Shown: positions 1 through 43,268 of the stretch, piece after piece
Position numbering within the stretch: the first letter of the stretch is position 1
Layout: every line of letters starts with the position of its first letter
Assembly (NCBI GenBank): GCA_029982795.1
Contig: JARRBY010000003.1
Span: forward strand, 1 to 43,268
DNA from: Patescibacteria group bacterium
Lineage (GTDB): Bacteria > Patescibacteriota > Patescibacteriia > Patescibacteriales > UBA12465
Length of the DNA: 43,268 nucleotides
Direction: 5' to 3'
Program-made: the position numbers and the translations under genes
The notes under the pieces: generated by a model
The model's database searches: none
What the model saw: only the letters and a program-made list of their open reading frames with translations
What the model was told of the DNA's origin: nothing

Positions 1-26
1 ATATAATATAATAATATATAAATAAT

Positions 27-350
27 ATGAGTTTTGAACAAATACAAGAAAATAAAAATGATAAAAATAGAGATCAAGAAAGATTAAATGATTTAGCCGA
101 TAAATTAGATGGATTGCAAAAAGAATTTGCTCGTAATCATGGTTTAGACTCTGATACTATTCCTTATGTTGATTGGATAGTACAAGATTTACGAAAAGGT
201 GATTTAGCGCAAGCAAGAATAAATTATGAACAACAAAGGGATAAATTTGATAATAAAAAGGAAATTAAGAAGTTTTTAGAAGATAATAATATTGTTGAAA
301 AGGGAATAGATTGGAATGCATGGAAAAAAATGTCTACCAACTCTGATTAA
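27..350 (+). CDS. Hypothetical protein (107 aa, charged, helical)
   Basis: ATG-start ORF with AT-rich codon usage; no recognisable motif. Confidence 0.7.
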   Translation: MSFEQIQENKNDKNRDQERLNDLADKLDGLQKEFARNHGLDSDTIPYVDWIVQDLRKGDLAQARINYEQQRDKFDNKKEIKKFLEDNNIVEKGIDWNAWKKMSTNSD

Positions 351-379
351 TTGACAAAATAATTTAATTATGTTATAAA
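351..379 (+). promoter_or_regulatory. Sigma70-type promoter for the 419..901 gene
   Basis: TTGACA(351-356)-17 nt-TATAAA(374-379) with TG extension; followed by TGTACTTTAAAA at 395-406. Confidence 0.7.
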
Positions 380-418
380 TTAAGTAGTATTAATTGTACT
401 TTAAAATAGTATTTACAT

Positions 419-901
419 ATGGAAAATGATCAAGCAATTGAATTAATGTCTGTTTTGGAATCAAATGATCAAATCATAAATATCATAAAGGAAAAAAAAT
501 ATGATTCTATGGTTTGTTTGCAGGCTATTCCATTTCTAAGATTAGAAGAAAAGGATGAAAGGGAGGTATTACGTATTTTAAAGAAAATAAAATATGAACC
601 TCAAATTTGTGTTGCCGCGCTTACTTTTTTAAAAAAAGAAAAAAATGTAATGCGTATAATCAAAAAATCTGGCTATGTCCCTGAAGTTTGTCAAGCGGCA
701 ATTAGTAGTTTGAATTTAGGCAATAAATCTGAATCTAAAATCATGTCTATCTTAAATCAAGTTAAATATGATTTAGCGATTTGTGAGGCGAGTATAAGTT
801 ATCTAAAAAAAGAAAGTAATCTTTTAAAGATACTTAAAAAAAATGGTTATAACAAACGTTTGGTTACGGTTGTTATGAAACGTTTAGAAACTTTAAAATA
901 G
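419..901 (+). CDS. Hypothetical helical-repeat protein (160 aa)
   Basis: About five repeats of the form (K/G)Y-x3-(V/I)C-x-A-x4-L...I(L/I)KK spaced roughly 26-31 aa apart; has its own promoter and terminator. Confidence 0.8.
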   Translation: MENDQAIELMSVLESNDQIINIIKEKKYDSMVCLQAIPFLRLEEKDEREVLRILKKIKYEPQICVAALTFLKKEKNVMRIIKKSGYVPEVCQAAISSLNLGNKSESKIMSILNQVKYDLAICEASISYLKKESNLLKILKKNGYNKRLVTVVMKRLETLK

Positions 902-910
902 TTTCCATAT

Positions 911-944
911 AATCCTGAAGCTAAAATCGCTTCAGGATTTTTTT
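911..944 (+). terminator. Intrinsic terminator
   Basis: AATCCTGAAGC/GCTTCAGGATT stem followed by a T run. Confidence 0.8.
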
Positions 945-948
945 AAAT

Positions 949-982
949 AAAAAAAGGCCTAGTATTATAACTAGGCTTTTTT
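949..982 (-). terminator. Intrinsic terminator (probably bidirectional) for 991..1461
   Basis: GCCTAGT/ACTAGGC stem flanked by A and T runs. Confidence 0.75.
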
Positions 983-990
983 GATTTTTT

Positions 991-1461
991 TTATTTTATT
1001 TGTTCTCCAATGAAGATGGAAAAAATTTCGTTGGCATTAATTTTTCTTATACCAACCGCTTCCTTTATTAATCTTAATGCCTCTTTAGTCAGTCTTTTAC
1101 TTCTAAAACTTAATGCTGTTTTAAGTTTTATAGGTAAAAGATAATCTTGAGGATGATTAATCTTCAACTCGGTTTGGCAAAGATAATTTTCGCAACAAAC
1201 CAGATTTTTATTTATATCCTCATGATTGAGGAATAAAAAATATTTTGCTGTTCTTTCACCACAAATTGGGCATATTTTCTTGTAGCGAGGGGTATTTTCC
1301 AGAAGGGCTTCTAAATGATTCTGTAGGCGATTTATATTTTTTCCTTTACGATAATTATTTAAAGAAATAATATAATCGGGATTTTTGAAGATCAATTCTT
1401 CAAGATATTCTCCCGCATGCTTACCAGTCTGAAAGAGATAGGGTTCATTAATTTCATTCAT
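991..1461 (-). CDS. Hypothetical protein with a DUF3820-like GKH(x)G N-terminus and a putative zinc ribbon
   Basis: FQTGKHAGEYLEELIFKNPDYI resembles the FGK(H/Y)KG...P..Y motif; CPICG...CCENYLC cysteine cluster. Confidence 0.7.
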   Translation of the reverse strand: MNEINEPYLFQTGKHAGEYLEELIFKNPDYIISLNNYRKGKNINRLQNHLEALLENTPRYKKICPICGERTAKYFLFLNHEDINKNLVCCENYLCQTELKINHPQDYLLPIKLKTALSFRSKRLTKEALRLIKEAVGIRKINANEIFSIFIGEQIK

Positions 1462-1495
1462 GACTTTAATTTTTTTATGTTAAACAACTGTAATT

Positions 1496-1524
1496 AGTAT
1501 ACAATATTTATAAATAAAAGTCAA
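1496..1524 (-). promoter_or_regulatory. Sigma70-type promoter for 991..1461
   Basis: Minus strand TTGACT-17 nt-TATACT. Confidence 0.7.
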
Positions 1525-1552
1525 GTTTATGAATTATCAAGTTTATGAATTA
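1521..1552. repeat. Exact 16-bp tandem duplication
   Basis: TCAAGTTTATGAATTA twice (1521-1536, 1537-1552), overlapping the -35 element. Confidence 0.9.
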
Positions 1553-1567
1553 TTTTTTAAAAAGAAT

Positions 1568-1599
1568 AAAAAAAGACACCTATTTATTATATAGGTGTC
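1568..1599 (-). terminator. Intrinsic terminator for the 29-aa ORF
   Basis: GACACCTAT/ATAGGTGTC stem with an A run on the left (U tract on the minus strand). Confidence 0.7.
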
Positions 1600-1616
1600 A
1601 AATAAAAAAAGGTAAA

Positions 1617-1706
1617 TTACACGTCCACTGGAGTCCAATCAAAAAATTGGATTAAATCTGGTTCTTGAGGACTAACAGGGGGCGGTATTAAAGAATAATC
1701 TTCCAT
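1617..1706 (-). CDS. Small acidic, Pro-rich peptide (29 aa, MEDYSLIPPPVSPQEPDLIQFFDWTPVDV)
   Basis: Translated by hand; upstream TTGACA (1766-1771, minus strand) and CGTACTTT leader motif; terminator downstream. Confidence 0.55.
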   Translation of the reverse strand: MEDYSLIPPPVSPQEPDLIQFFDWTPVDV

Positions 1707-1785
1707 AATTGTTTTTTTTAAAAAGTACGATAATCGGCTTATATTATATAAAAGCTTTTAATTTATGTCAAGAGCGGATAGAAAG

Positions 1786-1813
1786 AAAAAAGACGAACCT
1801 CGGTTCGTCTTTT
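1786..1813 (-). terminator. Intrinsic terminator downstream of the PIN-PhoH gene
   Basis: AAAAGACGAACC-TC-GGTTCGTCTTTT perfect inverted repeat. Confidence 0.8.
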
Positions 1814-1848
1814 GAGAATTTTGATTTTTAAAATGTTTATAATACTGT

Positions 1849-3279
1849 TTATAATACTTTTTCGGCATAAGCGGCCACCTCAGAACGAACAGTGTGAGTT
1901 AGATTAACTACACCAATCATTGGATTGCCAACCATTTTTGCCATAGCATACGATAATCCCGAGTTTTCTGCATTGAGAAAACGACGGTCTATCTGTCCTA
2001 AGTCCCCCACAAAAACCACTTTAGAATCACGCCCCATTCGAGTAATGATTTGTTTTATTTCAATTGGTGATAAGTCTTGTGCTTCATCAACAATTAAAAA
2101 GGTTTTGTGATAAGTTCTTCCTTTATAGTACTGAATGGAATTAACTTTAATTCCCAGTCTACTTAAAAATTCAAATTGTTTTGTCCGTAAAAAATTTAGA
2201 AGTTCAGCGCGACTACAATTTTTTTTGCGGCTATCTTCTGAAATAACTTCTTTCATCCAAAAATTAGGATTTTTATCATTAGCGTCAATAATAACTTCTA
2301 AATTTTGGACAAAGGGATCCATAAATTCTGACATTTTGGCATTTAAGTCACCAGGTAGAAAACCAAGACGGTCCAGGTCACCAATTAAGATAGCAGGCCG
2401 GGTTAGGATAATATCGCGATAATCATCGTGTTTTTCCAAAGCAGCAGCAAGTGCAAGTAGGGTTTTACCTGAACCAGCTCCACCTGAGGCCATAACTACT
2501 TTAATTTCCGGATCAAGTAATTGGGCAATTAATAATTCTTGTTCCCAATTACGTTCTCCTTCATTTTGTGATTTAATCCCAGAGGCAGAAATATAACTTG
2601 GAATACGTACAATTTCATTTTTCTTGCGATAGGCTAGACTTAAATTGTCGTTTTCTTTTAAAAGAACACCGTCATTTTCTTTTATTCCAGGAAATTTGTT
2701 TGCTTTGTAGATAATTTTTCCTGATTTGTCATAATCTTTTAAGTTTAGTTTAACGATTTTTAAGCCTTTTTCTTCTGTTTTTGCAGAGGGAATTCGAATA
2801 TTACGAAATCTTTCTACTTCAACTCGAGGATTGTTTTCAAAAAAACTAGAAGCAAGAATAAGCATGCTTGTGTCATCAGTGACTAATTTAATTTTTTTAT
2901 AAGAACTAAAATCAGTTGATTTGGTGACATGATTTAAGCAGGCAATAATTTGGTTGTCAGGGACATCTTTATCTAAAGATAAGCGAGAAAAATTTTGTGA
3001 CCATAAAATTTTTAGTTTACCTTCTTTATGGAATTTGTAAATGAGATTTGAAGCCATTCGGGCTTCATGTTTCACTTCTGGTTTTGTCTTTAGCTTATCA
3101 AGTTCAACGACCACTGTTTTTGGAACAATCAATAAATTTTTATCTTTAATGAAGTCATGTAAAACAGTGTAATCATTAATAAAGACGTTAGTGTCAACGA
3201 TGATTACATTTCCTTTTTCCTCTTCTTGACTTAATCCATTTTTATTTACAACCGGTACAGAATTTTTTACTTTTTTCAT
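1849..3279 (-). CDS. PhoH-family ATPase with N-terminal PIN domain (PhoH2/YlaK type)
   Basis: PIN motifs IIVDTNVFI, VVVELDKLK, PDNQII, LVTDD; Walker A GGAGSGKT; LGFLPGDLNAKM, KGRT, IVDEAQD, VFVGDLGQID. Confidence 0.92.
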   Translation of the reverse strand: MKKVKNSVPVVNKNGLSQEEEKGNVIIVDTNVFINDYTVLHDFIKDKNLLIVPKTVVVELDKLKTKPEVKHEARMASNLIYKFHKEGKLKILWSQNFSRLSLDKDVPDNQIIACLNHVTKSTDFSSYKKIKLVTDDTSMLILASSFFENNPRVEVERFRNIRIPSAKTEEKGLKIVKLNLKDYDKSGKIIYKANKFPGIKENDGVLLKENDNLSLAYRKKNEIVRIPSYISASGIKSQNEGERNWEQELLIAQLLDPEIKVVMASGGAGSGKTLLALAAALEKHDDYRDIILTRPAILIGDLDRLGFLPGDLNAKMSEFMDPFVQNLEVIIDANDKNPNFWMKEVISEDSRKKNCSRAELLNFLRTKQFEFLSRLGIKVNSIQYYKGRTYHKTFLIVDEAQDLSPIEIKQIITRMGRDSKVVFVGDLGQIDRRFLNAENSGLSYAMAKMVGNPMIGVVNLTHTVRSEVAAYAEKVL

Positions 3280-3473
3280 AGTGTTATAATATTTTTTTGT
3301 GAAAGTACGTTGTTATCTGTTTTCAAGTTAACATAGAAATAAACATTTGGCAATGTGGAGAAAATATTTATATAAATATAATAAAAATCAAATTATCTTG
3401 ACAAATTAGAAAAAAATATGTTAGGTTATGGTTGATAGTAATCAATTGTTGTACTTTAAAAATATATAAGAAG

Positions 3474-3872
3474 ATGAAAAAGAACAAAGAATTTCCTGTA
3501 TTTTCTCAAAGAGACAAATCCTGGTCTTTATATGAGTTACGAAAGAGAAATAAAAAGTTTGTTTCGATGACGATACTGTATTTAAGTAATCCAGATCAAA
3601 GCCAAGGAAAAAGAAAAAGTTTTTGGGATTATTTTTCTTGTCCGTGTTGTCATCAAGAAATCAAAGAAGTTGTGGTAAATGATGAAAATGGGATATTGCT
3701 TTCCTTTGATAAGAAAAATAAAGCGGTTATTCGTTTTCGTGATGAAAACGCTTGGAAGGCAGTGGAAAATTATGATGAAAGAACAATGAAAAAAGAAGAA
3801 GATTCTCATCTCTTTTATCCATATTGTTTTACTTTTCCTGTTATGAACATAAAGAGAATTGTTTGGGTTTAA
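3474..3872 (+). CDS. Hypothetical protein (start moved to ATG 3474)
   Basis: The track's TTG start at 3432 overlaps promoter and leader (TTGACA 3398, TGTACTTTAAAA 3450-3461); contains CPCC. Confidence 0.7.
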   Translation: MKKNKEFPVFSQRDKSWSLYELRKRNKKFVSMTILYLSNPDQSQGKRKSFWDYFSCPCCHQEIKEVVVNDENGILLSFDKKNKAVIRFRDENAWKAVENYDERTMKKEEDSHLFYPYCFTFPVMNIKRIVWV

Positions 3873-3882
3873 TTAAATTAAA

Positions 3883-4104
3883 ATGTTAAAAATTATTGCT
3901 GTTTTGTGTTATATAGCCTTTGTGCTATATTTCACCTTTCGAGGGAAAACGCAGGAAAAAGAATCATTTTTTAGTCATAAATTAATGCGTTTTATGTTTG
4001 CCCTTGTTGTTTTTCCCTTTTTTGGTTGCCTGTTATTTTTAGCAGGTACAGTTCTAAAGTTTTTTGGTAGCTTTTTCTTAGCCCCTTTTAACTTTAATTT
4101 TTAA
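3883..4104 (+). CDS. Small membrane protein (73 aa)
   Basis: Two hydrophobic segments; 10 nt after the previous ORF; followed by a terminator. Confidence 0.7.
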   Translation: MLKIIAVLCYIAFVLYFTFRGKTQEKESFFSHKLMRFMFALVVFPFFGCLLFLAGTVLKFFGSFFLAPFNFNF

Positions 4105-4110
4105 AAAGAT

Positions 4111-4146
4111 AAACGGCACTGGATATAAATCTAGCGCCGTTTTTTT
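4111..4146. terminator. Intrinsic terminator between convergent genes
   Basis: AAACGGCACTGGAT/ATCTAGCGCCGTTT imperfect stem followed by a T run. Confidence 0.7.
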
Positions 4147-4162
4147 ATTTCATTTAATATTT

Positions 4163-4762
4163 TTAATTGCAGGTAGCGGGAGTAGTGATGATGGTGATTT
4201 CTTTAAAACCAGCTGCTTCAAAAAGCAGTGATAATTGTTTTTTGGCATTTTCATTAGCTTCTTCTAATATATTGCCATCACAAGCGGCTTGCCTTATTTC
4301 ACTTTCTGCTTTTTGTCGGGCAGTTGCCTCTAAGTCTAATTCACCTTTGGTAAATAAACCACGTTCACGATCAAAAACGGAAGTAGCATTATTATCTAGA
4401 ATAGTTTCTAAAATTTGTGGAGCCGGTAATTTAATGATAATACTGTCACCTTTACCAGAATAGTTTGAAGAATCTAAAGTGGAAAGATCGAAACCGGCAA
4501 TTACTTTACCATGGGCAATAAGTATAATTTTATCACCAAACAAAAAATCCCGTAAACGATCATAATCAGTACTAATTTCAATAATTTTATCAATCCTAAA
4601 GGAAGCTGTTTCAAAACGTGTCAGAGTTTCAATTTGTTTTATCACAGCTGCTCTGTCGGGGCCATAGCGAAAATCCGGATTTTTTTGGAAAGATCGCCAA
4701 GCAAAAAAGATGGCAAAAAAACCAACAATTATTAAGAGTGAGATAATTATATATTTTTTCAT
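4163..4762 (-). CDS. DUF4230-family membrane-anchored protein
   Basis: N-terminal TM helix; IAHGKVIAGFDLS, IKLPAPQIL, ILEEANENAKKQL...AGF pattern. Confidence 0.85.
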   Translation of the reverse strand: MKKYIIISLLIIVGFFAIFFAWRSFQKNPDFRYGPDRAAVIKQIETLTRFETASFRIDKIIEISTDYDRLRDFLFGDKIILIAHGKVIAGFDLSTLDSSNYSGKGDSIIIKLPAPQILETILDNNATSVFDRERGLFTKGELDLEATARQKAESEIRQAACDGNILEEANENAKKQLSLLFEAAGFKEITIITTPATCN

Positions 4763-4987
4763 AATGCTATAAATTAATATATTTATAGTTTAAATAGAAT
4801 TTATGATTATTGCAATCTTTAAAATTGACACTAAGCTATATTAGTGATTATATTACGAAAGAGTTATAACAGAAATTAATTTGTAGTTTGTTTGATTAGA
4901 GTTATGTTTTTATAACATTTAAAATTAAAAACTGGTTTTAAAAGATAAAAAAAGATGTTAAAATAAAAAAATATTAAGAATAAAAAT

Positions 4988-6169
4988 ATGAGTAAAAATT
5001 GTTTGATTGTTAATACCGGCAGTGCTTCTAAAAAATATAGTTTTTATATTGGTGAAGAAAAAAAATATAGTGCTCATTTTGAAAAAGAGGGCAACTCTCT
5101 TATTGTTACCGAAACTATTGGAGATAACAAGGAAAAAAAAGTTTTAAATGATAATGATTATCCGCAGTCTGCTCGTTTTGTAATTGACTCCTTAGTTAGG
5201 GAGCAAATTATTGCTAATGAAAACAATTTACAAGTAATTGGAATTAGAATTGTTGCTCCCGGTAATTTCTTTTTAGAAACAAAAAAAATTGATGAGGATT
5301 ATATTAAAAGAGCTGAAGAAGCTCTTGAGAAAGTTCCTCTTCATTTAGCCCCAGCTTTAACTGAAATTAAAAATCTTAAATCTATTTTTGGTGAGAGTAT
5401 ACCAATTATTGGTGTTTCCGATAGCGCTTTTCATAAAACTATACCGCTTGAAAATAAATTATATTCAATTCCCATTGCTGATACTCGTAAATATGAAATT
5501 TATCGTTTTGGTTATCACGGAATTTCAGTTCAATCTATCGTTTGTCAAATAAAAGAAAAATTATCTTATATTCCAGAAAAAATGATAGTTTGTCATTTGG
5601 GTGGAGGAGCAAGCATAACTGCGGTTTTAAAAGGGAAAAGTGTGAATAATACGATGGGGTTTACCCCGCTTGAAGGTTTAACTATGGCCACTCGGGTGGG
5701 TGATATTGATCCCGGAGTAGTCCTTTTTCTTGCTGAAAAATTAAATTTAAATCGAAGTGAATTAAATCATTACTTTAATAATAAATGTGGACTTTTAGGT
5801 TTATCGGGTTCAAGTGATGATATTAGGGAACTTTTAAAAAAAGAAGAAGAGGGAGAAAAGGACGCCGCTTTAGCTTTGAAAGTTTATGTGGAAAGAGTAA
5901 AGGAAAATATTGCGAAAATGGCAGCTAATTTAGGAGGAGTTAATCTGCTGGTTTTTGCCGGTACGGTGGGAGAGCGTTCCTTTGTTTTACGTGAAAGAAT
6001 CTGTTCAAAACTTGAATATATGGGTATTGTTTTAGATAAGGTGAAAAATGACGGTAATGAGGGGAGTCGTTTAGATTTAGAAGCAAAGACAAGTTTGGCT
6101 AAAATTATGATAATTAAAACTGATGAAATGGCGGAAATTATTAAAGCTGTTTACAAGGTTGATTTATAA
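4988..6169 (+). CDS. ackA: Acetate kinase
   Basis: NTGSASKK, PLH, DSAFH, RFGYHGIS, CHLGGGAS, TMGFTPLEGL-MATRVGDIDP, TDE. Confidence 0.95.
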   Translation: MSKNCLIVNTGSASKKYSFYIGEEKKYSAHFEKEGNSLIVTETIGDNKEKKVLNDNDYPQSARFVIDSLVREQIIANENNLQVIGIRIVAPGNFFLETKKIDEDYIKRAEEALEKVPLHLAPALTEIKNLKSIFGESIPIIGVSDSAFHKTIPLENKLYSIPIADTRKYEIYRFGYHGISVQSIVCQIKEKLSYIPEKMIVCHLGGGASITAVLKGKSVNNTMGFTPLEGLTMATRVGDIDPGVVLFLAEKLNLNRSELNHYFNNKCGLLGLSGSSDDIRELLKKEEEGEKDAALALKVYVERVKENIAKMAANLGGVNLLVFAGTVGERSFVLRERICSKLEYMGIVLDKVKNDGNEGSRLDLEAKTSLAKIMIIKTDEMAEIIKAVYKVDL

Positions 6170-6324
6170 TTTGTTTTTTTAGTTTTTAATCGATAAAAAT
6201 ATTAAATATCTGTTAAATAAATTGTATTATTAGGTCTTTTTGTTAATCAAAAAAATATTTTATTATTTTCCAAAATTTGTTAAAATAAATATATATTTAT
6301 TAATTAAAATATAAAAGAAAACAT

Positions 6325-7551
6325 ATGAAAAAAATTAATAAAGGATTTTTAATTATTATTTTTATTTGTTCTCTTATTCTCAGCTCTGTTGTTGGCGGTG
6401 CTGTTGGTTATTGGACAGGAGCTCAATTTAGTAACAAAAATAAAGAAGTAATAACTGAAATTGAAAGAAAAATAGTTCAGGTTAGAGAGGAGTCAGATGT
6501 TGTTTCTGTTGTTGAAAAAGCAGCGCCAGCGGTAGTTAGTATTGTGGTAACCAAAGATTTACCTAAAATTGAAGAATATTATTTTAATCCTTTTGGTAGT
6601 GATGATTTTTTACAATATTTTTTTGGTGATGATTTTTTTAATTTTCAAGTTCCGGAGTATAGAAGGGAAAATGGAACTCAGGAGCAAACAATCGGTGGAG
6701 GCACAGGTTTTATTGTAAGTGAAGATGGTTTTATAGTTACCAATAAACATGTTGTCGCTGATGAGGAGGCGCAATATACGGTGGTTTTAAATGATGAGAC
6801 TAAATATGAGGCTAGTGTAATTGCCAGAGATCCTTTGACTGATTTTGCTGTTCTAAAAATTGAAGCTGATAATCTTCCGGTTATCGCCTTAGGTGAAAGT
6901 GATCAAATTAAAGTAGGGCAGACAGTAATTGCAATTGGTAATGCTTTAGGTGAGTTTAGTAATACCGTTTCAGTCGGTGTCATATCAGGTTTATCACGTT
7001 CTATTGTTGCCGGTAGCTTTGATCTTGGTAGGGAACAGTTAAATGGTGTAATTCAAACCGATGCTTCTATTAATCATGGAAATTCAGGTGGTCCTTTATT
7101 AAATTTAGCCGGAGAAGTTATTGGTATTAATACTGCCATTGCTCAAGGGGCACAAAATATTGGTTTTGCTATTCCTATTAATGAAATAAAAAATAGTTTA
7201 GAGAGTGTTAAAACTAATGGTCGAATTATTAGACCGTGGTTGGGGGTACGCTATGTTTTAGTCAATGAAGAATTAGTTGCGGCTAATAAACTTCCTGTTG
7301 ATTATGGTGCTTTAATAGCTCGTGGTGAGAATCCCAGTGATTTAGCGGTTATTCCCGGTAGTCCCGCTCATAAAGCCGGTCTTTTAGAAAATGATATCAT
7401 TTTAGAAATTAATGGTAATAAAATTACTAAAAATTATCCTTTAGCTAAAGCAATTTCTGAACAGACTGTTGGTAGTGAAATTACGCTTAAAGTTTGGCGA
7501 CCGGACGGTGAGAAAGAAATAAAAGTTATTTTGGAAGAAATGAAAGAGTAG
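6325..7551 (+). CDS. htrA: HtrA/DegP-family serine protease with one PDZ domain
   Basis: N-terminal TM; GGGTGFI, TNKHVV, IQTDASINHGNSGGPL; C-terminal PDZ (GSPAHKAGL..DII). Confidence 0.93.
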   Translation: MKKINKGFLIIIFICSLILSSVVGGAVGYWTGAQFSNKNKEVITEIERKIVQVREESDVVSVVEKAAPAVVSIVVTKDLPKIEEYYFNPFGSDDFLQYFFGDDFFNFQVPEYRRENGTQEQTIGGGTGFIVSEDGFIVTNKHVVADEEAQYTVVLNDETKYEASVIARDPLTDFAVLKIEADNLPVIALGESDQIKVGQTVIAIGNALGEFSNTVSVGVISGLSRSIVAGSFDLGREQLNGVIQTDASINHGNSGGPLLNLAGEVIGINTAIAQGAQNIGFAIPINEIKNSLESVKTNGRIIRPWLGVRYVLVNEELVAANKLPVDYGALIARGENPSDLAVIPGSPAHKAGLLENDIILEINGNKITKNYPLAKAISEQTVGSEITLKVWRPDGEKEIKVILEEMKE

Positions 7552-7625
7552 TTAGTTTTAGATTATTTCTTGTTTATATAGTATTTTGTAGTTTTAGTTA
7601 AAAAGATAGAATTATATAAAACATA

Positions 7626-7660
7626 AAAAGATTGGTATTTTTGAAAACCAATCTTTTTTT
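7626..7660 (+). terminator. Intrinsic terminator
   Basis: AAAAGATTGGT/ACCAATCTTTT stem followed by a T run. Confidence 0.75.
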
Positions 7661-7771
7661 AAAATAAAGAAATTATTAATGGGGGAATAGAATTATATTT
7701 TTTGAGTTTTAGGGGGTTTGCCTTTTTTTAGTATATTAACTAAAATAGAAGAAGAAATAATCAATAAAAAT

Positions 7772-8803
7772 ATGAAAAAAGTTATAATTACCAGTGTTAG
7801 CGTAATCGCTTTTTTGTTAATAGGATTTTTTGTAGTTAAGAATTATACTAATAATCCAAAACAAAGTTATGATGAGAATATAGTGGTTAATTCTTATGAA
7901 GAGTGTGTCGCGGCTGGTTTTCCTATTTTAGAGTCCTATCCGGAGCAATGTGTCAGTGCTGACGGTCGGCATTTTACTAGAAAATTAAAGGCAGAAGAAT
8001 TAGCGCAAATGGCGGTTCCCGCTATTTTATACGGTAGCTTTGTTTGTTTGCCACTCCGCAATCCTAGTGACAGTTTGGCTACTTCAGAGTGTGTCTATGG
8101 TATAAAAGCTGAATCAGGTGAGTATTATACCTTAAAAGATGATTCTTCTTCTTTGTTTAGTGTTGCAAATGGACAACAAATAGAGATACGAGGAATGTTA
8201 AATCCAGAAAAAAGTGAGATTTATCAAAGTGAGGGAGTAATTGATGTTCAGGAGTTTTATGTTATTAAAACAGAGAAAGAGGAAGAAGAAAAAGAAGAGA
8301 TAACAGAAGATGAACCGATTCGCCTGGAAACAGACAGTTTTTCTTTTATTATTCCGAGGGTTAGTTTTGATTATACAAGTATCAGAGATTGGCAAGTTGA
8401 TTTAATAAGAGATGAAGAAGTTTTATTAGAGCGAGTATTTGATGGTCAATTAGTCTGTCGAGAAATAGTTTCTCATAATGATTCTAGTTTGAATGTAAGT
8501 CGAGTTATAACTGATAAGGCGCAGTATTGTTTGGAGACTATAAGCGAGGGCGCAGCCGGTTCAGTTTATACTAAATATTCCTACTATACCTTGAATGAAG
8601 ATGATTTGATAGTAATTAAATTTACCGCTCAATATCCTCAATGCTATAATTATGATGATCCGGAAAAAACTGATTGTTTGGCAGAAAGAGAAAGTTTTTC
8701 TACCAATGATATTGCTGATGAAATTTTTTCCAGTTTAATTAAAGTGGAAGCTGAAATTGAAGAAGAAAATGAGGAGGAACTCCCAATAAATAATGAGGAA
8801 TAA
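7772..8803 (+). CDS. Membrane-anchored extracellular hypothetical protein with CPR-type disulfide modules (start moved to ATG 7772)
   Basis: Signal anchor MKKVII...; modules SYEECVAAGFPILESYPEQC, CLP...SECVYG and YCLETISEGAAGSVY; acidic linker and tail. Confidence 0.8.
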   Translation: MKKVIITSVSVIAFLLIGFFVVKNYTNNPKQSYDENIVVNSYEECVAAGFPILESYPEQCVSADGRHFTRKLKAEELAQMAVPAILYGSFVCLPLRNPSDSLATSECVYGIKAESGEYYTLKDDSSSLFSVANGQQIEIRGMLNPEKSEIYQSEGVIDVQEFYVIKTEKEEEEKEEITEDEPIRLETDSFSFIIPRVSFDYTSIRDWQVDLIRDEEVLLERVFDGQLVCREIVSHNDSSLNVSRVITDKAQYCLETISEGAAGSVYTKYSYYTLNEDDLIVIKFTAQYPQCYNYDDPEKTDCLAERESFSTNDIADEIFSSLIKVEAEIEEENEEELPINNEE

Positions 8804-8839
8804 AAATTTTTAGATAAGATGTCTTAAAATTGTTTTAAT

Positions 8840-9880
8840 ATGAGAAAACTAAAATTATTATTTTTAGTCTTGATTTTAAGTGTCTTATTTTTTCCGTTGA
8901 CAACAAAGGCAACGTCTTTAGCAGAAAAAATGGTTGGAAAAATATTATTGCAAGTTGAAGATAAAGGGCAAGCTTGGTATGTTTATCCGCAAGACTTAAA
9001 AAAATATTATTTAGGTCGTCCCGCTGATGCTTTAGCTGTTATGCAAAAATTAGGATTGGGGGTTAGGCCGGAGATAATAAATCAAGATTTACTGCCGTCT
9101 AGGCTAAAAGGAATGATAATTTTAGATGTTTTAAATAATGGTGAAGCTTATTACGTTAATCCGCAAGACTTAAAAAAATATTATTTAGGTCGTCCCGCTG
9201 ATGCTTTAGCTGTTATGCAAAAATTAGGATTGGGGATTAGTAATAATGATTTAAAATATATTAATCGGGGTGAAGTTAAAGAGGAAATAGAAAATAGTGC
9301 TTCTTATTTAACAGGAGTTCCTTTTACCAGTCAGGCGCCAAATTTTAATTGGTCTGACTCTCGGTTACAAGATGGGTGTGAAGAAACTTCTGCTTTAATG
9401 GCAATTAAATGGGCAAAGGGGGAAAATTTAGATAAAGACGAAGCTTTAACTGAGATATTAAATATTTCCGATTATTTAAAAGATGCCTATGGTGAGTATC
9501 GTGATATTTCTGTAACTGATGTTAATTCTTGGATATTTCATGATTATTTTAATTACCAAAATACTAAAGTTTTATATGATGTAAATATGGTTGATATTAT
9601 TGATGAACTGGCTAAAGGAAATTTGGTTATCGCCCCTTTTAATGGACAATTATTAAATAATCCTTATTTTACAGGATTGGGTCCAGAAAGACATATGTTG
9701 GTGATAAGGGGATATGAAAAAGAGAATAATACTTTTATTACCAATGATCCCGGAACTCGTTATGGAGAAAATTATAAATACCCCGGTCGTGTTCTCTTTG
9801 CAGCAATTCGTGATTATGAAACGGGGTACCATAAACCGATAAAAGAAGTGAAAAAAAATATTATAGTCATTTCAAAGTGA
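8840..9880 (+). CDS. Secreted peptidase C39-like protein with two N-terminal CPR-type repeats
   Basis: Signal peptide; G(K/M)I(L/I)L..GxAxYVxP...YYLGRPADALAVMQKLGLG twice; VPFTSQAP...DGCEETS, HMLVIRGY, TNDPG give a Cys-His-Asp triad. Confidence 0.88.
   Translation: MRKLKLLFLVLILSVLFFPLTTKATSLAEKMVGKILLQVEDKGQAWYVYPQDLKKYYLGRPADALAVMQKLGLGVRPEIINQDLLPSRLKGMIILDVLNNGEAYYVNPQDLKKYYLGRPADALAVMQKLGLGISNNDLKYINRGEVKEEIENSASYLTGVPFTSQAPNFNWSDSRLQDGCEETSALMAIKWAKGENLDKDEALTEILNISDYLKDAYGEYRDISVTDVNSWIFHDYFNYQNTKVLYDVNMVDIIDELAKGNLVIAPFNGQLLNNPYFTGLGPERHMLVIRGYEKENNTFITNDPGTRYGENYKYPGRVLFAAIRDYETGYHKPIKEVKKNIIVISK
8985..9235 (+). repeat. Exact 77-nt direct repeat inside the CDS (8985-9061 and 9159-9235)
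   Basis: ATCCGCAAGAC...GGATTGGGG identical in both copies, 174 nt apart. Confidence 0.92.
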
Positions 9881-9905
9881 AATAAAAAGCAATAAAAACA
9901 GGGGT

Positions 9906-9982
9906 TTGACGATAGGTGATAAATTTGCTACTATATCAATATATAGTAGTTTTTTTATAAATTAAAACACTATATATAGTAT
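9906..9982 (+). promoter_or_regulatory. nrdJ promoter with two NrdR boxes
   Basis: TTGACG-17-TACTAT (9906-9934); tatCAATATATAGtag (9934-9949) and acaCTATATATAGtat (9967-9982) match the acaCwAtATaTwGtgt consensus, 33 bp apart. Confidence 0.85.
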
Positions 9983-10020
9983 AAATTTGTTTTTAATTTA
10001 TTATTAATTTTAAAAGTCTT

Positions 10021-12324
10021 ATGACAAACAGTAAACGTGAGGCGATTGGTAAAATCAGAAAACGGGATGGTCGCTTAGTGGCTTTCGATGCCAATTTTAT
10101 TATTAACGCTGTTACCAAAGCTTTTAAGCAAGTTGGGGCAGAAACTAACGGTTTTCCTAAAAAAATTAGTCAACAAGTAGAATCGGATTTACGTCGTTTG
10201 AAACGTTTATCAAAGGATAAAGACTTTATTCCCACAGTTGAAGTTATTCAAGATATAGTTGAGGAACAATTGATGATAAATGGATTTTCTAAGGTAGCTC
10301 GAGCTTATATTTTATATCGTGAAGAAAGGGCAAAAATTAGAGCAGCCGCTCGAAAAGTACCAGAACATGTAAAAAAATTAACTCAAGAAAGTAAAAAATA
10401 TTTTAAAAATCCCCTTGCTGAGTTTATTTTTTATCGCTCATATTCTCGTTGGATAGAGGAAGAAGGAAGACGTGAAACTTGGATAGAAACCGTTGATCGG
10501 TATATAAATTTTATGAAGGATAAATTGCAGGATAAGTTAACTGTCAAGGAATATGAAGAATTACGAGAGGCAATTTTAAAACAAGAAGTAATGCCTTCAA
10601 TGCGTTTAATGCAATTTTCCGGTAAAGCCGTCGAAAGAACTAATGTTTGTGCCTATAATTGTTCCTATATTGCTCCAGAAAATTTTCAAGATATTGCTGA
10701 AATCATGTATGTTTCTATGTGTGGTACGGGAGTAGGTTGGTCGGTAGAAAGTCGTAATGTGGAAAAATTTCCTCAAATTATGATTCAAACCGGGATAAAA
10801 AGAGATAAGTATATAATTCCTGATAGCAAGGAAGGTTGGGCAGATGCTTTGGCACTGGGAATGAAGGTTTGGGCAAAGGGAGAAGATATTGAATTTGATT
10901 ATTCATTGTTAAGACCGGCGGGAGCCCGTCTTAAAACCATGGGCGGAAAAAGTTCGGGCCCGGAGCCATTAAGACAGTTGTTAGACTTTACTCGTGTAAA
11001 AATGTTAAATCGTCAGGGCAGACGTCTAAGAACTATTGATTTGCATGATATTATTTGCATGATTGGCTATTGTGTTGTTTCTGGTGGTGTAAGGAGAAGC
11101 GCCATGATTTCATTATCTGACCTCGATGATAGAGATATACGTGATGCAAAAAAGGGGCAATTTTATATTACCGAACCACAAAGAAGTTTAGCAAATAATT
11201 CAGCGGTATTTATGAAAAAACCTGACAATGAAGAGTTTTTAAGTGAATGGTTGGCGCTTATTAAATCTGGTTCCGGAGAAAGAGGTATCTTTAATCGTGG
11301 TTCATTGGTAAAAACATTGCCGGCGCGCCGTTTGGAAATATTGCGTGAGAAAAAGGGGTTTTTCTCTGCTGATGGTCAAATTATGTTAGGTCAAATGGGT
11401 ACTAATCCTTGCGGGGAAATTATTTTGCAATCAAAGCAGTTTTGTAATTTATCTGAAGTGGTGGCAAGAGCTGAAGATGATGAAGAATCTTTACTGCGAA
11501 AGGTAAAATTAGCCGCTATTTTAGGGACTTATCAGGCCACTTTAACTGATTTCCCTTATTTATCAAAAACATGGCAAATAAATTGTGAAAGTGAACGTTT
11601 GTTGGGAGTTTCGGTGACTGGTCAATGGGATTCAAAAGTAGCTCGTGAGGAAAAGGTTCTACAAAAGTTAAAGGATGAGGCGGTAAGGGTAAATAAATTA
11701 TATGCGAAAAAATTTGGCATTAATCAGTCTTCTGCAGTAACTTGTGTTAAACCATCAGGCACAGTTTCACAATTAACTGATTGTGCTTCCGGAATGCATG
11801 CTCGTTATGCTCCTTATTATATCCGTCGCGTTCGTATTTCGGCAACTGATTCTTTATTTAGAATGTTACGTGATCAAGGAGTACCTTTTAAACCTGAAGT
11901 GGGACAATCATATGAAAATGCAACAACTTTTGTTTTTGAATTTCCGGTTAGAGCCCCAAAGGGGTCTATCTTTAGTCGTGATTTATCGGCTCTTGATCAG
12001 TTAGAGCATTGGAAGAAGGTAAAACTTAATTTCACAGAACATAATCCTTCTGTTACTATTTCTGTTGGTGAAAATGAATGGATAGAGGTAGCTGATTGGG
12101 TTTATAATAATTGGGATATAGTTGGTGGTTTATCTTTCTTGCCTCGTTCAAATCATATTTATGATCTTGCTCCTTATGAGGAAATTAATAAGGAAAAATA
12201 TGATGAATTGATGGTTAAATTTAAGGATATGGATTTTGCTCAAATTGTTGTTTATGAAAAAAAAGATGAAACTGAGGCAAAGAAAGAATTAGCTTGCGCT
12301 GGTGGCGCTTGTGAAGTTAATTAA
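10021..12324 (+). CDS. nrdJ: Class II adenosylcobalamin-dependent ribonucleoside-triphosphate reductase (monomeric type) with N-terminal ATP cone
   Basis: IRKRDGR ATP cone; AYNCSY, VVSGGVRRSAMISL, GTNPCGEI, FCNLSE, TCVKPSGTVSQL; C-terminal ACAGGACE. Confidence 0.95.
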   Translation: MTNSKREAIGKIRKRDGRLVAFDANFIINAVTKAFKQVGAETNGFPKKISQQVESDLRRLKRLSKDKDFIPTVEVIQDIVEEQLMINGFSKVARAYILYREERAKIRAAARKVPEHVKKLTQESKKYFKNPLAEFIFYRSYSRWIEEEGRRETWIETVDRYINFMKDKLQDKLTVKEYEELREAILKQEVMPSMRLMQFSGKAVERTNVCAYNCSYIAPENFQDIAEIMYVSMCGTGVGWSVESRNVEKFPQIMIQTGIKRDKYIIPDSKEGWADALALGMKVWAKGEDIEFDYSLLRPAGARLKTMGGKSSGPEPLRQLLDFTRVKMLNRQGRRLRTIDLHDIICMIGYCVVSGGVRRSAMISLSDLDDRDIRDAKKGQFYITEPQRSLANNSAVFMKKPDNEEFLSEWLALIKSGSGERGIFNRGSLVKTLPARRLEILREKKGFFSADGQIMLGQMGTNPCGEIILQSKQFCNLSEVVARAEDDEESLLRKVKLAAILGTYQATLTDFPYLSKTWQINCESERLLGVSVTGQWDSKVAREEKVLQKLKDEAVRVNKLYAKKFGINQSSAVTCVKPSGTVSQLTDCASGMHARYAPYYIRRVRISATDSLFRMLRDQGVPFKPEVGQSYENATTFVFEFPVRAPKGSIFSRDLSALDQLEHWKKVKLNFTEHNPSVTISVGENEWIEVADWVYNNWDIVGGLSFLPRSNHIYDLAPYEEINKEKYDELMVKFKDMDFAQIVVYEKKDETEAKKELACAGGACEVN

Positions 12325-12327
12325 AAT

Positions 12328-12864
12328 ATGTATTACACTGGTCAAGGTGATACTGGTAGCTCAAAATTATTTAATTCTTCCAGTCGATTAGCTAAAAGTG
12401 AACAAATTTTTGTAGTTTTAGGAACTTTAGATGAATTAAACTCATATTTAGGTTTTGCTTCAACTTTTAGTGAACAAGAAACACAAATTTTAGTCGCTCT
12501 TAAAAGGGAACAGGATAATTTATTTACTTTACAAGCTCATTTTGCCAAGGCTCAGTTAACAATTAGTCCGGATTTAATTATTAATTTGGAGGCTGATATT
12601 AATAAATGGGAAAAAGAAATAAGTCCCATTAATAATTTTATTGTTCCCGGCGGCAGCAAACTAAGTGCTATTTTAGATATAGCACGAACGATAGCACGTC
12701 GAGCAGAAAGGGAAGCCCTTTCCTTAAATACTGAGATTAGAATTAGTTATAATAAATTAGCTTTTGTTTATCTTAATCGTTTGTCTAGTTGGTTATATGT
12801 GTTAGCGCGACTTGCGAATTATAAAACGGAGCAACCGGAAATAACTCCGCAATATAATAAATAA
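12328..12864 (+). CDS. pduO: ATP:cob(I)alamin adenosyltransferase, PduO type
   Basis: YTGQGDTGSS, GTLDELNS, FIVPGG, ARTIARRAER, YLNRLSSWLYVLAR. Confidence 0.93.
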   Translation: MYYTGQGDTGSSKLFNSSSRLAKSEQIFVVLGTLDELNSYLGFASTFSEQETQILVALKREQDNLFTLQAHFAKAQLTISPDLIINLEADINKWEKEISPINNFIVPGGSKLSAILDIARTIARRAEREALSLNTEIRISYNKLAFVYLNRLSSWLYVLARLANYKTEQPEITPQYNK

Positions 12865-12882
12865 ATTATTAATAAAAAATAT

Positions 12883-13161
12883 ATGTTATATGAAGAAAGA
12901 AATAAATTAAGTGAAAAAACTTTAGATATTAAAAGAGCCATTGATTCTTTAAAAGAAGAAATGGAAGCGGTTGATTTATATCATCAAAGAGCGGATGCAA
13001 CTTTGGCTGAAGATTTAAAGCGTATTCTTATCCATAATGCTAATGAAGAAAAAGAGCATGCTGCGATGTTAATTGAATGGTTAAGAAAAAATGATGAAAT
13101 TTTTGCTAAAGAATTAAAAGATAATCTATATCAAGAAGAGATTAATACTAATCATAAATAA
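12883..13161 (+). CDS. Encapsulin-associated-type ferritin-like protein (EncFtn/Flp family)
   Basis: RAIDSLKEEMEAVDLYHQRADA...ILIHNANEEKEHAAMLIEWLR; no C-terminal LxIGSL-type targeting peptide. Confidence 0.88.
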   Translation: MLYEERNKLSEKTLDIKRAIDSLKEEMEAVDLYHQRADATLAEDLKRILIHNANEEKEHAAMLIEWLRKNDEIFAKELKDNLYQEEINTNHK

Positions 13162-13188
13162 GCTGGTAAAAATAATTAGGAATCCAAT

Positions 13189-13214
13189 AAAAAACCGATT
13201 AAAGTCGGTTTTTT
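13189..13214 (+). terminator. Intrinsic terminator of the nrdJ operon
   Basis: AAAAACCGATT/AGTCGGTTTTT stem. Confidence 0.8.
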
Positions 13215-13276
13215 GTTTTATTAGTAAATATTACAATAAAAAGCTAAAAATATTGCTTTTTTCTCAAAACTGTTCG

Positions 13277-13305
13277 TTGACATAATATCATTATTATGAT
13301 ATAAT
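13277..13305 (+). promoter_or_regulatory. Consensus sigma70 promoter
   Basis: TTGACA-17-TATAAT with TG extension. Confidence 0.85.
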
Positions 13306-13335
13306 AATTTTTATAATTAAGGAACCTTAAAAAAT

Positions 13336-13391
13336 ATTCTACTCTAGCTAATAGCTATTCTATTCAGGATAATTATTAGCTGGGGCAGAAT
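13336..13391 (+). other. 26-bp RNA hairpin in a long 5' leader
   Basis: 13336-13361 pairs with 13366-13391 with 4 G-U pairs and 2 mismatches; ATTC loop. Confidence 0.7.
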
Positions 13392-13471
13392 TAATAACGA
13401 TTCGAGAACGGCAACAATTCGCAATATAGTCTATAAAAAGACAAAGTTGCAAAATTATAGGAGATATAACA

Positions 13472-13909
13472 ATGAAGAGTCAACTGGAAATTAAACCAAT
13501 TGCACACCTAATTGATTGTAATGCAAATCCTTCTACTCCGGCTGGTTGGTTATTTGAGGAGCACAAGAGGAATGGACTCTTCGAATTTGATCCTGCCAAG
13601 GTTTTCCTTTATCTGTCTGAAAAGCAGAAAAAAGGCACAATTTCTGGGTATGATCTTCGTAAGGAATTGAGGAATAAGCCAGTAATGAATGCTAACGTTC
13701 TTGATTATTTGTTGGCACATATTGAACTTATTCCAGAAGAATGGAAAGGTAAGTTTGTATATTTTTGGGGCACTATTTATCGCTATTCCATTGACAGTCT
13801 CTATGTTCGTTGTCTTTTATGGGATAGCTACAATTTAGAGTGGCGCTGTTGTTACATTTGGCTTAATTACAAATTTAATTCTAATGATTTTGCCGCCCTT
13901 ATAATATGA
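13472..13909 (+). CDS. Probable DGR variable (target) protein of CPR type
   Basis: IDCNANP...NANVLDYLLAH-ELIPEEWKGK-VYFWGTIYR...LYVRCL-W...W...WL...F...AAL matches the CPR DGR target family as recalled; 33 of the last 42 codons end in C or T. Confidence 0.75.
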   Translation: MKSQLEIKPIAHLIDCNANPSTPAGWLFEEHKRNGLFEFDPAKVFLYLSEKQKKGTISGYDLRKELRNKPVMNANVLDYLLAHIELIPEEWKGKFVYFWGTIYRYSIDSLYVRCLLWDSYNLEWRCCYIWLNYKFNSNDFAALII

Positions 13910-13928
13910 CTTTTAAATTTTGTCATTT

Positions 13929-13974
13929 GACCTTGGTTTTTAAACATAACGTTTATATAACCAAGGTCTTTTTT
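13929..13974 (+). terminator. Hairpin/terminator directly after the putative variable region
   Basis: GACCTTGGTT/AACCAAGGTC outer stem, inner TAAAC/GTTTA, then T6. Confidence 0.75.
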
Positions 13975-14031
13975 AATATTTTTCTTGCCTTAAAATAGAA
14001 ACGCGTCTTCATTTTATCTTCATTTTGTATA

Positions 14032-14060
14032 TTGACATTATATTTTAAATATGTTATAAT
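14032..14060 (+). promoter_or_regulatory. Consensus sigma70 promoter
   Basis: TTGACA-17-TATAAT with TG extension. Confidence 0.85.
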
Positions 14061-14134
14061 TAACTTTGTAATCAAGCAGATTAAAAAATCAGCATTTATG
14101 ATTACATTATTGTACAATCAAAAAATAATAAGGC

Positions 14135-14287
14135 ATGAAAAAAAAATTAAAAAAAGCAAGCGCAAAAACAAAAAGAGAGTTTAAATGTGAATCATTTGGA
14201 AATAGGTGCTCAATTTGTGGCACTTACTTTGATGAAGATGGTGTTTGTTCTTTTGGCCATGAACTAGGCCAAACTTATATCATCTAA
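14135..14287 (+). CDS. Small basic zinc-finger-like protein (50 aa)
   Basis: MKKKLKKASAKTKREFKCESFGNRCSICGTYFDEDGVCSFGHELGQTYII translated by hand; CxxC-x9-C-x3-H; has its own promoter and terminator. Confidence 0.75.
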   Translation: MKKKLKKASAKTKREFKCESFGNRCSICGTYFDEDGVCSFGHELGQTYII

Positions 14288-14305
14288 CAGATTTTTGAAA
14301 AATAT

Positions 14306-14333
14306 ACCCGTTGTTACAAACAGCGGGTTTTTT
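14306..14333 (+). terminator. Intrinsic terminator
   Basis: ACCCGTTGTT/AACAGCGGGT stem followed by a T run. Confidence 0.8.
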
Positions 14334-14460
14334 ATTTTTTAAACTTGGTTTTTGCTGTTTGTCATGTTATAATATAAATGTCAGTTTAATAGAAATTAAA
14401 GCTAATAATTAGATTATAAATTATAAAGATTATAATTAATTAGATAAACTTTAATTTCAT

Positions 14461-14612
14461 GATACTTATTGACGCCTAGCCGCCTCTGTGGACGGCAAGA
14501 TGTCAACGTTTTAAGTTTTAATACGAGTAAGTAATACTCTATTTACAACTTATAAAGCGTTAAAGGTTTAATTTTAACTGTCCAAGAGGTAGCTGGGTTT
14601 TCTGATGAGATT
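14461..14612 (+). ncRNA. ssrS: Probable 6S RNA (ends approximate)
   Basis: Rod fold: closing stem CCTAGCCGCCTCT-G-TGGACGG / CTGTCCA-AGAGGTAGCTGGG, central bubble, apical stem AACGTTTT..AAGTT..AATA..GAGTA / TACTC..TATT..AACTT..AAGCGTT; G-U pairs favour the + strand; TGTTATAAT at 14365-14373. Confidence 0.65.
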
Positions 14613-14691
14613 GTTTGTTAAAACTTTATTTTTACTTTAAAACCAAACAGGTATCGGTTTTTATTTTTTCTAATTTTTATAACATTAAAAA

Positions 14692-15123
14692 ATGCGTAAA
14701 AAAACTTTAGCTTTTATTGAAATTGCTTTAATTATAATTTTTATTTTTATTCTTCTTCTTTTTTCTTTATGGCTTTTAGAGCAGGGGAAAATAAGGGCTA
14801 ATGATGCGAAAAAGATAGCTGATGTAAAAGAAATACAGAGTGCTTTAGCTTTATATTTTCATGAAAATAATGATTATCCTGACATACTGGAAAGTAATAA
14901 TGCTTTACAAAGTCGAACAACAATTTATCTTGATATTGTTCCTGAAGCACCTATAAGCAAGGGGGAATGTGCTTCTTTTGGCTATAATTACCAAAGAAAT
15001 ATTGAACAAGAAGGGAATCCGTCCTATACTTTAGAGTACTGTCTTAGTCAAGCGTCAGCTGATATTCCAGCTGGAATAAATACGGCAACACCAGCTGGTT
15101 TAAGTTTAAGAAAAATTGATTAA
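14692..15123 (+). CDS. Type IV pilin / GspG-like protein with a degenerate prepilin motif
   Basis: KKTLAFIEIALII hydrophobic helix; RANDAKKIADVKEIQSALALYF..N..YP; C-terminal Cys pair (YTLEYCL). Confidence 0.8.
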   Translation: MRKKTLAFIEIALIIIFIFILLLFSLWLLEQGKIRANDAKKIADVKEIQSALALYFHENNDYPDILESNNALQSRTTIYLDIVPEAPISKGECASFGYNYQRNIEQEGNPSYTLEYCLSQASADIPAGINTATPAGLSLRKID

Positions 15124-15130
15124 TTTAAAT

Positions 15131-16270
15131 ATGGATATATACGAAAGGGCACTTAAATTACATAAAGAAAAAAAAGGAAAATTGGAGATAAAAAGCAAAG
15201 TTAAGATTAATGATAAAAATGATTTATCTTTAGCTTATAGCCCAGGGGTAGCCGCTGTATCTCGATTAATTGCGAGTGATAAAAAAAGTGCCTATACGCA
15301 CACTAATAAAGGTAATACTATTGCTGTGATTAGTGATGGGAGTGCTATTTTAGGCTTAGGTAATTTAGGGGCTTTAGCCGCTATCCCCGTAATGGAAGGA
15401 AAATGTGTTTTATTTAAGGAATTTGCCAATATTGATGCGATACCCATTTGCCTTGATACTCAGGATAGTGAAGAAATTATTAAAACTATTAAATATTTAG
15501 CACCAAATTATGGCGGAATTAATTTAGAAGATATAGCGGCTCCTCGTTGTTTTGAAATTGAGGCAAGATTAAAAAAAGAGTTAAATATTCCTGTTATGCA
15601 TGATGATCAACACGGTACGGCGGCAGTGGTATTAGCGGGTTTAATTAATGCTTTAAAAATTAAAAATATAAGTTACAGGGAGGCAAAAATTATTATTAAT
15701 GGGGCTGGTGCGGCTGGTTTAGCAATTGCAGATTTACTTATTAAATATGGTTTTTCTCAACTTATTGTACTTGATAGTAAAGGGGTGATACATGAGGGTC
15801 GCAGTGATTTAAATTTAGTTAAAGAAAAAATTGCAAAACTTACCAATCCGGAAAAAAAGAAAGGGGGCTTAGCTGAGGTTATTAAAAATACGGATGTTTT
15901 TATTGGTGTTAGTCAGGGTAAAGTTTTAACTAGAGAAATGATACTTAGTATGAGAGAAAAACCGGTTATATTTGCGCTTGCTAATCCTGAGCCAGAAATT
16001 ATGCCTGAAGTAGCCAAAGCGGCCGGCGCTTTTATTGTTGCTACTGGACGCAGTGATTATCCTAATCAAATTAATAATGTGCTTGCTTTTCCCGGTATTT
16101 TTCGAGGGGCTTTAGATAATAAAGTTGATCAAATTACCGATGAAATGTTGATTCAAGCTGCAAAAAATTTAGCTAGTTTAGTTAGCACGCCTACTCCTAA
16201 TGAGATTTTACCCAACCCATTTGATAAGCGGGTAGTTGTCGCTGTATCTAAAGCTATAAAAGTGTTATAA
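15131..16270 (+). CDS. NAD(P)-dependent malic enzyme (start moved to ATG 15131)
   Basis: LSLAYSPGVA, DGSAILGLGN, PVMEGK, INLEDIAAPRCF, HDDQHGTA, GAGAAG, ATGRSDYPNQINNVLAFPG. Confidence 0.95.
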   Translation: MDIYERALKLHKEKKGKLEIKSKVKINDKNDLSLAYSPGVAAVSRLIASDKKSAYTHTNKGNTIAVISDGSAILGLGNLGALAAIPVMEGKCVLFKEFANIDAIPICLDTQDSEEIIKTIKYLAPNYGGINLEDIAAPRCFEIEARLKKELNIPVMHDDQHGTAAVVLAGLINALKIKNISYREAKIIINGAGAAGLAIADLLIKYGFSQLIVLDSKGVIHEGRSDLNLVKEKIAKLTNPEKKKGGLAEVIKNTDVFIGVSQGKVLTREMILSMREKPVIFALANPEPEIMPEVAKAAGAFIVATGRSDYPNQINNVLAFPGIFRGALDNKVDQITDEMLIQAAKNLASLVSTPTPNEILPNPFDKRVVVAVSKAIKVL

Positions 16271-16308
16271 TTTTAAAAAAGCGTTAACTTTATTAATTAT
16301 TAATTTAT

Positions 16309-17232
16309 ATGAGAAAAAAAATTATTTTTTTATTAATTTTTATCTTCGTCTTTACCCTCGTGGTAGCGACACCGATGTTAGCCGAAGATAATGAAAACGA
16401 AACATCTGTTACTGCGACTGAACAAGCGACTTCGTCGCTAGAAAAGATAATATCACCTGATCAAATTCCTTTGTTTAGAAATATTATTAAAAGAGGTAAA
16501 GATTTATATGGCGTCAGACTTAAGACACAAATAAATGCTGATGCTAAACTTCAGGTTAGAGAAGAACAAAAAAATCGGATTTTAGAGAAAATTCCTGCAC
16601 CGCAATTTGTAGGTATGTATGAAAATGTTAGACAAGTTGGTAATGCTTTGTGGGGTTATAGGAAAGATAATTACAGTGAAAACAAAGATGATAAGATTTT
16701 ATCTAATCAAAATATTGCTGATCGTTTAGAAGAGTTAAAAACGGAAATTCATATTCAATCCCCTTCAGATTTAAGCATGTTTACCAATATTAGAAAGACA
16801 GCTGATGGTAAAATGTTTGGTATTTTAAAGGATTTAAAAAATATTCCAGAAAAATATCAAAATGCAATAAAATCTAAAGAATTTTCACCAATCACAGAAA
16901 TGGAAAGAACTTGTGTTGTAGAGGCTATTTCGGAAAAAGATGAAGCTTTACAAGCTAATAACTCACAATTTATCAATAACTTAAATAATAGTATTGAAGT
17001 TAGAAGCAAGTGTCAGGTGTCAGCTCTAAATCAAGATGAAGTAGTACAAAAAGAGGCATTCTTAGCTTGTAATCGTGAGTTTCAAGCTAGTCAGGAACAA
17101 TTTAAAGAACAGGCTAGAGAAGAACAGGAGTTAGTTTGGAAAAATTATAAAGAGGCGTTAGTTAAATGTCGACCTCAATCTAGTACTAGCACGCCAATAA
17201 TAATTGAAGATGGTGGAATTAATATTTACTAG
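16309..17232 (+). CDS. Secreted hypothetical protein with three internal repeats and a Cys-containing helical C-terminus
   Basis: Signal peptide; repeats LEKIISPDQIPLFRNIIKRGKDLYG, LEKIPAPQFVGMYENVRQVGNALWG, EIHIQSPSDLSMFTNIRKTADGKMFG; four Cys. Confidence 0.85.
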   Translation: MRKKIIFLLIFIFVFTLVVATPMLAEDNENETSVTATEQATSSLEKIISPDQIPLFRNIIKRGKDLYGVRLKTQINADAKLQVREEQKNRILEKIPAPQFVGMYENVRQVGNALWGYRKDNYSENKDDKILSNQNIADRLEELKTEIHIQSPSDLSMFTNIRKTADGKMFGILKDLKNIPEKYQNAIKSKEFSPITEMERTCVVEAISEKDEALQANNSQFINNLNNSIEVRSKCQVSALNQDEVVQKEAFLACNREFQASQEQFKEQAREEQELVWKNYKEALVKCRPQSSTSTPIIIEDGGINIY

Positions 17233-17261
17233 TATATTGAAATAGAATTCAAATAGATAAG

Positions 17262-17289
17262 AAAAAAGGCCTTCTTGTTGAAGGCCTTT
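17262..17289. terminator. Bidirectional intrinsic terminator
   Basis: AAAGGCCTTC/GAAGGCCTTT stem between convergent ORFs. Confidence 0.8.
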
Positions 17290-17295
17290 GATTTG

Positions 17296-17454
17296 TTATT
17301 GGGGCAAGCTGATAAGAGCTAATGAATCTTTGATAATAGTCAAAATATTGACCAATATCTCATTAGCAATATATCCAGCTTGTGGAGGGAAAAGCCATTT
17401 CAAAACGAAAATGAAAAATAAAATCGTGATGAAATTGTTAAGAATTCTAAACAT
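17296..17454 (-). CDS. Small membrane protein (52 aa)
   Basis: MFRILNNFITILFFIFVLKWLFPPQAGYIANEILVNILTIIKDSLALISLPQ translated by hand; ends at the terminator; structured leader, AGTTCTTTAAAT and TTGACT (17580-17585) upstream. Confidence 0.7.
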   Translation of the reverse strand: MFRILNNFITILFFIFVLKWLFPPQAGYIANEILVNILTIIKDSLALISLPQ

Positions 17455-17659
17455 ATGTTTAAAATTAGAGGTAAAAAATTTAATTATTTTCTACCCCCGA
17501 CAAAGCGATGTCGCAAAGGCTTTTCCTATATATATTTAAAGAACTATTATAATAATATATTTACATATTTTAGTAAAAGAGTCAAGGTCTTGGGTTTTAT
17601 ATACATTTTGTTATATACTATTAATATAATTAATTTTAATTAGTAATTAACTTTATATT

Positions 17660-19870
17660 ATGAGTGCTAAAAATTATTTAAGAATTTTACAAGGAGGTAT
17701 TGTTTTATCACTTTTGGTAGTATTATTAGTGTTTCCTAGCTTATTATTTCCTTATATCAGCTCTAAACAATTGGTCTTTAATATTTTAATGGAACTTCTT
17801 TTAGCTGTCTGGTTAGTTTTTATTTGGAAGTATCCTTCTTATCGACCGAAATTAAATTTTTTAGTTTATAGTTTAAGTGCTTACCTATTGGTTATTTTTC
17901 TTTCTTCTATTTTTGGAGTTGATTTTAATTTAAGTTTCTGGGGAGACGTTGAAAGAATGTTAGGTTTTTTTCATATTTTACATTTCTTTATTTTCTTTAT
18001 TATTTTAATTTCTGTTTTCCGCCAAGAAAAAGACTGGCACTTTTTACTTAACTTTTCTCTTATGGTTGCTACGGTGGTTGCTTTAATAGGCCTATTGGGA
18101 GATAAACCCTATAGTACGATTGGTAATACAACTTATGTAAGTGGTTATATTATTTTTAATTTGTTTTTTGCTGCTATTTTGTTTTTTCGTAATCAGTCTG
18201 CTTGGCGCTATGCTTATTTAGTGCCTATTTTTCTTCTTTTATTACAATTTAAGGAAATGCGAACCTCTGGTGCTATTATTGGTTTAGGGATTAGTTTGTT
18301 AGTAGCTTTAGTTTTAATAGGTGTGTTGCATAAAAATAAGAGGCTTAAAATTACTTTATTTTCTTTCGTTGGTATTGCGATTTTAACCTTAATTTTTATC
18401 TTTTCTCAGCAACAAGCTACTTGGTTTCAAAATAGTTTTTTAAAAAACTTAACTAGTCAAAAGGCAACTTTTCAAACTCGTCTTTTATCTTGGCAGAGTG
18501 CGGCTAAAGCCTTTCCGGAACACCCGATACTCGGTACCGGTTTTGGTAACTATGCTATTATTTTTGATAAGTATTTTAATCCAGTTTTTTTTAATTATGA
18601 TAAAAATGAAACTTATTTTGATAGGGCGCATAATAATTTGATTGACATTGCTTCAACAACGGGAATTTTAGGGTTAATTTCCTATCTCGCTATATTTGTC
18701 TTTGTTGCTTACTATATTATAACTCTTTGGCGTCGTCAGGGTTGGCATATTGATAATAGTGCTCAAGGGCGAAAAAATCTGGAATTAGTTATATTAACAG
18801 CTCTATTTATTGCTTATTTTATTCAAAATTTAGCTGTTTTTGATTCGCTTGTTACTTATATGGGTTTAATGATGGCGCTTGGTTTAATTTATTATCTTTA
18901 TGAAAATAGCAAAGCAAATACTTTTCTAAATGAACCGGATAATAAAGAAAAAAAGGGGGAGGGCTGGTTTTTAACAGGAACTTTAATTTTGGCCTTAATT
19001 GTTATAAATCAATATAATTTAAAGCCTTGGCGCACTTTAGAAGGAGTTATTACGGGTTATACAAAATTAGTTTCGGGTGAAGTGATAGATGGCTTGGATG
19101 TTTTTCACGACAGTTTACAAGCTGGTCCACTTGATCGGGATGGACGTTCTTCTTTATTAAACTTAATTATATCAAATCCCATTATTCTCACTTCCTTTAC
19201 CGAAGAAAGGGCTAAAACTGAATTTTCTTATCTTGAATCACTGGCTTTAAAAAATTTAGAATATAATCCACAAGATAGTTTATTTCTTCTGCAAACTGCT
19301 CAATTATATGATTTAGGGGCGAGAGTTTTTGCTGAAGATGAGGAGTTAAAAAATAAGTATATTGATTTAGCCCTTAATTATGTGGAAAGAGCGATAGCTT
19401 CAAGTCCGGGACGTATTCCAATTTATTTTGTTAAAGCGCAAATTTTAAGTTTTAAAGGTGATAATGATGCCGCTTTAGAAATTTTAGAATATGCAGCGTC
19501 ATTAAATTCTGATTACGCTGATACTAATTGTCGTTTAGCGCCCTTATATAAAGAACTTGATCGGCAGAGTGATGCTCTTAACGCTTATTATAATTGCATT
19601 GATAATGGGGCAACTAGCAAATTAGGCGGAGTTAATTCTTTAATTGAAGCGGCTGAATTTTTAGTGGAAAATGAGGAGTATGAGCGCTCTATAGTAGTTT
19701 TAGAAAAATTAGTTGAAACTTATGACAGTGATCCTAACATGTGGTTTAATTTAGCTCAATTATATTTACTGGTAGAAAATGATGAAATAAAGGCTAGGGA
19801 AGCAGCTAATAAGGCTATAGTTTTAGACCCTAGTTTTGTAACGAAGACGGAAATGTTGTTTTCTGATTGA
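17660..19870 (+). CDS. O-antigen ligase (Wzy_C)-family membrane protein with C-terminal TPR repeats; possible protein O-oligosaccharyltransferase
   Basis: Many TM helices; SFWGDVERMLG, STIGN, RLLSW, HPILGTGFGNY, FDRAHN; TPR-like C-terminus. Confidence 0.9.
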   Translation: MSAKNYLRILQGGIVLSLLVVLLVFPSLLFPYISSKQLVFNILMELLLAVWLVFIWKYPSYRPKLNFLVYSLSAYLLVIFLSSIFGVDFNLSFWGDVERMLGFFHILHFFIFFIILISVFRQEKDWHFLLNFSLMVATVVALIGLLGDKPYSTIGNTTYVSGYIIFNLFFAAILFFRNQSAWRYAYLVPIFLLLLQFKEMRTSGAIIGLGISLLVALVLIGVLHKNKRLKITLFSFVGIAILTLIFIFSQQQATWFQNSFLKNLTSQKATFQTRLLSWQSAAKAFPEHPILGTGFGNYAIIFDKYFNPVFFNYDKNETYFDRAHNNLIDIASTTGILGLISYLAIFVFVAYYIITLWRRQGWHIDNSAQGRKNLELVILTALFIAYFIQNLAVFDSLVTYMGLMMALGLIYYLYENSKANTFLNEPDNKEKKGEGWFLTGTLILALIVINQYNLKPWRTLEGVITGYTKLVSGEVIDGLDVFHDSLQAGPLDRDGRSSLLNLIISNPIILTSFTEERAKTEFSYLESLALKNLEYNPQDSLFLLQTAQLYDLGARVFAEDEELKNKYIDLALNYVERAIASSPGRIPIYFVKAQILSFKGDNDAALEILEYAASLNSDYADTNCRLAPLYKELDRQSDALNAYYNCIDNGATSKLGGVNSLIEAAEFLVENEEYERSIVVLEKLVETYDSDPNMWFNLAQLYLLVENDEIKAREAANKAIVLDPSFVTKTEMLFSD

Positions 19871-19899
19871 TAATTATTTTTCTTCTTACTTTATAAATC

Positions 19900-19928
19900 A
19901 ATCCAACTTGAAAAAGTTGGATTTTTTT
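19900..19928 (+). terminator. Intrinsic terminator before the gap operon
   Basis: AATCCAACTT-GAAA-AAGTTGGATT followed by a T run; TGCTATAAT -10 element at 19945-19953. Confidence 0.75.
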
Positions 19929-19997
19929 ATAAAAAATAAAAACGTGCTATAATAAATAAATAAGAAATTTTTATTTATTAATTTTATAGTTTTATTT

Positions 19998-21011
19998 ATG
20001 CAAAAAATAAATATCGCAATAAACGGCTTTGGCCGTATTGGTCGCAGTGCTTTAAAAATAATTGTTGATTGCTTTCCCAACATAAATATAGTTGCCATTA
20101 ATGATTTAGCTGATGTAGAAATTTTAGCGCATTTGCTTCGCTTTGATTCGGTTTATGGTAATTATAACAAATCAGTCAGTTACAGTGATAACAAGTTAAT
20201 TGTTGATAAAAAGAAAATTCCGGTTTTTGCTAGCAAAGATCCAAGCCAGCTTCCGTGGCAGCAATTAAAAGTTGATGTGGTGCTTGAGTGTACCGGCGTA
20301 TTTCGTGATAAAGAAGCGCTTAGTTTGCACCTTAAAGCTGGCGCTAAGAAGGTGATTCTTTCCGCTCCCGCTAAAGGCAAGGGGGTGAAAATGATAGTTC
20401 TGGGCGTAAATGAGAAAAAAATCTTAAAGGGAGATGACTTAATTTCTTGCGCTTCTTGCACTACTAATTGTTTAGCGCCGGCAACAGAAATAATTAGACA
20501 AAAATTTGGTATTAAAAAAGCTTTAATGACTACAATTCATGCTTATACGGCTAATCAAAATATAGTTGATGGCCCCAGTAAAGATAAACGTCGTGCTCGT
20601 GCCGGGGCTTTGAATATAGTGCCAACAACTACAGGAGCAGCCATTGCTACCACTGAAGTTATTCCTCAATTAAAGAATAATTTTGATGGCATGTCGGTAC
20701 GTGTACCGGTGCCAGTTGGCTCTTTGGTTGATGCTGTTTATATTTTAAAGAAAAAGACAACGGTGGCTGAAGTTAATGAGGTGTTAACAAAGGCCGCCGC
20801 GGGAAAGTTAAAAGGAATTATGGCTGTTACTCATGAGGAAATTGTATCTTCTGATATAATTGGGAATACCAACAGTACCATTATTGACGCTGCTTCAACT
20901 AAGGTTTTAGGAGGTGATATGCTAAAACTTATCTCTTGGTATGATAATGAGTGGGGATACTCTAATCGTTTAGTAGAGCTTGCTCTTTTAACCGCTAAAT
21001 TTATTAAATAA
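19998..21011 (+). CDS. gap: Type I glyceraldehyde-3-phosphate dehydrogenase
   Basis: INGFGRIGR, SCASCTTNCLAP, TIHAYT, SWYDNEWGYS. Confidence 0.98.
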   Translation: MQKINIAINGFGRIGRSALKIIVDCFPNINIVAINDLADVEILAHLLRFDSVYGNYNKSVSYSDNKLIVDKKKIPVFASKDPSQLPWQQLKVDVVLECTGVFRDKEALSLHLKAGAKKVILSAPAKGKGVKMIVLGVNEKKILKGDDLISCASCTTNCLAPATEIIRQKFGIKKALMTTIHAYTANQNIVDGPSKDKRRARAGALNIVPTTTGAAIATTEVIPQLKNNFDGMSVRVPVPVGSLVDAVYILKKKTTVAEVNEVLTKAAAGKLKGIMAVTHEEIVSSDIIGNTNSTIIDAASTKVLGGDMLKLISWYDNEWGYSNRLVELALLTAKFIK

Positions 21012-21027
21012 TTAAAAGATAAAAAAT

Positions 21028-21765
21028 ATGATGTTAAAAAATAAAGTAGCGATAGTAACCGGTGCTGCTTCGGGAATTGGACGAGCAATTGCTGATTTAT
21101 TTGTTAGCGAAGGTGCTAAGGTGATCTACTCTGATATTCATAAGAACCTGACTGGTTTTAAAACAAGTGCAAAAAAGGCAATTTATGTACCTTGTGATGT
21201 TTCCAATCAGGCAGAAGTAAAGGCTTTGGTAGCAAAAGCCAAGGAGATTTATAAGGGTTTGGATATTATGGTTAATAATGCTGGTGTTGGTGGATCAGGG
21301 GGGATTTTAGAAGTTTCGGCTGATGATTTTGACAGAACTCTTAAAATTAATTTATATGGAGTTTTTTATGGTACTCAGATTGCAGCTCAAACTATGAAAG
21401 CTGCTAAAACAAAGGGTAATATTATTAATATTTCATCTATTTTAGGAACGGTTGGGATGGAACAATCCTTAGCTTATTGCACTTCCAAGGGTGGAGTTGA
21501 ACAATTAACAAGAGCGGCTGCCTTAGATTTAGCTACACTGGGTATTCGGGTTAATGCAATTGCTCCCGCTTTTATTAAAACAAAGATGACGGAAGGCATT
21601 TTACATGATAAAAAATTTAATCAGATGATAGTTAATAATACTCCGCTTGGTTATGTGGGCGAGCCGAAAGATATAGCAAATGCGGCCCTTTATTTAGCGA
21701 GCGATAAGGCAAAGTATATTACCGGTAGTACTCTGCGTGTTGATGGAGGTTGGACTATACACTAA
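21028..21765 (+). CDS. Classical SDR-family oxidoreductase
   Basis: TGAASGIG, NNAG, NISS, YCTSK, IRVNAIAP, VDGG; Asp after beta-2 (YSDI) suggests NAD preference. Confidence 0.93.
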   Translation: MMLKNKVAIVTGAASGIGRAIADLFVSEGAKVIYSDIHKNLTGFKTSAKKAIYVPCDVSNQAEVKALVAKAKEIYKGLDIMVNNAGVGGSGGILEVSADDFDRTLKINLYGVFYGTQIAAQTMKAAKTKGNIINISSILGTVGMEQSLAYCTSKGGVEQLTRAAALDLATLGIRVNAIAPAFIKTKMTEGILHDKKFNQMIVNNTPLGYVGEPKDIANAALYLASDKAKYITGSTLRVDGGWTIH

Positions 21766-21766
21766 A

Positions 21767-22807
21767 ATGACAAATTTAGCGTTAATAAAAAAAATAGAAG
21801 AATCAGGGTTAACTGGTCGGGGTGGTGGTTCTTTTTCGGTTGCAAAAAAATGGCAATTAGTGAAAAAAAATTTAAAGGGTAATAATCCGGGATATATTAT
21901 TATAAATGGCGCTGAAGGTGAGCCGGAAGTAAAAAAAGATGGTTATTTATTAGCGCAAGAAACAGAATCAGTTATAGCCGGGGTTTATTATGCTTTTCTC
22001 TATTTAGGGAAAAAAAATGTTAAGGCAATTTATTTCTATTTAAATCCAATATATTTTAAAAAATATAGAGCAAGAATTGAAAAAGTATTAAAGAATAGTT
22101 TGTATAAAGAATTGGCAAAAAAAGTGATTTTTTATAAAAAATCGGAAGAGAGTGGTTATATTGGCGGGGAAGAGAGTGTGGTAATAAATATTATAAGCGG
22201 CAAAAAAGCTCAGCCAAACCAGAGACCGCCATTTCCAGTTGAAATTGGTTTATTTGAAAAACCAACTCTAATTAATAATGTTGAGACTTTTTATAATATC
22301 GCTTTAATTGCTACAGGTGTTTACGATAACAAACGGCTTTATACTTTAGCGGGAGCTTGTCGTCATAAAGGAGTGTATAATTTACCCGCTACTATGAGTA
22401 TCGCTGATGTTCTGCAGGCCACTGATAATTATCCCGATTTTCCTTTTTTTGTTATTGCCGGTGGTGGAGTTTGTGGAGAAGTTTTAGATGAAAATCAACT
22501 TTTAGCCGGGGTGGAAGGTTCGGGTTTGATTATGATTTTTGATCATCGTCAAACTGATTATGATAAGTTGCTTAATTATTGGTTACGATTTTATAAAAAC
22601 CAAAGTTGTGGTTTATGTACTCCTTGTCGTGAAGGTAGTTATCGTTTGCATGAATTAGCTAAGGAAAAAAAGATTAAGGAGGAAAAATTTATTGATCTTT
22701 TAGACAATTTAGAACAAAGTACTTTTTGTGCTCTAGGTTCTTCTTTAACCTATACGGTGAAAAGTTATTTAGAAAATATTTATTTTAAATATAAAAAATA
22801 TGACTGA
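21767..22807 (+). CDS. Compact NuoF/HydB-like FMN/NADH-binding diaphorase subunit (start moved to ATG 21767)
   Basis: SGLTGRGGGSF..KKW, NGAEGEP..KD, YIGGEES, PTLINNVET, [4Fe-4S] ligands SCGLCTPCREG...FCALG. Confidence 0.9.
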   Translation: MTNLALIKKIEESGLTGRGGGSFSVAKKWQLVKKNLKGNNPGYIIINGAEGEPEVKKDGYLLAQETESVIAGVYYAFLYLGKKNVKAIYFYLNPIYFKKYRARIEKVLKNSLYKELAKKVIFYKKSEESGYIGGEESVVINIISGKKAQPNQRPPFPVEIGLFEKPTLINNVETFYNIALIATGVYDNKRLYTLAGACRHKGVYNLPATMSIADVLQATDNYPDFPFFVIAGGGVCGEVLDENQLLAGVEGSGLIMIFDHRQTDYDKLLNYWLRFYKNQSCGLCTPCREGSYRLHELAKEKKIKEEKFIDLLDNLEQSTFCALGSSLTYTVKSYLENIYFKYKKYD

Positions 22808-23564
22808 AGAAAAAAATGAAATTACTGTTCAACCGGTTGATAAAAAAAAGGAATTACCCTCTTTTTTTAGCAGTTTAGAAAGGGCAACTAAATTATGGTG
22901 GAAACATTTAAAAAAAATTGTTTTAATTTATTTAGAAGGGCTTAAATTAGCCTTAATTCCTTTACTTATTTTGCTTTCAATAATAGTTTTGGATTTTAAT
23001 TTATTTAGTGAGCGGTTTTCTTTAGCTTGGCTTGATTTAGTTTTATTTGTGGCCTCTTTTCTATTAACCTTTTACTTTTTTTCACGAGCGGAGATTGCTA
23101 TTTTCCTTTTTATAAAAAATGGTTTTAAAGGTGAAGCCAAAACTTTGTTTAAAAAAACACGTCCTTTATTTTGGCCCTATTTTTGGCTGGGTTTATTAAC
23201 CTTTATTTTAATTTTTTTATGGAGCCTGCTTTTAATTATTCCCGGTTTAATATTTAGCGCTTATTATGTTTTAGCGGTGTATGCTTTTTTCAGTGAAGGA
23301 AAAAAAGGTTGGTCGGCTATTTCGCGAAGCAAATTTTTAGTAAATGGTTATTTTTGGCCCATATTTGGACGTTTCCTTTTTTTCTTCATTTTAGCTTATT
23401 TGTTTGGTAGTATTATTGACATCCCTCAATCAGTTTTAACTGAAGATAGTGTGATGTTTAAAACTTGGGATTTGATTGAACAAGTTATTATTACTTTAGT
23501 GATTCCTATTTTCATTATTTTCTTTTACGACGTTTATGATTTCTTAGCTAAGAGCAAAAAATAA
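22800..23564 (+). CDS. Integral membrane protein (about 5-6 TM; resembles GDPD-membrane-domain-like families)
   Basis: Hydrophobic segments; WSLLLIIPGLIF and AISRSKFLVNGYFW pattern; overlaps the nuoF-like stop by 8 nt. Confidence 0.8.
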   Translation: MTEEKNEITVQPVDKKKELPSFFSSLERATKLWWKHLKKIVLIYLEGLKLALIPLLILLSIIVLDFNLFSERFSLAWLDLVLFVASFLLTFYFFSRAEIAIFLFIKNGFKGEAKTLFKKTRPLFWPYFWLGLLTFILIFLWSLLLIIPGLIFSAYYVLAVYAFFSEGKKGWSAISRSKFLVNGYFWPIFGRFLFFFILAYLFGSIIDIPQSVLTEDSVMFKTWDLIEQVIITLVIPIFIIFFYDVYDFLAKSKK

Positions 23565-23568
23565 GAAC

Positions 23569-25266
23569 ATGCAGGTAATTATTGATAAAAAAAAGATAGA
23601 GGCCAAAAAAAATGAAACTATTTTGGCGGTTGCACAGAGAGTTGGGATAGATATTCCTTATCTTTCATTTAATCCCGAACTTAGAGGTAAAGGGGGTGAT
23701 AGAGTGGCTTTGGTTGAAGTAAAAGGTGAAAGTAAGTTAATGTCGGCGGAAACTACAAAAGTGCGCGAAGGAATGATAATTTTTACCAATTCAAGTAAAG
23801 TACAGCGTTTTCGTCGTTTAAATTTAGAATTAATTTTTGCGTCTCATATTGAAAAATGCGCTGATTGCACTTTGCGTTTTAATTGTCGTCTTTTGGAATT
23901 AGCGCGTCTTCAGCAAATAAAAATTAGTGAGTTTTCTGATCGAAAAGCTTTGCGTAAAACCTATCGCTTTTCTACTGCGGTTGAAATTGATGGAACGCAA
24001 TGCATTGATTGTGGTAACTGTATTGAAGCTTGCGCTTTGCAGGGAATTAATTTTCTCCAATTTACAGGTAAAGGTTATCAGCAAGAGTTAAAGCCAACAA
24101 ATGATAAAAGTAGAGTTTGTATTCATTGTGGGCAATGTACTAATGTTTGTCCGGTAGCGGCCGCTCAAGAACAGCTGGAGTGGCCACAGGTGGAAAAGGT
24201 TTTAGCTGATAAAACTAAGATAGTGGTGGCGCAATTTGCTCCCGCCGCTCGCGTTTCTATTGGTGAAGAGTTTGGAATGAAACAAGGAACTGATTGTACT
24301 AAAAAAATAAATACCGCCCTTAAAGAATTGGGCTTTGCTTATAGTTTTGATATTAATTTTGGGGCCGATATTACAACGATGATTGAGGCTGAAGAATTAT
24401 TGCAACGTTTAAAAAACAAAAAGAATTTACCCCTTTTTACTTCTTGTTGTCCGGCTTGGGTTACTTATGCTGAATCATATTATCCTGAATTACTCCCCCA
24501 TCTTACCACCGCTCGCTCTCCTCATATTCATAGTGCGGGGGCAATTAAGACCTATTTTGCAAAGAAAAAAGGGTTAGATAGACGGCAAATTAAGGTTGTG
24601 TCTATAGTCCCTTGTACAGCTAAAAAGCAGGAAGCTGTAAGAACTGAATTATATTATCAAAAAGAACCGCTAGTTGATTATGTCTTGACTGTTCGTGAAT
24701 TTGCTTTTATGCTAAAAAAGCGACAAATTGACTTGGCTCGATTGAAAGAAAGTGAAACTGAACCTTTATTTAATGATGGTTCGGGGGCGGCGGCTATTTA
24801 TGGTGCTTCCGGCGGTGTAATGGAATCGGCTTTGCGGACGGCTCTTTTTTTAAACAGTACCAAAGAAAAAAAGATTTCTAATGATTTTCGCTTAGATTTT
24901 AAAGAATTGCGACTTAATAAAAATATTAAGGAAGCGGAAATAATGTTGGGAAAACGAAAATTGCGACTGGCCGTTATTAATGGAATTGCCAATTTTCATT
25001 ATATTTTACCCCATTTAAATAAATATCATTATATTGAAGTGATGGCTTGTCCGGGGGGATGTTTAGGTGGAGGAGGACAGCCTCTTCCTAATACTAAAGA
25101 AATCAAAGAAGCTCGAAGAAAAGCATTATACCAAATTGATAAAGATAAAAAAATCAGACGAGCTCATGAAAATAAAGCTATGTTAACTTATTATAATTGG
25201 GTTAAAACGAATAAATTAGAAGCTAAACTATTACATACAAAGTATTTTTCTCGAAAAAGAACTTAA
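23569..25266 (+). CDS. hydA: [FeFe]-hydrogenase catalytic subunit, group A
   Basis: L1 FTSCCPAW, L2 VPCTAKKQE, L3 EVMACPGGCLGGGGQP; HxxxCxxCx5C; two CxxCxxCxxxC motifs; C-terminal LLHTKY. Confidence 0.93.
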   Translation: MQVIIDKKKIEAKKNETILAVAQRVGIDIPYLSFNPELRGKGGDRVALVEVKGESKLMSAETTKVREGMIIFTNSSKVQRFRRLNLELIFASHIEKCADCTLRFNCRLLELARLQQIKISEFSDRKALRKTYRFSTAVEIDGTQCIDCGNCIEACALQGINFLQFTGKGYQQELKPTNDKSRVCIHCGQCTNVCPVAAAQEQLEWPQVEKVLADKTKIVVAQFAPAARVSIGEEFGMKQGTDCTKKINTALKELGFAYSFDINFGADITTMIEAEELLQRLKNKKNLPLFTSCCPAWVTYAESYYPELLPHLTTARSPHIHSAGAIKTYFAKKKGLDRRQIKVVSIVPCTAKKQEAVRTELYYQKEPLVDYVLTVREFAFMLKKRQIDLARLKESETEPLFNDGSGAAAIYGASGGVMESALRTALFLNSTKEKKISNDFRLDFKELRLNKNIKEAEIMLGKRKLRLAVINGIANFHYILPHLNKYHYIEVMACPGGCLGGGGQPLPNTKEIKEARRKALYQIDKDKKIRRAHENKAMLTYYNWVKTNKLEAKLLHTKYFSRKRT

Positions 25267-25271
25267 TTATT

Positions 25272-26711
25272 ATGAAAATTCCGGATTTTGTTATGACGAC
25301 AACAACTAAAATTAAAGCCGCTGGTTTTAAGGCTTTTATAGTAGGTGGTTGTGTTCGAGATTTTTTAATGAATAAAGAGCCTCAGGATTGGGATATAACA
25401 ACTAATGCTAAACCAGAAGAAATTGTTTCTCTTTTTCCCGAAGCTAAATATAATAATTCTTTTGGTACGGTTTTGTTACCTATTCGTGATCGTGAAGAAA
25501 AAATTATTACTGTTTTAGAAATTACAACCTATCGTAGTGAAGCGACCTATACTGATCGTCGCCATCCTGATAAGGTGGAATTTGAAAAGGAATTAGATAA
25601 AGATTTATCACGACGTGATTTTACTATTAATGCGTTAGCAATTGATCCTGCTAATCCTGATTTAATAGTTGACTTATTTGGTGGCCGTAAAGATATTAAG
25701 TTAAAAATAATCAGAGCAATCGGTGAACCGACCGATCGTTTTAAAGAAGATGCTTTAAGAATGTTACGAGCGGTGCGATTTGCGACTCAACTTGATTTTA
25801 CCTTAGAACCAAAAACAGAAAGAGCGATTATTAAATTAGCCGGTAGTCTTAAATTTGTTTCCAATGAAAGAATTAGGGATGAGTTTATAAAAATACTTGC
25901 TTCTGAAAGACCGGCGAAAGGCATAGAACTACTGCATAAAACTAAACTTCTGCAATATATTGTTCCAGAATTAGAGCAGGGAGTTAATGTAAAGCAAGAT
26001 AGACACCATATTTATCCGGTTTTTAAACATAACTTGTTAGCTTTAAAATACTGTCCTAGTAAAGATTGGCAAGTTCGTTTAGCCGCTCTTTTACACGATG
26101 TTGCTAAACCAAAAACAAGAAAAATTATAAAAAATATAGCAACTTTTTATAATCATGAATATTTGGGGGCAAAAATGGTTAATCGAATTATGACGAGGCT
26201 TAAATTTAGTAATGAAGATAGAGATAGAGTGGTTAATTTGGTAAAAAACCACATGTTCTATTATAATGTTGGTGAAGTAACGGCCGCTTCAGTGCGACGT
26301 TTAATTGCTAAAGTCGGTCGAGAAAACTTAGCTGATTTAATTGATTTACGAGTAGCTGATCGTTTGGGTTCCGGAACTCCCAAGGCGATGCCTTATAAAT
26401 TAAGACATTTGCAATATATGATGGAAAAAGTACAACATGATCCGATATCAGCAAAAATGTTAAAGGTAAATGGAAATACTTTAATGACTGCTTTAAAATT
26501 AGCACCGGGACCAAAAATAGGGGCTATTTTAGATGTTTTGTTAAGTGAAGTAATAGAAGACCCGAGTTTAAATGAAGAAGATAAACTTTTAGCAAGAGCA
26601 AAAAAATTAAATGAGCTTCAATTAGAGGAGTTACGCCGGAAAGCAAAGACGGTGATTGCTGAAAAAAGACAAGAAGAAGATAAAAATATTAAAAAACAAT
26701 TTAAAATTTAA
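25272..26711 (+). CDS. cca: CCA tRNA nucleotidyltransferase with HD domain
   Basis: VGGCVRD, DWDITT, RRDFTINA, EDALRMLRAVRF, ERIRDE, LLHDVAKP. Confidence 0.93.
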   Translation: MKIPDFVMTTTTKIKAAGFKAFIVGGCVRDFLMNKEPQDWDITTNAKPEEIVSLFPEAKYNNSFGTVLLPIRDREEKIITVLEITTYRSEATYTDRRHPDKVEFEKELDKDLSRRDFTINALAIDPANPDLIVDLFGGRKDIKLKIIRAIGEPTDRFKEDALRMLRAVRFATQLDFTLEPKTERAIIKLAGSLKFVSNERIRDEFIKILASERPAKGIELLHKTKLLQYIVPELEQGVNVKQDRHHIYPVFKHNLLALKYCPSKDWQVRLAALLHDVAKPKTRKIIKNIATFYNHEYLGAKMVNRIMTRLKFSNEDRDRVVNLVKNHMFYYNVGEVTAASVRRLIAKVGRENLADLIDLRVADRLGSGTPKAMPYKLRHLQYMMEKVQHDPISAKMLKVNGNTLMTALKLAPGPKIGAILDVLLSEVIEDPSLNEEDKLLARAKKLNELQLEELRRKAKTVIAEKRQEEDKNIKKQFKI

Positions 26712-26722
26712 TTATAGATATT

Positions 26723-27385
26723 ATGTTAAAAAAAATAGGATTAATTATATCTTTAGTTTCAATCACGCTACTTTTAAGTGCTTGTACAACCGAGAAGGAA
26801 ACAACAACTGGTGCGGTAAACAATAATTTAATTATTAATCAAAATATAAATAATAATATGAATAATAACAGAACCCTTGATGGTCAAGTGGATTTAGCGT
26901 CAGAATACAAAGCAGCGCTTATAAAAACTAATTTAGGTGACATTAAAGTAGAGTTTTATGCGGAAGAGTCGCCGTTAACTGTTAATAATTTTCTTAATTT
27001 AGCTAAAGATGGTTTTTATGATAATACTAAATTTCATCGTGTTATTAAGGATTTTATGATACAAGGTGGTGATCCTAATAGTCGGGGAGATAATTATATG
27101 ATCTATGGTACCGGTGGTCCGGGCTATACTTTTAAGGATGAAATTAATAATCATAAATTAGTAGCCGGTAGTTTAGCGATGGCTAATTCGGGGGCAAATA
27201 CCAATGGTTCCCAATTTTTTATTGTTACTCTTGATAGCACTCCTTGGCTTGATGGTAAGCATACTAATTTTGGTCAAGTTGTAGCGGGAATGGATGTAGT
27301 TATGAAAATAGAAGGAGTAACAACCGGGGAACGTGATATTCCTTTAGAACCGGTTGTAATAAATACAATAGAACTGTTACAATAA
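26723..27385 (+). CDS. Cyclophilin-type peptidyl-prolyl isomerase, lipoprotein
   Basis: Lipobox LSAC; FHRVIKDFMIQGGD, LAMANSGANTNGSQFFI, WLDGKHTNFGQV. Confidence 0.95.
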   Translation: MLKKIGLIISLVSITLLLSACTTEKETTTGAVNNNLIINQNINNNMNNNRTLDGQVDLASEYKAALIKTNLGDIKVEFYAEESPLTVNNFLNLAKDGFYDNTKFHRVIKDFMIQGGDPNSRGDNYMIYGTGGPGYTFKDEINNHKLVAGSLAMANSGANTNGSQFFIVTLDSTPWLDGKHTNFGQVVAGMDVVMKIEGVTTGERDIPLEPVVINTIELLQ

Positions 27386-27389
27386 AAAG

Positions 27390-27809
27390 ATGCCTAAAAT
27401 AGATAAAAAAATTAGAGCTTTAGCGGTTGTTATTATTAAACATAATAATCGTATTTTAGTATCACCGCTTTATGATAGAGAAAAAGATTGGCATTTCTTT
27501 CGCCTTTTAGGGGGAGGAATTGAGTTTGGAGAAAGAGCACAAGAAGCTTTAGAGCGTGAAATTAAAGAAGAGTTAGATAAAGAAATTGTAAATATTTCAC
27601 TTGTAGAAGTAAGTGAAAATATATTTCAGTATCAGGGGAAAAAGGGACATGAAATTTGTTTTATTTATCAGGCTGATTTTAAAAATAAGGCAGATTACAA
27701 TATAGAAGAATTTTCAATTTTAGATCAAGCTGATCGAAAAGCAATTTGGGTGGAATTAAATGAGGAAAATAGAAAAAAAATTACACCAATAATAAATAAA
27801 AAATATTAA
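27390..27809 (+). CDS. NUDIX hydrolase
   Basis: Nudix box GGGIEFGERAQEALEREIKEEL. Confidence 0.92.
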   Translation: MPKIDKKIRALAVVIIKHNNRILVSPLYDREKDWHFFRLLGGGIEFGERAQEALEREIKEELDKEIVNISLVEVSENIFQYQGKKGHEICFIYQADFKNKADYNIEEFSILDQADRKAIWVELNEENRKKITPIINKKY

Positions 27810-27813
27810 TTAT

Positions 27814-28968
27814 ATGAGAGTATATTTAGATAATGCGGCGACAACGCCTTTAGACCCTCGGGTTTTAAAAAAAATGTTACCTTATTTTACCGAAAAATTT
27901 GGTAATCCTGCTTCTATTCATGCCCTGGGACAAGAAGCTTTTATCGCTTTGGAAGAAGCAAGAGAAAAAGTTGCCAATATTTTAAAAGCCCCAAAAGATT
28001 CTCTGGTTTTTACTTCAGGAGCGACTGAATCAAATAATTTTATTATCAGAGGCCTTGCTTTAGCAAATAAAAATGAAAAAAGAAAACGGATTATTATTTC
28101 CGCAATTGAGCACCCTTGTGTTCGTGAAGCCGCCAGAAGATTAATGGTTGCGGGATATACTATTGATTATGTACCGGCTAATAAGGAGGGAATAGTGACT
28201 GCTAAGGCTTTAGAAAATCTAATAGGGGATGATGTTTTATTGGTTTCTGTTATGATGGTTAATAATGAAATTGGAACTATTCAGGATATCAAAAAATTAG
28301 CTACTATAGCCCATCGCTTTGGTGCTTATTTTCATAGTGACGCTGTTCAAGCCGTACCATATTTAAATATAGATATTAAGGCTTTAAAAGTAGATTTTTT
28401 AAGTTTATCAGCTCATAAGTTTTACGGACCAAAAGGAGTGGGCTTAGCTTATATTAATCCTGATATTAAAATGCAAGCTTTAATTGTTGGTGGTGGACAA
28501 GAAAATAATTTACGTTCCGGTACTCATAATTTACCCGGTATAATTGGTTTAAGTGAAGCGCTGTATTTAGCTTACCGGGAAAGAGATGAATATCTTAAAA
28601 GAATAAGTAAATTACAGAAATATTTTTGGGAAAAATTAAAACAAGAAATTCCTGAAGTTTTAATTAATGGTAGCTGGGAAAAAAGAGTTCCTGCTAATTT
28701 AAATGTGCGTTTTCGTTATATTGAAGGAGAAGCAATTTTAATGGATTTATCTCAAAAGGGAATTTGTGTTTCTACTGGTTCAGCTTGTTCTGCTTCAGAT
28801 TTAAGAGCTTCTTATGTTCTTAAAGAAATAGGATTAGATAAAAATTATTTAAATAGTAATATCCGTTTTTCATTTGGTCGTTTTACCACTAAAGCAGAGC
28901 TTGATTATACAATTAAGGCTTTAAAGCAAACGGTAAAAAGACTACGAGCTTTCTCTCCAATAAATTAA
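27814..28968 (+). CDS. iscS: Cysteine desulfurase, IscS/NifS type
   Basis: YLDNAATTP, FTSGATESNN, HSDAVQA, SAHKFYGPKG, STGSACS. Confidence 0.95.
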   Translation: MRVYLDNAATTPLDPRVLKKMLPYFTEKFGNPASIHALGQEAFIALEEAREKVANILKAPKDSLVFTSGATESNNFIIRGLALANKNEKRKRIIISAIEHPCVREAARRLMVAGYTIDYVPANKEGIVTAKALENLIGDDVLLVSVMMVNNEIGTIQDIKKLATIAHRFGAYFHSDAVQAVPYLNIDIKALKVDFLSLSAHKFYGPKGVGLAYINPDIKMQALIVGGGQENNLRSGTHNLPGIIGLSEALYLAYRERDEYLKRISKLQKYFWEKLKQEIPEVLINGSWEKRVPANLNVRFRYIEGEAILMDLSQKGICVSTGSACSASDLRASYVLKEIGLDKNYLNSNIRFSFGRFTTKAELDYTIKALKQTVKRLRAFSPIN

Positions 28969-29037
28969 AATTATTTTCTTGATTTTATTAATAATTTATA
29001 GTATATTTAGAAAATATAAAAAATTAAGCATTGAAAT

Positions 29038-29511
29038 ATGTCATTAAATTATACGAAAAAAACCTTAGAACATTTTTTAAGGCCAAAAAATATTGGGAAA
29101 ATTGTGCATCCTGATGGTTATGCACAAATTGGTAATATGGTCTGTGGTGACCAATTAGACTTTTTTTTGAAGGTAAAGGAGGGAAAAATTATTGATGTAA
29201 AATTTCTTTCTTTTGGTTGTGCTTCAAATATCGCTACTGCCTCTATTTTAACGGAGAAAGTTAAAGGTATGACGATAGAACAAGCTAAAAAATATGCTTG
29301 GCAAGAAGTAGTTGATGATTTAGGAGGGTTACCTAAACAAAAATTGCACTGCTCCGTAATGGCAGTTCAAGGTTTAAAAAAGGCAATTTCCGATTATGAG
29401 GAAAAACAACAAGTGTTACCTAAAGTAAAAAAAACCAAGAAAAAGGAAGAAAAAACCAAGAAAAAAATAAGTGTAAAAAAATCAAGTTTAAAAAAAACCA
29501 AGAAAAAATAA
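29038..29511 (+). CDS. iscU: Fe-S cluster scaffold IscU/NifU-N with a Lys-rich tail
   Basis: HFLRPKNIG, CGD, FGCAS, KLHCS; KKTKKK three times in the tail. Confidence 0.93.
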   Translation: MSLNYTKKTLEHFLRPKNIGKIVHPDGYAQIGNMVCGDQLDFFLKVKEGKIIDVKFLSFGCASNIATASILTEKVKGMTIEQAKKYAWQEVVDDLGGLPKQKLHCSVMAVQGLKKAISDYEEKQQVLPKVKKTKKKEEKTKKKISVKKSSLKKTKKK

Positions 29512-29517
29512 GATAAT

Positions 29518-29551
29518 AAAAAACGCCCAACAATTAAGTTGAGCGTTTTTT
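29518..29551. terminator. Bidirectional intrinsic terminator
   Basis: AAAAACGCCCAAC/GTTGAGCGTTTTT. Confidence 0.8.
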
Positions 29552-29571
29552 GTTTTATCAAAGTTTTAGCA

Positions 29572-29829
29572 CTAGAATCTTTTTTCCATAGGACGAGCCT
29601 CATTGACGACAACGCGACGTCCGTCTAATTCTTGGTTGTTGTACATTTCAATGGCTTTGTCTGCTTCCGCATCATCTTCCATTTCCACGAAACCAAATCC
29701 TTTAGATCTTTGAGTCATTCTATCCTTAATAATGATAGCAGATAAAACTTTGCCGGCTTTTGAAAAAGCTTCATTTAAAGCTTCCTCAGTGGTCTTGAAA
29801 TTCAAGCCGCCGACGAATAATTTCTTCAT
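29572..29829 (-). CDS. RRM-domain RNA-binding protein
   Basis: RNP2 LFVGGL, RNP1 KGFGFVEM, VNEARP. Confidence 0.95.
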   Translation of the reverse strand: MKKLFVGGLNFKTTEEALNEAFSKAGKVLSAIIIKDRMTQRSKGFGFVEMEDDAEADKAIEMYNNQELDGRRVVVNEARPMEKRF

Positions 29830-29932
29830 GTTTGTTTCTTTTTAGTTTACAAATGTAAGACGACCTTTTTTAGCAAAGAAAGGCCGAATCAGAGATACGC
29901 CCTTTCTTAAAAATTGCTTACCTACAAAAGTA

Positions 29933-29961
29933 AGTATAGGTGTTTTTTGTAATAATGTCAA
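29933..29961 (-). promoter_or_regulatory. Sigma70 promoter for the RRM gene
   Basis: Minus strand TTGACA-17-TATACT, giving a leader of about 95 nt. Confidence 0.8.
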
Positions 29962-29965
29962 GGAT

Positions 29966-30652
29966 TTAAGAAATATTTACTTTTACCCCATGACTCATAG
30001 AAGAAGCGATCGTTATACCCTTAATAAAGGTTCCTTTAGCTGAACTTGGCTTAAGGCGACGAACCGCTTCAATAAAGACTTGAAAATTTTCTATTAATTT
30101 TTCGTCAGAAAAACTAAGTTTACCAATTACCGCATGGAGGTTACCGGTATCATCATTCTTAAAGCTTACTTTACCCTTTTTTAACTCAGAAATAGCCTTT
30201 ACGATATTTGGGGTAACAGTTTCATTTTTAGGGGAAGGCATTAATCCACGGGTACCTAAAATTTTAGCGATGACGGCTAAATTTTTCATTAAAGCCGGTT
30301 CTGCAACGGCAACTTGAAAATCAGTTTTTTCAGTTTTTTTAATTTCGGCAATCAATTCTTCACCGCCGACAAAATCAGCCCCAGCATCTTTAGCTAATTT
30401 TTCGTTTTCCGGAGAAACAAAAGCGGCGATTTTAATTGTTTTACCGGTACCATGAGGAAGGTTAACGGCGCCTCTAATTTGTTGATCACTTTTTTTAGTA
30501 TTAATTCCTAAATTTACATGTACCTCAACAGCGCCATCAAATTTAGCGGTACTGATTTTTTTTACAATTTCAATTGCTTCTTTAATGGGGTATTGTCTAT
30601 TTTTATCGTAAATAGTTGAAAAGTCTTTTTTGTTAATTTTTTTGTTTTCCAT
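29966..30652 (-). CDS. rplA: 50S ribosomal protein L1
   Basis: QQIRGAVNLPHGTGK, LGTRGLMPSPK; follows rplK. Confidence 0.98.
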   Translation of the reverse strand: MENKKINKKDFSTIYDKNRQYPIKEAIEIVKKISTAKFDGAVEVHVNLGINTKKSDQQIRGAVNLPHGTGKTIKIAAFVSPENEKLAKDAGADFVGGEELIAEIKKTEKTDFQVAVAEPALMKNLAVIAKILGTRGLMPSPKNETVTPNIVKAISELKKGKVSFKNDDTGNLHAVIGKLSFSDEKLIENFQVFIEAVRRLKPSSAKGTFIKGITIASSMSHGVKVNIS

Positions 30653-30657
30653 AGTAT

Positions 30658-30691
30658 TGTGGTGCAGGCGTAATGAATTATTACTCCCACA
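30658..30691 (-). promoter_or_regulatory. Putative L1-binding autoregulatory RNA element upstream of rplA
   Basis: Minus strand TGTGG-GAG-TAAT...ATTAC-GCCTGCA-CCACA: stem with a GGGAG internal loop like the L1 site, 5 nt before the rplA ATG. Confidence 0.7.
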
Positions 30692-30705
30692 TTATGATAA
30701 ATTAA

Positions 30706-31128
30706 TTATTTAATATCTACTCCCATTTGACGAGCAGTACCGGCAATAATTTTTTTTGCCGCTTCAAGATCACGAGCACTTAAGTCAGGCATCTTAATTT
30801 CGGCAATTTCCGTCAATTGTTTATCGGTAATTGAACCAACTTTTTCTGTCAGAGGTTTTCCTGATCCCTTTTTAATTCCGGCCGCTTTTTTGATCAATTC
30901 TGCCGCCGGAGTGGTTTTTAGAATAAAGCTGTAGCTTCTATCTTCATAAACGGTAATTTCAACCGGCACAATATTACCCATTTTGTCTTTTGTTTTATCA
31001 TTGAAATCTTTACAAAATTCTGCAATATTTAATCCGTGTTGTCCTAAAGCAGGACCAACTGGTGGAGCGGGATTAGCTTGTCCTCCGGCAATTTGTAATT
31101 TTATTTTTGTTTTTATTTTCTTAGCCAT
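30706..31128 (-). CDS. rplK: 50S ribosomal protein L11
   Basis: [26 protein letters not shown]. Confidence 0.98.
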
Positions 31129-31172
31129 ATAATATTATTTAATAGACGTAGAAGCACCGTCTGTTTTCATTA

Positions 31173-31718
31173 TTATCCTTTTTTAATTTGCAGAAAGTCT
31201 AATTCAACCGGAGTTTCGCGACCAAAAAGAGAAACAGATACTTTAACTTTACCTTTAGCTTCATCAATCGCTGTGACCTTTCCTTCCATATTCTTAAAGG
31301 GACCTTCATTAATTTTAACAGGGGAACCAATTTCAACATCAATTTGAAATTTAGGATCTTCAACCCCCATTCTTTTTTGCAAAGCTTTTACTTCAGCGTC
31401 ACTAATTGGAGTGGGAATAGTCCCACTGCCAATAAAACCGGTCACGTTAGGAGTGTTACGTACTATATACCAAGATTCATCAGTTACTATCATTTCTACT
31501 AAAATATAGCCCGGGAAGATTTTTTCTTCACTAACTTTTCTTTTTCCATTTTTAATTTTAATCTTTTTTTCAGTGGGGATTAAAACGTTAAAAATTTTAT
31601 CCTCCATATCCAAGGATTCCACTCTTTGTTTTAAATTTTGCGCCACATTTTCTTCGTATCCAGAATAAGTATGAATAACGTACCAGCGACGTCCTTGGTT
31701 TAAAAGTTGTTTAGCCAT
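31173..31718 (-). CDS. nusG: Transcription termination/antitermination factor NusG
   Basis: WYVIHTYSGYE, IFPGYILVEM, KOW domain, FGRETPVELDF. Confidence 0.98.
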   Translation of the reverse strand: MAKQLLNQGRRWYVIHTYSGYEENVAQNLKQRVESLDMEDKIFNVLIPTEKKIKIKNGKRKVSEEKIFPGYILVEMIVTDESWYIVRNTPNVTGFIGSGTIPTPISDAEVKALQKRMGVEDPKFQIDVEIGSPVKINEGPFKNMEGKVTAIDEAKGKVKVSVSLFGRETPVELDFLQIKKG

Positions 31719-31754
31719 AAATTTATTTTAAAGCTATTTTAATGATTATTTTTT

Positions 31755-31934
31755 TTAAATTATCAGTTTAAAGCCGAGGTTAAAAATAAAGTCAAGTAAA
31801 CCCAGAAAAGCAGCCACTGATAAACTTATAATTATTACTAAGGTGGTATAACGGTAGGTTTCTTTTTTACTGGGCCAAGTTACCTTTTTCATTTCGGCAA
31901 TTGACTCTTTTATGTATTTTGTCAGTTTGTTCAT
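31755..31934 (-). CDS. secE: Preprotein translocase subunit SecE (59 aa, below the ORF-track cutoff)
   Basis: MNKLTKYIKESIAEMKKVTWPSKKE followed by one TM helix; directly upstream of nusG. Confidence 0.96.
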   Translation of the reverse strand: MNKLTKYIKESIAEMKKVTWPSKKETYRYTTLVIIISLSVAAFLGLLDFIFNLGFKLII

Positions 31935-32167
31935 ATATAGGCAAAATTGGTAATTAAAAATGGCTGCAAGGCCACTTATATATCACGTATTAATAATACA
32001 AAATAGTGCAATTTATGTCAAGACTTGATTAAGACTTATTGATAAATAAAAAAAGCTTAATTTTGAGTATTAGGAAAATGAGAAAAACTAAACTTTTATT
32101 GCTTTTTTTGCTAAAAGCGGATAAAATAAAAACAATTGAGCAAATTATATATTTTTATTGCTAATTT

Positions 32168-33895
32168 ATGGTAAGCCCTAATTTAATTAGAAAACAAGTT
32201 AATGCTGAGCCTTTAGAATTTAATGATAATACAAAGAAATTATTTCAAATTATTTATTCTGAGGCTAATCGTAAAGAAGAGGAAGGGGAAAATGAACCTA
32301 AAATCAAAGTAGGGGAACTTATCTCTCACCTGTCTCTTTTCTATGAAAAAATTAGAAATGCGGTGCAGTATGATGAAGATCATTTATTGCGTAAAAATGC
32401 AATTTCTCGTATTTTACGTCGTCAAGTTATAATTGAAGGAGTAATCAAAGAGGTTGATAGTGAAAAATTATCCCAGCATCTTTTAACAGAACTTATTCGT
32501 GGCGGGTATCTTCCCAATAACGCTATTTTGGAAAAAAAAATAGCAGAAATTTCTGTTCTTTTAGATAAATATCTCCAATTAAAAGATGAGGTAATTTCAA
32601 ACATTAATTCTGTTTTAAATGCTAAAACCAATATTAGCAGTGCCAATAAATTATTACAAAAGAAAAACAATGTTATTCGTTGGTTGTTAAATTTAGCCGC
32701 TTGTGAAATTGAAGAAAATTTAAATCCTAATCGTGTTAAAAAGATAATCGTTGGAAACATGTTTGACGTTTTATGTCATGATATAGCTCTACCTAGTAAT
32801 TCACCTTATAGCCAAGATTTAGAAATACAAATTTATTTAAGTATTGGACGTAAATTTCTCAAGCTGGATAAGGACATGTTAAGTTTTGTTTTATTTAAAT
32901 ATTACAACGAAAATTGGTTAGATTTGAATAAAATTAGTGATAAAGAAGAAAAGAAAAGAGAAATTAAAAAGATTGCCCAGCGTTTTGATGCTTTAGATGC
33001 TAAAATTAATCAACAATTAAATCATAGTCTTTCTCGAGATTTGGATAAAATTGTTCGTCGTTATGCTCTTTATTTTACTATTTTAACGGAGGCAATTTCA
33101 GAAAATCCAGTTCAAGCTTATAAATTGGCTCAGGAAGGAGAAAAACCATTTTCGCAACTGATTGCTAAAATCTGTAATAATAAATATAAAAATGCTAAAT
33201 CCCGACTGTGGCGCGCGGGTTTAAGAAGTATTATTTATATATTTTTAACAAAATCAGTATTTGTTCTTTTAATAGAAGTTCCGGCTATTAAGTGGTTTGG
33301 TGAAAATCTTAATATTTTAACACTGGCGATAAACATTTCTTTTCCCGCAATCTTGCTTCTTTTCATTATTTTGTTTACCAGAAAGCCGGGTAGCAATAAT
33401 ACGGATAAAATTATAGCCGGAATTAAGCAGGTAACCTTGGTGGGTAAAGAGAATAAACAGCCAATCTATATTAAACCTAAACGTAAACGTCGTTTTTTAA
33501 CTAATTTGATTTTTAATCTGATTTATACTACTGCTTTTATCTTTTCTCTTTACTTAATTATCAATGTCTTAACGGCAATTAATTTTACTTGGGTGAGTAT
33601 AATAATATTTTTATTCTTTCTTGCCTTTGTCAGTTTCTTTAGCATTATTGTTACTCGTGGAATTAGAGAATTAATGATAGTAGAGCGGCAAGAAAATATT
33701 GTCACTTTTTTGGTAGATTTATTTTATATGCCCATTATTTTAGTAGGTCGCTGGTTATCAGGGAACATGTCTCGTATTAATGTCTTTATTTTCTTTTTTG
33801 ATTTTATTATTGAAGCCCCGTTTAAGATTTTAGTGGATGTAGCCGAAGATTGGACACGTTATATCAGAGAAAGACGAGATAACATGGAATCATAA
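32168..33895 (+). CDS. Hypothetical protein with a large soluble N-terminus and C-terminal TM helices
   Basis: 575-aa ORF; FYEKIRNAVQYDEDHLLRKNAI.RILRR motif recalled from CPR genomes; about 4-5 TM segments. Confidence 0.85.
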   Translation: MVSPNLIRKQVNAEPLEFNDNTKKLFQIIYSEANRKEEEGENEPKIKVGELISHLSLFYEKIRNAVQYDEDHLLRKNAISRILRRQVIIEGVIKEVDSEKLSQHLLTELIRGGYLPNNAILEKKIAEISVLLDKYLQLKDEVISNINSVLNAKTNISSANKLLQKKNNVIRWLLNLAACEIEENLNPNRVKKIIVGNMFDVLCHDIALPSNSPYSQDLEIQIYLSIGRKFLKLDKDMLSFVLFKYYNENWLDLNKISDKEEKKREIKKIAQRFDALDAKINQQLNHSLSRDLDKIVRRYALYFTILTEAISENPVQAYKLAQEGEKPFSQLIAKICNNKYKNAKSRLWRAGLRSIIYIFLTKSVFVLLIEVPAIKWFGENLNILTLAINISFPAILLLFIILFTRKPGSNNTDKIIAGIKQVTLVGKENKQPIYIKPKRKRRFLTNLIFNLIYTTAFIFSLYLIINVLTAINFTWVSIIIFLFFLAFVSFFSIIVTRGIRELMIVERQENIVTFLVDLFYMPIILVGRWLSGNMSRINVFIFFFDFIIEAPFKILVDVAEDWTRYIRERRDNMES

Positions 33896-33896
33896 T

Positions 33897-34598
33897 ATGA
33901 GTGCTTTACTAAGCGTTGTTGCCACGCCTATTGGCAACCGAGAGGATATTACTCTAAGAGCCCTGCGGGTTTTTCGGGAAGCGGACTTAATTTTATGTGA
34001 GGATACTCGTGTTGCTAAAAAATTGCTTGCTTATTATGAAATAAAAACACCTCTTCTTTCCTATCACCAACATTCTGATAATTTAAAAACTGAAAAAATT
34101 AAGGAACTTCTAAAAGCAGGGAATAAGTTAGCTTTAATAAGTGATGCCGGTACGCCAGGTGTGTCTGATCCGGGTAGCAAATTAATTTCCCAATTACGAG
34201 AAACTAAAGATTTGGATCTTAAAATGGAAATAATTCCTGGTCCTTCCGCTTTAACCGCTGCTTTATCACTAGCCGGGACAGGTTTTGATCGTTTCATTTT
34301 CTTAGGCTTTCTGCCACACAAGAAGGGAAGACAAACTTTTATATCTCAAATTATTAATTCAAAAATGTCTTTTGTCCTTTATGAATCCAAGCATCGTCTC
34401 CTTAAATTACTTCAGGAGTTAAGTCGGGCGAGTGAATTGGTGGGAGCAAAAAAAGAACTTTTAATATTTCGAGAAATTAGTAAATTGCACGAAAGTGTTT
34501 ATAAAGGAGAGCCTGATGTATTACTGACAGATTTACAAAAAGATGCTAATAATTTAAAAGGAGAATTTGTCGTTTTAATAAAGGATAAAAATAGATAA
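33897..34598 (+). CDS. rsmI: 16S rRNA C1402 2'-O-methyltransferase
   Basis: VATPIGNREDITLRAL, CEDTR, SDAGTPGVSDPG, YESKHR, KGEFV. Confidence 0.95.
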   Translation: MSALLSVVATPIGNREDITLRALRVFREADLILCEDTRVAKKLLAYYEIKTPLLSYHQHSDNLKTEKIKELLKAGNKLALISDAGTPGVSDPGSKLISQLRETKDLDLKMEIIPGPSALTAALSLAGTGFDRFIFLGFLPHKKGRQTFISQIINSKMSFVLYESKHRLLKLLQELSRASELVGAKKELLIFREISKLHESVYKGEPDVLLTDLQKDANNLKGEFVVLIKDKNR

Positions 34599-34611
34599 AA
34601 TTTTAAAAATT

Positions 34612-36054
34612 ATGTCAGAAAAAGAATATTTTTATATCACCACCACTTTGCCGTATATTAATTCCGAGCCTCACATTGGTTTTGCCGCTGAGATTATTAA
34701 GGCTGATGTAATTGCTCGTTATCAGAGACAACAAGGAAAACATGTTTTTTTTAACACCGGTACCGATGAACATGGTTTAAAAGTCTACCAAAAAGCGCAA
34801 GCGGAAGGCTTGTCTGTAGCTGAATATTGTGATAAATATTCTGCTAAATTTAAGCCACTTAAGGAAAAGTTAAACCTTTCTTATAATAAATTTATTAGGA
34901 CGACAGATGCTTCTCATCAGGCAGCGGTTCAAGAATTTTGGCGACGTTGTTTTAATCAAGGCGATATTTATAAAAAGAAATATGAGGTTAAATATTGTGT
35001 TGGGTGTGAAATGGAAAAAACCGATTCTGAACTAGAAAATGGTTTTTGTCCTCTTCATCCGGGACAAAAATTAGAATTAATTGCTGAAGAAAATTATTTT
35101 TTTCGTTTTTCCAAGTATCAAAAACAATTACTTGCGCTTTATAAGCAAGATAATTTTATCATTCCTGCTTCTCGTCAAAAAGAAATTAATAATTTTGTTG
35201 CTTCGGGATTAAAAGATTTTAGTATCTCTCGTCAAAGAGAAAAAATGCCTCACGGTGTGCCGGTTCCTAATGATGATAGCCAAGTCGTATATGTTTGGTT
35301 TGACGCTTTAGTTAATTATATTTCCACTCTTGGTTGGCCTCAAACTGAGAGTAATTTTGCTAAATATTGGCCAGCGGTTCAAGTTTGCGGTAAAGATAAT
35401 CTCCGTCCACAAGCAGCGATGTGGCAAGCCATGTTAATGTCGGCGGGAATTAAACCTTCAAAACAAATTTTAGTTTTTGGTTTTCTAACTAATAATGGTC
35501 AAAAAATTGGTAAAAGTTTAGGAAATACAATAGATCCCTACAGTTTAGTTGAAAAATACGGTAGCGATGCTTTGCGCTATTACTTATTAGCCGAAATTTC
35601 AACCTTTGCTGATGGTGATTATTCCGAAGATAAATTTATTACCCGTTATAATGCTGATTTGGCTAATGGTTTGGGTAATTTAGTAGCCCGAGTAGCTAAT
35701 TTATTAGAAAAAAATGAAATTAAAACTAAGTTAAAACCTGATTTAACATTCACTGATATTAAAAAAACCGTAACACTTTTTGAAAAATCAATGGCTAATT
35801 ATCATTTTAATGAAGCCCTGCAAATTATTTGGGAAAAAATAAGCGAACTTAATGAAAGTTTAAGCACTCAAGCCCCTTGGAAATTAGAAGATAGAGCAGC
35901 TATCGCTTCTGTTTTAATTCCGTTAGCACAAGATATAATAAACCTTGCTTATTTATTGGAACCATTTATACCACTTACAGCGGTTAAAATTAATACTCAA
36001 TTTCAAATGAATCAAATTAAAAAAGGGGAAGCCTTATTTCCTCGTTTAAATTAA
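34612..36054 (+). CDS. metG: Methionine--tRNA ligase (short form)
   Basis: LPYINSEPHIGF, GTDEHG, FIRTT, YVWFDALVNY, KIGKSLGN, LANGLGNL. Confidence 0.96.
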   Translation: MSEKEYFYITTTLPYINSEPHIGFAAEIIKADVIARYQRQQGKHVFFNTGTDEHGLKVYQKAQAEGLSVAEYCDKYSAKFKPLKEKLNLSYNKFIRTTDASHQAAVQEFWRRCFNQGDIYKKKYEVKYCVGCEMEKTDSELENGFCPLHPGQKLELIAEENYFFRFSKYQKQLLALYKQDNFIIPASRQKEINNFVASGLKDFSISRQREKMPHGVPVPNDDSQVVYVWFDALVNYISTLGWPQTESNFAKYWPAVQVCGKDNLRPQAAMWQAMLMSAGIKPSKQILVFGFLTNNGQKIGKSLGNTIDPYSLVEKYGSDALRYYLLAEISTFADGDYSEDKFITRYNADLANGLGNLVARVANLLEKNEIKTKLKPDLTFTDIKKTVTLFEKSMANYHFNEALQIIWEKISELNESLSTQAPWKLEDRAAIASVLIPLAQDIINLAYLLEPFIPLTAVKINTQFQMNQIKKGEALFPRLN

Positions 36055-36059
36055 AATTT

Positions 36060-36575
36060 ATGTCTATTTTGGATTTAATTTTAGTTGCTTTTCTGGCTTT
36101 TGCTTTCTTTTATGGTTTTAAAAAAGGTTTAATTCGTTCTTTAGGCAGAATTGTCGGGCTTATAATTGGTATTTATATTTCTTCCCACTATTATCTTAAT
36201 TTTTATTTGTGGGGACAGGATTTACTAAATATTAATGAAAATGTTGAAAAAATAATTGCTTTTATTATTTTATTTATTGCCGTTATTCAAATTAGTAATT
36301 TAATATTTTATCTAATTGAAAAAACCTTTAAATTAATTGCTTTTATCCCTGGTAGTAAATATATTAATAATATTTTAGGCGGTATTTTAGGGTTAGCGGA
36401 AAATGCACTTTTTTTAGGTACAATTTTTTATGTTTCAGCTCGTTATCTTGCTCTTAGTGAACGTTTTTCCGATATAGCTAATGATTCAATTGTCTTGCCT
36501 TGGCTTAATAAAACAGTGGAAATTATTTTACCCCTTTTACCGCAAGCGTTAAAAACTATTCAAACTATTATCTAA
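36060..36575 (+). CDS. cvpA: CvpA-family membrane protein
   Basis: LDLIL...GFKKGLI, NNILGGILG; four TM helices. Confidence 0.88.
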   Translation: MSILDLILVAFLAFAFFYGFKKGLIRSLGRIVGLIIGIYISSHYYLNFYLWGQDLLNINENVEKIIAFIILFIAVIQISNLIFYLIEKTFKLIAFIPGSKYINNILGGILGLAENALFLGTIFYVSARYLALSERFSDIANDSIVLPWLNKTVEIILPLLPQALKTIQTII

Positions 36576-36576
36576 T

Positions 36577-37170
36577 ATGAATTATCAGTATAAGGCTTTA
36601 ACATCACTGACAGCTAATGATATTAGTTTTATTGTTAGTTTATTAAAGAAAGATAAAGTTTTGGTTCTTCCCACTGACACTATCTATGGTCTTAGTTGTC
36701 GAGCAAGCAGTTACAAGGCTTTTACTAAAATTAGGAGGCTTAAAAATCGCCCTGATTATAAACCTTTTATTCTTTTAATTTCTGATTTGGAAATGGCTAA
36801 TCAATTAGCTGATATTAAACCTGAAAAATTAAAAGAAATTAAAAAAATTTGGCAAACAAGCGAACCTACTACCATTATTTTAAAGGGACAAAAATCAGTT
36901 TTACCGTTTTTAAAAAGTAAAGCGGGTAATATTTCTTTGCGTTTGCCTAAATCTGATTTTTTAATTAAAATAATAAAAGAACTGGGCGAACCTTTAATTT
37001 CAACCAGTTTGAATTTAAGCGGTCAACCCGCTTTAAAAACAGTAAAAGAGCTTGATATGATTTTTCCCGCTAATTTATTACCAGACTTTGTTTTTGATAG
37101 CGGTGTTCTTGATAGGCCCCCTTCTAAAATAATTGATTATAGCGGGAATAAACCTTTTCAAGTTCGTTAA
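36577..37170 (+). CDS. tsaC: L-threonylcarbamoyladenylate synthase (YrdC/TsaC)
   Basis: LPTDTIYGL, LKNR..KP, SLRLP, STSLNLSG, PSKIID. Confidence 0.93.
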   Translation: MNYQYKALTSLTANDISFIVSLLKKDKVLVLPTDTIYGLSCRASSYKAFTKIRRLKNRPDYKPFILLISDLEMANQLADIKPEKLKEIKKIWQTSEPTTIILKGQKSVLPFLKSKAGNISLRLPKSDFLIKIIKELGEPLISTSLNLSGQPALKTVKELDMIFPANLLPDFVFDSGVLDRPPSKIIDYSGNKPFQVR

Positions 37171-37190
37171 TTTAAAAAAATAATAAAACT

Positions 37191-38417
37191 ATGCGAAATT
37201 TAAATAAAAAAATTAAACAACCAGCCCTCATTATTTTTTCTCTTTTAATTGTTGGTGGAGTTTATTTGTTGGGATTTTATGCCGGTAAAGATAAGACAGC
37301 TTATCAAGGCAGTTTAGCTTATTCACCTGAAGTAAGAGAAATGAGAGCTAATAATAAAGATAATTTTGATTTTAATTTATACTTTGAAGTATGGAACAGT
37401 TTAAAAAGTGAACATGTTGATAAAAACAAAATCAAAGATAGTGATTTGTTTTATGGTTCTTTAGAAGGAATGGCGGCTGCTACTGGTGACCCCTATACAA
37501 TTTTTATGAATCCGGAAGAAACTACTGAATTTTATGAAGATCTTTCGGGAACATTTGAAGGAATAGGGGCTGAAATTGGTATGCGTAATGAAATAATAAC
37601 CGTTATCGCCCCGCTTGATGGGACGCCGGCACAAAAAGCCGGTTTAAGGGCAGGGGATAAAATTTATGCCATTGATGGCGAATCTGTTCTTGGTCTTAGT
37701 GTGAATGAAGCCGTTAAAAAGATAAGAGGTGAAAAGGGAACGGCGGTAACTTTAACTATTATACGCAATGATGATAAGCCAAGTGATATTGAAATTATAA
37801 GGGATAAAATAGTGGTAAATTCTGTAAAAACAGAAATGAAAGAAAATGGTGTTTATTATTTACAAATATCCAACTTTAATGATGATACCCAAATATTGTT
37901 TGATAAGGCGGTCTCGGATATTTTATTAAAAAATCCTAAAGGGATAGTTTTAGATTTACGTAATAATCCTGGTGGTTATTTAGATACCGCTATTTATATT
38001 GCCAGTGATTGGATTAAAGAGGGACCGATAGTGGCGGAACAATTTGGTGAAAATAAACGAGCGGAACATCCCTCACGCGGTCAAGCCCGTTTAAGTGGTA
38101 TTAAAACGGCAGTTTTAATCAATGAAGGTAGTGCTTCCGCCTCAGAAATTGTTGCCGGAGCTCTACGTGATTATAAAAAAGCAACAATAATCGGTAAACA
38201 AAGTTTTGGTAAGGGATCAGTGCAGAACGTTCGGGATTTAAGTGATGGTTCGTCTTTAAAAATAACAGTGGCCAGATGGTTAACTCCGGAGGGTGATTAT
38301 ATTCATGATAAAGGAATAGCCCCGCAAATTGAAGTTGATATTAGTGAAGACGATATTAATAATAATCGTGATCCACAGTTAGAGCGAGCAATAAACTTTA
38401 TTTTAGAAAATAAATAA
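37191..38417 (+). CDS. ctpA: S41-family C-terminal processing protease with PDZ domain
   Basis: GDPYT, FEGIGA, DLRNNPGG, SASASEI, GKGSVQ. Confidence 0.95.
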   Translation: MRNLNKKIKQPALIIFSLLIVGGVYLLGFYAGKDKTAYQGSLAYSPEVREMRANNKDNFDFNLYFEVWNSLKSEHVDKNKIKDSDLFYGSLEGMAAATGDPYTIFMNPEETTEFYEDLSGTFEGIGAEIGMRNEIITVIAPLDGTPAQKAGLRAGDKIYAIDGESVLGLSVNEAVKKIRGEKGTAVTLTIIRNDDKPSDIEIIRDKIVVNSVKTEMKENGVYYLQISNFNDDTQILFDKAVSDILLKNPKGIVLDLRNNPGGYLDTAIYIASDWIKEGPIVAEQFGENKRAEHPSRGQARLSGIKTAVLINEGSASASEIVAGALRDYKKATIIGKQSFGKGSVQNVRDLSDGSSLKITVARWLTPEGDYIHDKGIAPQIEVDISEDDINNNRDPQLERAINFILENK

Positions 38418-38434
38418 GTAAGTAAATAAATAAG

Positions 38435-38462
38435 AAAAAGGCGCTAAAATTTAGCGCCTTTC
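38435..38462. terminator. Bidirectional intrinsic terminator
   Basis: AAAGGCGCTAAA/TTTAGCGCCTTT. Confidence 0.8.
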
Positions 38463-38478
38463 TTGTTTTTGTTTTTTG

Positions 38479-38736
38479 TTAATCAAAGTCTACGTAGAAC
38501 TGATTATTTTCTTTTCTAAATTCCTGTTGAATCAGTTCTCGTAATTTTTCCTCTTTATCTCGGGGTAAATCAAAATGAATTGAATTCCCTGAAAAAATGT
38601 GGTCTTCTACCACTTCTTGCCTTTCTTCTATTAAAAATTGTGCGATTTTTAATAGGTTTCCACTTTTGCTCTCTAACAAATAGTTACCTTCTTCTCGTAC
38701 GATAAAACTTCGTCCTTGTTTTACAATTTCTAGCAT
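38479..38736 (-). CDS. Hypothetical protein (85 aa)
   Basis: ATG ORF filling the gap and ending at a terminator; no motif. Confidence 0.7.
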   Translation of the reverse strand: MLEIVKQGRSFIVREEGNYLLESKSGNLLKIAQFLIEERQEVVEDHIFSGNSIHFDLPRDKEEKLRELIQQEFRKENNQFYVDFD

Positions 38737-38827
38737 GATAAGATTTTTTTAATGTAATGTAATGATGTTAAATTACCATTTTTAGGCTATCATATTATTT
38801 TATATTTGTAAATAAACTGAACAGTAT

Positions 38828-38856
38828 TTGACAAAATTAAGATTTAGTTGTATAAT
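38828..38856 (+). promoter_or_regulatory. Consensus sigma70 promoter for the FISUMP gene
   Basis: TTGACA-17-TATAAT; AGTTCATTAAAA at 38903-38914. Confidence 0.85.
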
Positions 38857-38942
38857 ATAAACATACTTAAGTTAAGCTAAAAAAGTGAAAATTAAGTAAA
38901 AAAGTTCATTAAAATAAAAATTTAAAACAAAAAAAGTAAGGC

Positions 38943-40235
38943 ATGAAAGCAATCGTTAGAATTGGTCTCTGGAAAGCGATAGCTTTCCTGACCGCCGCTG
39001 TGATGGTACTTTTCTCCTGCTCCTCTTGTGAGCCCGAAGAACCGCCCGTTGTCTATGAACCAAGCATTAATATCTCGGTGGAAAATGTTCGAGGGACTAG
39101 TGTAACCCTCGTTGCTCAAGTTTCTGCCGGTGGGCGAAACTTGGAAGTACAGTTTGAATATTTTGCTGATGGAAGTTGGCATAAGATTGAAGCCGGACGA
39201 ATCAGTGGTCAAGACGTACAAACAATTAAAAAAGAATTAACCGGTCTGGTTCCGGAAAAAGATTATCAATTGCGTGGAGCCCTGATTTTTCGTTTAGATG
39301 GCGCCTGGGATTATGTCGCTACTGCAAATACTCTTAGTTTTAAAACTTTGAAGCATACAAATATCAGAGTGAAAAAAACTACTAGCGACTACAACTTTAT
39401 TGAGGTGGAGATTGAACTGATTCCGCATCTAGCCAACACTAAGATTGAGTTGGAATATCAGTTAAATAACAAAAAGGAAGTGCAAATGGCGCCCGGAACT
39501 TATAGTGGTGATCAGCCTTTAACTTTAAACTTCAAAATGGATAAATTAGCAAAGAATACAATTTACCCTGTGCAAATTAAAGTAATAAATGATTCTCCTT
39601 TTGTTCTGGATACCATCTTTCAAACGGCCGCAGTAGAAGACTATGATGGCAATAAGTACTGTTTAGTCACTATCGGTTCTCAAGTTTTTCTCAAAGAAAA
39701 CTTGAAAGCCACTCATTTTTTAAACGGCGATCCGCTTCCGAATGTTGAGAGTAATGAAGAGTGGTACAATCTCAAAACTCCCGCTTATTGTTACTATAAT
39801 AACGACCCGGAGTTAGGAGAAAGATATGGTGCTCTTTATAACTTCTATGCCGCTTCCGACCCGAGAGGATTCATTGCTGGTTTTCACACGCCGACGATAG
39901 AGGAATATATGGAGCTGAGTAATTATCTTGGTCAAGACGCTGGCGGAAAGATGAAAACTACCACCCCGGATTGGGAACAGCCCAATAAGGGAGCAACCAA
40001 CTCTAGTGGTTTTAGTGCTTTGCCAGCGGGAGCAAGGTCGTATTCAGGCGATAGCTATGACCAACCAGAATTTTTAGGATTAGGCATATCTGCAAATTTT
40101 TGGACAGGAAAAATTGAGCCGGCTTTGCCTCAATACGCCTATACTCCTCATTGCTTTTATAACCAAGATGGTTTCGCTTACAGTGGCCTTAATCCTCATT
40201 GGATGGGAATTAGTGTTCGTTTAATACAGGACTAA
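38943..40235 (+). CDS. Lipoprotein with two Ig/FN3-like domains and a C-terminal Fibrobacter succinogenes major paralogous (FISUMP) domain
   Basis: VLFSCSSC lipobox; DYDGNKY..VTIGSQVFLKENLK, YGALYNFYA, ATNSSGFSALPAG, GISVRLIQD. Confidence 0.9.
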   Translation: MKAIVRIGLWKAIAFLTAAVMVLFSCSSCEPEEPPVVYEPSINISVENVRGTSVTLVAQVSAGGRNLEVQFEYFADGSWHKIEAGRISGQDVQTIKKELTGLVPEKDYQLRGALIFRLDGAWDYVATANTLSFKTLKHTNIRVKKTTSDYNFIEVEIELIPHLANTKIELEYQLNNKKEVQMAPGTYSGDQPLTLNFKMDKLAKNTIYPVQIKVINDSPFVLDTIFQTAAVEDYDGNKYCLVTIGSQVFLKENLKATHFLNGDPLPNVESNEEWYNLKTPAYCYYNNDPELGERYGALYNFYAASDPRGFIAGFHTPTIEEYMELSNYLGQDAGGKMKTTTPDWEQPNKGATNSSGFSALPAGARSYSGDSYDQPEFLGLGISANFWTGKIEPALPQYAYTPHCFYNQDGFAYSGLNPHWMGISVRLIQD

Positions 40236-40245
40236 ACTAATATCT

Positions 40246-40279
40246 AGCGGAGTGTTTGCAACAAACACCCCGCTTTTTT
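40246..40279 (+). terminator. Intrinsic terminator
   Basis: GCGGAGTGTTTG/CAAACACCCCGC followed by a T run. Confidence 0.8.
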
Positions 40280-40350
40280 ATTGTAAAAAATATGAAATAT
40301 TGTTATAATATATTTAGTTCTTTATATTTTTAAAAATCATTAAAAATTTT

Positions 40351-42372
40351 ATGAAAAAATTTTTTAGGGTAATTTTTCTAGGCTTATTTTTATTAGCTCT
40401 TTTTTTAGTTACCCCCACCCCTAGTTTAGCTACTGGGGAGAGTTCCTTTTTTAAAATCTTAAAAAGTAAAGTTATAAATTTTGACCATTTAAGCACTGGG
40501 ATAGGCCAGGAGGTAACGACGTCAGCAAAAAGCAATACTACAGGCATTTATTCTTTTATAAATCGTTGTTCTGGGGATCTTTTTATAGGGAATAAAACTT
40601 CTTCGGAATTTACCTCGTTTCTTAGTGCCCCCCCCGCTTGTGTTGAAAAAAATGAATGTGGTGATGGTGTTTGTCAGTCGTCAACAGAAAATACAACTAA
40701 CTGTCCTGATGATTGTTATCGCCCGAGTGGTTATTGTGGCGATGGAATTTGCCAAACAAACAGCGGAGTTCAAGTCTGGGTCTCTTATAACCCCCCTAAA
40801 GAAAGCACTTATTGGGAAAAAACTTGCCGAAAAAAAACTAGTCGCTGGATTTGGGTTCCGATTGTCAATACTATTTTGGTTTGGACAGGAAACATCGATC
40901 ACATGGTTTGTGATGATGTTAAAAAAACCGTTAAAATTTATGGTGGTTATGTTGATGGTGGTGAAGCTTATACAGTAAACGATTTTATGAAGCAAACTGA
41001 GTGTAAACAAGATTGCTCTCCTCCTTCAACTGTTGGCTGTGGGACTTGTGGTTACAATACAAATGGGGAACTTTGCCCTAATCATTGTGGTGATAGAGGA
41101 TATAATCTAGTTAATTGCTCTTTTAAGTCAGCGGTAAGTATTACTGAATGCAAGGGTGGAAATCCATTAATACCTGTGGTTAAAAATAATGATAGTTTGT
41201 TTTTAAAGAAATATTTTAGTGTTGCTTCCGCCTTAGCGTACCTTGACCCAACTGGTGCTGGCACCGGAGACGATTGTATTACCTATCAGACTGACGCTTA
41301 TTGGACTTGTGATAATAGTGATGATGCTTCTTTGTGTACCGCTGGATATTATTGCACTAATGCTGGAGGTTTAAATACATCTTTTTGCCCTGCTGGTAAA
41401 ACCTGCCAAATGATTACTTGTCCAGCAGGTAGTTTTTGTCCCAAAGGATCTTCTTATCCCCGATATTGCCCCTATAATTACTATAGTAACTCCGGTGCTT
41501 CAAGTTGCACAAAATGTCCGACCGGAACTGGAACGATGACAGGTGGAGCGGCTGGTGTTGCCTCTTGTGAGCCACTTAATATTGCAAACGATGGTGTCTG
41601 CAATACCCTTGAAAATCCAACAAACTCTCCTCAAGATTGCCCCGATAATTTATCCGATTCTCGCCAAGCTGGATGGGTTAGCGATGGATTATGCACTGGC
41701 ATTGAGACGATTGCCAATTCTTTGGATTGCTCTTGTGGCAATGGCATCTGTGATGCTAGTGAGAGTGATTTACTTTGCATAGCTGATTGCGCTTGTCTGG
41801 ATAATATTTGCGATATAGGGGAAACAAATAAATGTACAGTTGGTGGCTTTATTCGAACTAATCCTGGTTGTTCAACTCTAGCAAACACTGATCGTTGTGG
41901 TGACGGTATTTGTTCTACGGGCGAGGGGTACAATGAGACTTTAAAAAAGATTGTTTGTCAGGCTGATTGTTCTTGTGGTAATCGTGTTTGTGAGCCGACA
42001 ATTGGAGAGACTATATCAACCTGTTTTCGTGATTGTTCTTGTGGTAATGGTATTTGTGATGGAATTGATAATAGCTATAACTGCCTTCAAGACTGCTCCT
42101 GTGGCAACGGTACTTGTGAGCCTCAATATGGAGAAACTTGGAGAACTTGTCTTACTGACTGTCGTTGCGGTAATGGGATTTGTGACAGCTATTACGGAGA
42201 AACTCCTTCTAATTGCTACACAGATTGCAGTGTCTGTGGTAATGGTGTTTGTGAATTTAGAGAGACTGCTGTAAAGCCAACTCCACTAGGTTTTGTGTAT
42301 TGTTACAATGATTGTAGTAACGATGTTGAGTGTTTACCAGGGAAACCGTGCAGTATTATAAAAGAACAATAA
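40351..42372 (+). CDS. Secreted cysteine-rich repeat protein (673 aa)
   Basis: Signal peptide; about 68 Cys by manual count; many CG(N/D)G(I/V)C...E...CxxDC repeats plus CPAG-type repeats; TTGTAA-17-TATAAT promoter at 40281-40309. Confidence 0.9.
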   Translation: MKKFFRVIFLGLFLLALFLVTPTPSLATGESSFFKILKSKVINFDHLSTGIGQEVTTSAKSNTTGIYSFINRCSGDLFIGNKTSSEFTSFLSAPPACVEKNECGDGVCQSSTENTTNCPDDCYRPSGYCGDGICQTNSGVQVWVSYNPPKESTYWEKTCRKKTSRWIWVPIVNTILVWTGNIDHMVCDDVKKTVKIYGGYVDGGEAYTVNDFMKQTECKQDCSPPSTVGCGTCGYNTNGELCPNHCGDRGYNLVNCSFKSAVSITECKGGNPLIPVVKNNDSLFLKKYFSVASALAYLDPTGAGTGDDCITYQTDAYWTCDNSDDASLCTAGYYCTNAGGLNTSFCPAGKTCQMITCPAGSFCPKGSSYPRYCPYNYYSNSGASSCTKCPTGTGTMTGGAAGVASCEPLNIANDGVCNTLENPTNSPQDCPDNLSDSRQAGWVSDGLCTGIETIANSLDCSCGNGICDASESDLLCIADCACLDNICDIGETNKCTVGGFIRTNPGCSTLANTDRCGDGICSTGEGYNETLKKIVCQADCSCGNRVCEPTIGETISTCFRDCSCGNGICDGIDNSYNCLQDCSCGNGTCEPQYGETWRTCLTDCRCGNGICDSYYGETPSNCYTDCSVCGNGVCEFRETAVKPTPLGFVYCYNDCSNDVECLPGKPCSIIKEQ

Positions 42373-42380
42373 AAAATAAT

Positions 42381-42818
42381 ATGAATAAAAAACAAAAAAT
42401 AATTTTTTTCTTCATTGTCTTACTACTACTGTTTGGTTTAAGTTTTCTTTTTTATCAAAATAAACAAAAGCTCCCCGGTGTACAAAAAGAAGTTAATGAA
42501 GAACAGCAAAACTTAGATCAGCCGCCCGCTTACGCTCCCACCGCTCGCGAAGCCAGTAACTGGAATGCTCCTTTTATTAAACAGATTCAAGTGATTTTTG
42601 CTACTGAAGAAGAGCGAGAACAAATGGGAATAAATGTTAGCCCTTTATTTGATCCGGCGCGTATTCAGGTTTTAGAGCGAGATGAGAATGGTCGGGTAAT
42701 TACCTATAAAAAGATTTATAACGATAATGAAATTATCCATGAATTATATCTCCCCACTGGAAGTTTAAGTGAGGGAGGGATTGTTCCAATAATTGAAGAG
42801 AGTGAAGAAAATAAATAA
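42381..42818 (+). CDS. Membrane-anchored hypothetical protein (start moved to ATG 42381)
   Basis: MNKKQK followed by a TM helix; 8 nt after the Cys-rich gene; RIQVLERDENG..ITYK motif. Confidence 0.8.
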   Translation: MNKKQKIIFFFIVLLLLFGLSFLFYQNKQKLPGVQKEVNEEQQNLDQPPAYAPTAREASNWNAPFIKQIQVIFATEEEREQMGINVSPLFDPARIQVLERDENGRVITYKKIYNDNEIIHELYLPTGSLSEGGIVPIIEESEENK

Positions 42819-42823
42819 CAATC

Positions 42824-42850
42824 AAAAAGCTCCCAGTTGGGAGCTTTTTT
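42824..42850 (+). terminator. Intrinsic terminator
   Basis: AAAAAGCTCCCA-GT-TGGGAGCTTTTT. Confidence 0.85.
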
Positions 42851-42857
42851 AAAAGAT

Positions 42858-43212
42858 CAGGAAATCCCGCACGAGCACCAAGCGAGTGCGGGGATGAATG
42901 ATTCTGCTCTTAACACGACCTGCAGGGGCGTGTTAAGCTATAATCATGAGAATCCGAGTTTTAAATCATTCTACCTATCAACATCAATATCATATAGTCT
43001 GGGGAACAAAGTATCGCCGGAAGTTTTTGAAAGAGTATGTTAAACCAGAACTTCTGGCCGTTTTTGGTGAAGAGTAGATAAAGAAGTATATTGCTTGGCA
43101 AGGCCAGAAGGATCTACCGCAAGAAACTACGCTCGGATTCTAATGAAAACCCAAAGGAAACCCTGTATGAAAAAAGCTATCCAAAGGATAGCTTTTTGAG
43201 TGCGGGGAGGAG
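42858..43212 (+). mobile_element. Non-autonomous IS200/IS605-family element (ends approximate)
   Basis: Related subterminal hairpins in direct orientation, AGGAAATCCCGCAC...GAGTGCGGGGATGA and AGGAAACCCTGTAT...GAGTGCGGGGAGGA, flanking a tnpA remnant. Confidence 0.8.
42946..43143 (+). pseudogene. tnpA: IS200-type Y1 transposase pseudogene with internal deletion and in-frame stop
   Basis: MRIRVLNHSTYQHQYHIVWGTKYRRKFL... joined directly to EE*IKKYIAWQ; TAG at 43075-43077; central HUH region missing. Confidence 0.85.
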
Positions 43213-43268
43213 ATTATTATTATATTGCTGGTGGAACTTATTTTTAAATTTTAAAAAATAAAAAAGAT

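Follow-up and report, generated by a model that had tools for sequence, protein, structure and literature searches.

The 12-nucleotide motif that recurs in the 5' leaders of genes in the window (the whole stretch of 43,268 nucleotides of DNA that was analysed) is best read as a boxA-type leader element that probably binds NusB-S10. The analysis establishes that the motif is real and strand-specific, that it is identical with the boxA of this genome's rRNA leaders, that it goes with ORFan genes and is conserved in the leaders of phoH2 genes, and that nus genes are present; that the element is bound, and that binding affects expression, we infer from these sequence features. An earlier note on this DNA had described nine 12-mers, each between a promoter and a start codon on the coding strand. 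All nine were found again at their positions and on their strands, and each has a sigma-70-type promoter-like site upstream and a start codon downstream on the same strand.

Definition and strand bias of the leader motif

The model of the motif was learned without the genome under study, from 132 predicted leaders of two relatives (G016 and G005). De novo EM on these leaders gave GAACTTTAAAAA, with a log-likelihood of 111.6 versus 40.4–58.7 for dinucleotide shuffles (12 of 12 shuffles lower), and the resulting consensus is G[AT][AT]C[TAC]TT[AT]AA[AC]AA. The 12-column scoring matrix was trained on these two relatives only, and leaders, all of them defined by promoters that are predicted rather than mapped, were scored as matched at 8 bits or more, with a stricter cut at 10 bits or more. 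The strand bias that the earlier note had named as a test is pronounced. In three relatives 21–34% of predicted leaders are matched, almost all in the sense orientation: G016 has 24 sense versus 1 antisense matches (n=70) and G005 20 versus 2 (n=62), counts that are circular because the matrix was trained on these two genomes, and G007, which was outside the training set, has 14 versus 2 (n=67). Since the genomes are kin, these tests overstate independence. The motif is almost missing from a genome of another family (G027), with 3 sense versus 2 antisense matches among 45 leaders, one of the sense matches being that genome's own rrn leader. A composite -10-plus-motif pattern occurs 112 times versus 105 in reversed controls across 121 genomes of the order, and its excess is limited to the family of the present genome (18 versus 7 reversed; both sums made by hand).

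Within this genome (G000) the signal is modest. At 8 bits 12 leaders match in sense versus 4 in antisense (n=108), and at 10 bits 7 versus 0; measured against 200 shuffles, the counts are 11 versus 3.3 ± 1.9 at 8 bits and 6 versus 0.6 at 10 bits, and no shuffle attains the 11 or the 6. In the window a sense match of at least 8 bits is present in 8 of 29 5' regions (up to 120 nt each) and an antisense match in none, while dinucleotide shuffles yield 2.04 ± 1.33 matches and 0 of 300 attain 8. The enrichment over shuffled sequence that the earlier note had named as a test is seen with EM in the relatives and with the matrix scan of the window and of this genome, but not with the plain consensus or with de novo EM in this genome. 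EM on the 108 leaders of this genome alone returned nothing above shuffles (top 55.6 versus up to 53.7), and the plain consensus is enriched neither across the whole window (22 matches versus 19.3 ± 4.8) nor across the genome's full set of 358 5' intergenic regions. Within the 60 nt upstream of 276 starts, GTWCWTT gave 9 sense and 5 antisense matches where 4.8 were expected, and 11 of 200 shuffles attain 9; the whole-genome count of exact TTCTTTAACAA equals that of its reversed control.

A positional bias, also named in the earlier note, holds up in part: there is a mild 5' bias (33 of 53 lie within 25 nt of the -10, versus 25 expected, p 0.03), but a KS test gave p 0.31. In the relatives the motif lies 5 to 85 nt from the -10 and 7 to 140 nt from the start codon, and its end is often 8–20 nt 5' of the start codon.

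Copies in the window and the genes behind them

Four adjacent genes at 395-3461 have the GTAC variant of the motif in common. The copy at 396..407 (+; copy 395, GTACTTTAAAAT, 11.3 bits) begins 16 nt downstream of the -10 of a promoter-like site read from the sequence at 351..379 (+; TTGACA, 17 nt, TGnTATAAA; score 12.5) and leaves 11 nt to the ATG at 419 of a 160-aa gene of no Pfam family (419-901), which is followed by a terminator at 911-939. The copy at 3451..3462 (+; copy 3450, GTACTTTAAAAA, 12.9 bits) precedes by 11 nt the ATG at 3474 of a 132-aa gene (3474-3872), again of no Pfam family, whose promoter-like site was read from the sequence at 3398..3427 (+; TTGACA, 18 nt, TGnTAGGTT). On the opposite strand GTACTTTCACAA at 3297..3309 (−; 10.3 bits) stands in the leader of a gene identified by Pfam as PIN-PhoH (phoH2-type, 3279..1849), 17 nt before its ATG. 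Marginal GTACTTTTTAAA at 1717..1729 (−; 7.4 bits) is placed 14 nt after a perfect promoter (1771-1743) and 8 nt before an ORF of only 29 aa (1708..1619; terminator 1599-1575), and the weak element with core GTTGTTTAACAT at 1478..1489 (−; 8.2 bits), which has G in place of the key C, lies between the promoter at 1524-1496, 7 nt away, and the ATG at 1461, 15 nt away, of gene 991-1461 (−), which has no Pfam family.

The copy at 13322..13333 (+; copy 13321) is an exact copy of the 16S-leader boxA, GAACCTTAAAAA (13.2 bits); 14 nt are identical with the 16S leader, and its 11-mer has just one other occurrence in the whole genome, in the rrn leader. A perfect promoter, the top-scoring one (13277..13305, +; TTGACA, 17 nt, TATAAT with TG; 12/12), has its -10 16 nt upstream of the start of this copy, and a strong hairpin follows the copy directly at 13336..13391 (+; fold −35 kcal/mol, z −4.2; 0 of 200 shuffles equally stable). 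The hairpin lies within the 138-nt leader of an ORFan gene of no Pfam family (13472-13909). Further along the window, the element with core GTTCTTTAAATA at 17534..17545 (−; 9.6 bits) precedes by 78 nt a 52-aa hydrophobic ORF (17454..17296; terminator 17289-17265), and that with core GTTCATTAAAAT at 38903..38914 (+; 10.3 bits) precedes by 27 nt the ATG at 38943 of a Fib_succ_major protein, whose leader is paralogous to that of C14:11829. The doubtful copy GTTCTTTATATT at 40316..40327 (+), where gene 40351-42372 has its -10 only 7 nt upstream, scores only 3.5 bits. Two extra weak matches, both of 8.3 bits and without the leading G, are TAACATTAAAAA at 14680..14691 (+), which is absent from the earlier note and adjoins the ATG at 14692, and TTACATTAAAAA at 38746..38757 (−), 9 nt before the ATG at 38736 of an 85-aa protein of no Pfam family. 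Distances from motif end to start codon in the window are thus 11, 15, 8, 17, 11, 27 and 78 nt, and 138 nt for 13322. Before gap, nrdJ, secE and htrA, where no motif had been noticed, the best scores are 5.0, 4.1, 3.2 and 3.2 bits.

The proposed tie to accessory genes is supported. A Pfam match was found for 12 of 51 motif-bearing genes versus 72 of 95 motif-free ones (Fisher p 1e-9), leaving 39 of the 51 proteins downstream of the motif with no Pfam family; genes with motif leaders are mostly lineage-specific. Those in the window are stand-alone promoter-ORF-terminator units, as had been described. In addition, the boxA-like block is kept in the PIN-PhoH leaders of seven loci (the window, L004, L005, L006, L007, L009 and L010), despite only 30–39% identity among their PIN-PhoH proteins.

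These data bear on the idea that the copies are chance look-alikes in AT-rich sequence, together with leaders copied along with duplicated genes. It would account for plain-consensus counts that match shuffled sequence, both in the window and over all 5' regions, for the failed de novo search in this genome, for whole-genome counts equal to reversed controls, for the paralogy of the 38943 and C14:11829 leaders and for the low score at 40316. It does not sit well with an EM log-likelihood in relatives far above all 12 shuffles, with sense biases of 14 versus 2 in the untrained genome (G007) and 8 versus 0 in the window, with the ORFan link, or with a leader block kept while the phoH2 proteins diverged, and we regard it as very improbable. 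As an account of the whole set it is largely refuted; for the single weak copies at 40316, 1478, 1718, 14680 and 38746 the chance reading still stands.

Ribosomal RNA leaders, Nus factors and candidate modes of action

The resemblance to boxA that the earlier note had proposed is borne out by this genome's own rRNA leaders, which carry the same element after a hairpin, roughly 100–190 nt downstream of the rRNA promoters: GAACCTTAAAAA in the 16S leader (13.2 bits; conserved in the homologous leader of G013) and GAACTTTAATAA in the 23S leader (10.8 bits). According to the cited part of PMC3177189, G2, C5, a pyrimidine at position 6 and U8 are critical for NusB-NusE binding, the nucleotides in contact with NusB are these and U7, and transversions at positions 2, 5 and 6 are reported as not tolerated in lambda boxA. 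The columns matching critical positions are among the best kept here (G 0.66, C 0.67, T 0.90, T 0.83); at position 6 the column reads T 0.50, C 0.15, A 0.35, with A in about a third of sites in the relatives. Window copies 396, 3308, 3451, 13322 and 17545 fit the NusB-contact nucleotides; copy 38904 has A at position 6 and copy 1488 has G in place of C5. A boxB-like hairpin is present in both rRNA leaders and after boxA at 13322. Most mRNA copies appear to lack one, and most start 5–25 nt after the -10, which leaves no space for a hairpin upstream.

Several copies in this genome start 14–16 nt after the -10, and this, like the GTAC variant common to the four adjacent genes at 395-3461, might indicate a DNA site. 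It could be a promoter-proximal element that RNA polymerase reads, or an operator, placed at about +5 to +30, whose repressor keeps accessory genes silent. Such a site is unlikely, given the strict orientation with transcription (24 versus 1, 20 versus 2, 14 versus 2), the lack of a palindrome, the 5–85 nt spread of -10 distances in the relatives, and rRNA copies that lie after hairpins so far downstream of their promoters.

The machinery that a boxA-type RNA element would need is largely encoded. NusB, whose presence had been in question, is found in this genome and in 28 of 31 genomes of the order, with a conserved C-terminal GKFVNGVL helix that aligns with solved NusB proteins (an aromatic residue of NusB is described in the cited part of PMC3177189); nusA and S10 are present, and nusG, a Nus-complex partner, lies in the window at 31173..31718 (−; Pfam NusG and KOW). 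No comparable element was seen before nusG, nusB or S10: the nusG leader has no motif (best 6.3 bits), the predicted leaders beside nusB at C23:25069 and C23:25335 showed nothing motif-like by eye (unscored), and upstream of S10 there are only hairpin-like matches. No Rho_RNA_bind domain turned up in any of 31 genomes of the order, with positive controls, and a search of this genome gave no SuhB, so the classical rationale and one member of the complex are missing. The antitermination suggested by the earlier note, in its classical rrn-type form against Rho, is accordingly unsupported.

On balance we favour a boxA-type RNA element in 5' leaders, probably bound by NusB-S10 and acting with NusA and NusG. 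The motif would be transcribed within the 5' leaders of genes that stand alone and are mostly lineage-specific; the NusB-S10 (NusE) heterodimer would bind the motif while the transcript is being made and, together with NusA and NusG, might then alter the transcribing polymerase or the leader. Since no Rho is apparent in the lineage, one of two outcomes is likely: poorly translated accessory genes would be transcribed faster and with resistance to pausing, or translation initiation would come under Nus-dependent control, as shown for E. coli suhB; the latter is proposed because the motif often ends 8–20 nt before the start codon.

A direct role in translation was also considered. The longest exact complementarity of the motif to 16S rRNA is 7–9 nt, the range of shuffled 12-mers (the test was confined to C8:7167-9100 because the 16S 3' end is unusual), and so gives no support to a 16S-complementary translational enhancer. 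The lineage hardly uses Shine-Dalgarno sites, and the earlier note had suggested that the motif recruits ribosomes in their place. This replacement is unsupported: Shine-Dalgarno sites are commoner with the motif (10 of 59 motif-bearing leaders versus 6 of 206 motif-free housekeeping leaders), and motif-free leaders lack them too.

A real RNA element might instead be read by another factor, such as ribosomal protein S1, the small RRM protein at 29572-29829 or an RNase, or act on translation or stability, as a lineage-specific accessory-gene code that merely resembles boxA. The frequent placement of the motif end 8–20 nt before the start codon, the A at a position reported critical for NusB binding in a third of sites and the sparse use of Shine-Dalgarno sites would all suit it, as would two features 3' of the element in the relatives: a second motif, AAATTAACC (log-likelihood 47.5 versus 23–26 in 6 shuffles), and a C-rich, G-poor stretch (C content 0.171 versus 0.100 in G016). 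We nevertheless think it rather unlikely, as both rRNA leaders have the motif where boxA canonically lies, behind a hairpin, complementarity to 16S rRNA is not unusual, Shine-Dalgarno sites are commoner with the motif and the start-codon distance varies from 7 to 140 nt.

Comparison with known systems

The boxA-type reading suggests that an old rRNA control system has found a new and wide use in this ultra-small bacterium and its genus. Like the rrn-leader boxA complex (NusB, NusE/S10, NusA, NusG, SuhB and S4), it involves a short single-stranded sense-strand RNA motif downstream of a promoter; the consensus is shared by the 16S and 23S leaders of this genome, and nusB, nusA, nusG and S10 are present. 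Here, unlike there, the motif precedes genes for proteins, most of them ORFans, in most cases apparently with no boxB-like hairpin, and occurs in 11–34% of predicted leaders rather than at few sites, and neither Rho (0 of 31 genomes) nor SuhB (own genome) was found.

In the cited portion of Baniulyte et al. 2017 (PMC5725501), boxA is described in gamma-proteobacterial mRNA 5' UTRs (suhB, rpsJ and a ParE-like toxin gene), where it acts on translation by a mechanism that ends in Rho termination. There, too, boxA is tens of nt from the start codon of a protein gene, an accessory (toxin-antitoxin) case is included, and the search pattern GYTCTTTAANA overlaps our consensus. The distance of up to about 50 nt from the start that marks the suhB type is found in the window, with exceptions at 78 and 138 nt. 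Nus factors are regarded as rRNA-dedicated, and the mRNA targets of a species as no more than a handful. PMC5725501 reports 0–7 putative sites per gamma-proteobacterial genome and states that few targets, chiefly Nus or translation genes, are probable in any one species; in this genus, by contrast, the motif is in dozens of leaders per genome (11–34% of leaders), the genes are ORFans (39 of 51 without a Pfam family) and no Rho was found.

A literature search found no paper on boxA-like leaders of accessory genes in CPR. If true, an rRNA-type boxA on 21–34% of predicted leaders would mean that the Nus system can be a broad regulator, and, as most of these leaders precede family-less genes and Rho is undetectable in the lineage, that it has a Rho-independent function. 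The motif would also be a practical marker of independently transcribed accessory cassettes in CPR genomes, where almost nothing is known of what genes do or how they are regulated. More speculatively, the Nus machinery of this Rho-less, Shine-Dalgarno-poor CPR genus might have widened into a genome-wide accessory-gene switch, in which one-fifth to one-third of promoters feed boxA leaders of ORFan genes, many of which encode secreted or membrane proteins; the supply of free NusB-S10, reflecting the state of ribosome synthesis, would gate the expression of this fast-evolving portion of the genome, and new genes would gain a standard promoter-boxA-ORF-terminator cassette.

Lambda nut sites have the order boxA, spacer, boxB, and positions 13322-13391 of the window repeat it as boxA, short spacer and strong hairpin; in contrast to lambda, no N-like protein is known here, and most copies appear to have no hairpin. 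In ops/RfaH-type and LoaP-type systems, short leader signals recruit a special elongation complex to horizontally acquired or accessory genes; the factor is a NusG paralogue, and the elements act on long operons. Sequence and factor differ from those seen here, where the cassettes are of single genes, but the concept would be shared: a short leader signal that marks accessory genes.

Stand-alone genes of the window and the motif in their leaders

The genome that contains the window comprises 668,587 bases in 35 contigs at about 32% G+C, and the window is its contig C7. ORFs were called throughout by a simple longest-ORF rule, and promoters are consensus matches, that is, predicted starts. Among the window's chromosomal genes (ackA, htrA, nrdJ, gap, a hydrogenase cluster, secE-nusG-L11-L1 and metG) are interspersed short stand-alone genes that match no Pfam family; neither the Rfam nor the tRNA scan found anything in the window. 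The earlier note had placed nine copies of a boxA-like 12-mer ahead of stand-alone accessory genes, and its coordinates and strands are right for all nine. On a matrix derived from related genomes (see below) the copies beginning at 395, 1718 (minus), 3298 (minus), 3450, 17534 (minus), 38903, 40316, 1478 (minus) and 13321 score 11.3, 7.4, 10.3, 12.9, 9.6, 10.3, 3.5, 8.2 and 13.2 bits, respectively. Every copy has a promoter-like site upstream and a start codon downstream on one strand, and units of promoter, motif, ORF and terminator are present as had been described, with terminator-like hairpins at 911-939, 976-957, 1599-1575, 1813-1788 and 17289-17265. Scoring of the window's 5' regions also bears out the claim that gap, nrdJ, secE and htrA lack the motif, and it is absent as well before L1, L11 and nusG. 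Exact GTACTTT has 99 copies in the genome, only four of them in leaders, all at window 395-3461.

The copy at 1718 precedes an ORF of 29 codons (1619-1708, minus) and that at 17534 a hydrophobic ORF of 52 codons (17296-17454, minus); each of these small ORFs has its own promoter, motif and terminator, and a 60-aa cut-off in ORF lists drops both. Two Fib_succ_major-type genes, one in the window and one on another contig, have near-identical leaders (window 38857-38942 and C14, near 11829-11900), motif included, which indicates that the leaders were copied along with the paralogous genes. The possibility that the motif is the -35 or -10 of a second promoter was rejected on reading the sites, most of which miss the last T of a -10 and are without a partner hexamer.

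Enrichment, strand bias and spread of the motif

Simple counts do not reveal the motif. A degenerate consensus matches the window 22 times, against 19.3 +/- 4.8 in shuffles (no enrichment); in the 60 nt preceding 276 starts, GTWCWTT occurs 9 times sense and 5 times antisense, with 4.8 expected; and in the genome's 358 5' intergenic regions taken together the consensus is as frequent as in shuffles. Among enriched words, 7-mers of the 5' regions are promoter hexamers only, and 6-mers of the leaders are weak pieces of the motif and nothing else. The count of exact TTCTTTAACAA in 31 whole genomes resembles that of its reversed control; of 30 matches that were sampled, mostly a single locus from each genome, 7 clearly and 3 possibly lie just downstream of a TTGACA-17-TATAAT-type promoter.

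We built a motif model from 400 kb of each of three relatives of the same genus (G016, G005 and G007; 40-46% G+C), a leader being the sequence from the -10 of the best promoter to the start codon. A custom-written ZOOPS-type EM trained on 132 leaders of G016 and G005 returned G[AT][AT]C[TAC]TT[AT]AA[AC]AA (consensus GAACTTTAAAAA) at a log-likelihood of 111.6, compared with 40.4-58.7 in 12 of 12 dinucleotide shuffles. At 8 bits or more, sense and antisense matches number 24 and 1 among 70 leaders of G016 and 20 and 2 among 62 of G005, counts that are circular because the matrix derives from these genomes; in G007, outside the training set, they are 14 and 2 (n=67), and in the window's own genome 12 and 4 (n=108), all of these genomes being kin, which limits the independence of the counts. 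At 10 bits or more the window's genome has 7 sense and no antisense leaders. Against 200 shuffles it has 11 matches at 8 bits where 3.3 +/- 1.9 are seen, and 6 at 10 bits where 0.6 are seen, values that no shuffle reached. In the window itself, with 5' regions limited to 120 nt (the copy at 13322 lies beyond this limit), 8 of 29 regions match in sense and none in antisense, the shuffles average 2.04 and none of 300 reaches 8. De novo EM on the leaders of the window's genome alone found nothing above shuffles, and on G007 alone a boxA-like word ranks fifth at 38.1 (top word 43.1, shuffles 33-36). Within the leader the sites show no more than a mild 5' bias (33 of 53 sites within 25 nt of the -10, 25 expected, p 0.03; KS p 0.31).

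In a genome of another family of the order (G027), 3 sense and 2 antisense matches were found among 45 leaders, one of the three sense matches being in its own rrn leader. A composite pattern (perfect -10, gap of 5-30 nt, motif), summed by hand over 121 genomes of the order, occurs 112 times against 105 reversed controls, and 18 against 7 times in the window's own family, a comparison low in power because coding sequence dominates it. Wide use of the motif seems to be confined to the genus or family, not reaching G027, with the window's genome at the low end.

Relation to the boxA of the rRNA leaders

The 16S (contig C8) and 23S (contig C23) genes of this genome are unlinked, and each has a leader with its own consensus promoter and a hairpin followed by a boxA element, GAACCTTAAAAA in the 16S leader (C8:6904-7167) and GAACTTTAATAA in the 23S leader (C23:22357-22640, minus). 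The motif matches both, so that the resemblance to boxA proposed earlier extends to the genome's own rrn elements. A search of five relatives found the 16S gene in G013 alone, and its leader, homologous to that of the window's genome, keeps the boxA block. The stretch 13322-13333 of the window is identical to the 16S boxA and lies 16 nt after the contig's best promoter (12-of-12 consensus); the 11-mer is found at these two places and nowhere else in the genome. Directly after it comes a very stable hairpin (13336-13391, z -4.2), still inside the leader, 138 nt long, of an ORFan gene. Lambda nut sites likewise have boxA first and the hairpin after it. A second 12-of-12 promoter (14032-14060) stands ahead of a lysine-rich 50-aa ORF (14135-14287) with four cysteines (zinc-ribbon-like) and a terminator at 14306-14328; a clear boxA was not seen there.

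The motif columns that are kept best match G2, C5, U7 and U8 of boxA, and a paper on the NusB-NusE-BoxA structure (PMC3177189) singles out G2, C5, position 6 and U8. Counting against boxA identity, about one in three of the relatives' sites has A at position 6; the window copy at 38904-38915 is such an A variant.

Leaders of the PIN-PhoH gene (phoH2; window 3279..1849) carry the block across divergent homologues. Of 30 related genomes 7 have such a homologue, and the proteins are only 30-39% identical; wherever upstream sequence was available (six loci: L004, L005, L006, L007, L009 and L010) a block like TTCTTTAACAA or GTTCATTAACAA lies shortly after the -10 and aligns with the window's GTACTTTCACAA. 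We read the element as a signal of boxA type that the leaders of rRNA and of accessory-gene transcripts have in common.

Some further features of these leaders were seen. In two relatives (G018, L006:1368-1500; G008, L007:3146-3020, minus) the phoH2 boxA is followed by a long conserved stretch, ATTAACCACTAAAAACGCCAACTGGAGG, possibly a structured leader or else a short ORF upstream of the gene. The 16S match (C8:7167-8870, L001) has an odd 3' end region, and an Rfam match to group II intron D1-D4 (39 bits, above cut-off) follows about 220 nt downstream; an insertion may lie close to the 3' end of the rRNA gene.

Motif-bearing genes, translation signals and Nus factors

In the three relatives, 12 of 51 proteins behind leaders of at least 9 bits have a Pfam family (E 1e-5), compared with 72 of 95 proteins without the motif (leaders below 6 bits; of 121 such proteins, the 95 that came first in the list were used), at a Fisher p of 1e-9 that is too small because orthologues recur among the three genomes. 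The motif-less set holds ribosomal proteins, tRNA ligases, gap, secE, clpP and similar genes. A hydrophobic N-terminus is commoner with the motif (26/59) than without it (56/206, p 0.017), which suggests only a modest link to secretion.

The suggestion that the motif recruits ribosomes where Shine-Dalgarno sites are lacking finds no support. The 650 called starts of the window's genome show no Shine-Dalgarno enrichment, and 70% have T at -1. Over four genomes of the genus, GGAG or GAGG at -20..-4 is commoner in motif-bearing leaders (10/59) than in motif-less ones (6/206), so the motif does not replace a missing site; complementarity between the motif and 16S rRNA does not exceed chance. The mode of initiation may differ between accessory and core genes. 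In the window's genome the share of G drops to about 8% immediately before starts, and 15 of 127 predicted leaders are shorter than 10 nt and may be leaderless mRNAs. In the relatives a second motif, AAATTAACC, lies downstream of the first (log-likelihood 47.5, where 6 shuffles gave 23-26; for example L076:8423, L079:17224 and L084:1736), as do C-rich, G-poor tracts. The 16S leader of the window's genome, too, has TAATAACC directly behind its boxA.

The nusB gene is present in this genome, and of 31 genomes from the order 28 have it; the C-terminal helix of the protein aligns with solved NusB; nusA, nusG (in the window) and the S10 gene are also present. Binding of the element by NusB-S10 is the most economical reading of these sequences, and one we think slightly more probable than not. 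Rho_RNA_bind was found in none of the 31 genomes, in which positive controls were detected, and on that basis the outcome would be one of two: transcription resistant to pausing and independent of ribosomes, or initiation under Nus-dependent control. The latter is shown for E. coli suhB in PMC5725501, where a Citrobacter gene was also examined by reporter fusion in E. coli wild type and nusB or nusE mutants; the SuhB family (Inositol_P) was not found in the window's genome (98.8% complete). Among the papers listed in literature searches on boxA, none concerned such leaders. PMC5725501 gives 0-7 putative boxA sites for each genome and anticipates that a species has few targets; in their small number those sites differ in scale from the motif of this genus.

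What the first reader, a model, noticed from the sequence alone, without database searches (positions are those of the whole stretch)
19998..25266. Minimal [FeFe]-hydrogenase plus NuoF-like module co-transcribed with GAPDH in a CPR-like genome
Seen: gap, an SDR, a compact NuoF-like subunit, a membrane protein and a group A HydA follow each other with gaps of 16, 1, -8 and 4 nt. The run continues without a visible terminator to iscS-iscU. The NuoF-like protein (346 aa from ATG 21767) has only the FMN/NADH core and one [4Fe-4S] motif. There is no NuoE/HydC gene and no hydE/F/G maturase in the window. Established: electron-bifurcating HydABC needs HydC and the extra [2Fe-2S] and 2[4Fe-4S] domains of HydB. 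Inference: this is a stripped two-subunit, non-bifurcating NADH-to-H2 valve that reoxidises GAPDH-derived NADH. It would only work at low H2, for example next to an H2-consuming host, and may be membrane-tethered. ackA and the malic enzyme in the window fit this fermentative scheme.
Basis: partly seen in the sequence, partly recalled or inferred. Interest (0 to 1): 0.85.

Follow-up and report, generated by a model that had tools for sequence, protein, structure and literature searches.

The report
NuoE-less NADH-linked [FeFe]-hydrogenase operon
A tiny groundwater bacterium carries a stripped-down two-protein hydrogen-making enzyme wired next to a glycolysis gene, yet it lacks the usual helper subunit, the usual assembly genes and one of the usual internal electron relays.

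Summary
They sit in a ten-gene run bounded by hairpins at 19900-19923 and 29518-29551.

The core gap -> nuoF-like -> hydA is conserved in Falkowbacteria-like Patescibacteria: 19 of 20 and 11 of 16 loci. The two hydrogenase genes are present together or absent together.

NuoE/HydC and HydE, HydF and HydG are not found in this 98.8%-complete genome, nor in 40 relatives. The NuoF-like protein carries non-bifurcating signature residues. A model docks it on HydA (ipSAE 0.83, best control 0.00).

- This HydA, with its seven closest clusters, has lost all four Cys of the N-terminal [2Fe-2S] relay.
- The membrane protein stays in place where the hydrogenase genes are absent, so it is no tether.
- The genome has PFOR and a ferredoxin.

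Verdict: a new NuoE-less, maturase-less variant of the non-bifurcating NADH-dependent hydrogenases. Whether NADH can drive it in this genome is uncertain.

The parts
19900..19923 (+). terminator-like hairpin ending the upstream Wzy_C/TPR gene
   Evidence: 10-pair stem followed by a T-run
19926..19953 (+). promoter-like site (TTTATA-16-TATAAT, TG before the -10 hexamer) ahead of gap
   Evidence: a consensus match only
19998..21011 (+). gap, type I glyceraldehyde-3-phosphate dehydrogenase
   Evidence: Gp_dh_N and Gp_dh_C. TIGR01534 scores 428 bits, above its cut-off of 367. 'AIND' and 'SCTTNC' are present in the translation; reading 'AIND' as a mark of NAD specificity is recalled knowledge.
21028..21765 (+). 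short-chain dehydrogenase/reductase (FabG / acetoin-reductase-like); a variable member of the operon
   Evidence: adh_short_C2 at 4.9e-72. NCBIfam gives mixed SDR names. Present in 7 of 20 related loci.
21767..22807 (+). compact NuoF-like flavoprotein (346 aa) with FMN and NADH motifs and one [4Fe-4S] (N3-type). It has no NuoE-like domain, no extra clusters and a shortened SLBB region.
   Evidence: Complex1_51K plus NADH_4Fe-4S only. It aligns to Nqo1 residues 52-418. TIGR01959 scores 174 bits, below its cut-off of 559. In alignment A2 of 36 sequences, C281, C284, C287 and C321 are invariant.
22800..23564 (+). polytopic membrane protein, DUF7847/GPDPase_memb/UPF0259-like by language-model features. 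It is not specific to the hydrogenase.
   Evidence: No Pfam or NCBIfam hit. Atlas first hit scores 0.97. It is retained in G021 and G023, which lack nuoF-like and hydA.
23569..25266 (+). HydA, group A [FeFe]-hydrogenase homologue (565 aa). It has a complete H-cluster site and proton pathway, a His-ligated [4Fe-4S] and 2x[4Fe-4S]. The N-terminal Fer2_4 domain has lost its four [2Fe-2S] Cys ligands.
25272..29511 (+). rest of the transcription-unit-like run: CCA-adding enzyme 25272-26711, cyclophilin 26723-27385, NUDIX 27390-27809, NifS/IscS 27814-28968 and NifU/IscU 29038-29511
   Evidence: cca and ppi follow hydA in most genus-level loci; nifS is linked more loosely.
29518..29551 (.). 14-pair hairpin with an A-run before and a T-run after (bidirectional terminator-like), closing the run

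Best explanation
The region is one operon. Its conserved core is gap -> nuoF-like -> hydA.

At the level of the lineage (Falkowbacteria-like Patescibacteria), the core most likely encodes a heterodimeric, non-bifurcating, NuoE-free NADH:H+ oxidoreductase. NADH made by GAPDH would reduce FMN in the NuoF-like subunit. Electrons would pass to its single [4Fe-4S], then to the N-terminal [2Fe-2S] of HydA, through two [4Fe-4S] clusters to the H-cluster, and leave as H2. This is thermodynamically possible only at very low H2.

The enzyme must acquire its [2Fe] subcluster without HydE, HydF or HydG, by a route that is unknown.

In this genome's sub-lineage HydA has lost the [2Fe-2S] relay while both proteins stay conserved. 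I infer that HydA still makes H2. I infer that ferredoxin reduced by the genome's PFOR probably feeds it through the surface His-ligated [4Fe-4S]. I infer that NADH input through the NuoF-like subunit is weakened, slowed or re-routed.

Shown by the calls: gene order, co-occurrence, motif content and the absences. Inferred: complex formation, direction of electron flow, H2 production and maturation.
For: Linkage and co-occurrence
- The NuoF-like gene has a full-length match in 30 of 41 related genomes, and HydA in 31 of 41.
- They lie beside each other wherever the contigs allow.
- Nine genomes have neither.
- In G021 and G023 both are missing from an otherwise intact gap-(SDR)-TM-cca operon.
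- gap lies upstream of nuoF-like in 19 of 20 loci and in 11 of 16 named GTDB loci. hydA follows nuoF-like in 16 of those 16.

HydA catalytic features
- HydA is group A: TIGR02512 scores above its cut-off, and the best NCBIfam model is 'NADH-dependent [FeFe] hydrogenase, group A6' at 584 bits.
- The best solved relative is T. kivui bifurcating HydA1 (1.3e-122), ahead of CpI.
- The L1 and L3 motifs are intact. L2 has V at the CpI M353 position.
- The equivalents of CpI C299, E279, E282, R286, S319 and K358 are present. They are invariant or nearly so across 21 sequences that are 45-64% identical.

NuoF-like features
- FMN, NADH and N3 motifs are kept: YxxGEE and CxxCxxCREG occur in 120 of 120 family clusters.
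- Non-bifurcating signatures: K at T. maritima HydB position 234, Y at the Nqo1 Y180 equivalent, and no GGPSG (one search read against PMC7311640 section 17).
- It has none of the extra clusters that define Bfu enzymes (PMC9304861 passages).

Absences
- NuoE: 0 of 41. HydG: 0 of 41. HydE and HydF: 0 of 41 above cut-off.
- Positive control inside the phylum: three genomes with canonical HydC plus long HydB plus HydA were detected.

Complex model
- ipSAE was 0.83 in all three runs; the best of 3 controls was 0.00.
- The mark was reached by 58 of 80 solved complexes and 2 of 110 mismatched pairs.
- The runs agree in at least 95% of contacts, and the partner pLDDT is at least 88.
- The interface joins the N3 region of the NuoF-like protein to the HydA N-terminal domain.

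Other donors
- PFOR gamma, delta, alpha and beta subunits and a 57-aa ferredoxin are present. No Ldh_1_N match was found.
Against: - No HydE, HydF or HydG in this genome or in 40 relatives. Among 35 phylum-sample genomes with Fe_hyd_lg_C, only 1 has HydG. An active H-cluster is therefore unexplained.
- This HydA lacks the [2Fe-2S]. In T. maritima HydABC that cluster is part of the core path FMN-B2-A1-A2-A3-H (PMC9499530 section 6). That A1 is the [2Fe-2S] is my inference, by elimination and by homology to complex I cluster N1b. I could not measure the resulting gap.
- The model's interface sits exactly on the vacated site.
- The complex score may reflect likeness to solved HydABC and complex I structures. 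My own alignments were used, so the calibration holds only roughly.
- All characterised non-bifurcating NADH hydrogenases keep a NuoE-like part (PMC7311640). A NuoF without NuoE is untested biochemically.
- The nearest NuoF-like proteins share 'GEPE' in place of 'GEPG' at the nucleotide site. The consequence is unknown.
- Population SNPs in the NuoF-like gene are 4 non-synonymous to 2 synonymous. The numbers are too small to interpret.
- The sister-lineage copy in G019 is visibly degenerate.
- There is no expression evidence.
Confidence: 0.5

Rival explanations
1. HydA here is not a hydrogenase in vivo. Without HydEFG it carries only Fe-S clusters. The NuoF-like/HydA pair then works as an NADH-linked iron-sulfur oxidoreductase, for example NADH:ferredoxin or another acceptor, loosely comparable to Nar1-type HydA homologues.
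For: HydE, HydF and HydG are not found in 41 of 41 related genomes, including the one-contig genomes G005 and G007. Only 1 of 35 HydA-bearing phylum-sample genomes has HydG. The only two uncharacterised radical SAM genes in the genome have no orthologues in 5 HydA-plus or 5 HydA-minus relatives. nifS and nifU lie in the same run.
Against: Residues whose only known role concerns the [2Fe] subcluster or the proton path are invariant or nearly so across sequences 45-64% identical. These are the equivalents of CpI C299, K358, M497, E279, E282, R286 and S319. The G019 copy shows what relaxed constraint looks like: TSCCP becomes SSACP, the GGVMESALR motif is lost and the C-terminal tail is missing. 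Maturase-less archaea and protists are reported to make, or to encode, active [FeFe]-hydrogenases (PMC11216029 passages).
Confidence: 0.2
2. The module is a decaying relic in this strongly reduced genome. The relay cluster is already lost and function is fading.
For: This is among the smallest genomes of its genus sample at 669 kb. The [2Fe-2S] ligands are lost. G019, on the same side of the tree split, has a degenerate HydA. Five genus members lack the module altogether. NuoF-like SNPs are 4 non-synonymous to 2 synonymous.
Against: Seven 90%-identity clusters (66-100% identical to this HydA) share the Cys-less domain and all keep L1, L2 and L3. The loss maps to a single branch with SH-aLRT 100 on a quick tree, so the state is old and stable. 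HydA SNPs across four assemblies are 7 synonymous to 2 non-synonymous. Both reading frames are intact. All NuoF-like motifs are kept.
Confidence: 0.1
3. An electron-confurcating hydrogenase that needs NADH and reduced ferredoxin together, like HydABC.
For: HydA is closest to the bifurcating T. kivui HydA1. Both NADH (GAPDH) and ferredoxin (PFOR) sources exist.
Against: There is no HydC/BfuC. The NuoF-like protein has no N-terminal [2Fe-2S] and no C-terminal 2x[4Fe-4S]. Bfu enzymes are described as having an invariant BfuBC core with six clusters (PMC9304861). The signature residues are of the non-bifurcating type.
Confidence: 0.07
4. One reading: the membrane protein anchors the two-subunit NADH-to-H2 valve to the membrane.
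For: The membrane protein overlaps nuoF-like by 8 nt and ends 4 nt before hydA. It lies between the two genes in 12 of 20 loci by tblastn, and in G019.
Against: It is absent between the two genes in G024, G009 and most other families of the order. It is retained between gap/SDR and cca in G021 and G023, where nuoF-like and hydA are gone. It resembles a widespread DUF7847-type family.
Confidence: 0.05

Closest known systems
[quoted passage not shown]
   Same: A group A HydA with a NuoF-type FMN/[4Fe-4S] partner. The beta subunit has non-bifurcating signature residues and lacks the extra clusters. The proposed role is reoxidation of NADH to H2 at very low H2. The abstract reports 2.2-40.2 Pa produced at NADH/NAD+ ratios of 1-5.
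   Different: Those enzymes keep a NuoE-like [2Fe-2S] module, either separate or fused to the HydB N-terminus. Here none is found in the genome. Here the beta subunit is 346 aa. In this genome HydA also lacks its N-terminal [2Fe-2S]. No maturases are found.
Electron-bifurcating HydABC / Bfu family: T. maritima 7P5H, T. kivui 8A6T (PMC9499530, PMC9304861)
   Same: HydA is most similar to T. kivui HydA1. The NuoF-like protein aligns to HydB residues 177-543. The predicted docking is of the HydB-HydA type.
   Different: No HydC, no N-terminal [2Fe-2S] and no C-terminal 2x[4Fe-4S] in the flavoprotein, and no Bfu signature residues. The A1-type relay is missing in this HydA.
Clostridium pasteurianum CpI, a monomeric ferredoxin-dependent group A1 hydrogenase of M3 architecture
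   Same: The same domain order and the same H-cluster and proton-pathway residues (2.5e-111).
   Different: CpI binds a [2Fe-2S] in its N-terminal domain and has no flavoprotein partner. CpI has M353, where this protein has V. V occurs in 86 of 120 of the closest clusters.
Maturase-less [FeFe]-hydrogenases of DPANN/Asgard archaea and of Giardia/Entamoeba (PMC11216029, passages read)
   Same: A HydA with intact catalytic motifs in small, symbiont-like genomes without HydEFG.
   Different: Those reports concern archaea and eukaryotes. In my searches of the held literature I found no description of the same situation for Patescibacteria, nor of the NuoE-less partner.
NuoF / Nqo1, the 51-kDa subunit of complex I
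   Same: The FMN loop, the NADH site and the N3 [4Fe-4S] ligands.
   Different: TIGR01959 scores 174 bits against a cut-off of 559. About 50 N-terminal residues and part of the SLBB region are missing. There is no NuoE. It is the only Complex1_51K gene in the genome.

Membership tests
Group A [FeFe]-hydrogenase (HydA) | H-cluster motifs L1 TSCCPxW, L2 MPCxxKxxE and L3 ExMxCxxGCxxG (motif wording recalled) | tested here: met
   FTSCCPAW, VPCTAKKQE (V in place of M) and EVMACPGGCLGGGGQP. Across 21 sequences the four H-cluster Cys are invariant and the proton-path Cys (CpI C299 equivalent) is kept in 20 of 21.
Group A [FeFe]-hydrogenase (HydA) | Curated family model scored above its cut-off | tested here: met
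   TIGR02512 scores 424 bits against a cut-off of 406. The exception-level models NF040763 (584 against 765) and NF040762 (473 against 900) score below their cut-offs.
Group A [FeFe]-hydrogenase (HydA) | Proton-transfer pathway residues (CpI C299, E279, S319, E282, R286) and K358 | tested here: met
   All are aligned and conserved against CpI and across relatives. The CpI residue numbers are recalled.
Group A [FeFe]-hydrogenase (HydA) | HydE, HydF and HydG maturases encoded by the organism | tested here: not met
   No match above cut-off in the window's own genome or in 41 of 41 genomes.
Group A [FeFe]-hydrogenase (HydA) | H2 evolution or uptake activity | not testable with these tools
   Requires protein expression and an assay.
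M3-type HydA (CpI-like accessory clusters) | N-terminal [2Fe-2S] bound by four Cys | tested here: not met
   There are no Cys in residues 1-96. Of 21 aligned sequences, 19 keep four or more. Among the 120 best clusters, 7 have none and 112 have four or more.
M3-type HydA (CpI-like accessory clusters) | His-ligated [4Fe-4S] and 2x[4Fe-4S] | tested here: met
   H93, C97, C100 and C106; C145, C148, C151 and C155; C184, C187, C190 and C194. All are invariant in 21 of 21 sequences.
Electron-bifurcating HydABC / Bfu | HydC/BfuC (NuoE-like [2Fe-2S] subunit) | tested here: not met
   PF01257 gives 0 matches in the own genome and 0 of 41 in relatives. It was detected in three canonical Patescibacteria operons, which serve as a control.
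Electron-bifurcating HydABC / Bfu | HydB with extra [2Fe-2S] and 2x[4Fe-4S] clusters | tested here: not met
   Only Complex1_51K and NADH_4Fe-4S are found in 346 aa.
Electron-bifurcating HydABC / Bfu | Bfu signature residues: A/E and M at T. maritima HydB 232 and 234, F at the Nqo1 Y180 equivalent, and GGPSG | tested here: not met
   This protein has V and K, Y, and GGGVCG at those places (one search read).
Non-bifurcating NADH-dependent HydAB(C) | NuoF-type beta subunit with FMN, an NADH site, one [4Fe-4S] and non-bifurcating residues, encoded next to hydA | tested here: met
Non-bifurcating NADH-dependent HydAB(C) | NuoE-like gamma subunit or fused domain | tested here: not met
Non-bifurcating NADH-dependent HydAB(C) | Physical HydA-HydB complex | tested here: inconclusive
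   The model supports binding: ipSAE 0.83 against a best control of 0.00. The mark was reached by 58 of 80 solved complexes and 2 of 110 mismatched pairs. Contact agreement is at least 95% and partner pLDDT at least 88. The score may stem from likeness to solved HydABC.
Complex I NuoF | Equivalog model above its cut-off, and the presence of NuoE | tested here: not met
   TIGR01959 scores 174 bits against 559. No NuoE was found. There is a single Complex1_51K gene in the genome. Other nuo genes were not searched.

The most novel reading that the evidence does not exclude
Patescibacteria run a minimal hydrogenase that breaks three supposed rules at once. First, a NuoF-type flavoprotein is stable and active without any NuoE partner. 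Second, an H-cluster is assembled without HydE, HydF or HydG, by an unknown pathway or with material taken from the host cell. Third, in the clade that includes this genome, electrons still pass from the flavoprotein to HydA although the N1b-type [2Fe-2S] relay is gone. The gap-nuoF-hydA unit would then be a hard-wired 'glycolysis-to-H2' cassette that ties these episymbionts to H2-consuming partners.
Probability: 0.25. Interest if true: 0.8.

Novelty: new variant of a known kind. Interest (0 to 1): 0.62.

Why it matters
If active, this would be the smallest NADH-linked [FeFe]-hydrogenase architecture known: 346 + 565 aa with no NuoE.

It would extend the 'hydrogenase without maturases' puzzle from DPANN archaea and protists to the bacterial candidate phyla radiation. 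In my phylum sample only 1 of 35 HydA-bearing genomes has HydG.

The strict gap-nuoF-hydA linkage gives a testable picture of redox balance in ultrasmall fermenters, and of their dependence on low ambient H2.

The Cys-less clade, set beside Cys-containing sisters, is a natural experiment on whether the N1b/A1 relay is needed in NuoF-NuoG-type wires.

For biotechnology, a two-gene NADH-dependent hydrogenase is an attractive chassis.

Tried and rejected
Alternative maturases. The genome has six radical SAM genes. Four are MiaB, MtaB, RlmN and Elp3. Two are uncharacterised: a SPASM-type gene at C15:2955-4181 and a B12-binding gene at C15:4686-6260. Neither has an orthologue in five HydA-minus or five HydA-plus relatives; only paralogues of at most 38% identity (over short stretches) were found. 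I rejected them as general maturases.

HydF-like hits. These are only the GTPase domains of a tandem-GTPase (EngA/Der-like; name recalled) gene and of two other genes. In the window's own genome the best scores 80 bits against a cut-off of 326; among relatives the best is 93 bits.

Membrane tether. Rejected; see the rival explanations.

A second hydBC or nuoEF pair. None was found.

Expression. No RNA holder was listed. Four DNA runs of one subsurface-metagenome study hold the stretch. Laid contigs confirmed the sequence but say nothing about transcription.

Literature. I ran seven searches for a description of the Patescibacteria/CPR [FeFe]-hydrogenase with a NuoF-only partner or without maturases. 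None was found in the held library. In PMC7304191 the terms FeFe, maturation, maturase, HydE and NuoF occur 0 times. PMC10811913 has one passing mention. PMC5581439 discusses other hydrogenases. Subscription papers and all supplementary tables were not visible and may hold such a note, for example Table S3 of PMC11216029 and the supplements of PMC7311640.

Cluster distances. I could not measure N3-to-[4Fe-4S] distances, because no tool returns coordinates.

Tree. The careful tree search did not finish in time. The quick IQ-TREE result is reported, and the G019 row sits on a very long branch.

Unused tools.

Full report
WHAT IS THERE

The window is contig C7 of a 668,587-bp, 35-contig genome rated 98.77% complete and 0.55% contaminated. 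On the + strand lie:
- gap, 19998-21011
- an SDR, 21028-21765
- a NuoF-like gene, 21767-22807 (ATG; an in-frame GTG lies at 21737)
- a membrane protein, 22800-23564
- hydA, 23569-25266

The spacers are 16, 1, -8 and 4 nt. Pfam and NCBIfam agree with these names.

The run continues with a CCA-adding enzyme, a cyclophilin, a NUDIX protein, NifS/IscS and NifU/IscU up to 29511.

A 10-pair hairpin with a T-run (19900-19923) and a promoter-like site (19926-19953) precede gap. A 14-pair hairpin (29518-29551) follows nifU. In between the scan lists only weak 5-7-pair stems inside coding sequence.

Four assemblies from one subsurface-metagenome study carry the stretch with a handful of SNPs.

THE CORE IS CONSERVED

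I searched 41 genomes: the window's own, 24 of the same genus and 16 of other families of the order.
- The NuoF-like protein has a full-length match in 30, and fragments at contig ends in G013 and G017.
- HydA has a strong match (E of 1e-100 or lower) in 31.
- Wherever contigs allow, the two lie side by side. In G010 a contig break separates them.
- Nine genomes have neither gene (G001, G003, G004, G021, G023, G027, G028, G033, G040).

In G023 the operon reads gap-TM-cca-ppi. In G021 it reads gap-SDR-TM-cca. The two hydrogenase genes are therefore gained or lost as a unit.

A tblastn map of 20 related loci gave these counts:
- gap upstream of nuoF-like in 19 of 20 (not in L029)
- the SDR between them in 7 of 20
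- the membrane protein between nuoF-like and hydA in 12 of 20; a weaker match in G019 appears

In 16 loci of named representative genomes, hydA follows nuoF-like in 16 of 16 and gap precedes it in 11 of 16. Two of the five misses are contig starts. These records are titled Candidatus Falkowbacteria or Patescibacteria group bacterium. Several are titled otherwise by their depositors.

In an even sample of 301 genomes of the phylum:
- 35 have Fe_hyd_lg_C.
- 12 of these, including this one, pair a long HydA with a compact (333-366 aa frame) NuoF-like gene.
- 3 have the canonical HydC + long HydB + HydA arrangement.

WHAT IS MISSING

NuoE/HydC (PF01257) has no match in this genome, nor in any of the 41. 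The same search found full-length HydC in the three canonical operons of the phylum sample.

HydG: 0 of 41. HydE: 0 of 41 above cut-off, with four hits of at most 24 bits. HydF: 0 of 41 above cut-off, with only GTPase-domain hits of at most 93 bits.

Two of the HydA-bearing relatives are single-contig genomes (G005, G007).

In the phylum sample, HydG is above cut-off in 6 of 301 genomes, and only one of those (G069) is among the 35 with HydA.

The same situation is reported for archaea. [quoted passage not shown] My searches of the held literature found no such statement for Patescibacteria.

HydA

It is a group A enzyme by TIGR02512. It scores best against the NCBIfam model named 'NADH-dependent [FeFe] hydrogenase, group A6', though below that model's cut-off.

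Among solved structures it is closest to the bifurcating HydA1 of T. kivui (1.3e-122), then CpI (2.5e-111).

Aligned to CpI, it keeps both Cys of TSCCP, the Cys and Lys of the L2 motif, the L3 motif, and the proton-pathway residues. L2 begins with V instead of M. V at that place is found in 86 of the 120 closest clusters.

These positions are invariant or nearly so in 21 sequences that are 45-64% identical. This argues that the [2Fe] site is under selection.

The unexpected point is the N-terminal Fer2_4 domain. All four Cys that bind the [2Fe-2S] in relatives are replaced:
- LC becomes LS
- SCRVCVVE becomes GGDRVALVE
- TACST becomes SAETT

Nineteen of the 21 aligned sequences keep the Cys. 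Among the 120 best database clusters, the seven closest (66-100% identity) lack them and 112 have four or more. All seven keep L1, L2 and L3. One remaining cluster is an N-terminally truncated record.

On a quick maximum-likelihood tree the Cys-less rows form one side of a branch with SH-aLRT 100. The careful search was not finished, and G019 sits on a very long branch.

The G019 copy has decayed further: SSACP, VACPAKK and no C-terminal tail.

Contigs of four runs confirm the window's sequence. HydA SNPs are 7 synonymous and 2 non-synonymous.

In T. maritima HydABC the FMN and the H-cluster are connected by the chain B2-A1-A2-A3 (PMC9499530 section 6). By elimination within that text, and by homology to complex I cluster N1b, I take A1 to be this [2Fe-2S]. 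This is an inference. So the canonical wire has a gap in this genome. I could not measure its length.

THE NuoF-LIKE PROTEIN

It aligns to Nqo1 residues 52-418 and to T. maritima HydB residues 177-543. It keeps the FMN loop, the GEP nucleotide loop, YIGGEE and the four N3 Cys.

It lacks the N-terminal part, the HydB [2Fe-2S] and the C-terminal ferredoxin domain.

I compared it with the criteria of PMC7311640 section 17:
- It has K where bifurcating enzymes have M.
- It has Y where they have F.
- It has GGGVCG where they have GGPSG.
- It has V at the remaining position, which matches neither class.

PMC9304861 describes an invariant six-cluster BfuBC core for bifurcating enzymes. That core is absent here.

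All known non-bifurcating NADH hydrogenases nevertheless keep a NuoE-like part. This is therefore a new variant.

The family is large: 3,079 hits among the 8,000 scored candidates, mostly about 340 aa. It is well separated from ordinary NuoF: 36-55% identity against at most 33%.

The four closest clusters share GEPE for GEPG and GRGGG.FSV. These are lineage-specific changes that parallel the HydA change.

It is the only Complex1_51K gene in the genome.

DO THE TWO PROTEINS BIND?

Complex prediction, run with my alignments A1 and A2, gave ipSAE 0.83 in three runs. The best of three controls was 0.00. The mark was reached by 58 of 80 solved complexes and 2 of 110 mismatched pairs. The runs agree in at least 95% of contacts, and the partner pLDDT is at least 88.

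The interface joins NuoF-like residues 277-293 and 307-325 (around the N3 Cys) to HydA residues 41-64 and 77-91 (the former [2Fe-2S] loops), and to residues 147 and 165-172.

Because HydABC and complex I are solved, this shows likeness. It does not prove that this copy binds.

THE MEMBRANE PROTEIN

No Pfam or NCBIfam family matches it. Language-model neighbours are DUF7847/GPDPase_memb/UPF0259-type clusters.

It stays in place where the hydrogenase genes are absent, and it is absent from many operons that have them. I reject the tether idea.

METABOLIC SETTING

The genome encodes the gamma, delta, alpha and beta subunits of a 2-oxoacid:ferredoxin oxidoreductase and a 57-aa single-cluster ferredoxin. 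No Ldh_1_N match was found.

Reduced ferredoxin is therefore available as a donor to HydA. In CpI the surface [4Fe-4S] is the suggested ferredoxin site (legend passage in PMC9499530).

GAPDH is type I and has the AIND motif. The meaning of that motif for NAD specificity is recalled knowledge.

VERDICT

That is a new variant of the HydAB(C) kind.

My odds are as follows:
- about 0.5 for an H2-producing NuoF-like/HydA enzyme as described
- 0.2 for a non-hydrogenase Fe-S oxidoreductase
- 0.1 for a decaying relic
- 0.07 for confurcation
- 0.05 for a membrane-tethered form

Noticed in passing
phylum sample, e.g. G057:C1:424909-425592, G277:C1:398812-399492, G214:C1:678825-679451: Seventeen of 301 Patescibacteria genomes carry an Fe_hyd_lg_C match in an open frame of only about 280-303 aa. 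These are H-domain-only 'minimal' HydA homologues, close to the 286-residue average that PMC11216029 gives for archaeal group E. None of the 17 has HydG.
   Followed up: no
G106, G193, G203, G290, G332 (phylum sample): Five genomes have a HydG match above cut-off, with a second radical SAM hit next to it, but no Fe_hyd_lg_C match. These are maturase genes without a recognisable HydA.
   Followed up: no
G000:C25:30358-34375 (locus L043 3359-7376): The PFOR gene cluster is interrupted between the alpha and beta subunit genes by a 379-aa ORF with a weak T4SS_pilin match (4.8e-07).
   Followed up: no
G019 (locus L034 10084-11649): This HydA copy is strongly degenerate: SSACP, VACPAKK, loss of the GGVMESALR motif and of the C-terminal tail. 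The adjacent NuoF-like gene keeps all its motifs. It is a possible example of a NuoF-like protein outliving hydrogenase chemistry.
   Followed up: partly
loci L025-L028 and L030 (order-level relatives): The NuoF-like proteins of several other families carry a C-terminal extension of about 20-25 residues with one or two extra Cys (up to a CxC pair), which the genus-level proteins lack.
   Followed up: no
window 10021-12864: An ATP-cone / class II (B12-dependent) ribonucleotide reductase-like gene is followed by a cobalamin adenosyltransferase gene.
   Followed up: no
G000:C15:2955-6260: Two neighbouring uncharacterised radical SAM genes (SPASM-type and B12-binding) have no orthologues in ten relatives tested. 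They are probably a strain-specific accessory cluster.
   Followed up: yes
locus L051 (record titled Candidatus Woesearchaeota archaeon): The same gap - compact nuoF-like - hydA arrangement (41% and 48% identity) occurs in a bin labelled as a DPANN archaeon. This is either mis-binning or transfer between the two ultrasmall groups.
   Followed up: no

Follow-up and report, generated by a model that had tools for sequence, protein, structure and literature searches.

The [FeFe] hydrogenase gene hydA in the window, the 43,268-nucleotide stretch of DNA analysed here, encodes an enzyme that has lost all four cysteine ligands of its N-terminal [2Fe-2S] cluster, while the fold of the domain and the motifs of the other clusters are kept. 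This loss has a single origin and is common to a clade rather than private to this sequence, and the Cys-less N-domain is still under purifying selection. We favour, at somewhat better than an even chance, the reading that the N-domain has become a cluster-free docking domain and that electrons pass directly from the cluster of a NuoF-like protein to the next [4Fe-4S] cluster of HydA.

HydA (565 aa; 23569..25266, forward strand, as are all features given below) was assigned to the group A M3-fold [FeFe] hydrogenases from its open reading frame, its Pfam domains, the TIGR02512 model and its match to T. kivui HydA1 (8a6t_A). The Pfam domains comprise Fer2_4 (residues 3–75), a 4Fe-4S dicluster (138–198), Fe_hyd_lg_C (217–502) and Fe_hyd_SSU (511–562), and the score of 424 bits against TIGR02512 ([FeFe] hydrogenase, group A) lies above the curated cut-off of 405.95. 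The best match in both sequence and fold was 8a6t_A (E 1.3e-122), with the AF2 model of HydA (pLDDT 88.3) yielding a Foldseek TM of 0.86 to 8a6t_A and CpI. NF040763 (NADH-dependent [FeFe] hydrogenase group A6) was the top-scoring named family and spans residues 2–562, its 584.2 bits falling below the curated cut-off of 765.

The N-terminal β-grasp Fer2_4 domain (residues 1–78; 23569..23802; Pfam E 4.4e-11) is devoid of cysteines, which are absent from the entire stretch of residues 1–92 upstream of the His motif at residue 93. Residue alignment to 8a6t_A and CpI places S33 (codon TCA, 23665..23667), D44 within a GGDR motif (GAT, 23698..23700), A47 (GCT, 23707..23709) and E61 (GAA, 23749..23751) at the four ligand positions, confirming the replacements that an earlier note had read from the sequence. 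The M3 F-domain architecture thus lacks its FS2 cysteines, the four that ligate the plant-type [2Fe-2S] cluster, in a domain predicted by AF2 to fold with confidence (pLDDT 80–96 per 10-residue block). The hydA region was found again in contigs of four runs from one study, one of which may be the source, and these contigs differ at two positions only (23616 and 23818), both synonymous and outside the ligand codons.

All remaining metal-binding motifs of HydA are intact, as are the proton-path residues, in line with what the earlier note had stated. The His-ligated [4Fe-4S] motif of the FS4C type (H93, C97, C100, C106; 23845..23886) reads HIEKCADCTLRFNC and its ligands form invariant columns in our alignment A1, as do the cysteines of the two ferredoxin-type CxxCxxCxxxC motifs of the FS4B/FS4A type (C145, 148, 151, 155 and C184, 187, 190, 194; 24001..24150). 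For the H-domain (24217..25074; Fe_hyd_lg_C E 5.4e-83) we took the motifs to be defined as L1 TSCCP, L2 xPCxxKxxE and L3 ExMxCxxGCxxGGGQP, and found L1 as FTSCCPAW (TSCCP at 24439-24453), L2 as IVPCTAKKQE (VPCTAKKQE at 24607-24633) and L3 as EVMACPGGCLGGGGQP (25036-25083), comprising the four Cys and the proton-transfer Cys. The RSP and EAEE..R stretches are also present, and the Fe_hyd_SSU match corresponds to a C-terminal small-subunit-like segment (25099..25254). The valine in L2, which the earlier note had singled out against the usual methionine, is indeed there, but it is not special to this gene: CpI has Met, but of the 113 further relatives in the alignment at least 78 carry VPC, which represents the majority state of the lineage.

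Among the 120 nearest proteins the ligand pattern was CCCC in 112, SDSD in 3, SDAE in 2 and SDSE and ADSD in 1 each, the last protein being truncated. The Cys-less proteins form 7 protein clusters with 66–100% identity, whose ligand 1 position holds S in 6/7 and A in 1/7, compared with C in all 112 other full-length relatives; ligand 2 is D in 7/7, ligand 3 is S in 5/7 and A in 2/7, and ligand 4 is D in 4/7 and E in 3/7. The absence of Cys from all four positions thus recurs in 7 of the 120 nearest proteins, and these seven form a single clade, so that the loss is not due to chance or error. In a tree made from HydA residues 86 to the end only, leaving out the N-domain, the seven constitute one branch (SH-aLRT 100) nested among the 112 Cys-bearing Patescibacteria enzymes, and the loss maps to one change, a value as low as this being obtained in none of 500 shuffles. 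The clade-wide check suggested by the earlier note therefore returned a single clade of single origin. The cysteines were lost a single time, on the stem of a small sublineage that belongs to a single Patescibacteria group at GTDB genus level, and the junction was probably remodelled along with the loss, involving the GGDR loop, R121E, F165 and Y170. The L1, L2 and L3 motifs, together with all Fe-S and H-cluster motifs other than that of the [2Fe-2S] cluster, are kept in 7/7 clade members; in the long-branch member P0125, neither the C-terminal segment nor the proton-transfer Cys remains. Cys-less HydA occurs in a small set of ultra-small bacteria from groundwater; within the order, 139 of 201 sampled genomes carry HydA. 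In a limited literature search, no previous account of an FS2 domain devoid of Cys was found.

Comparison of the window with locus L008 gave a dN/dS of 0.110 for the N-domain and 0.091 for the rest of HydA, and the deeper computable pairs gave 0.18–0.36 and 0.13–0.14, respectively, with 0.09–0.14 for residues 79–565, all of these values being rough since dS is about 1 or more. The low N-domain ratio bears out the purifying selection that the earlier note had asked about. The ratio of N-domain dN to that of the rest was 1.2–2.0 in the Cys-less clade and 1.1–3.1 in six Cys-bearing genes. Within the Cys-less clade the N-domain showed a conservation of 0.595 vs 0.733 for the rest, whereas in a comparably deep Cys-bearing clade the values were 0.647 and 0.731; this somewhat weaker N-domain conservation weighs against the docking-domain reading. 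The identity of the clade to its Cys-bearing relatives was 0.472 for the N-domain and 0.671 for the rest, indicating fast change on the stem. Such fast change would also fit a dying gene or relaxed selection, explanations for which, as for an assembly error, otherwise only the loss itself speaks. We rejected decay and assembly error on the basis of the open frame, the intact motifs, the seven clusters, the dN/dS of ~0.1 and the recovery of the same sequence in four runs, and consider them extremely improbable. Clade sharing and selection, together with the complex model described below, rather support the targeted loss, with docking or rewired transfer, that the earlier note had proposed.

The predicted partner of HydA is a minimal NuoF-like flavoprotein (346 aa from ATG 21767; 21767..22807) with the Pfam domains Complex1_51K and NADH_4Fe-4S. 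An alternative GTG start at 21737 overlaps an SDR gene, and the homologues begin near the ATG. The protein aligns to Nqo1 52–418 and TmHydB 177–543 (of 626), retains the FMN and NADH loop motifs, and has its N3 cysteines 281, 284, 287 and 321 kept in 50, 50, 49 and 50 of 50 sequences, at a dN/dS of 0.07–0.22; its 172.8 bits against TIGR01959 (NuoF) lie below the cut-off of 558.65. In qualification of the earlier note, this partner is not a HydB of the HydABC type: it is a minimal protein without NuoE, and PF01257, marking a HydC/NuoE-type subunit, was not found in the genome. In 80/85 related loci a NuoF-like gene is located upstream of HydA at a distance of no more than 1.2 kb, and it adjoins HydA in all 4 Cys-less loci for which DNA is available. 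Between the two genes the window encodes a membrane-like protein (254 aa; 22800..23564), with no family match in Pfam or NCBIfam, a homologue of which occupies the same position in 56/85 loci and is missing in L011. Further upstream, a putative GAPDH gene (19998..21011), named from its translation and 57–89% identity among loci, precedes the module in 72 of the 76 loci with enough DNA.

We modelled HydA 1–215 with the NuoF-like protein in three runs alongside three controls. The ipSAE was 0.86, 0.86 and 0.85, with the best control at 0.00; the benchmark mark is reached by 116/157 solved complexes and 2/215 mismatched pairs, counts that hold only roughly for this pair because own alignments were used. 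Contacts were reproduced between the runs to 96% or more, and the partner had a pLDDT of 89 or higher. Modelled contacts connect HydA 41–48 and 56–64 (the ex-cluster loops), D147, F165 and Y170 with NuoF-like residues 277–293 (the N3 loop), D44 and R45 touching 285 and 286 within the N3 cluster loop. The model thereby predicts a docking geometry in which the ex-cluster loop would face the [4Fe-4S] loop of the NuoF-like protein. This score may stem from solved structures of HydABC and complex I that the model has memorised, and so reflect likeness rather than binding by this copy. Clade-specific positions within HydA 1–215 were enriched at the interface, with 7/12 located among its 31 residues (hypergeometric p 3.2e-4) and 3/5 (p 0.02) when the loop 33–48 was excluded. 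On the NuoF-like side such enrichment was not significant (2/7, p 0.16), nor was it in an earlier attempt with 9 Cys-linked sequences only (4/21, p 0.16). Within the Cys-less clade, conservation was higher at the interface than outside it for both HydA (0.730 vs 0.681) and the NuoF-like protein (0.737 vs 0.644).

The residues at this junction might also carry a different cofactor, with the carboxylates of D44 and E61 and the serines at 33 and 47 binding a non-Fe-S metal, or F165 and Y170 acting as a hopping relay. D44 (7/7), D/E61 (7/7) and Ser at 33 (6/7) and 47 (5/7) are consistent with this, as are F165 and Y170, which are clade-specific and located at the modelled interface. The two carboxylates are, however, equally explicable as charge or packing replacements, and the ligand quartet is not conserved, given Ala47 in the window protein and Ala33 in P0005, so that we regard a different cofactor as very doubtful. 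A more far-reaching variant, likewise very improbable in our estimation, is that the ex-cluster pocket is more than empty packing and that the junction was rebuilt as a different relay, through a metal on the D44 and D/E61 carboxylates or F165/Y170 aromatic hopping, and that removal of the highest-potential cluster yielded a two-subunit, maturase-independent NADH hydrogenase biased to H2 release. We rejected a non-canonical Fe-S cluster lacking Cys ligands altogether, as no precedent for one is known.

In the docking-domain reading, HydA would be a working-type M3 [FeFe] hydrogenase whose plant-ferredoxin-like N-domain binds no [2Fe-2S] cluster and is retained for a structural role, the docking of the co-encoded NuoF-like flavoprotein. 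Electrons would flow from NADH via FMN and the NuoF-like [4Fe-4S] cluster (N3 type) to FS4B (N4 type), the first ferredoxin-type [4Fe-4S] cluster of HydA, and on via FS4A to the H-cluster, bypassing the lost relay. Both the direct electron step from N3 to FS4B and the coupling of H2 production to NADH are inferred. How NADH electrons would pass, a question that the earlier note had raised, may by analogy be answered by a documented precedent, as E. coli complex I without N1b is reported to stay active via direct N3-to-N4 transfer across 14.9 Å edge to edge, with internal transfer ~10-fold slower (PMC10175503).

Alternatively, the enzyme could be fed by ferredoxin, with the NuoF-like link no longer serving as electron path and the N-domain being a mere scaffold. 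Its own genome encodes a POR_N subunit of a 2-oxoacid:ferredoxin oxidoreductase (E 4.9e-70), an adjacent 94-aa protein with 2x[4Fe-4S] and a 57-aa ferredoxin, which would allow ferredoxin to be the actual donor; in CpI, moreover, ferredoxin has been proposed to deliver its electrons at FS4C (PMC9499530, PMC12645427), the motif of which is intact in 7/7 here. This remains unlikely, albeit worth serious consideration, as in all four Cys-less loci with available DNA the NuoF-like gene adjoins HydA, with its N3 Cys, nucleotide motifs and purifying selection kept, and as within the clade conservation is higher at its modelled interface than elsewhere in the protein. The two routes are also not mutually exclusive.

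Doubt on H2 catalysis by HydA comes from the maturases. In its own genome (98.8% complete) HydE and HydG had no match, and for HydF only generic GTPases matched, below the cut-off; HydE and HydG were likewise not found in five related genomes, which include a complete chromosome. Across 401 sampled Patescibacteria genomes, Fe_hyd_lg_C occurred in 46 and HydG over the cut-off in 8, with both in only 1, and our limited literature search found no earlier description of maturase-free hydrogenases in Patescibacteria/CPR. Without HydEFG the protein might hold only [4Fe-4S] clusters and play another redox or Fe-S role in vivo, the cluster loss then being functional drift, which the losses in P0125 would also fit. 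We find this rather improbable, since L1, L2, L3, the proton-path residues and the H-domain invariants are kept in 7/7 (compare the proton-transfer Cys of P0125), dN/dS is low for residues 79–565, and active [FeFe] hydrogenases have been reported in maturase-free archaea and some eukaryotes (PMC11216029). In addition, the absence of maturases is common to the Cys-bearing relatives and does not explain the change in the Cys-less clade.

Compared with known systems, HydA shares with CpI/CaHydA1 (M3 group A; PDB 4xdc, 1feh) the five-part fold (Foldseek TM 0.84–0.86), the His-ligated, ferredoxin-type and H-cluster motifs and the proton path, but differs in the missing FS2 ligands, the L2 valine, the adjoining NuoF-like gene and a genome without HydEFG. 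The modelled NuoF-type partner sits on the face that it also occupies in the HydABC enzymes (T. kivui 8a6t_A, A. woodii 7q4w_A, T. maritima 7p5h_A), whose H-cluster and FMN are described as linked by a series of Fe-S clusters running through HydA (PMC9499530). In contrast to these group A3 enzymes, HydC/NuoE is absent from the genome, the relay [2Fe-2S] cluster is lost, and the partner comprises the NuoF core only (346–356 aa), without the additional N- and C-terminal Fe-S domains of HydB. E. coli complex I lacking N1b, by H2O2 treatment or bolA deletion, has likewise been reported without the homologous NuoG-domain cluster (PMC10175503); there the cofactor was lost in the laboratory with the Cys retained, whereas here the ligands were replaced in evolution and the acceptor would be an H-cluster. 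Engineered CaHydA1 without FS2, by site-directed inactivation or S75 truncation, similarly keeps the remaining enzyme, the truncated form being described as electrocatalytically active and biased to H2 evolution (j_red/j_ox ~3 vs 1.3; PMC12645427). These variants reportedly lost ferredoxin-driven activity, whereas the scaffold here is naturally selected and predicted to face a flavoprotein. M2-type [FeFe] hydrogenases such as D. desulfuricans HydAB also function without FS2, but are described as lacking the FS2 and FS4C domains entirely (PMC12645427), both of which are present here.

The electron entry cluster of M3-type [FeFe] hydrogenases is described as still debated (PMC12645427). Whether NuoG-like modules need an N1b-type cluster at all is likewise under debate. 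The Cys-less clade represents a natural deletion experiment in which the cluster was lost, the domain and its partner were retained and selection is ongoing, and thus offers a ready-made protein pair for testing direct N3-to-N4-type transfer and catalytic bias. The clade also points to a minimal NuoF–HydA module that is widespread beside GAPDH, in an order whose HydA-carrying organisms are mostly without known H-cluster maturases.

The hydA gene occupies an open frame of 565 codons on the plus strand (23569–25266), with Pfam matches to Fer2_4 (residues 3–75), a 4Fe-4S dicluster domain (138–198), Fe_hyd_lg_C (217–502; E 5.4e-83) and Fe_hyd_SSU (511–562). HydA scored above the cut-off of the NCBIfam model '[FeFe] hydrogenase, group A' (424 vs 405.95 bits), and its top-scoring NCBIfam model was the NADH-dependent group A6, yet below the cut-off (584 vs 765 bits). 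Among solved proteins, the best match was HydA1 from the HydABC complex of T. kivui (8a6t_A; E 1.3e-122), and CpI came second. Alignment to both structures placed S33 (codon 23665–67), D44 (23698–700), A47 (23707–09) and E61 (23749–51; all plus strand) at the four [2Fe-2S] cysteine positions. HydA contains no cysteine upstream of the His motif (residue 93), and it retains L1, L2, L3 and the proton-path residues as well as the His-ligated and the two ferredoxin-type motifs. The description in the earlier note, four replaced cysteines with the other motifs intact, is therefore correct. Its Val for Met in L2 (24607–24633) is likewise present but not special to this enzyme, as VPC occurs in at least 78 of 113 other aligned relatives and is the majority state of this particular Patescibacteria lineage. 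The stretch 23500–23900 was recovered in contigs from four runs of one study, one of them possibly the source, with two differences, both synonymous and outside the ligand codons.

Our homologue set comprised the best 120 of 7888 matches to HydA, of which 112 bear cysteine in each of the four positions, one is N-terminally truncated and seven have none. These seven (P0001–P0007; 66–100% identity to the query) carry SDAE (two), SDSE, SDSD (three) and ADSD instead; P0001, differing in two residues outside the N-domain, represented the window's HydA in the alignments. In a phylogeny of the 60 closest proteins, calculated from residue 86 to the end to keep the trait's own domain out, they form a single branch (SH-aLRT 100) within the Cys-bearing Patescibacteria enzymes, and one state change explains the Cys loss (0 of 500 shuffles as low). 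This settles the question raised earlier of whether close homologues share the loss: seven of the best 120 do. An eighth Cys-free protein from the 50%-identity representative library, P0125 (ADAE), groups within this branch; its own terminal branch is very long (1.83), and the tool flags the placement as unsure. This 521-residue protein also reads SSACP for TSCCP, so that the proton-transfer Cys is gone, has an altered L2 and lacks the small-subunit-like C-terminus. Of the sampled genomes, 139 of 201 in the order as a whole and 14 of 15 in the window's GTDB genus-level group carry HydA. Among the 12 best loci of the order, only those of the window's own genome and of genome G439 are Cys-free; the other ten retain all four cysteines, nine belonging to the window's own genus. 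A species-level genome collection yielded two more Cys-free loci, L008 and L011, and a metagenome collection L086, L090 and the partial L097.

Farther afield, 114 of 150 representatives at 50% identity gave an N-domain match, and the resulting 115 rows, with the query as reference row, comprised 106 with all four cysteines, four partial ones and five lacking three or four (the query, P0125, P0187, P0159 and P0208). The Fer2_4 fold is retained in the M3-type P0187 and P0159 (both YSCS) and in P0208 (GVAT), a fusion protein with a GltD-like NAD(P)H module. These patterns suggest that cluster-free Fer2_4 domains may have evolved on more than one occasion among [FeFe] hydrogenases.

The AlphaFold2 model of HydA, based on a 116-row alignment, had a mean pLDDT of 88.3 and a pTM of 0.90, with the N-domain showing the β-grasp pattern of strands and one helix at pLDDT 80–96 per block; Foldseek aligned the model along its full length with CpI and 8a6t_A (TM 0.84–0.86). 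For the closest pair with DNA, the window and L008, the Nei–Gojobori approach gave dN 0.117, dS 1.06 and dN/dS 0.110 for residues 1–78, and 0.097, 1.07 and 0.091 for residues 79–565, values that are rough because dS is near or above 1. Within this precision the N-domain is under purifying selection, a point that the earlier note had proposed to check. Deeper pairs gave 0.18–0.36 for the N-domain versus 0.13–0.14 for the rest, with dS saturated in one pair. The ratio of N-domain dN to that of the rest was 1.2–2.0 in Cys-free genes versus 1.1–3.1 among six Cys-bearing genes; as these ranges overlap, the N-domain is, on rough dN/dS values, under the same constraint relative to the rest of HydA as where the cluster is bound. 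Decay or error as the cause of the Cys loss was rejected, and we attach next to no weight to it.

Mean pairwise identity within the Cys-free clade was 0.595 for the N-domain and 0.733 for the rest, compared with 0.647 and 0.731 in a comparably deep Cys-bearing clade. Between Cys-free and Cys-bearing proteins the values were 0.472 and 0.671, and between two Cys-bearing clades 0.667 and 0.738. Judged from these identities, the pattern amounts to a probable burst of N-domain change on the stem of the Cys-free clade, followed by constraint. Positions 33, 40, 42, 43, 44, 47 and 48 set the clade apart from all others, as do 121 (R to E), 135, 157, 165 (to F), 170 (to Y), 342, 375 and 560. That the former [2Fe-2S] pocket now houses a new metal or an aromatic relay we consider very unlikely.

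Loci across the order share a conserved arrangement of GAPDH, (SDR), NuoF-like, (membrane protein), HydA, CCA-adding enzyme, PPIase and NifS-like genes (window 19998–28968; loci L005–L165). Of 160 fetched loci, not all independent, 111 encode a HydA that shares 50% or more identity with that of the window, and 85 of these include 1.3 kb or more of DNA upstream. A same-strand NuoF-like gene ended within 1.2 kb upstream of HydA in 80 of the 85, and GAPDH lay farther upstream in 72 of 76 loci with enough DNA. Between the NuoF-like gene and hydA, the window encodes a 254-residue hydrophobic membrane-like protein (22800–23564, plus strand) lacking Pfam and NCBIfam matches. Of the 85 loci, 56 have a homologue in that position; L011, one of the Cys-free loci, lacks it. 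ATG 21767 is the most likely start of the NuoF-like protein (346 residues) and matches where its homologues begin; the longest frame begins at GTG 21737 and overlaps the end of the SDR gene (21765). The NuoF-like protein contains only Complex1_51K and NADH_4Fe-4S, aligns with Nqo1 52–418 and TmHydB 177–543 and scores far under the NuoF cut-off (172.8 vs 558.65 bits). Its FMN loop is still Gly-rich, the GEP and GEE motifs are in place, and the four cysteines of its [4Fe-4S] cluster N3 occur in 50, 50, 49 and 50 of 50 sequences; the gene shows a dN/dS of 0.07–0.22. A NuoE/HydC-type protein was not found in the window's own genome, which together with the two-domain NuoF-like protein argues that NuoF-like and HydA are a minimal two-protein module and not a HydABC-type bifurcating complex.

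Modelling HydA 1–215 with the NuoF-like protein, each as an alignment, resulted in ipSAE values of 0.86, 0.86 and 0.85, whereas none of three controls exceeded 0.00. Among solved complexes 116 of 157 attain the ipSAE mark, as do 2 of 215 mismatched pairs, counts that apply only approximately here because our own alignments were used. The runs had at least 96% of contacts in common, with partner pLDDT of at least 89. Such a pass shows likeness rather than binding by these two proteins, and may stem from the prediction model having memorised comparable complexes of known structure (HydABC, complex I). The modelled interface comprises HydA residues 41–46, 48, 56–57, 59, 62–64, part of 77–91, 121–123, 125, 147, 165, 168–170 and 172, and NuoF-like residues 277–293 (holding C281, C284 and C287), 307–320 and a few others, where D44 and R45 of HydA contact NuoF-like residues 285 and 286. 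Of the 12 positions in HydA 1–215 that are specific to the clade, seven are among its 31 interface residues (p 3.2e-4), and three of five when loop 33–48 is excluded (p 0.02); on the NuoF-like side, two of seven (K307, Q317) gave p 0.16. Conservation within the Cys-free clade was 0.730 at the interface versus 0.681 elsewhere for HydA, and 0.737 versus 0.644 for the NuoF-like protein.

In HydABC, a chain of Fe-S clusters through HydA joins FMN and the H-cluster, and the His-ligated cluster faces the neighbouring protomer (part of PMC9499530). For E. coli complex I, part of PMC10175503 gives 14.9 Å edge to edge for the homologous N3–N4 jump, a calculated roughly ten-fold slower internal transfer by this direct jump, and unchanged activity upon loss of N1b, the [2Fe-2S] counterpart, by H2O2 treatment or bolA deletion. 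CaHydA1 with its N-domain [2Fe-2S] cluster (FS2) truncated is electrocatalytically active with a stronger H2-evolution bias, and has lost ferredoxin-driven activity (part of PMC12645427). In the light of these precedents we lean, by a modest degree, towards the N-domain being a cluster-free docking module for the NuoF-like protein, with docking resting on the model. Electrons would pass straight from the N3-type cluster to FS4B, the first of the ferredoxin-type clusters, bypassing the lost [2Fe-2S]. This agrees with the earlier note, which had proposed rewired electron transfer or a docking-only domain in place of random decay. The adjacency of GAPDH suggests that glycolytic NADH may be re-oxidised as H2. 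It is less likely, though conceivable, that ferredoxin is the true donor and enters via the His-ligated cluster: the genome encodes a 2-oxoacid:ferredoxin oxidoreductase alpha subunit with an adjoining 94-residue 2x[4Fe-4S] protein (contig C25, ~30.9–31.9 kb) and a 57-residue single-cluster ferredoxin (contig C24, minus strand; ORF start at offset 600 on the reverse complement), which together might provide HydA with a second supply of electrons.

HydE and HydG were found neither in the window's own genome (98.8% complete) nor in five related genomes (G001–G005), and HydF matches in the own genome were only below cut-off, as might be the case if HydA were not a hydrogenase in vivo. We regard this as improbable; the maturase absence is common to Cys-bearing relatives and has precedents in archaea and some eukaryotes (part of PMC11216029), and thus does not explain the change in the Cys-free clade. 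Among 401 sampled Patescibacteria genomes, 46 had Fe_hyd_lg_C and eight had HydG over cut-off, with both only in G034. The HydG-only genomes are G071, G158, G168, G255, G297, G317 and G387, several with a second radical-SAM match nearby on the same contig.

The part of the literature covered by our search held no earlier description of the Cys-free FS2 state. In E. coli complex I and CaHydA1 the cluster was removed in the laboratory, in contrast to the Cys-free clade. The laboratory precedents explain how such an enzyme may work, and the Cys-free HydA would represent a case in which a relay cluster was removed in nature and under selection, its scaffold being kept.
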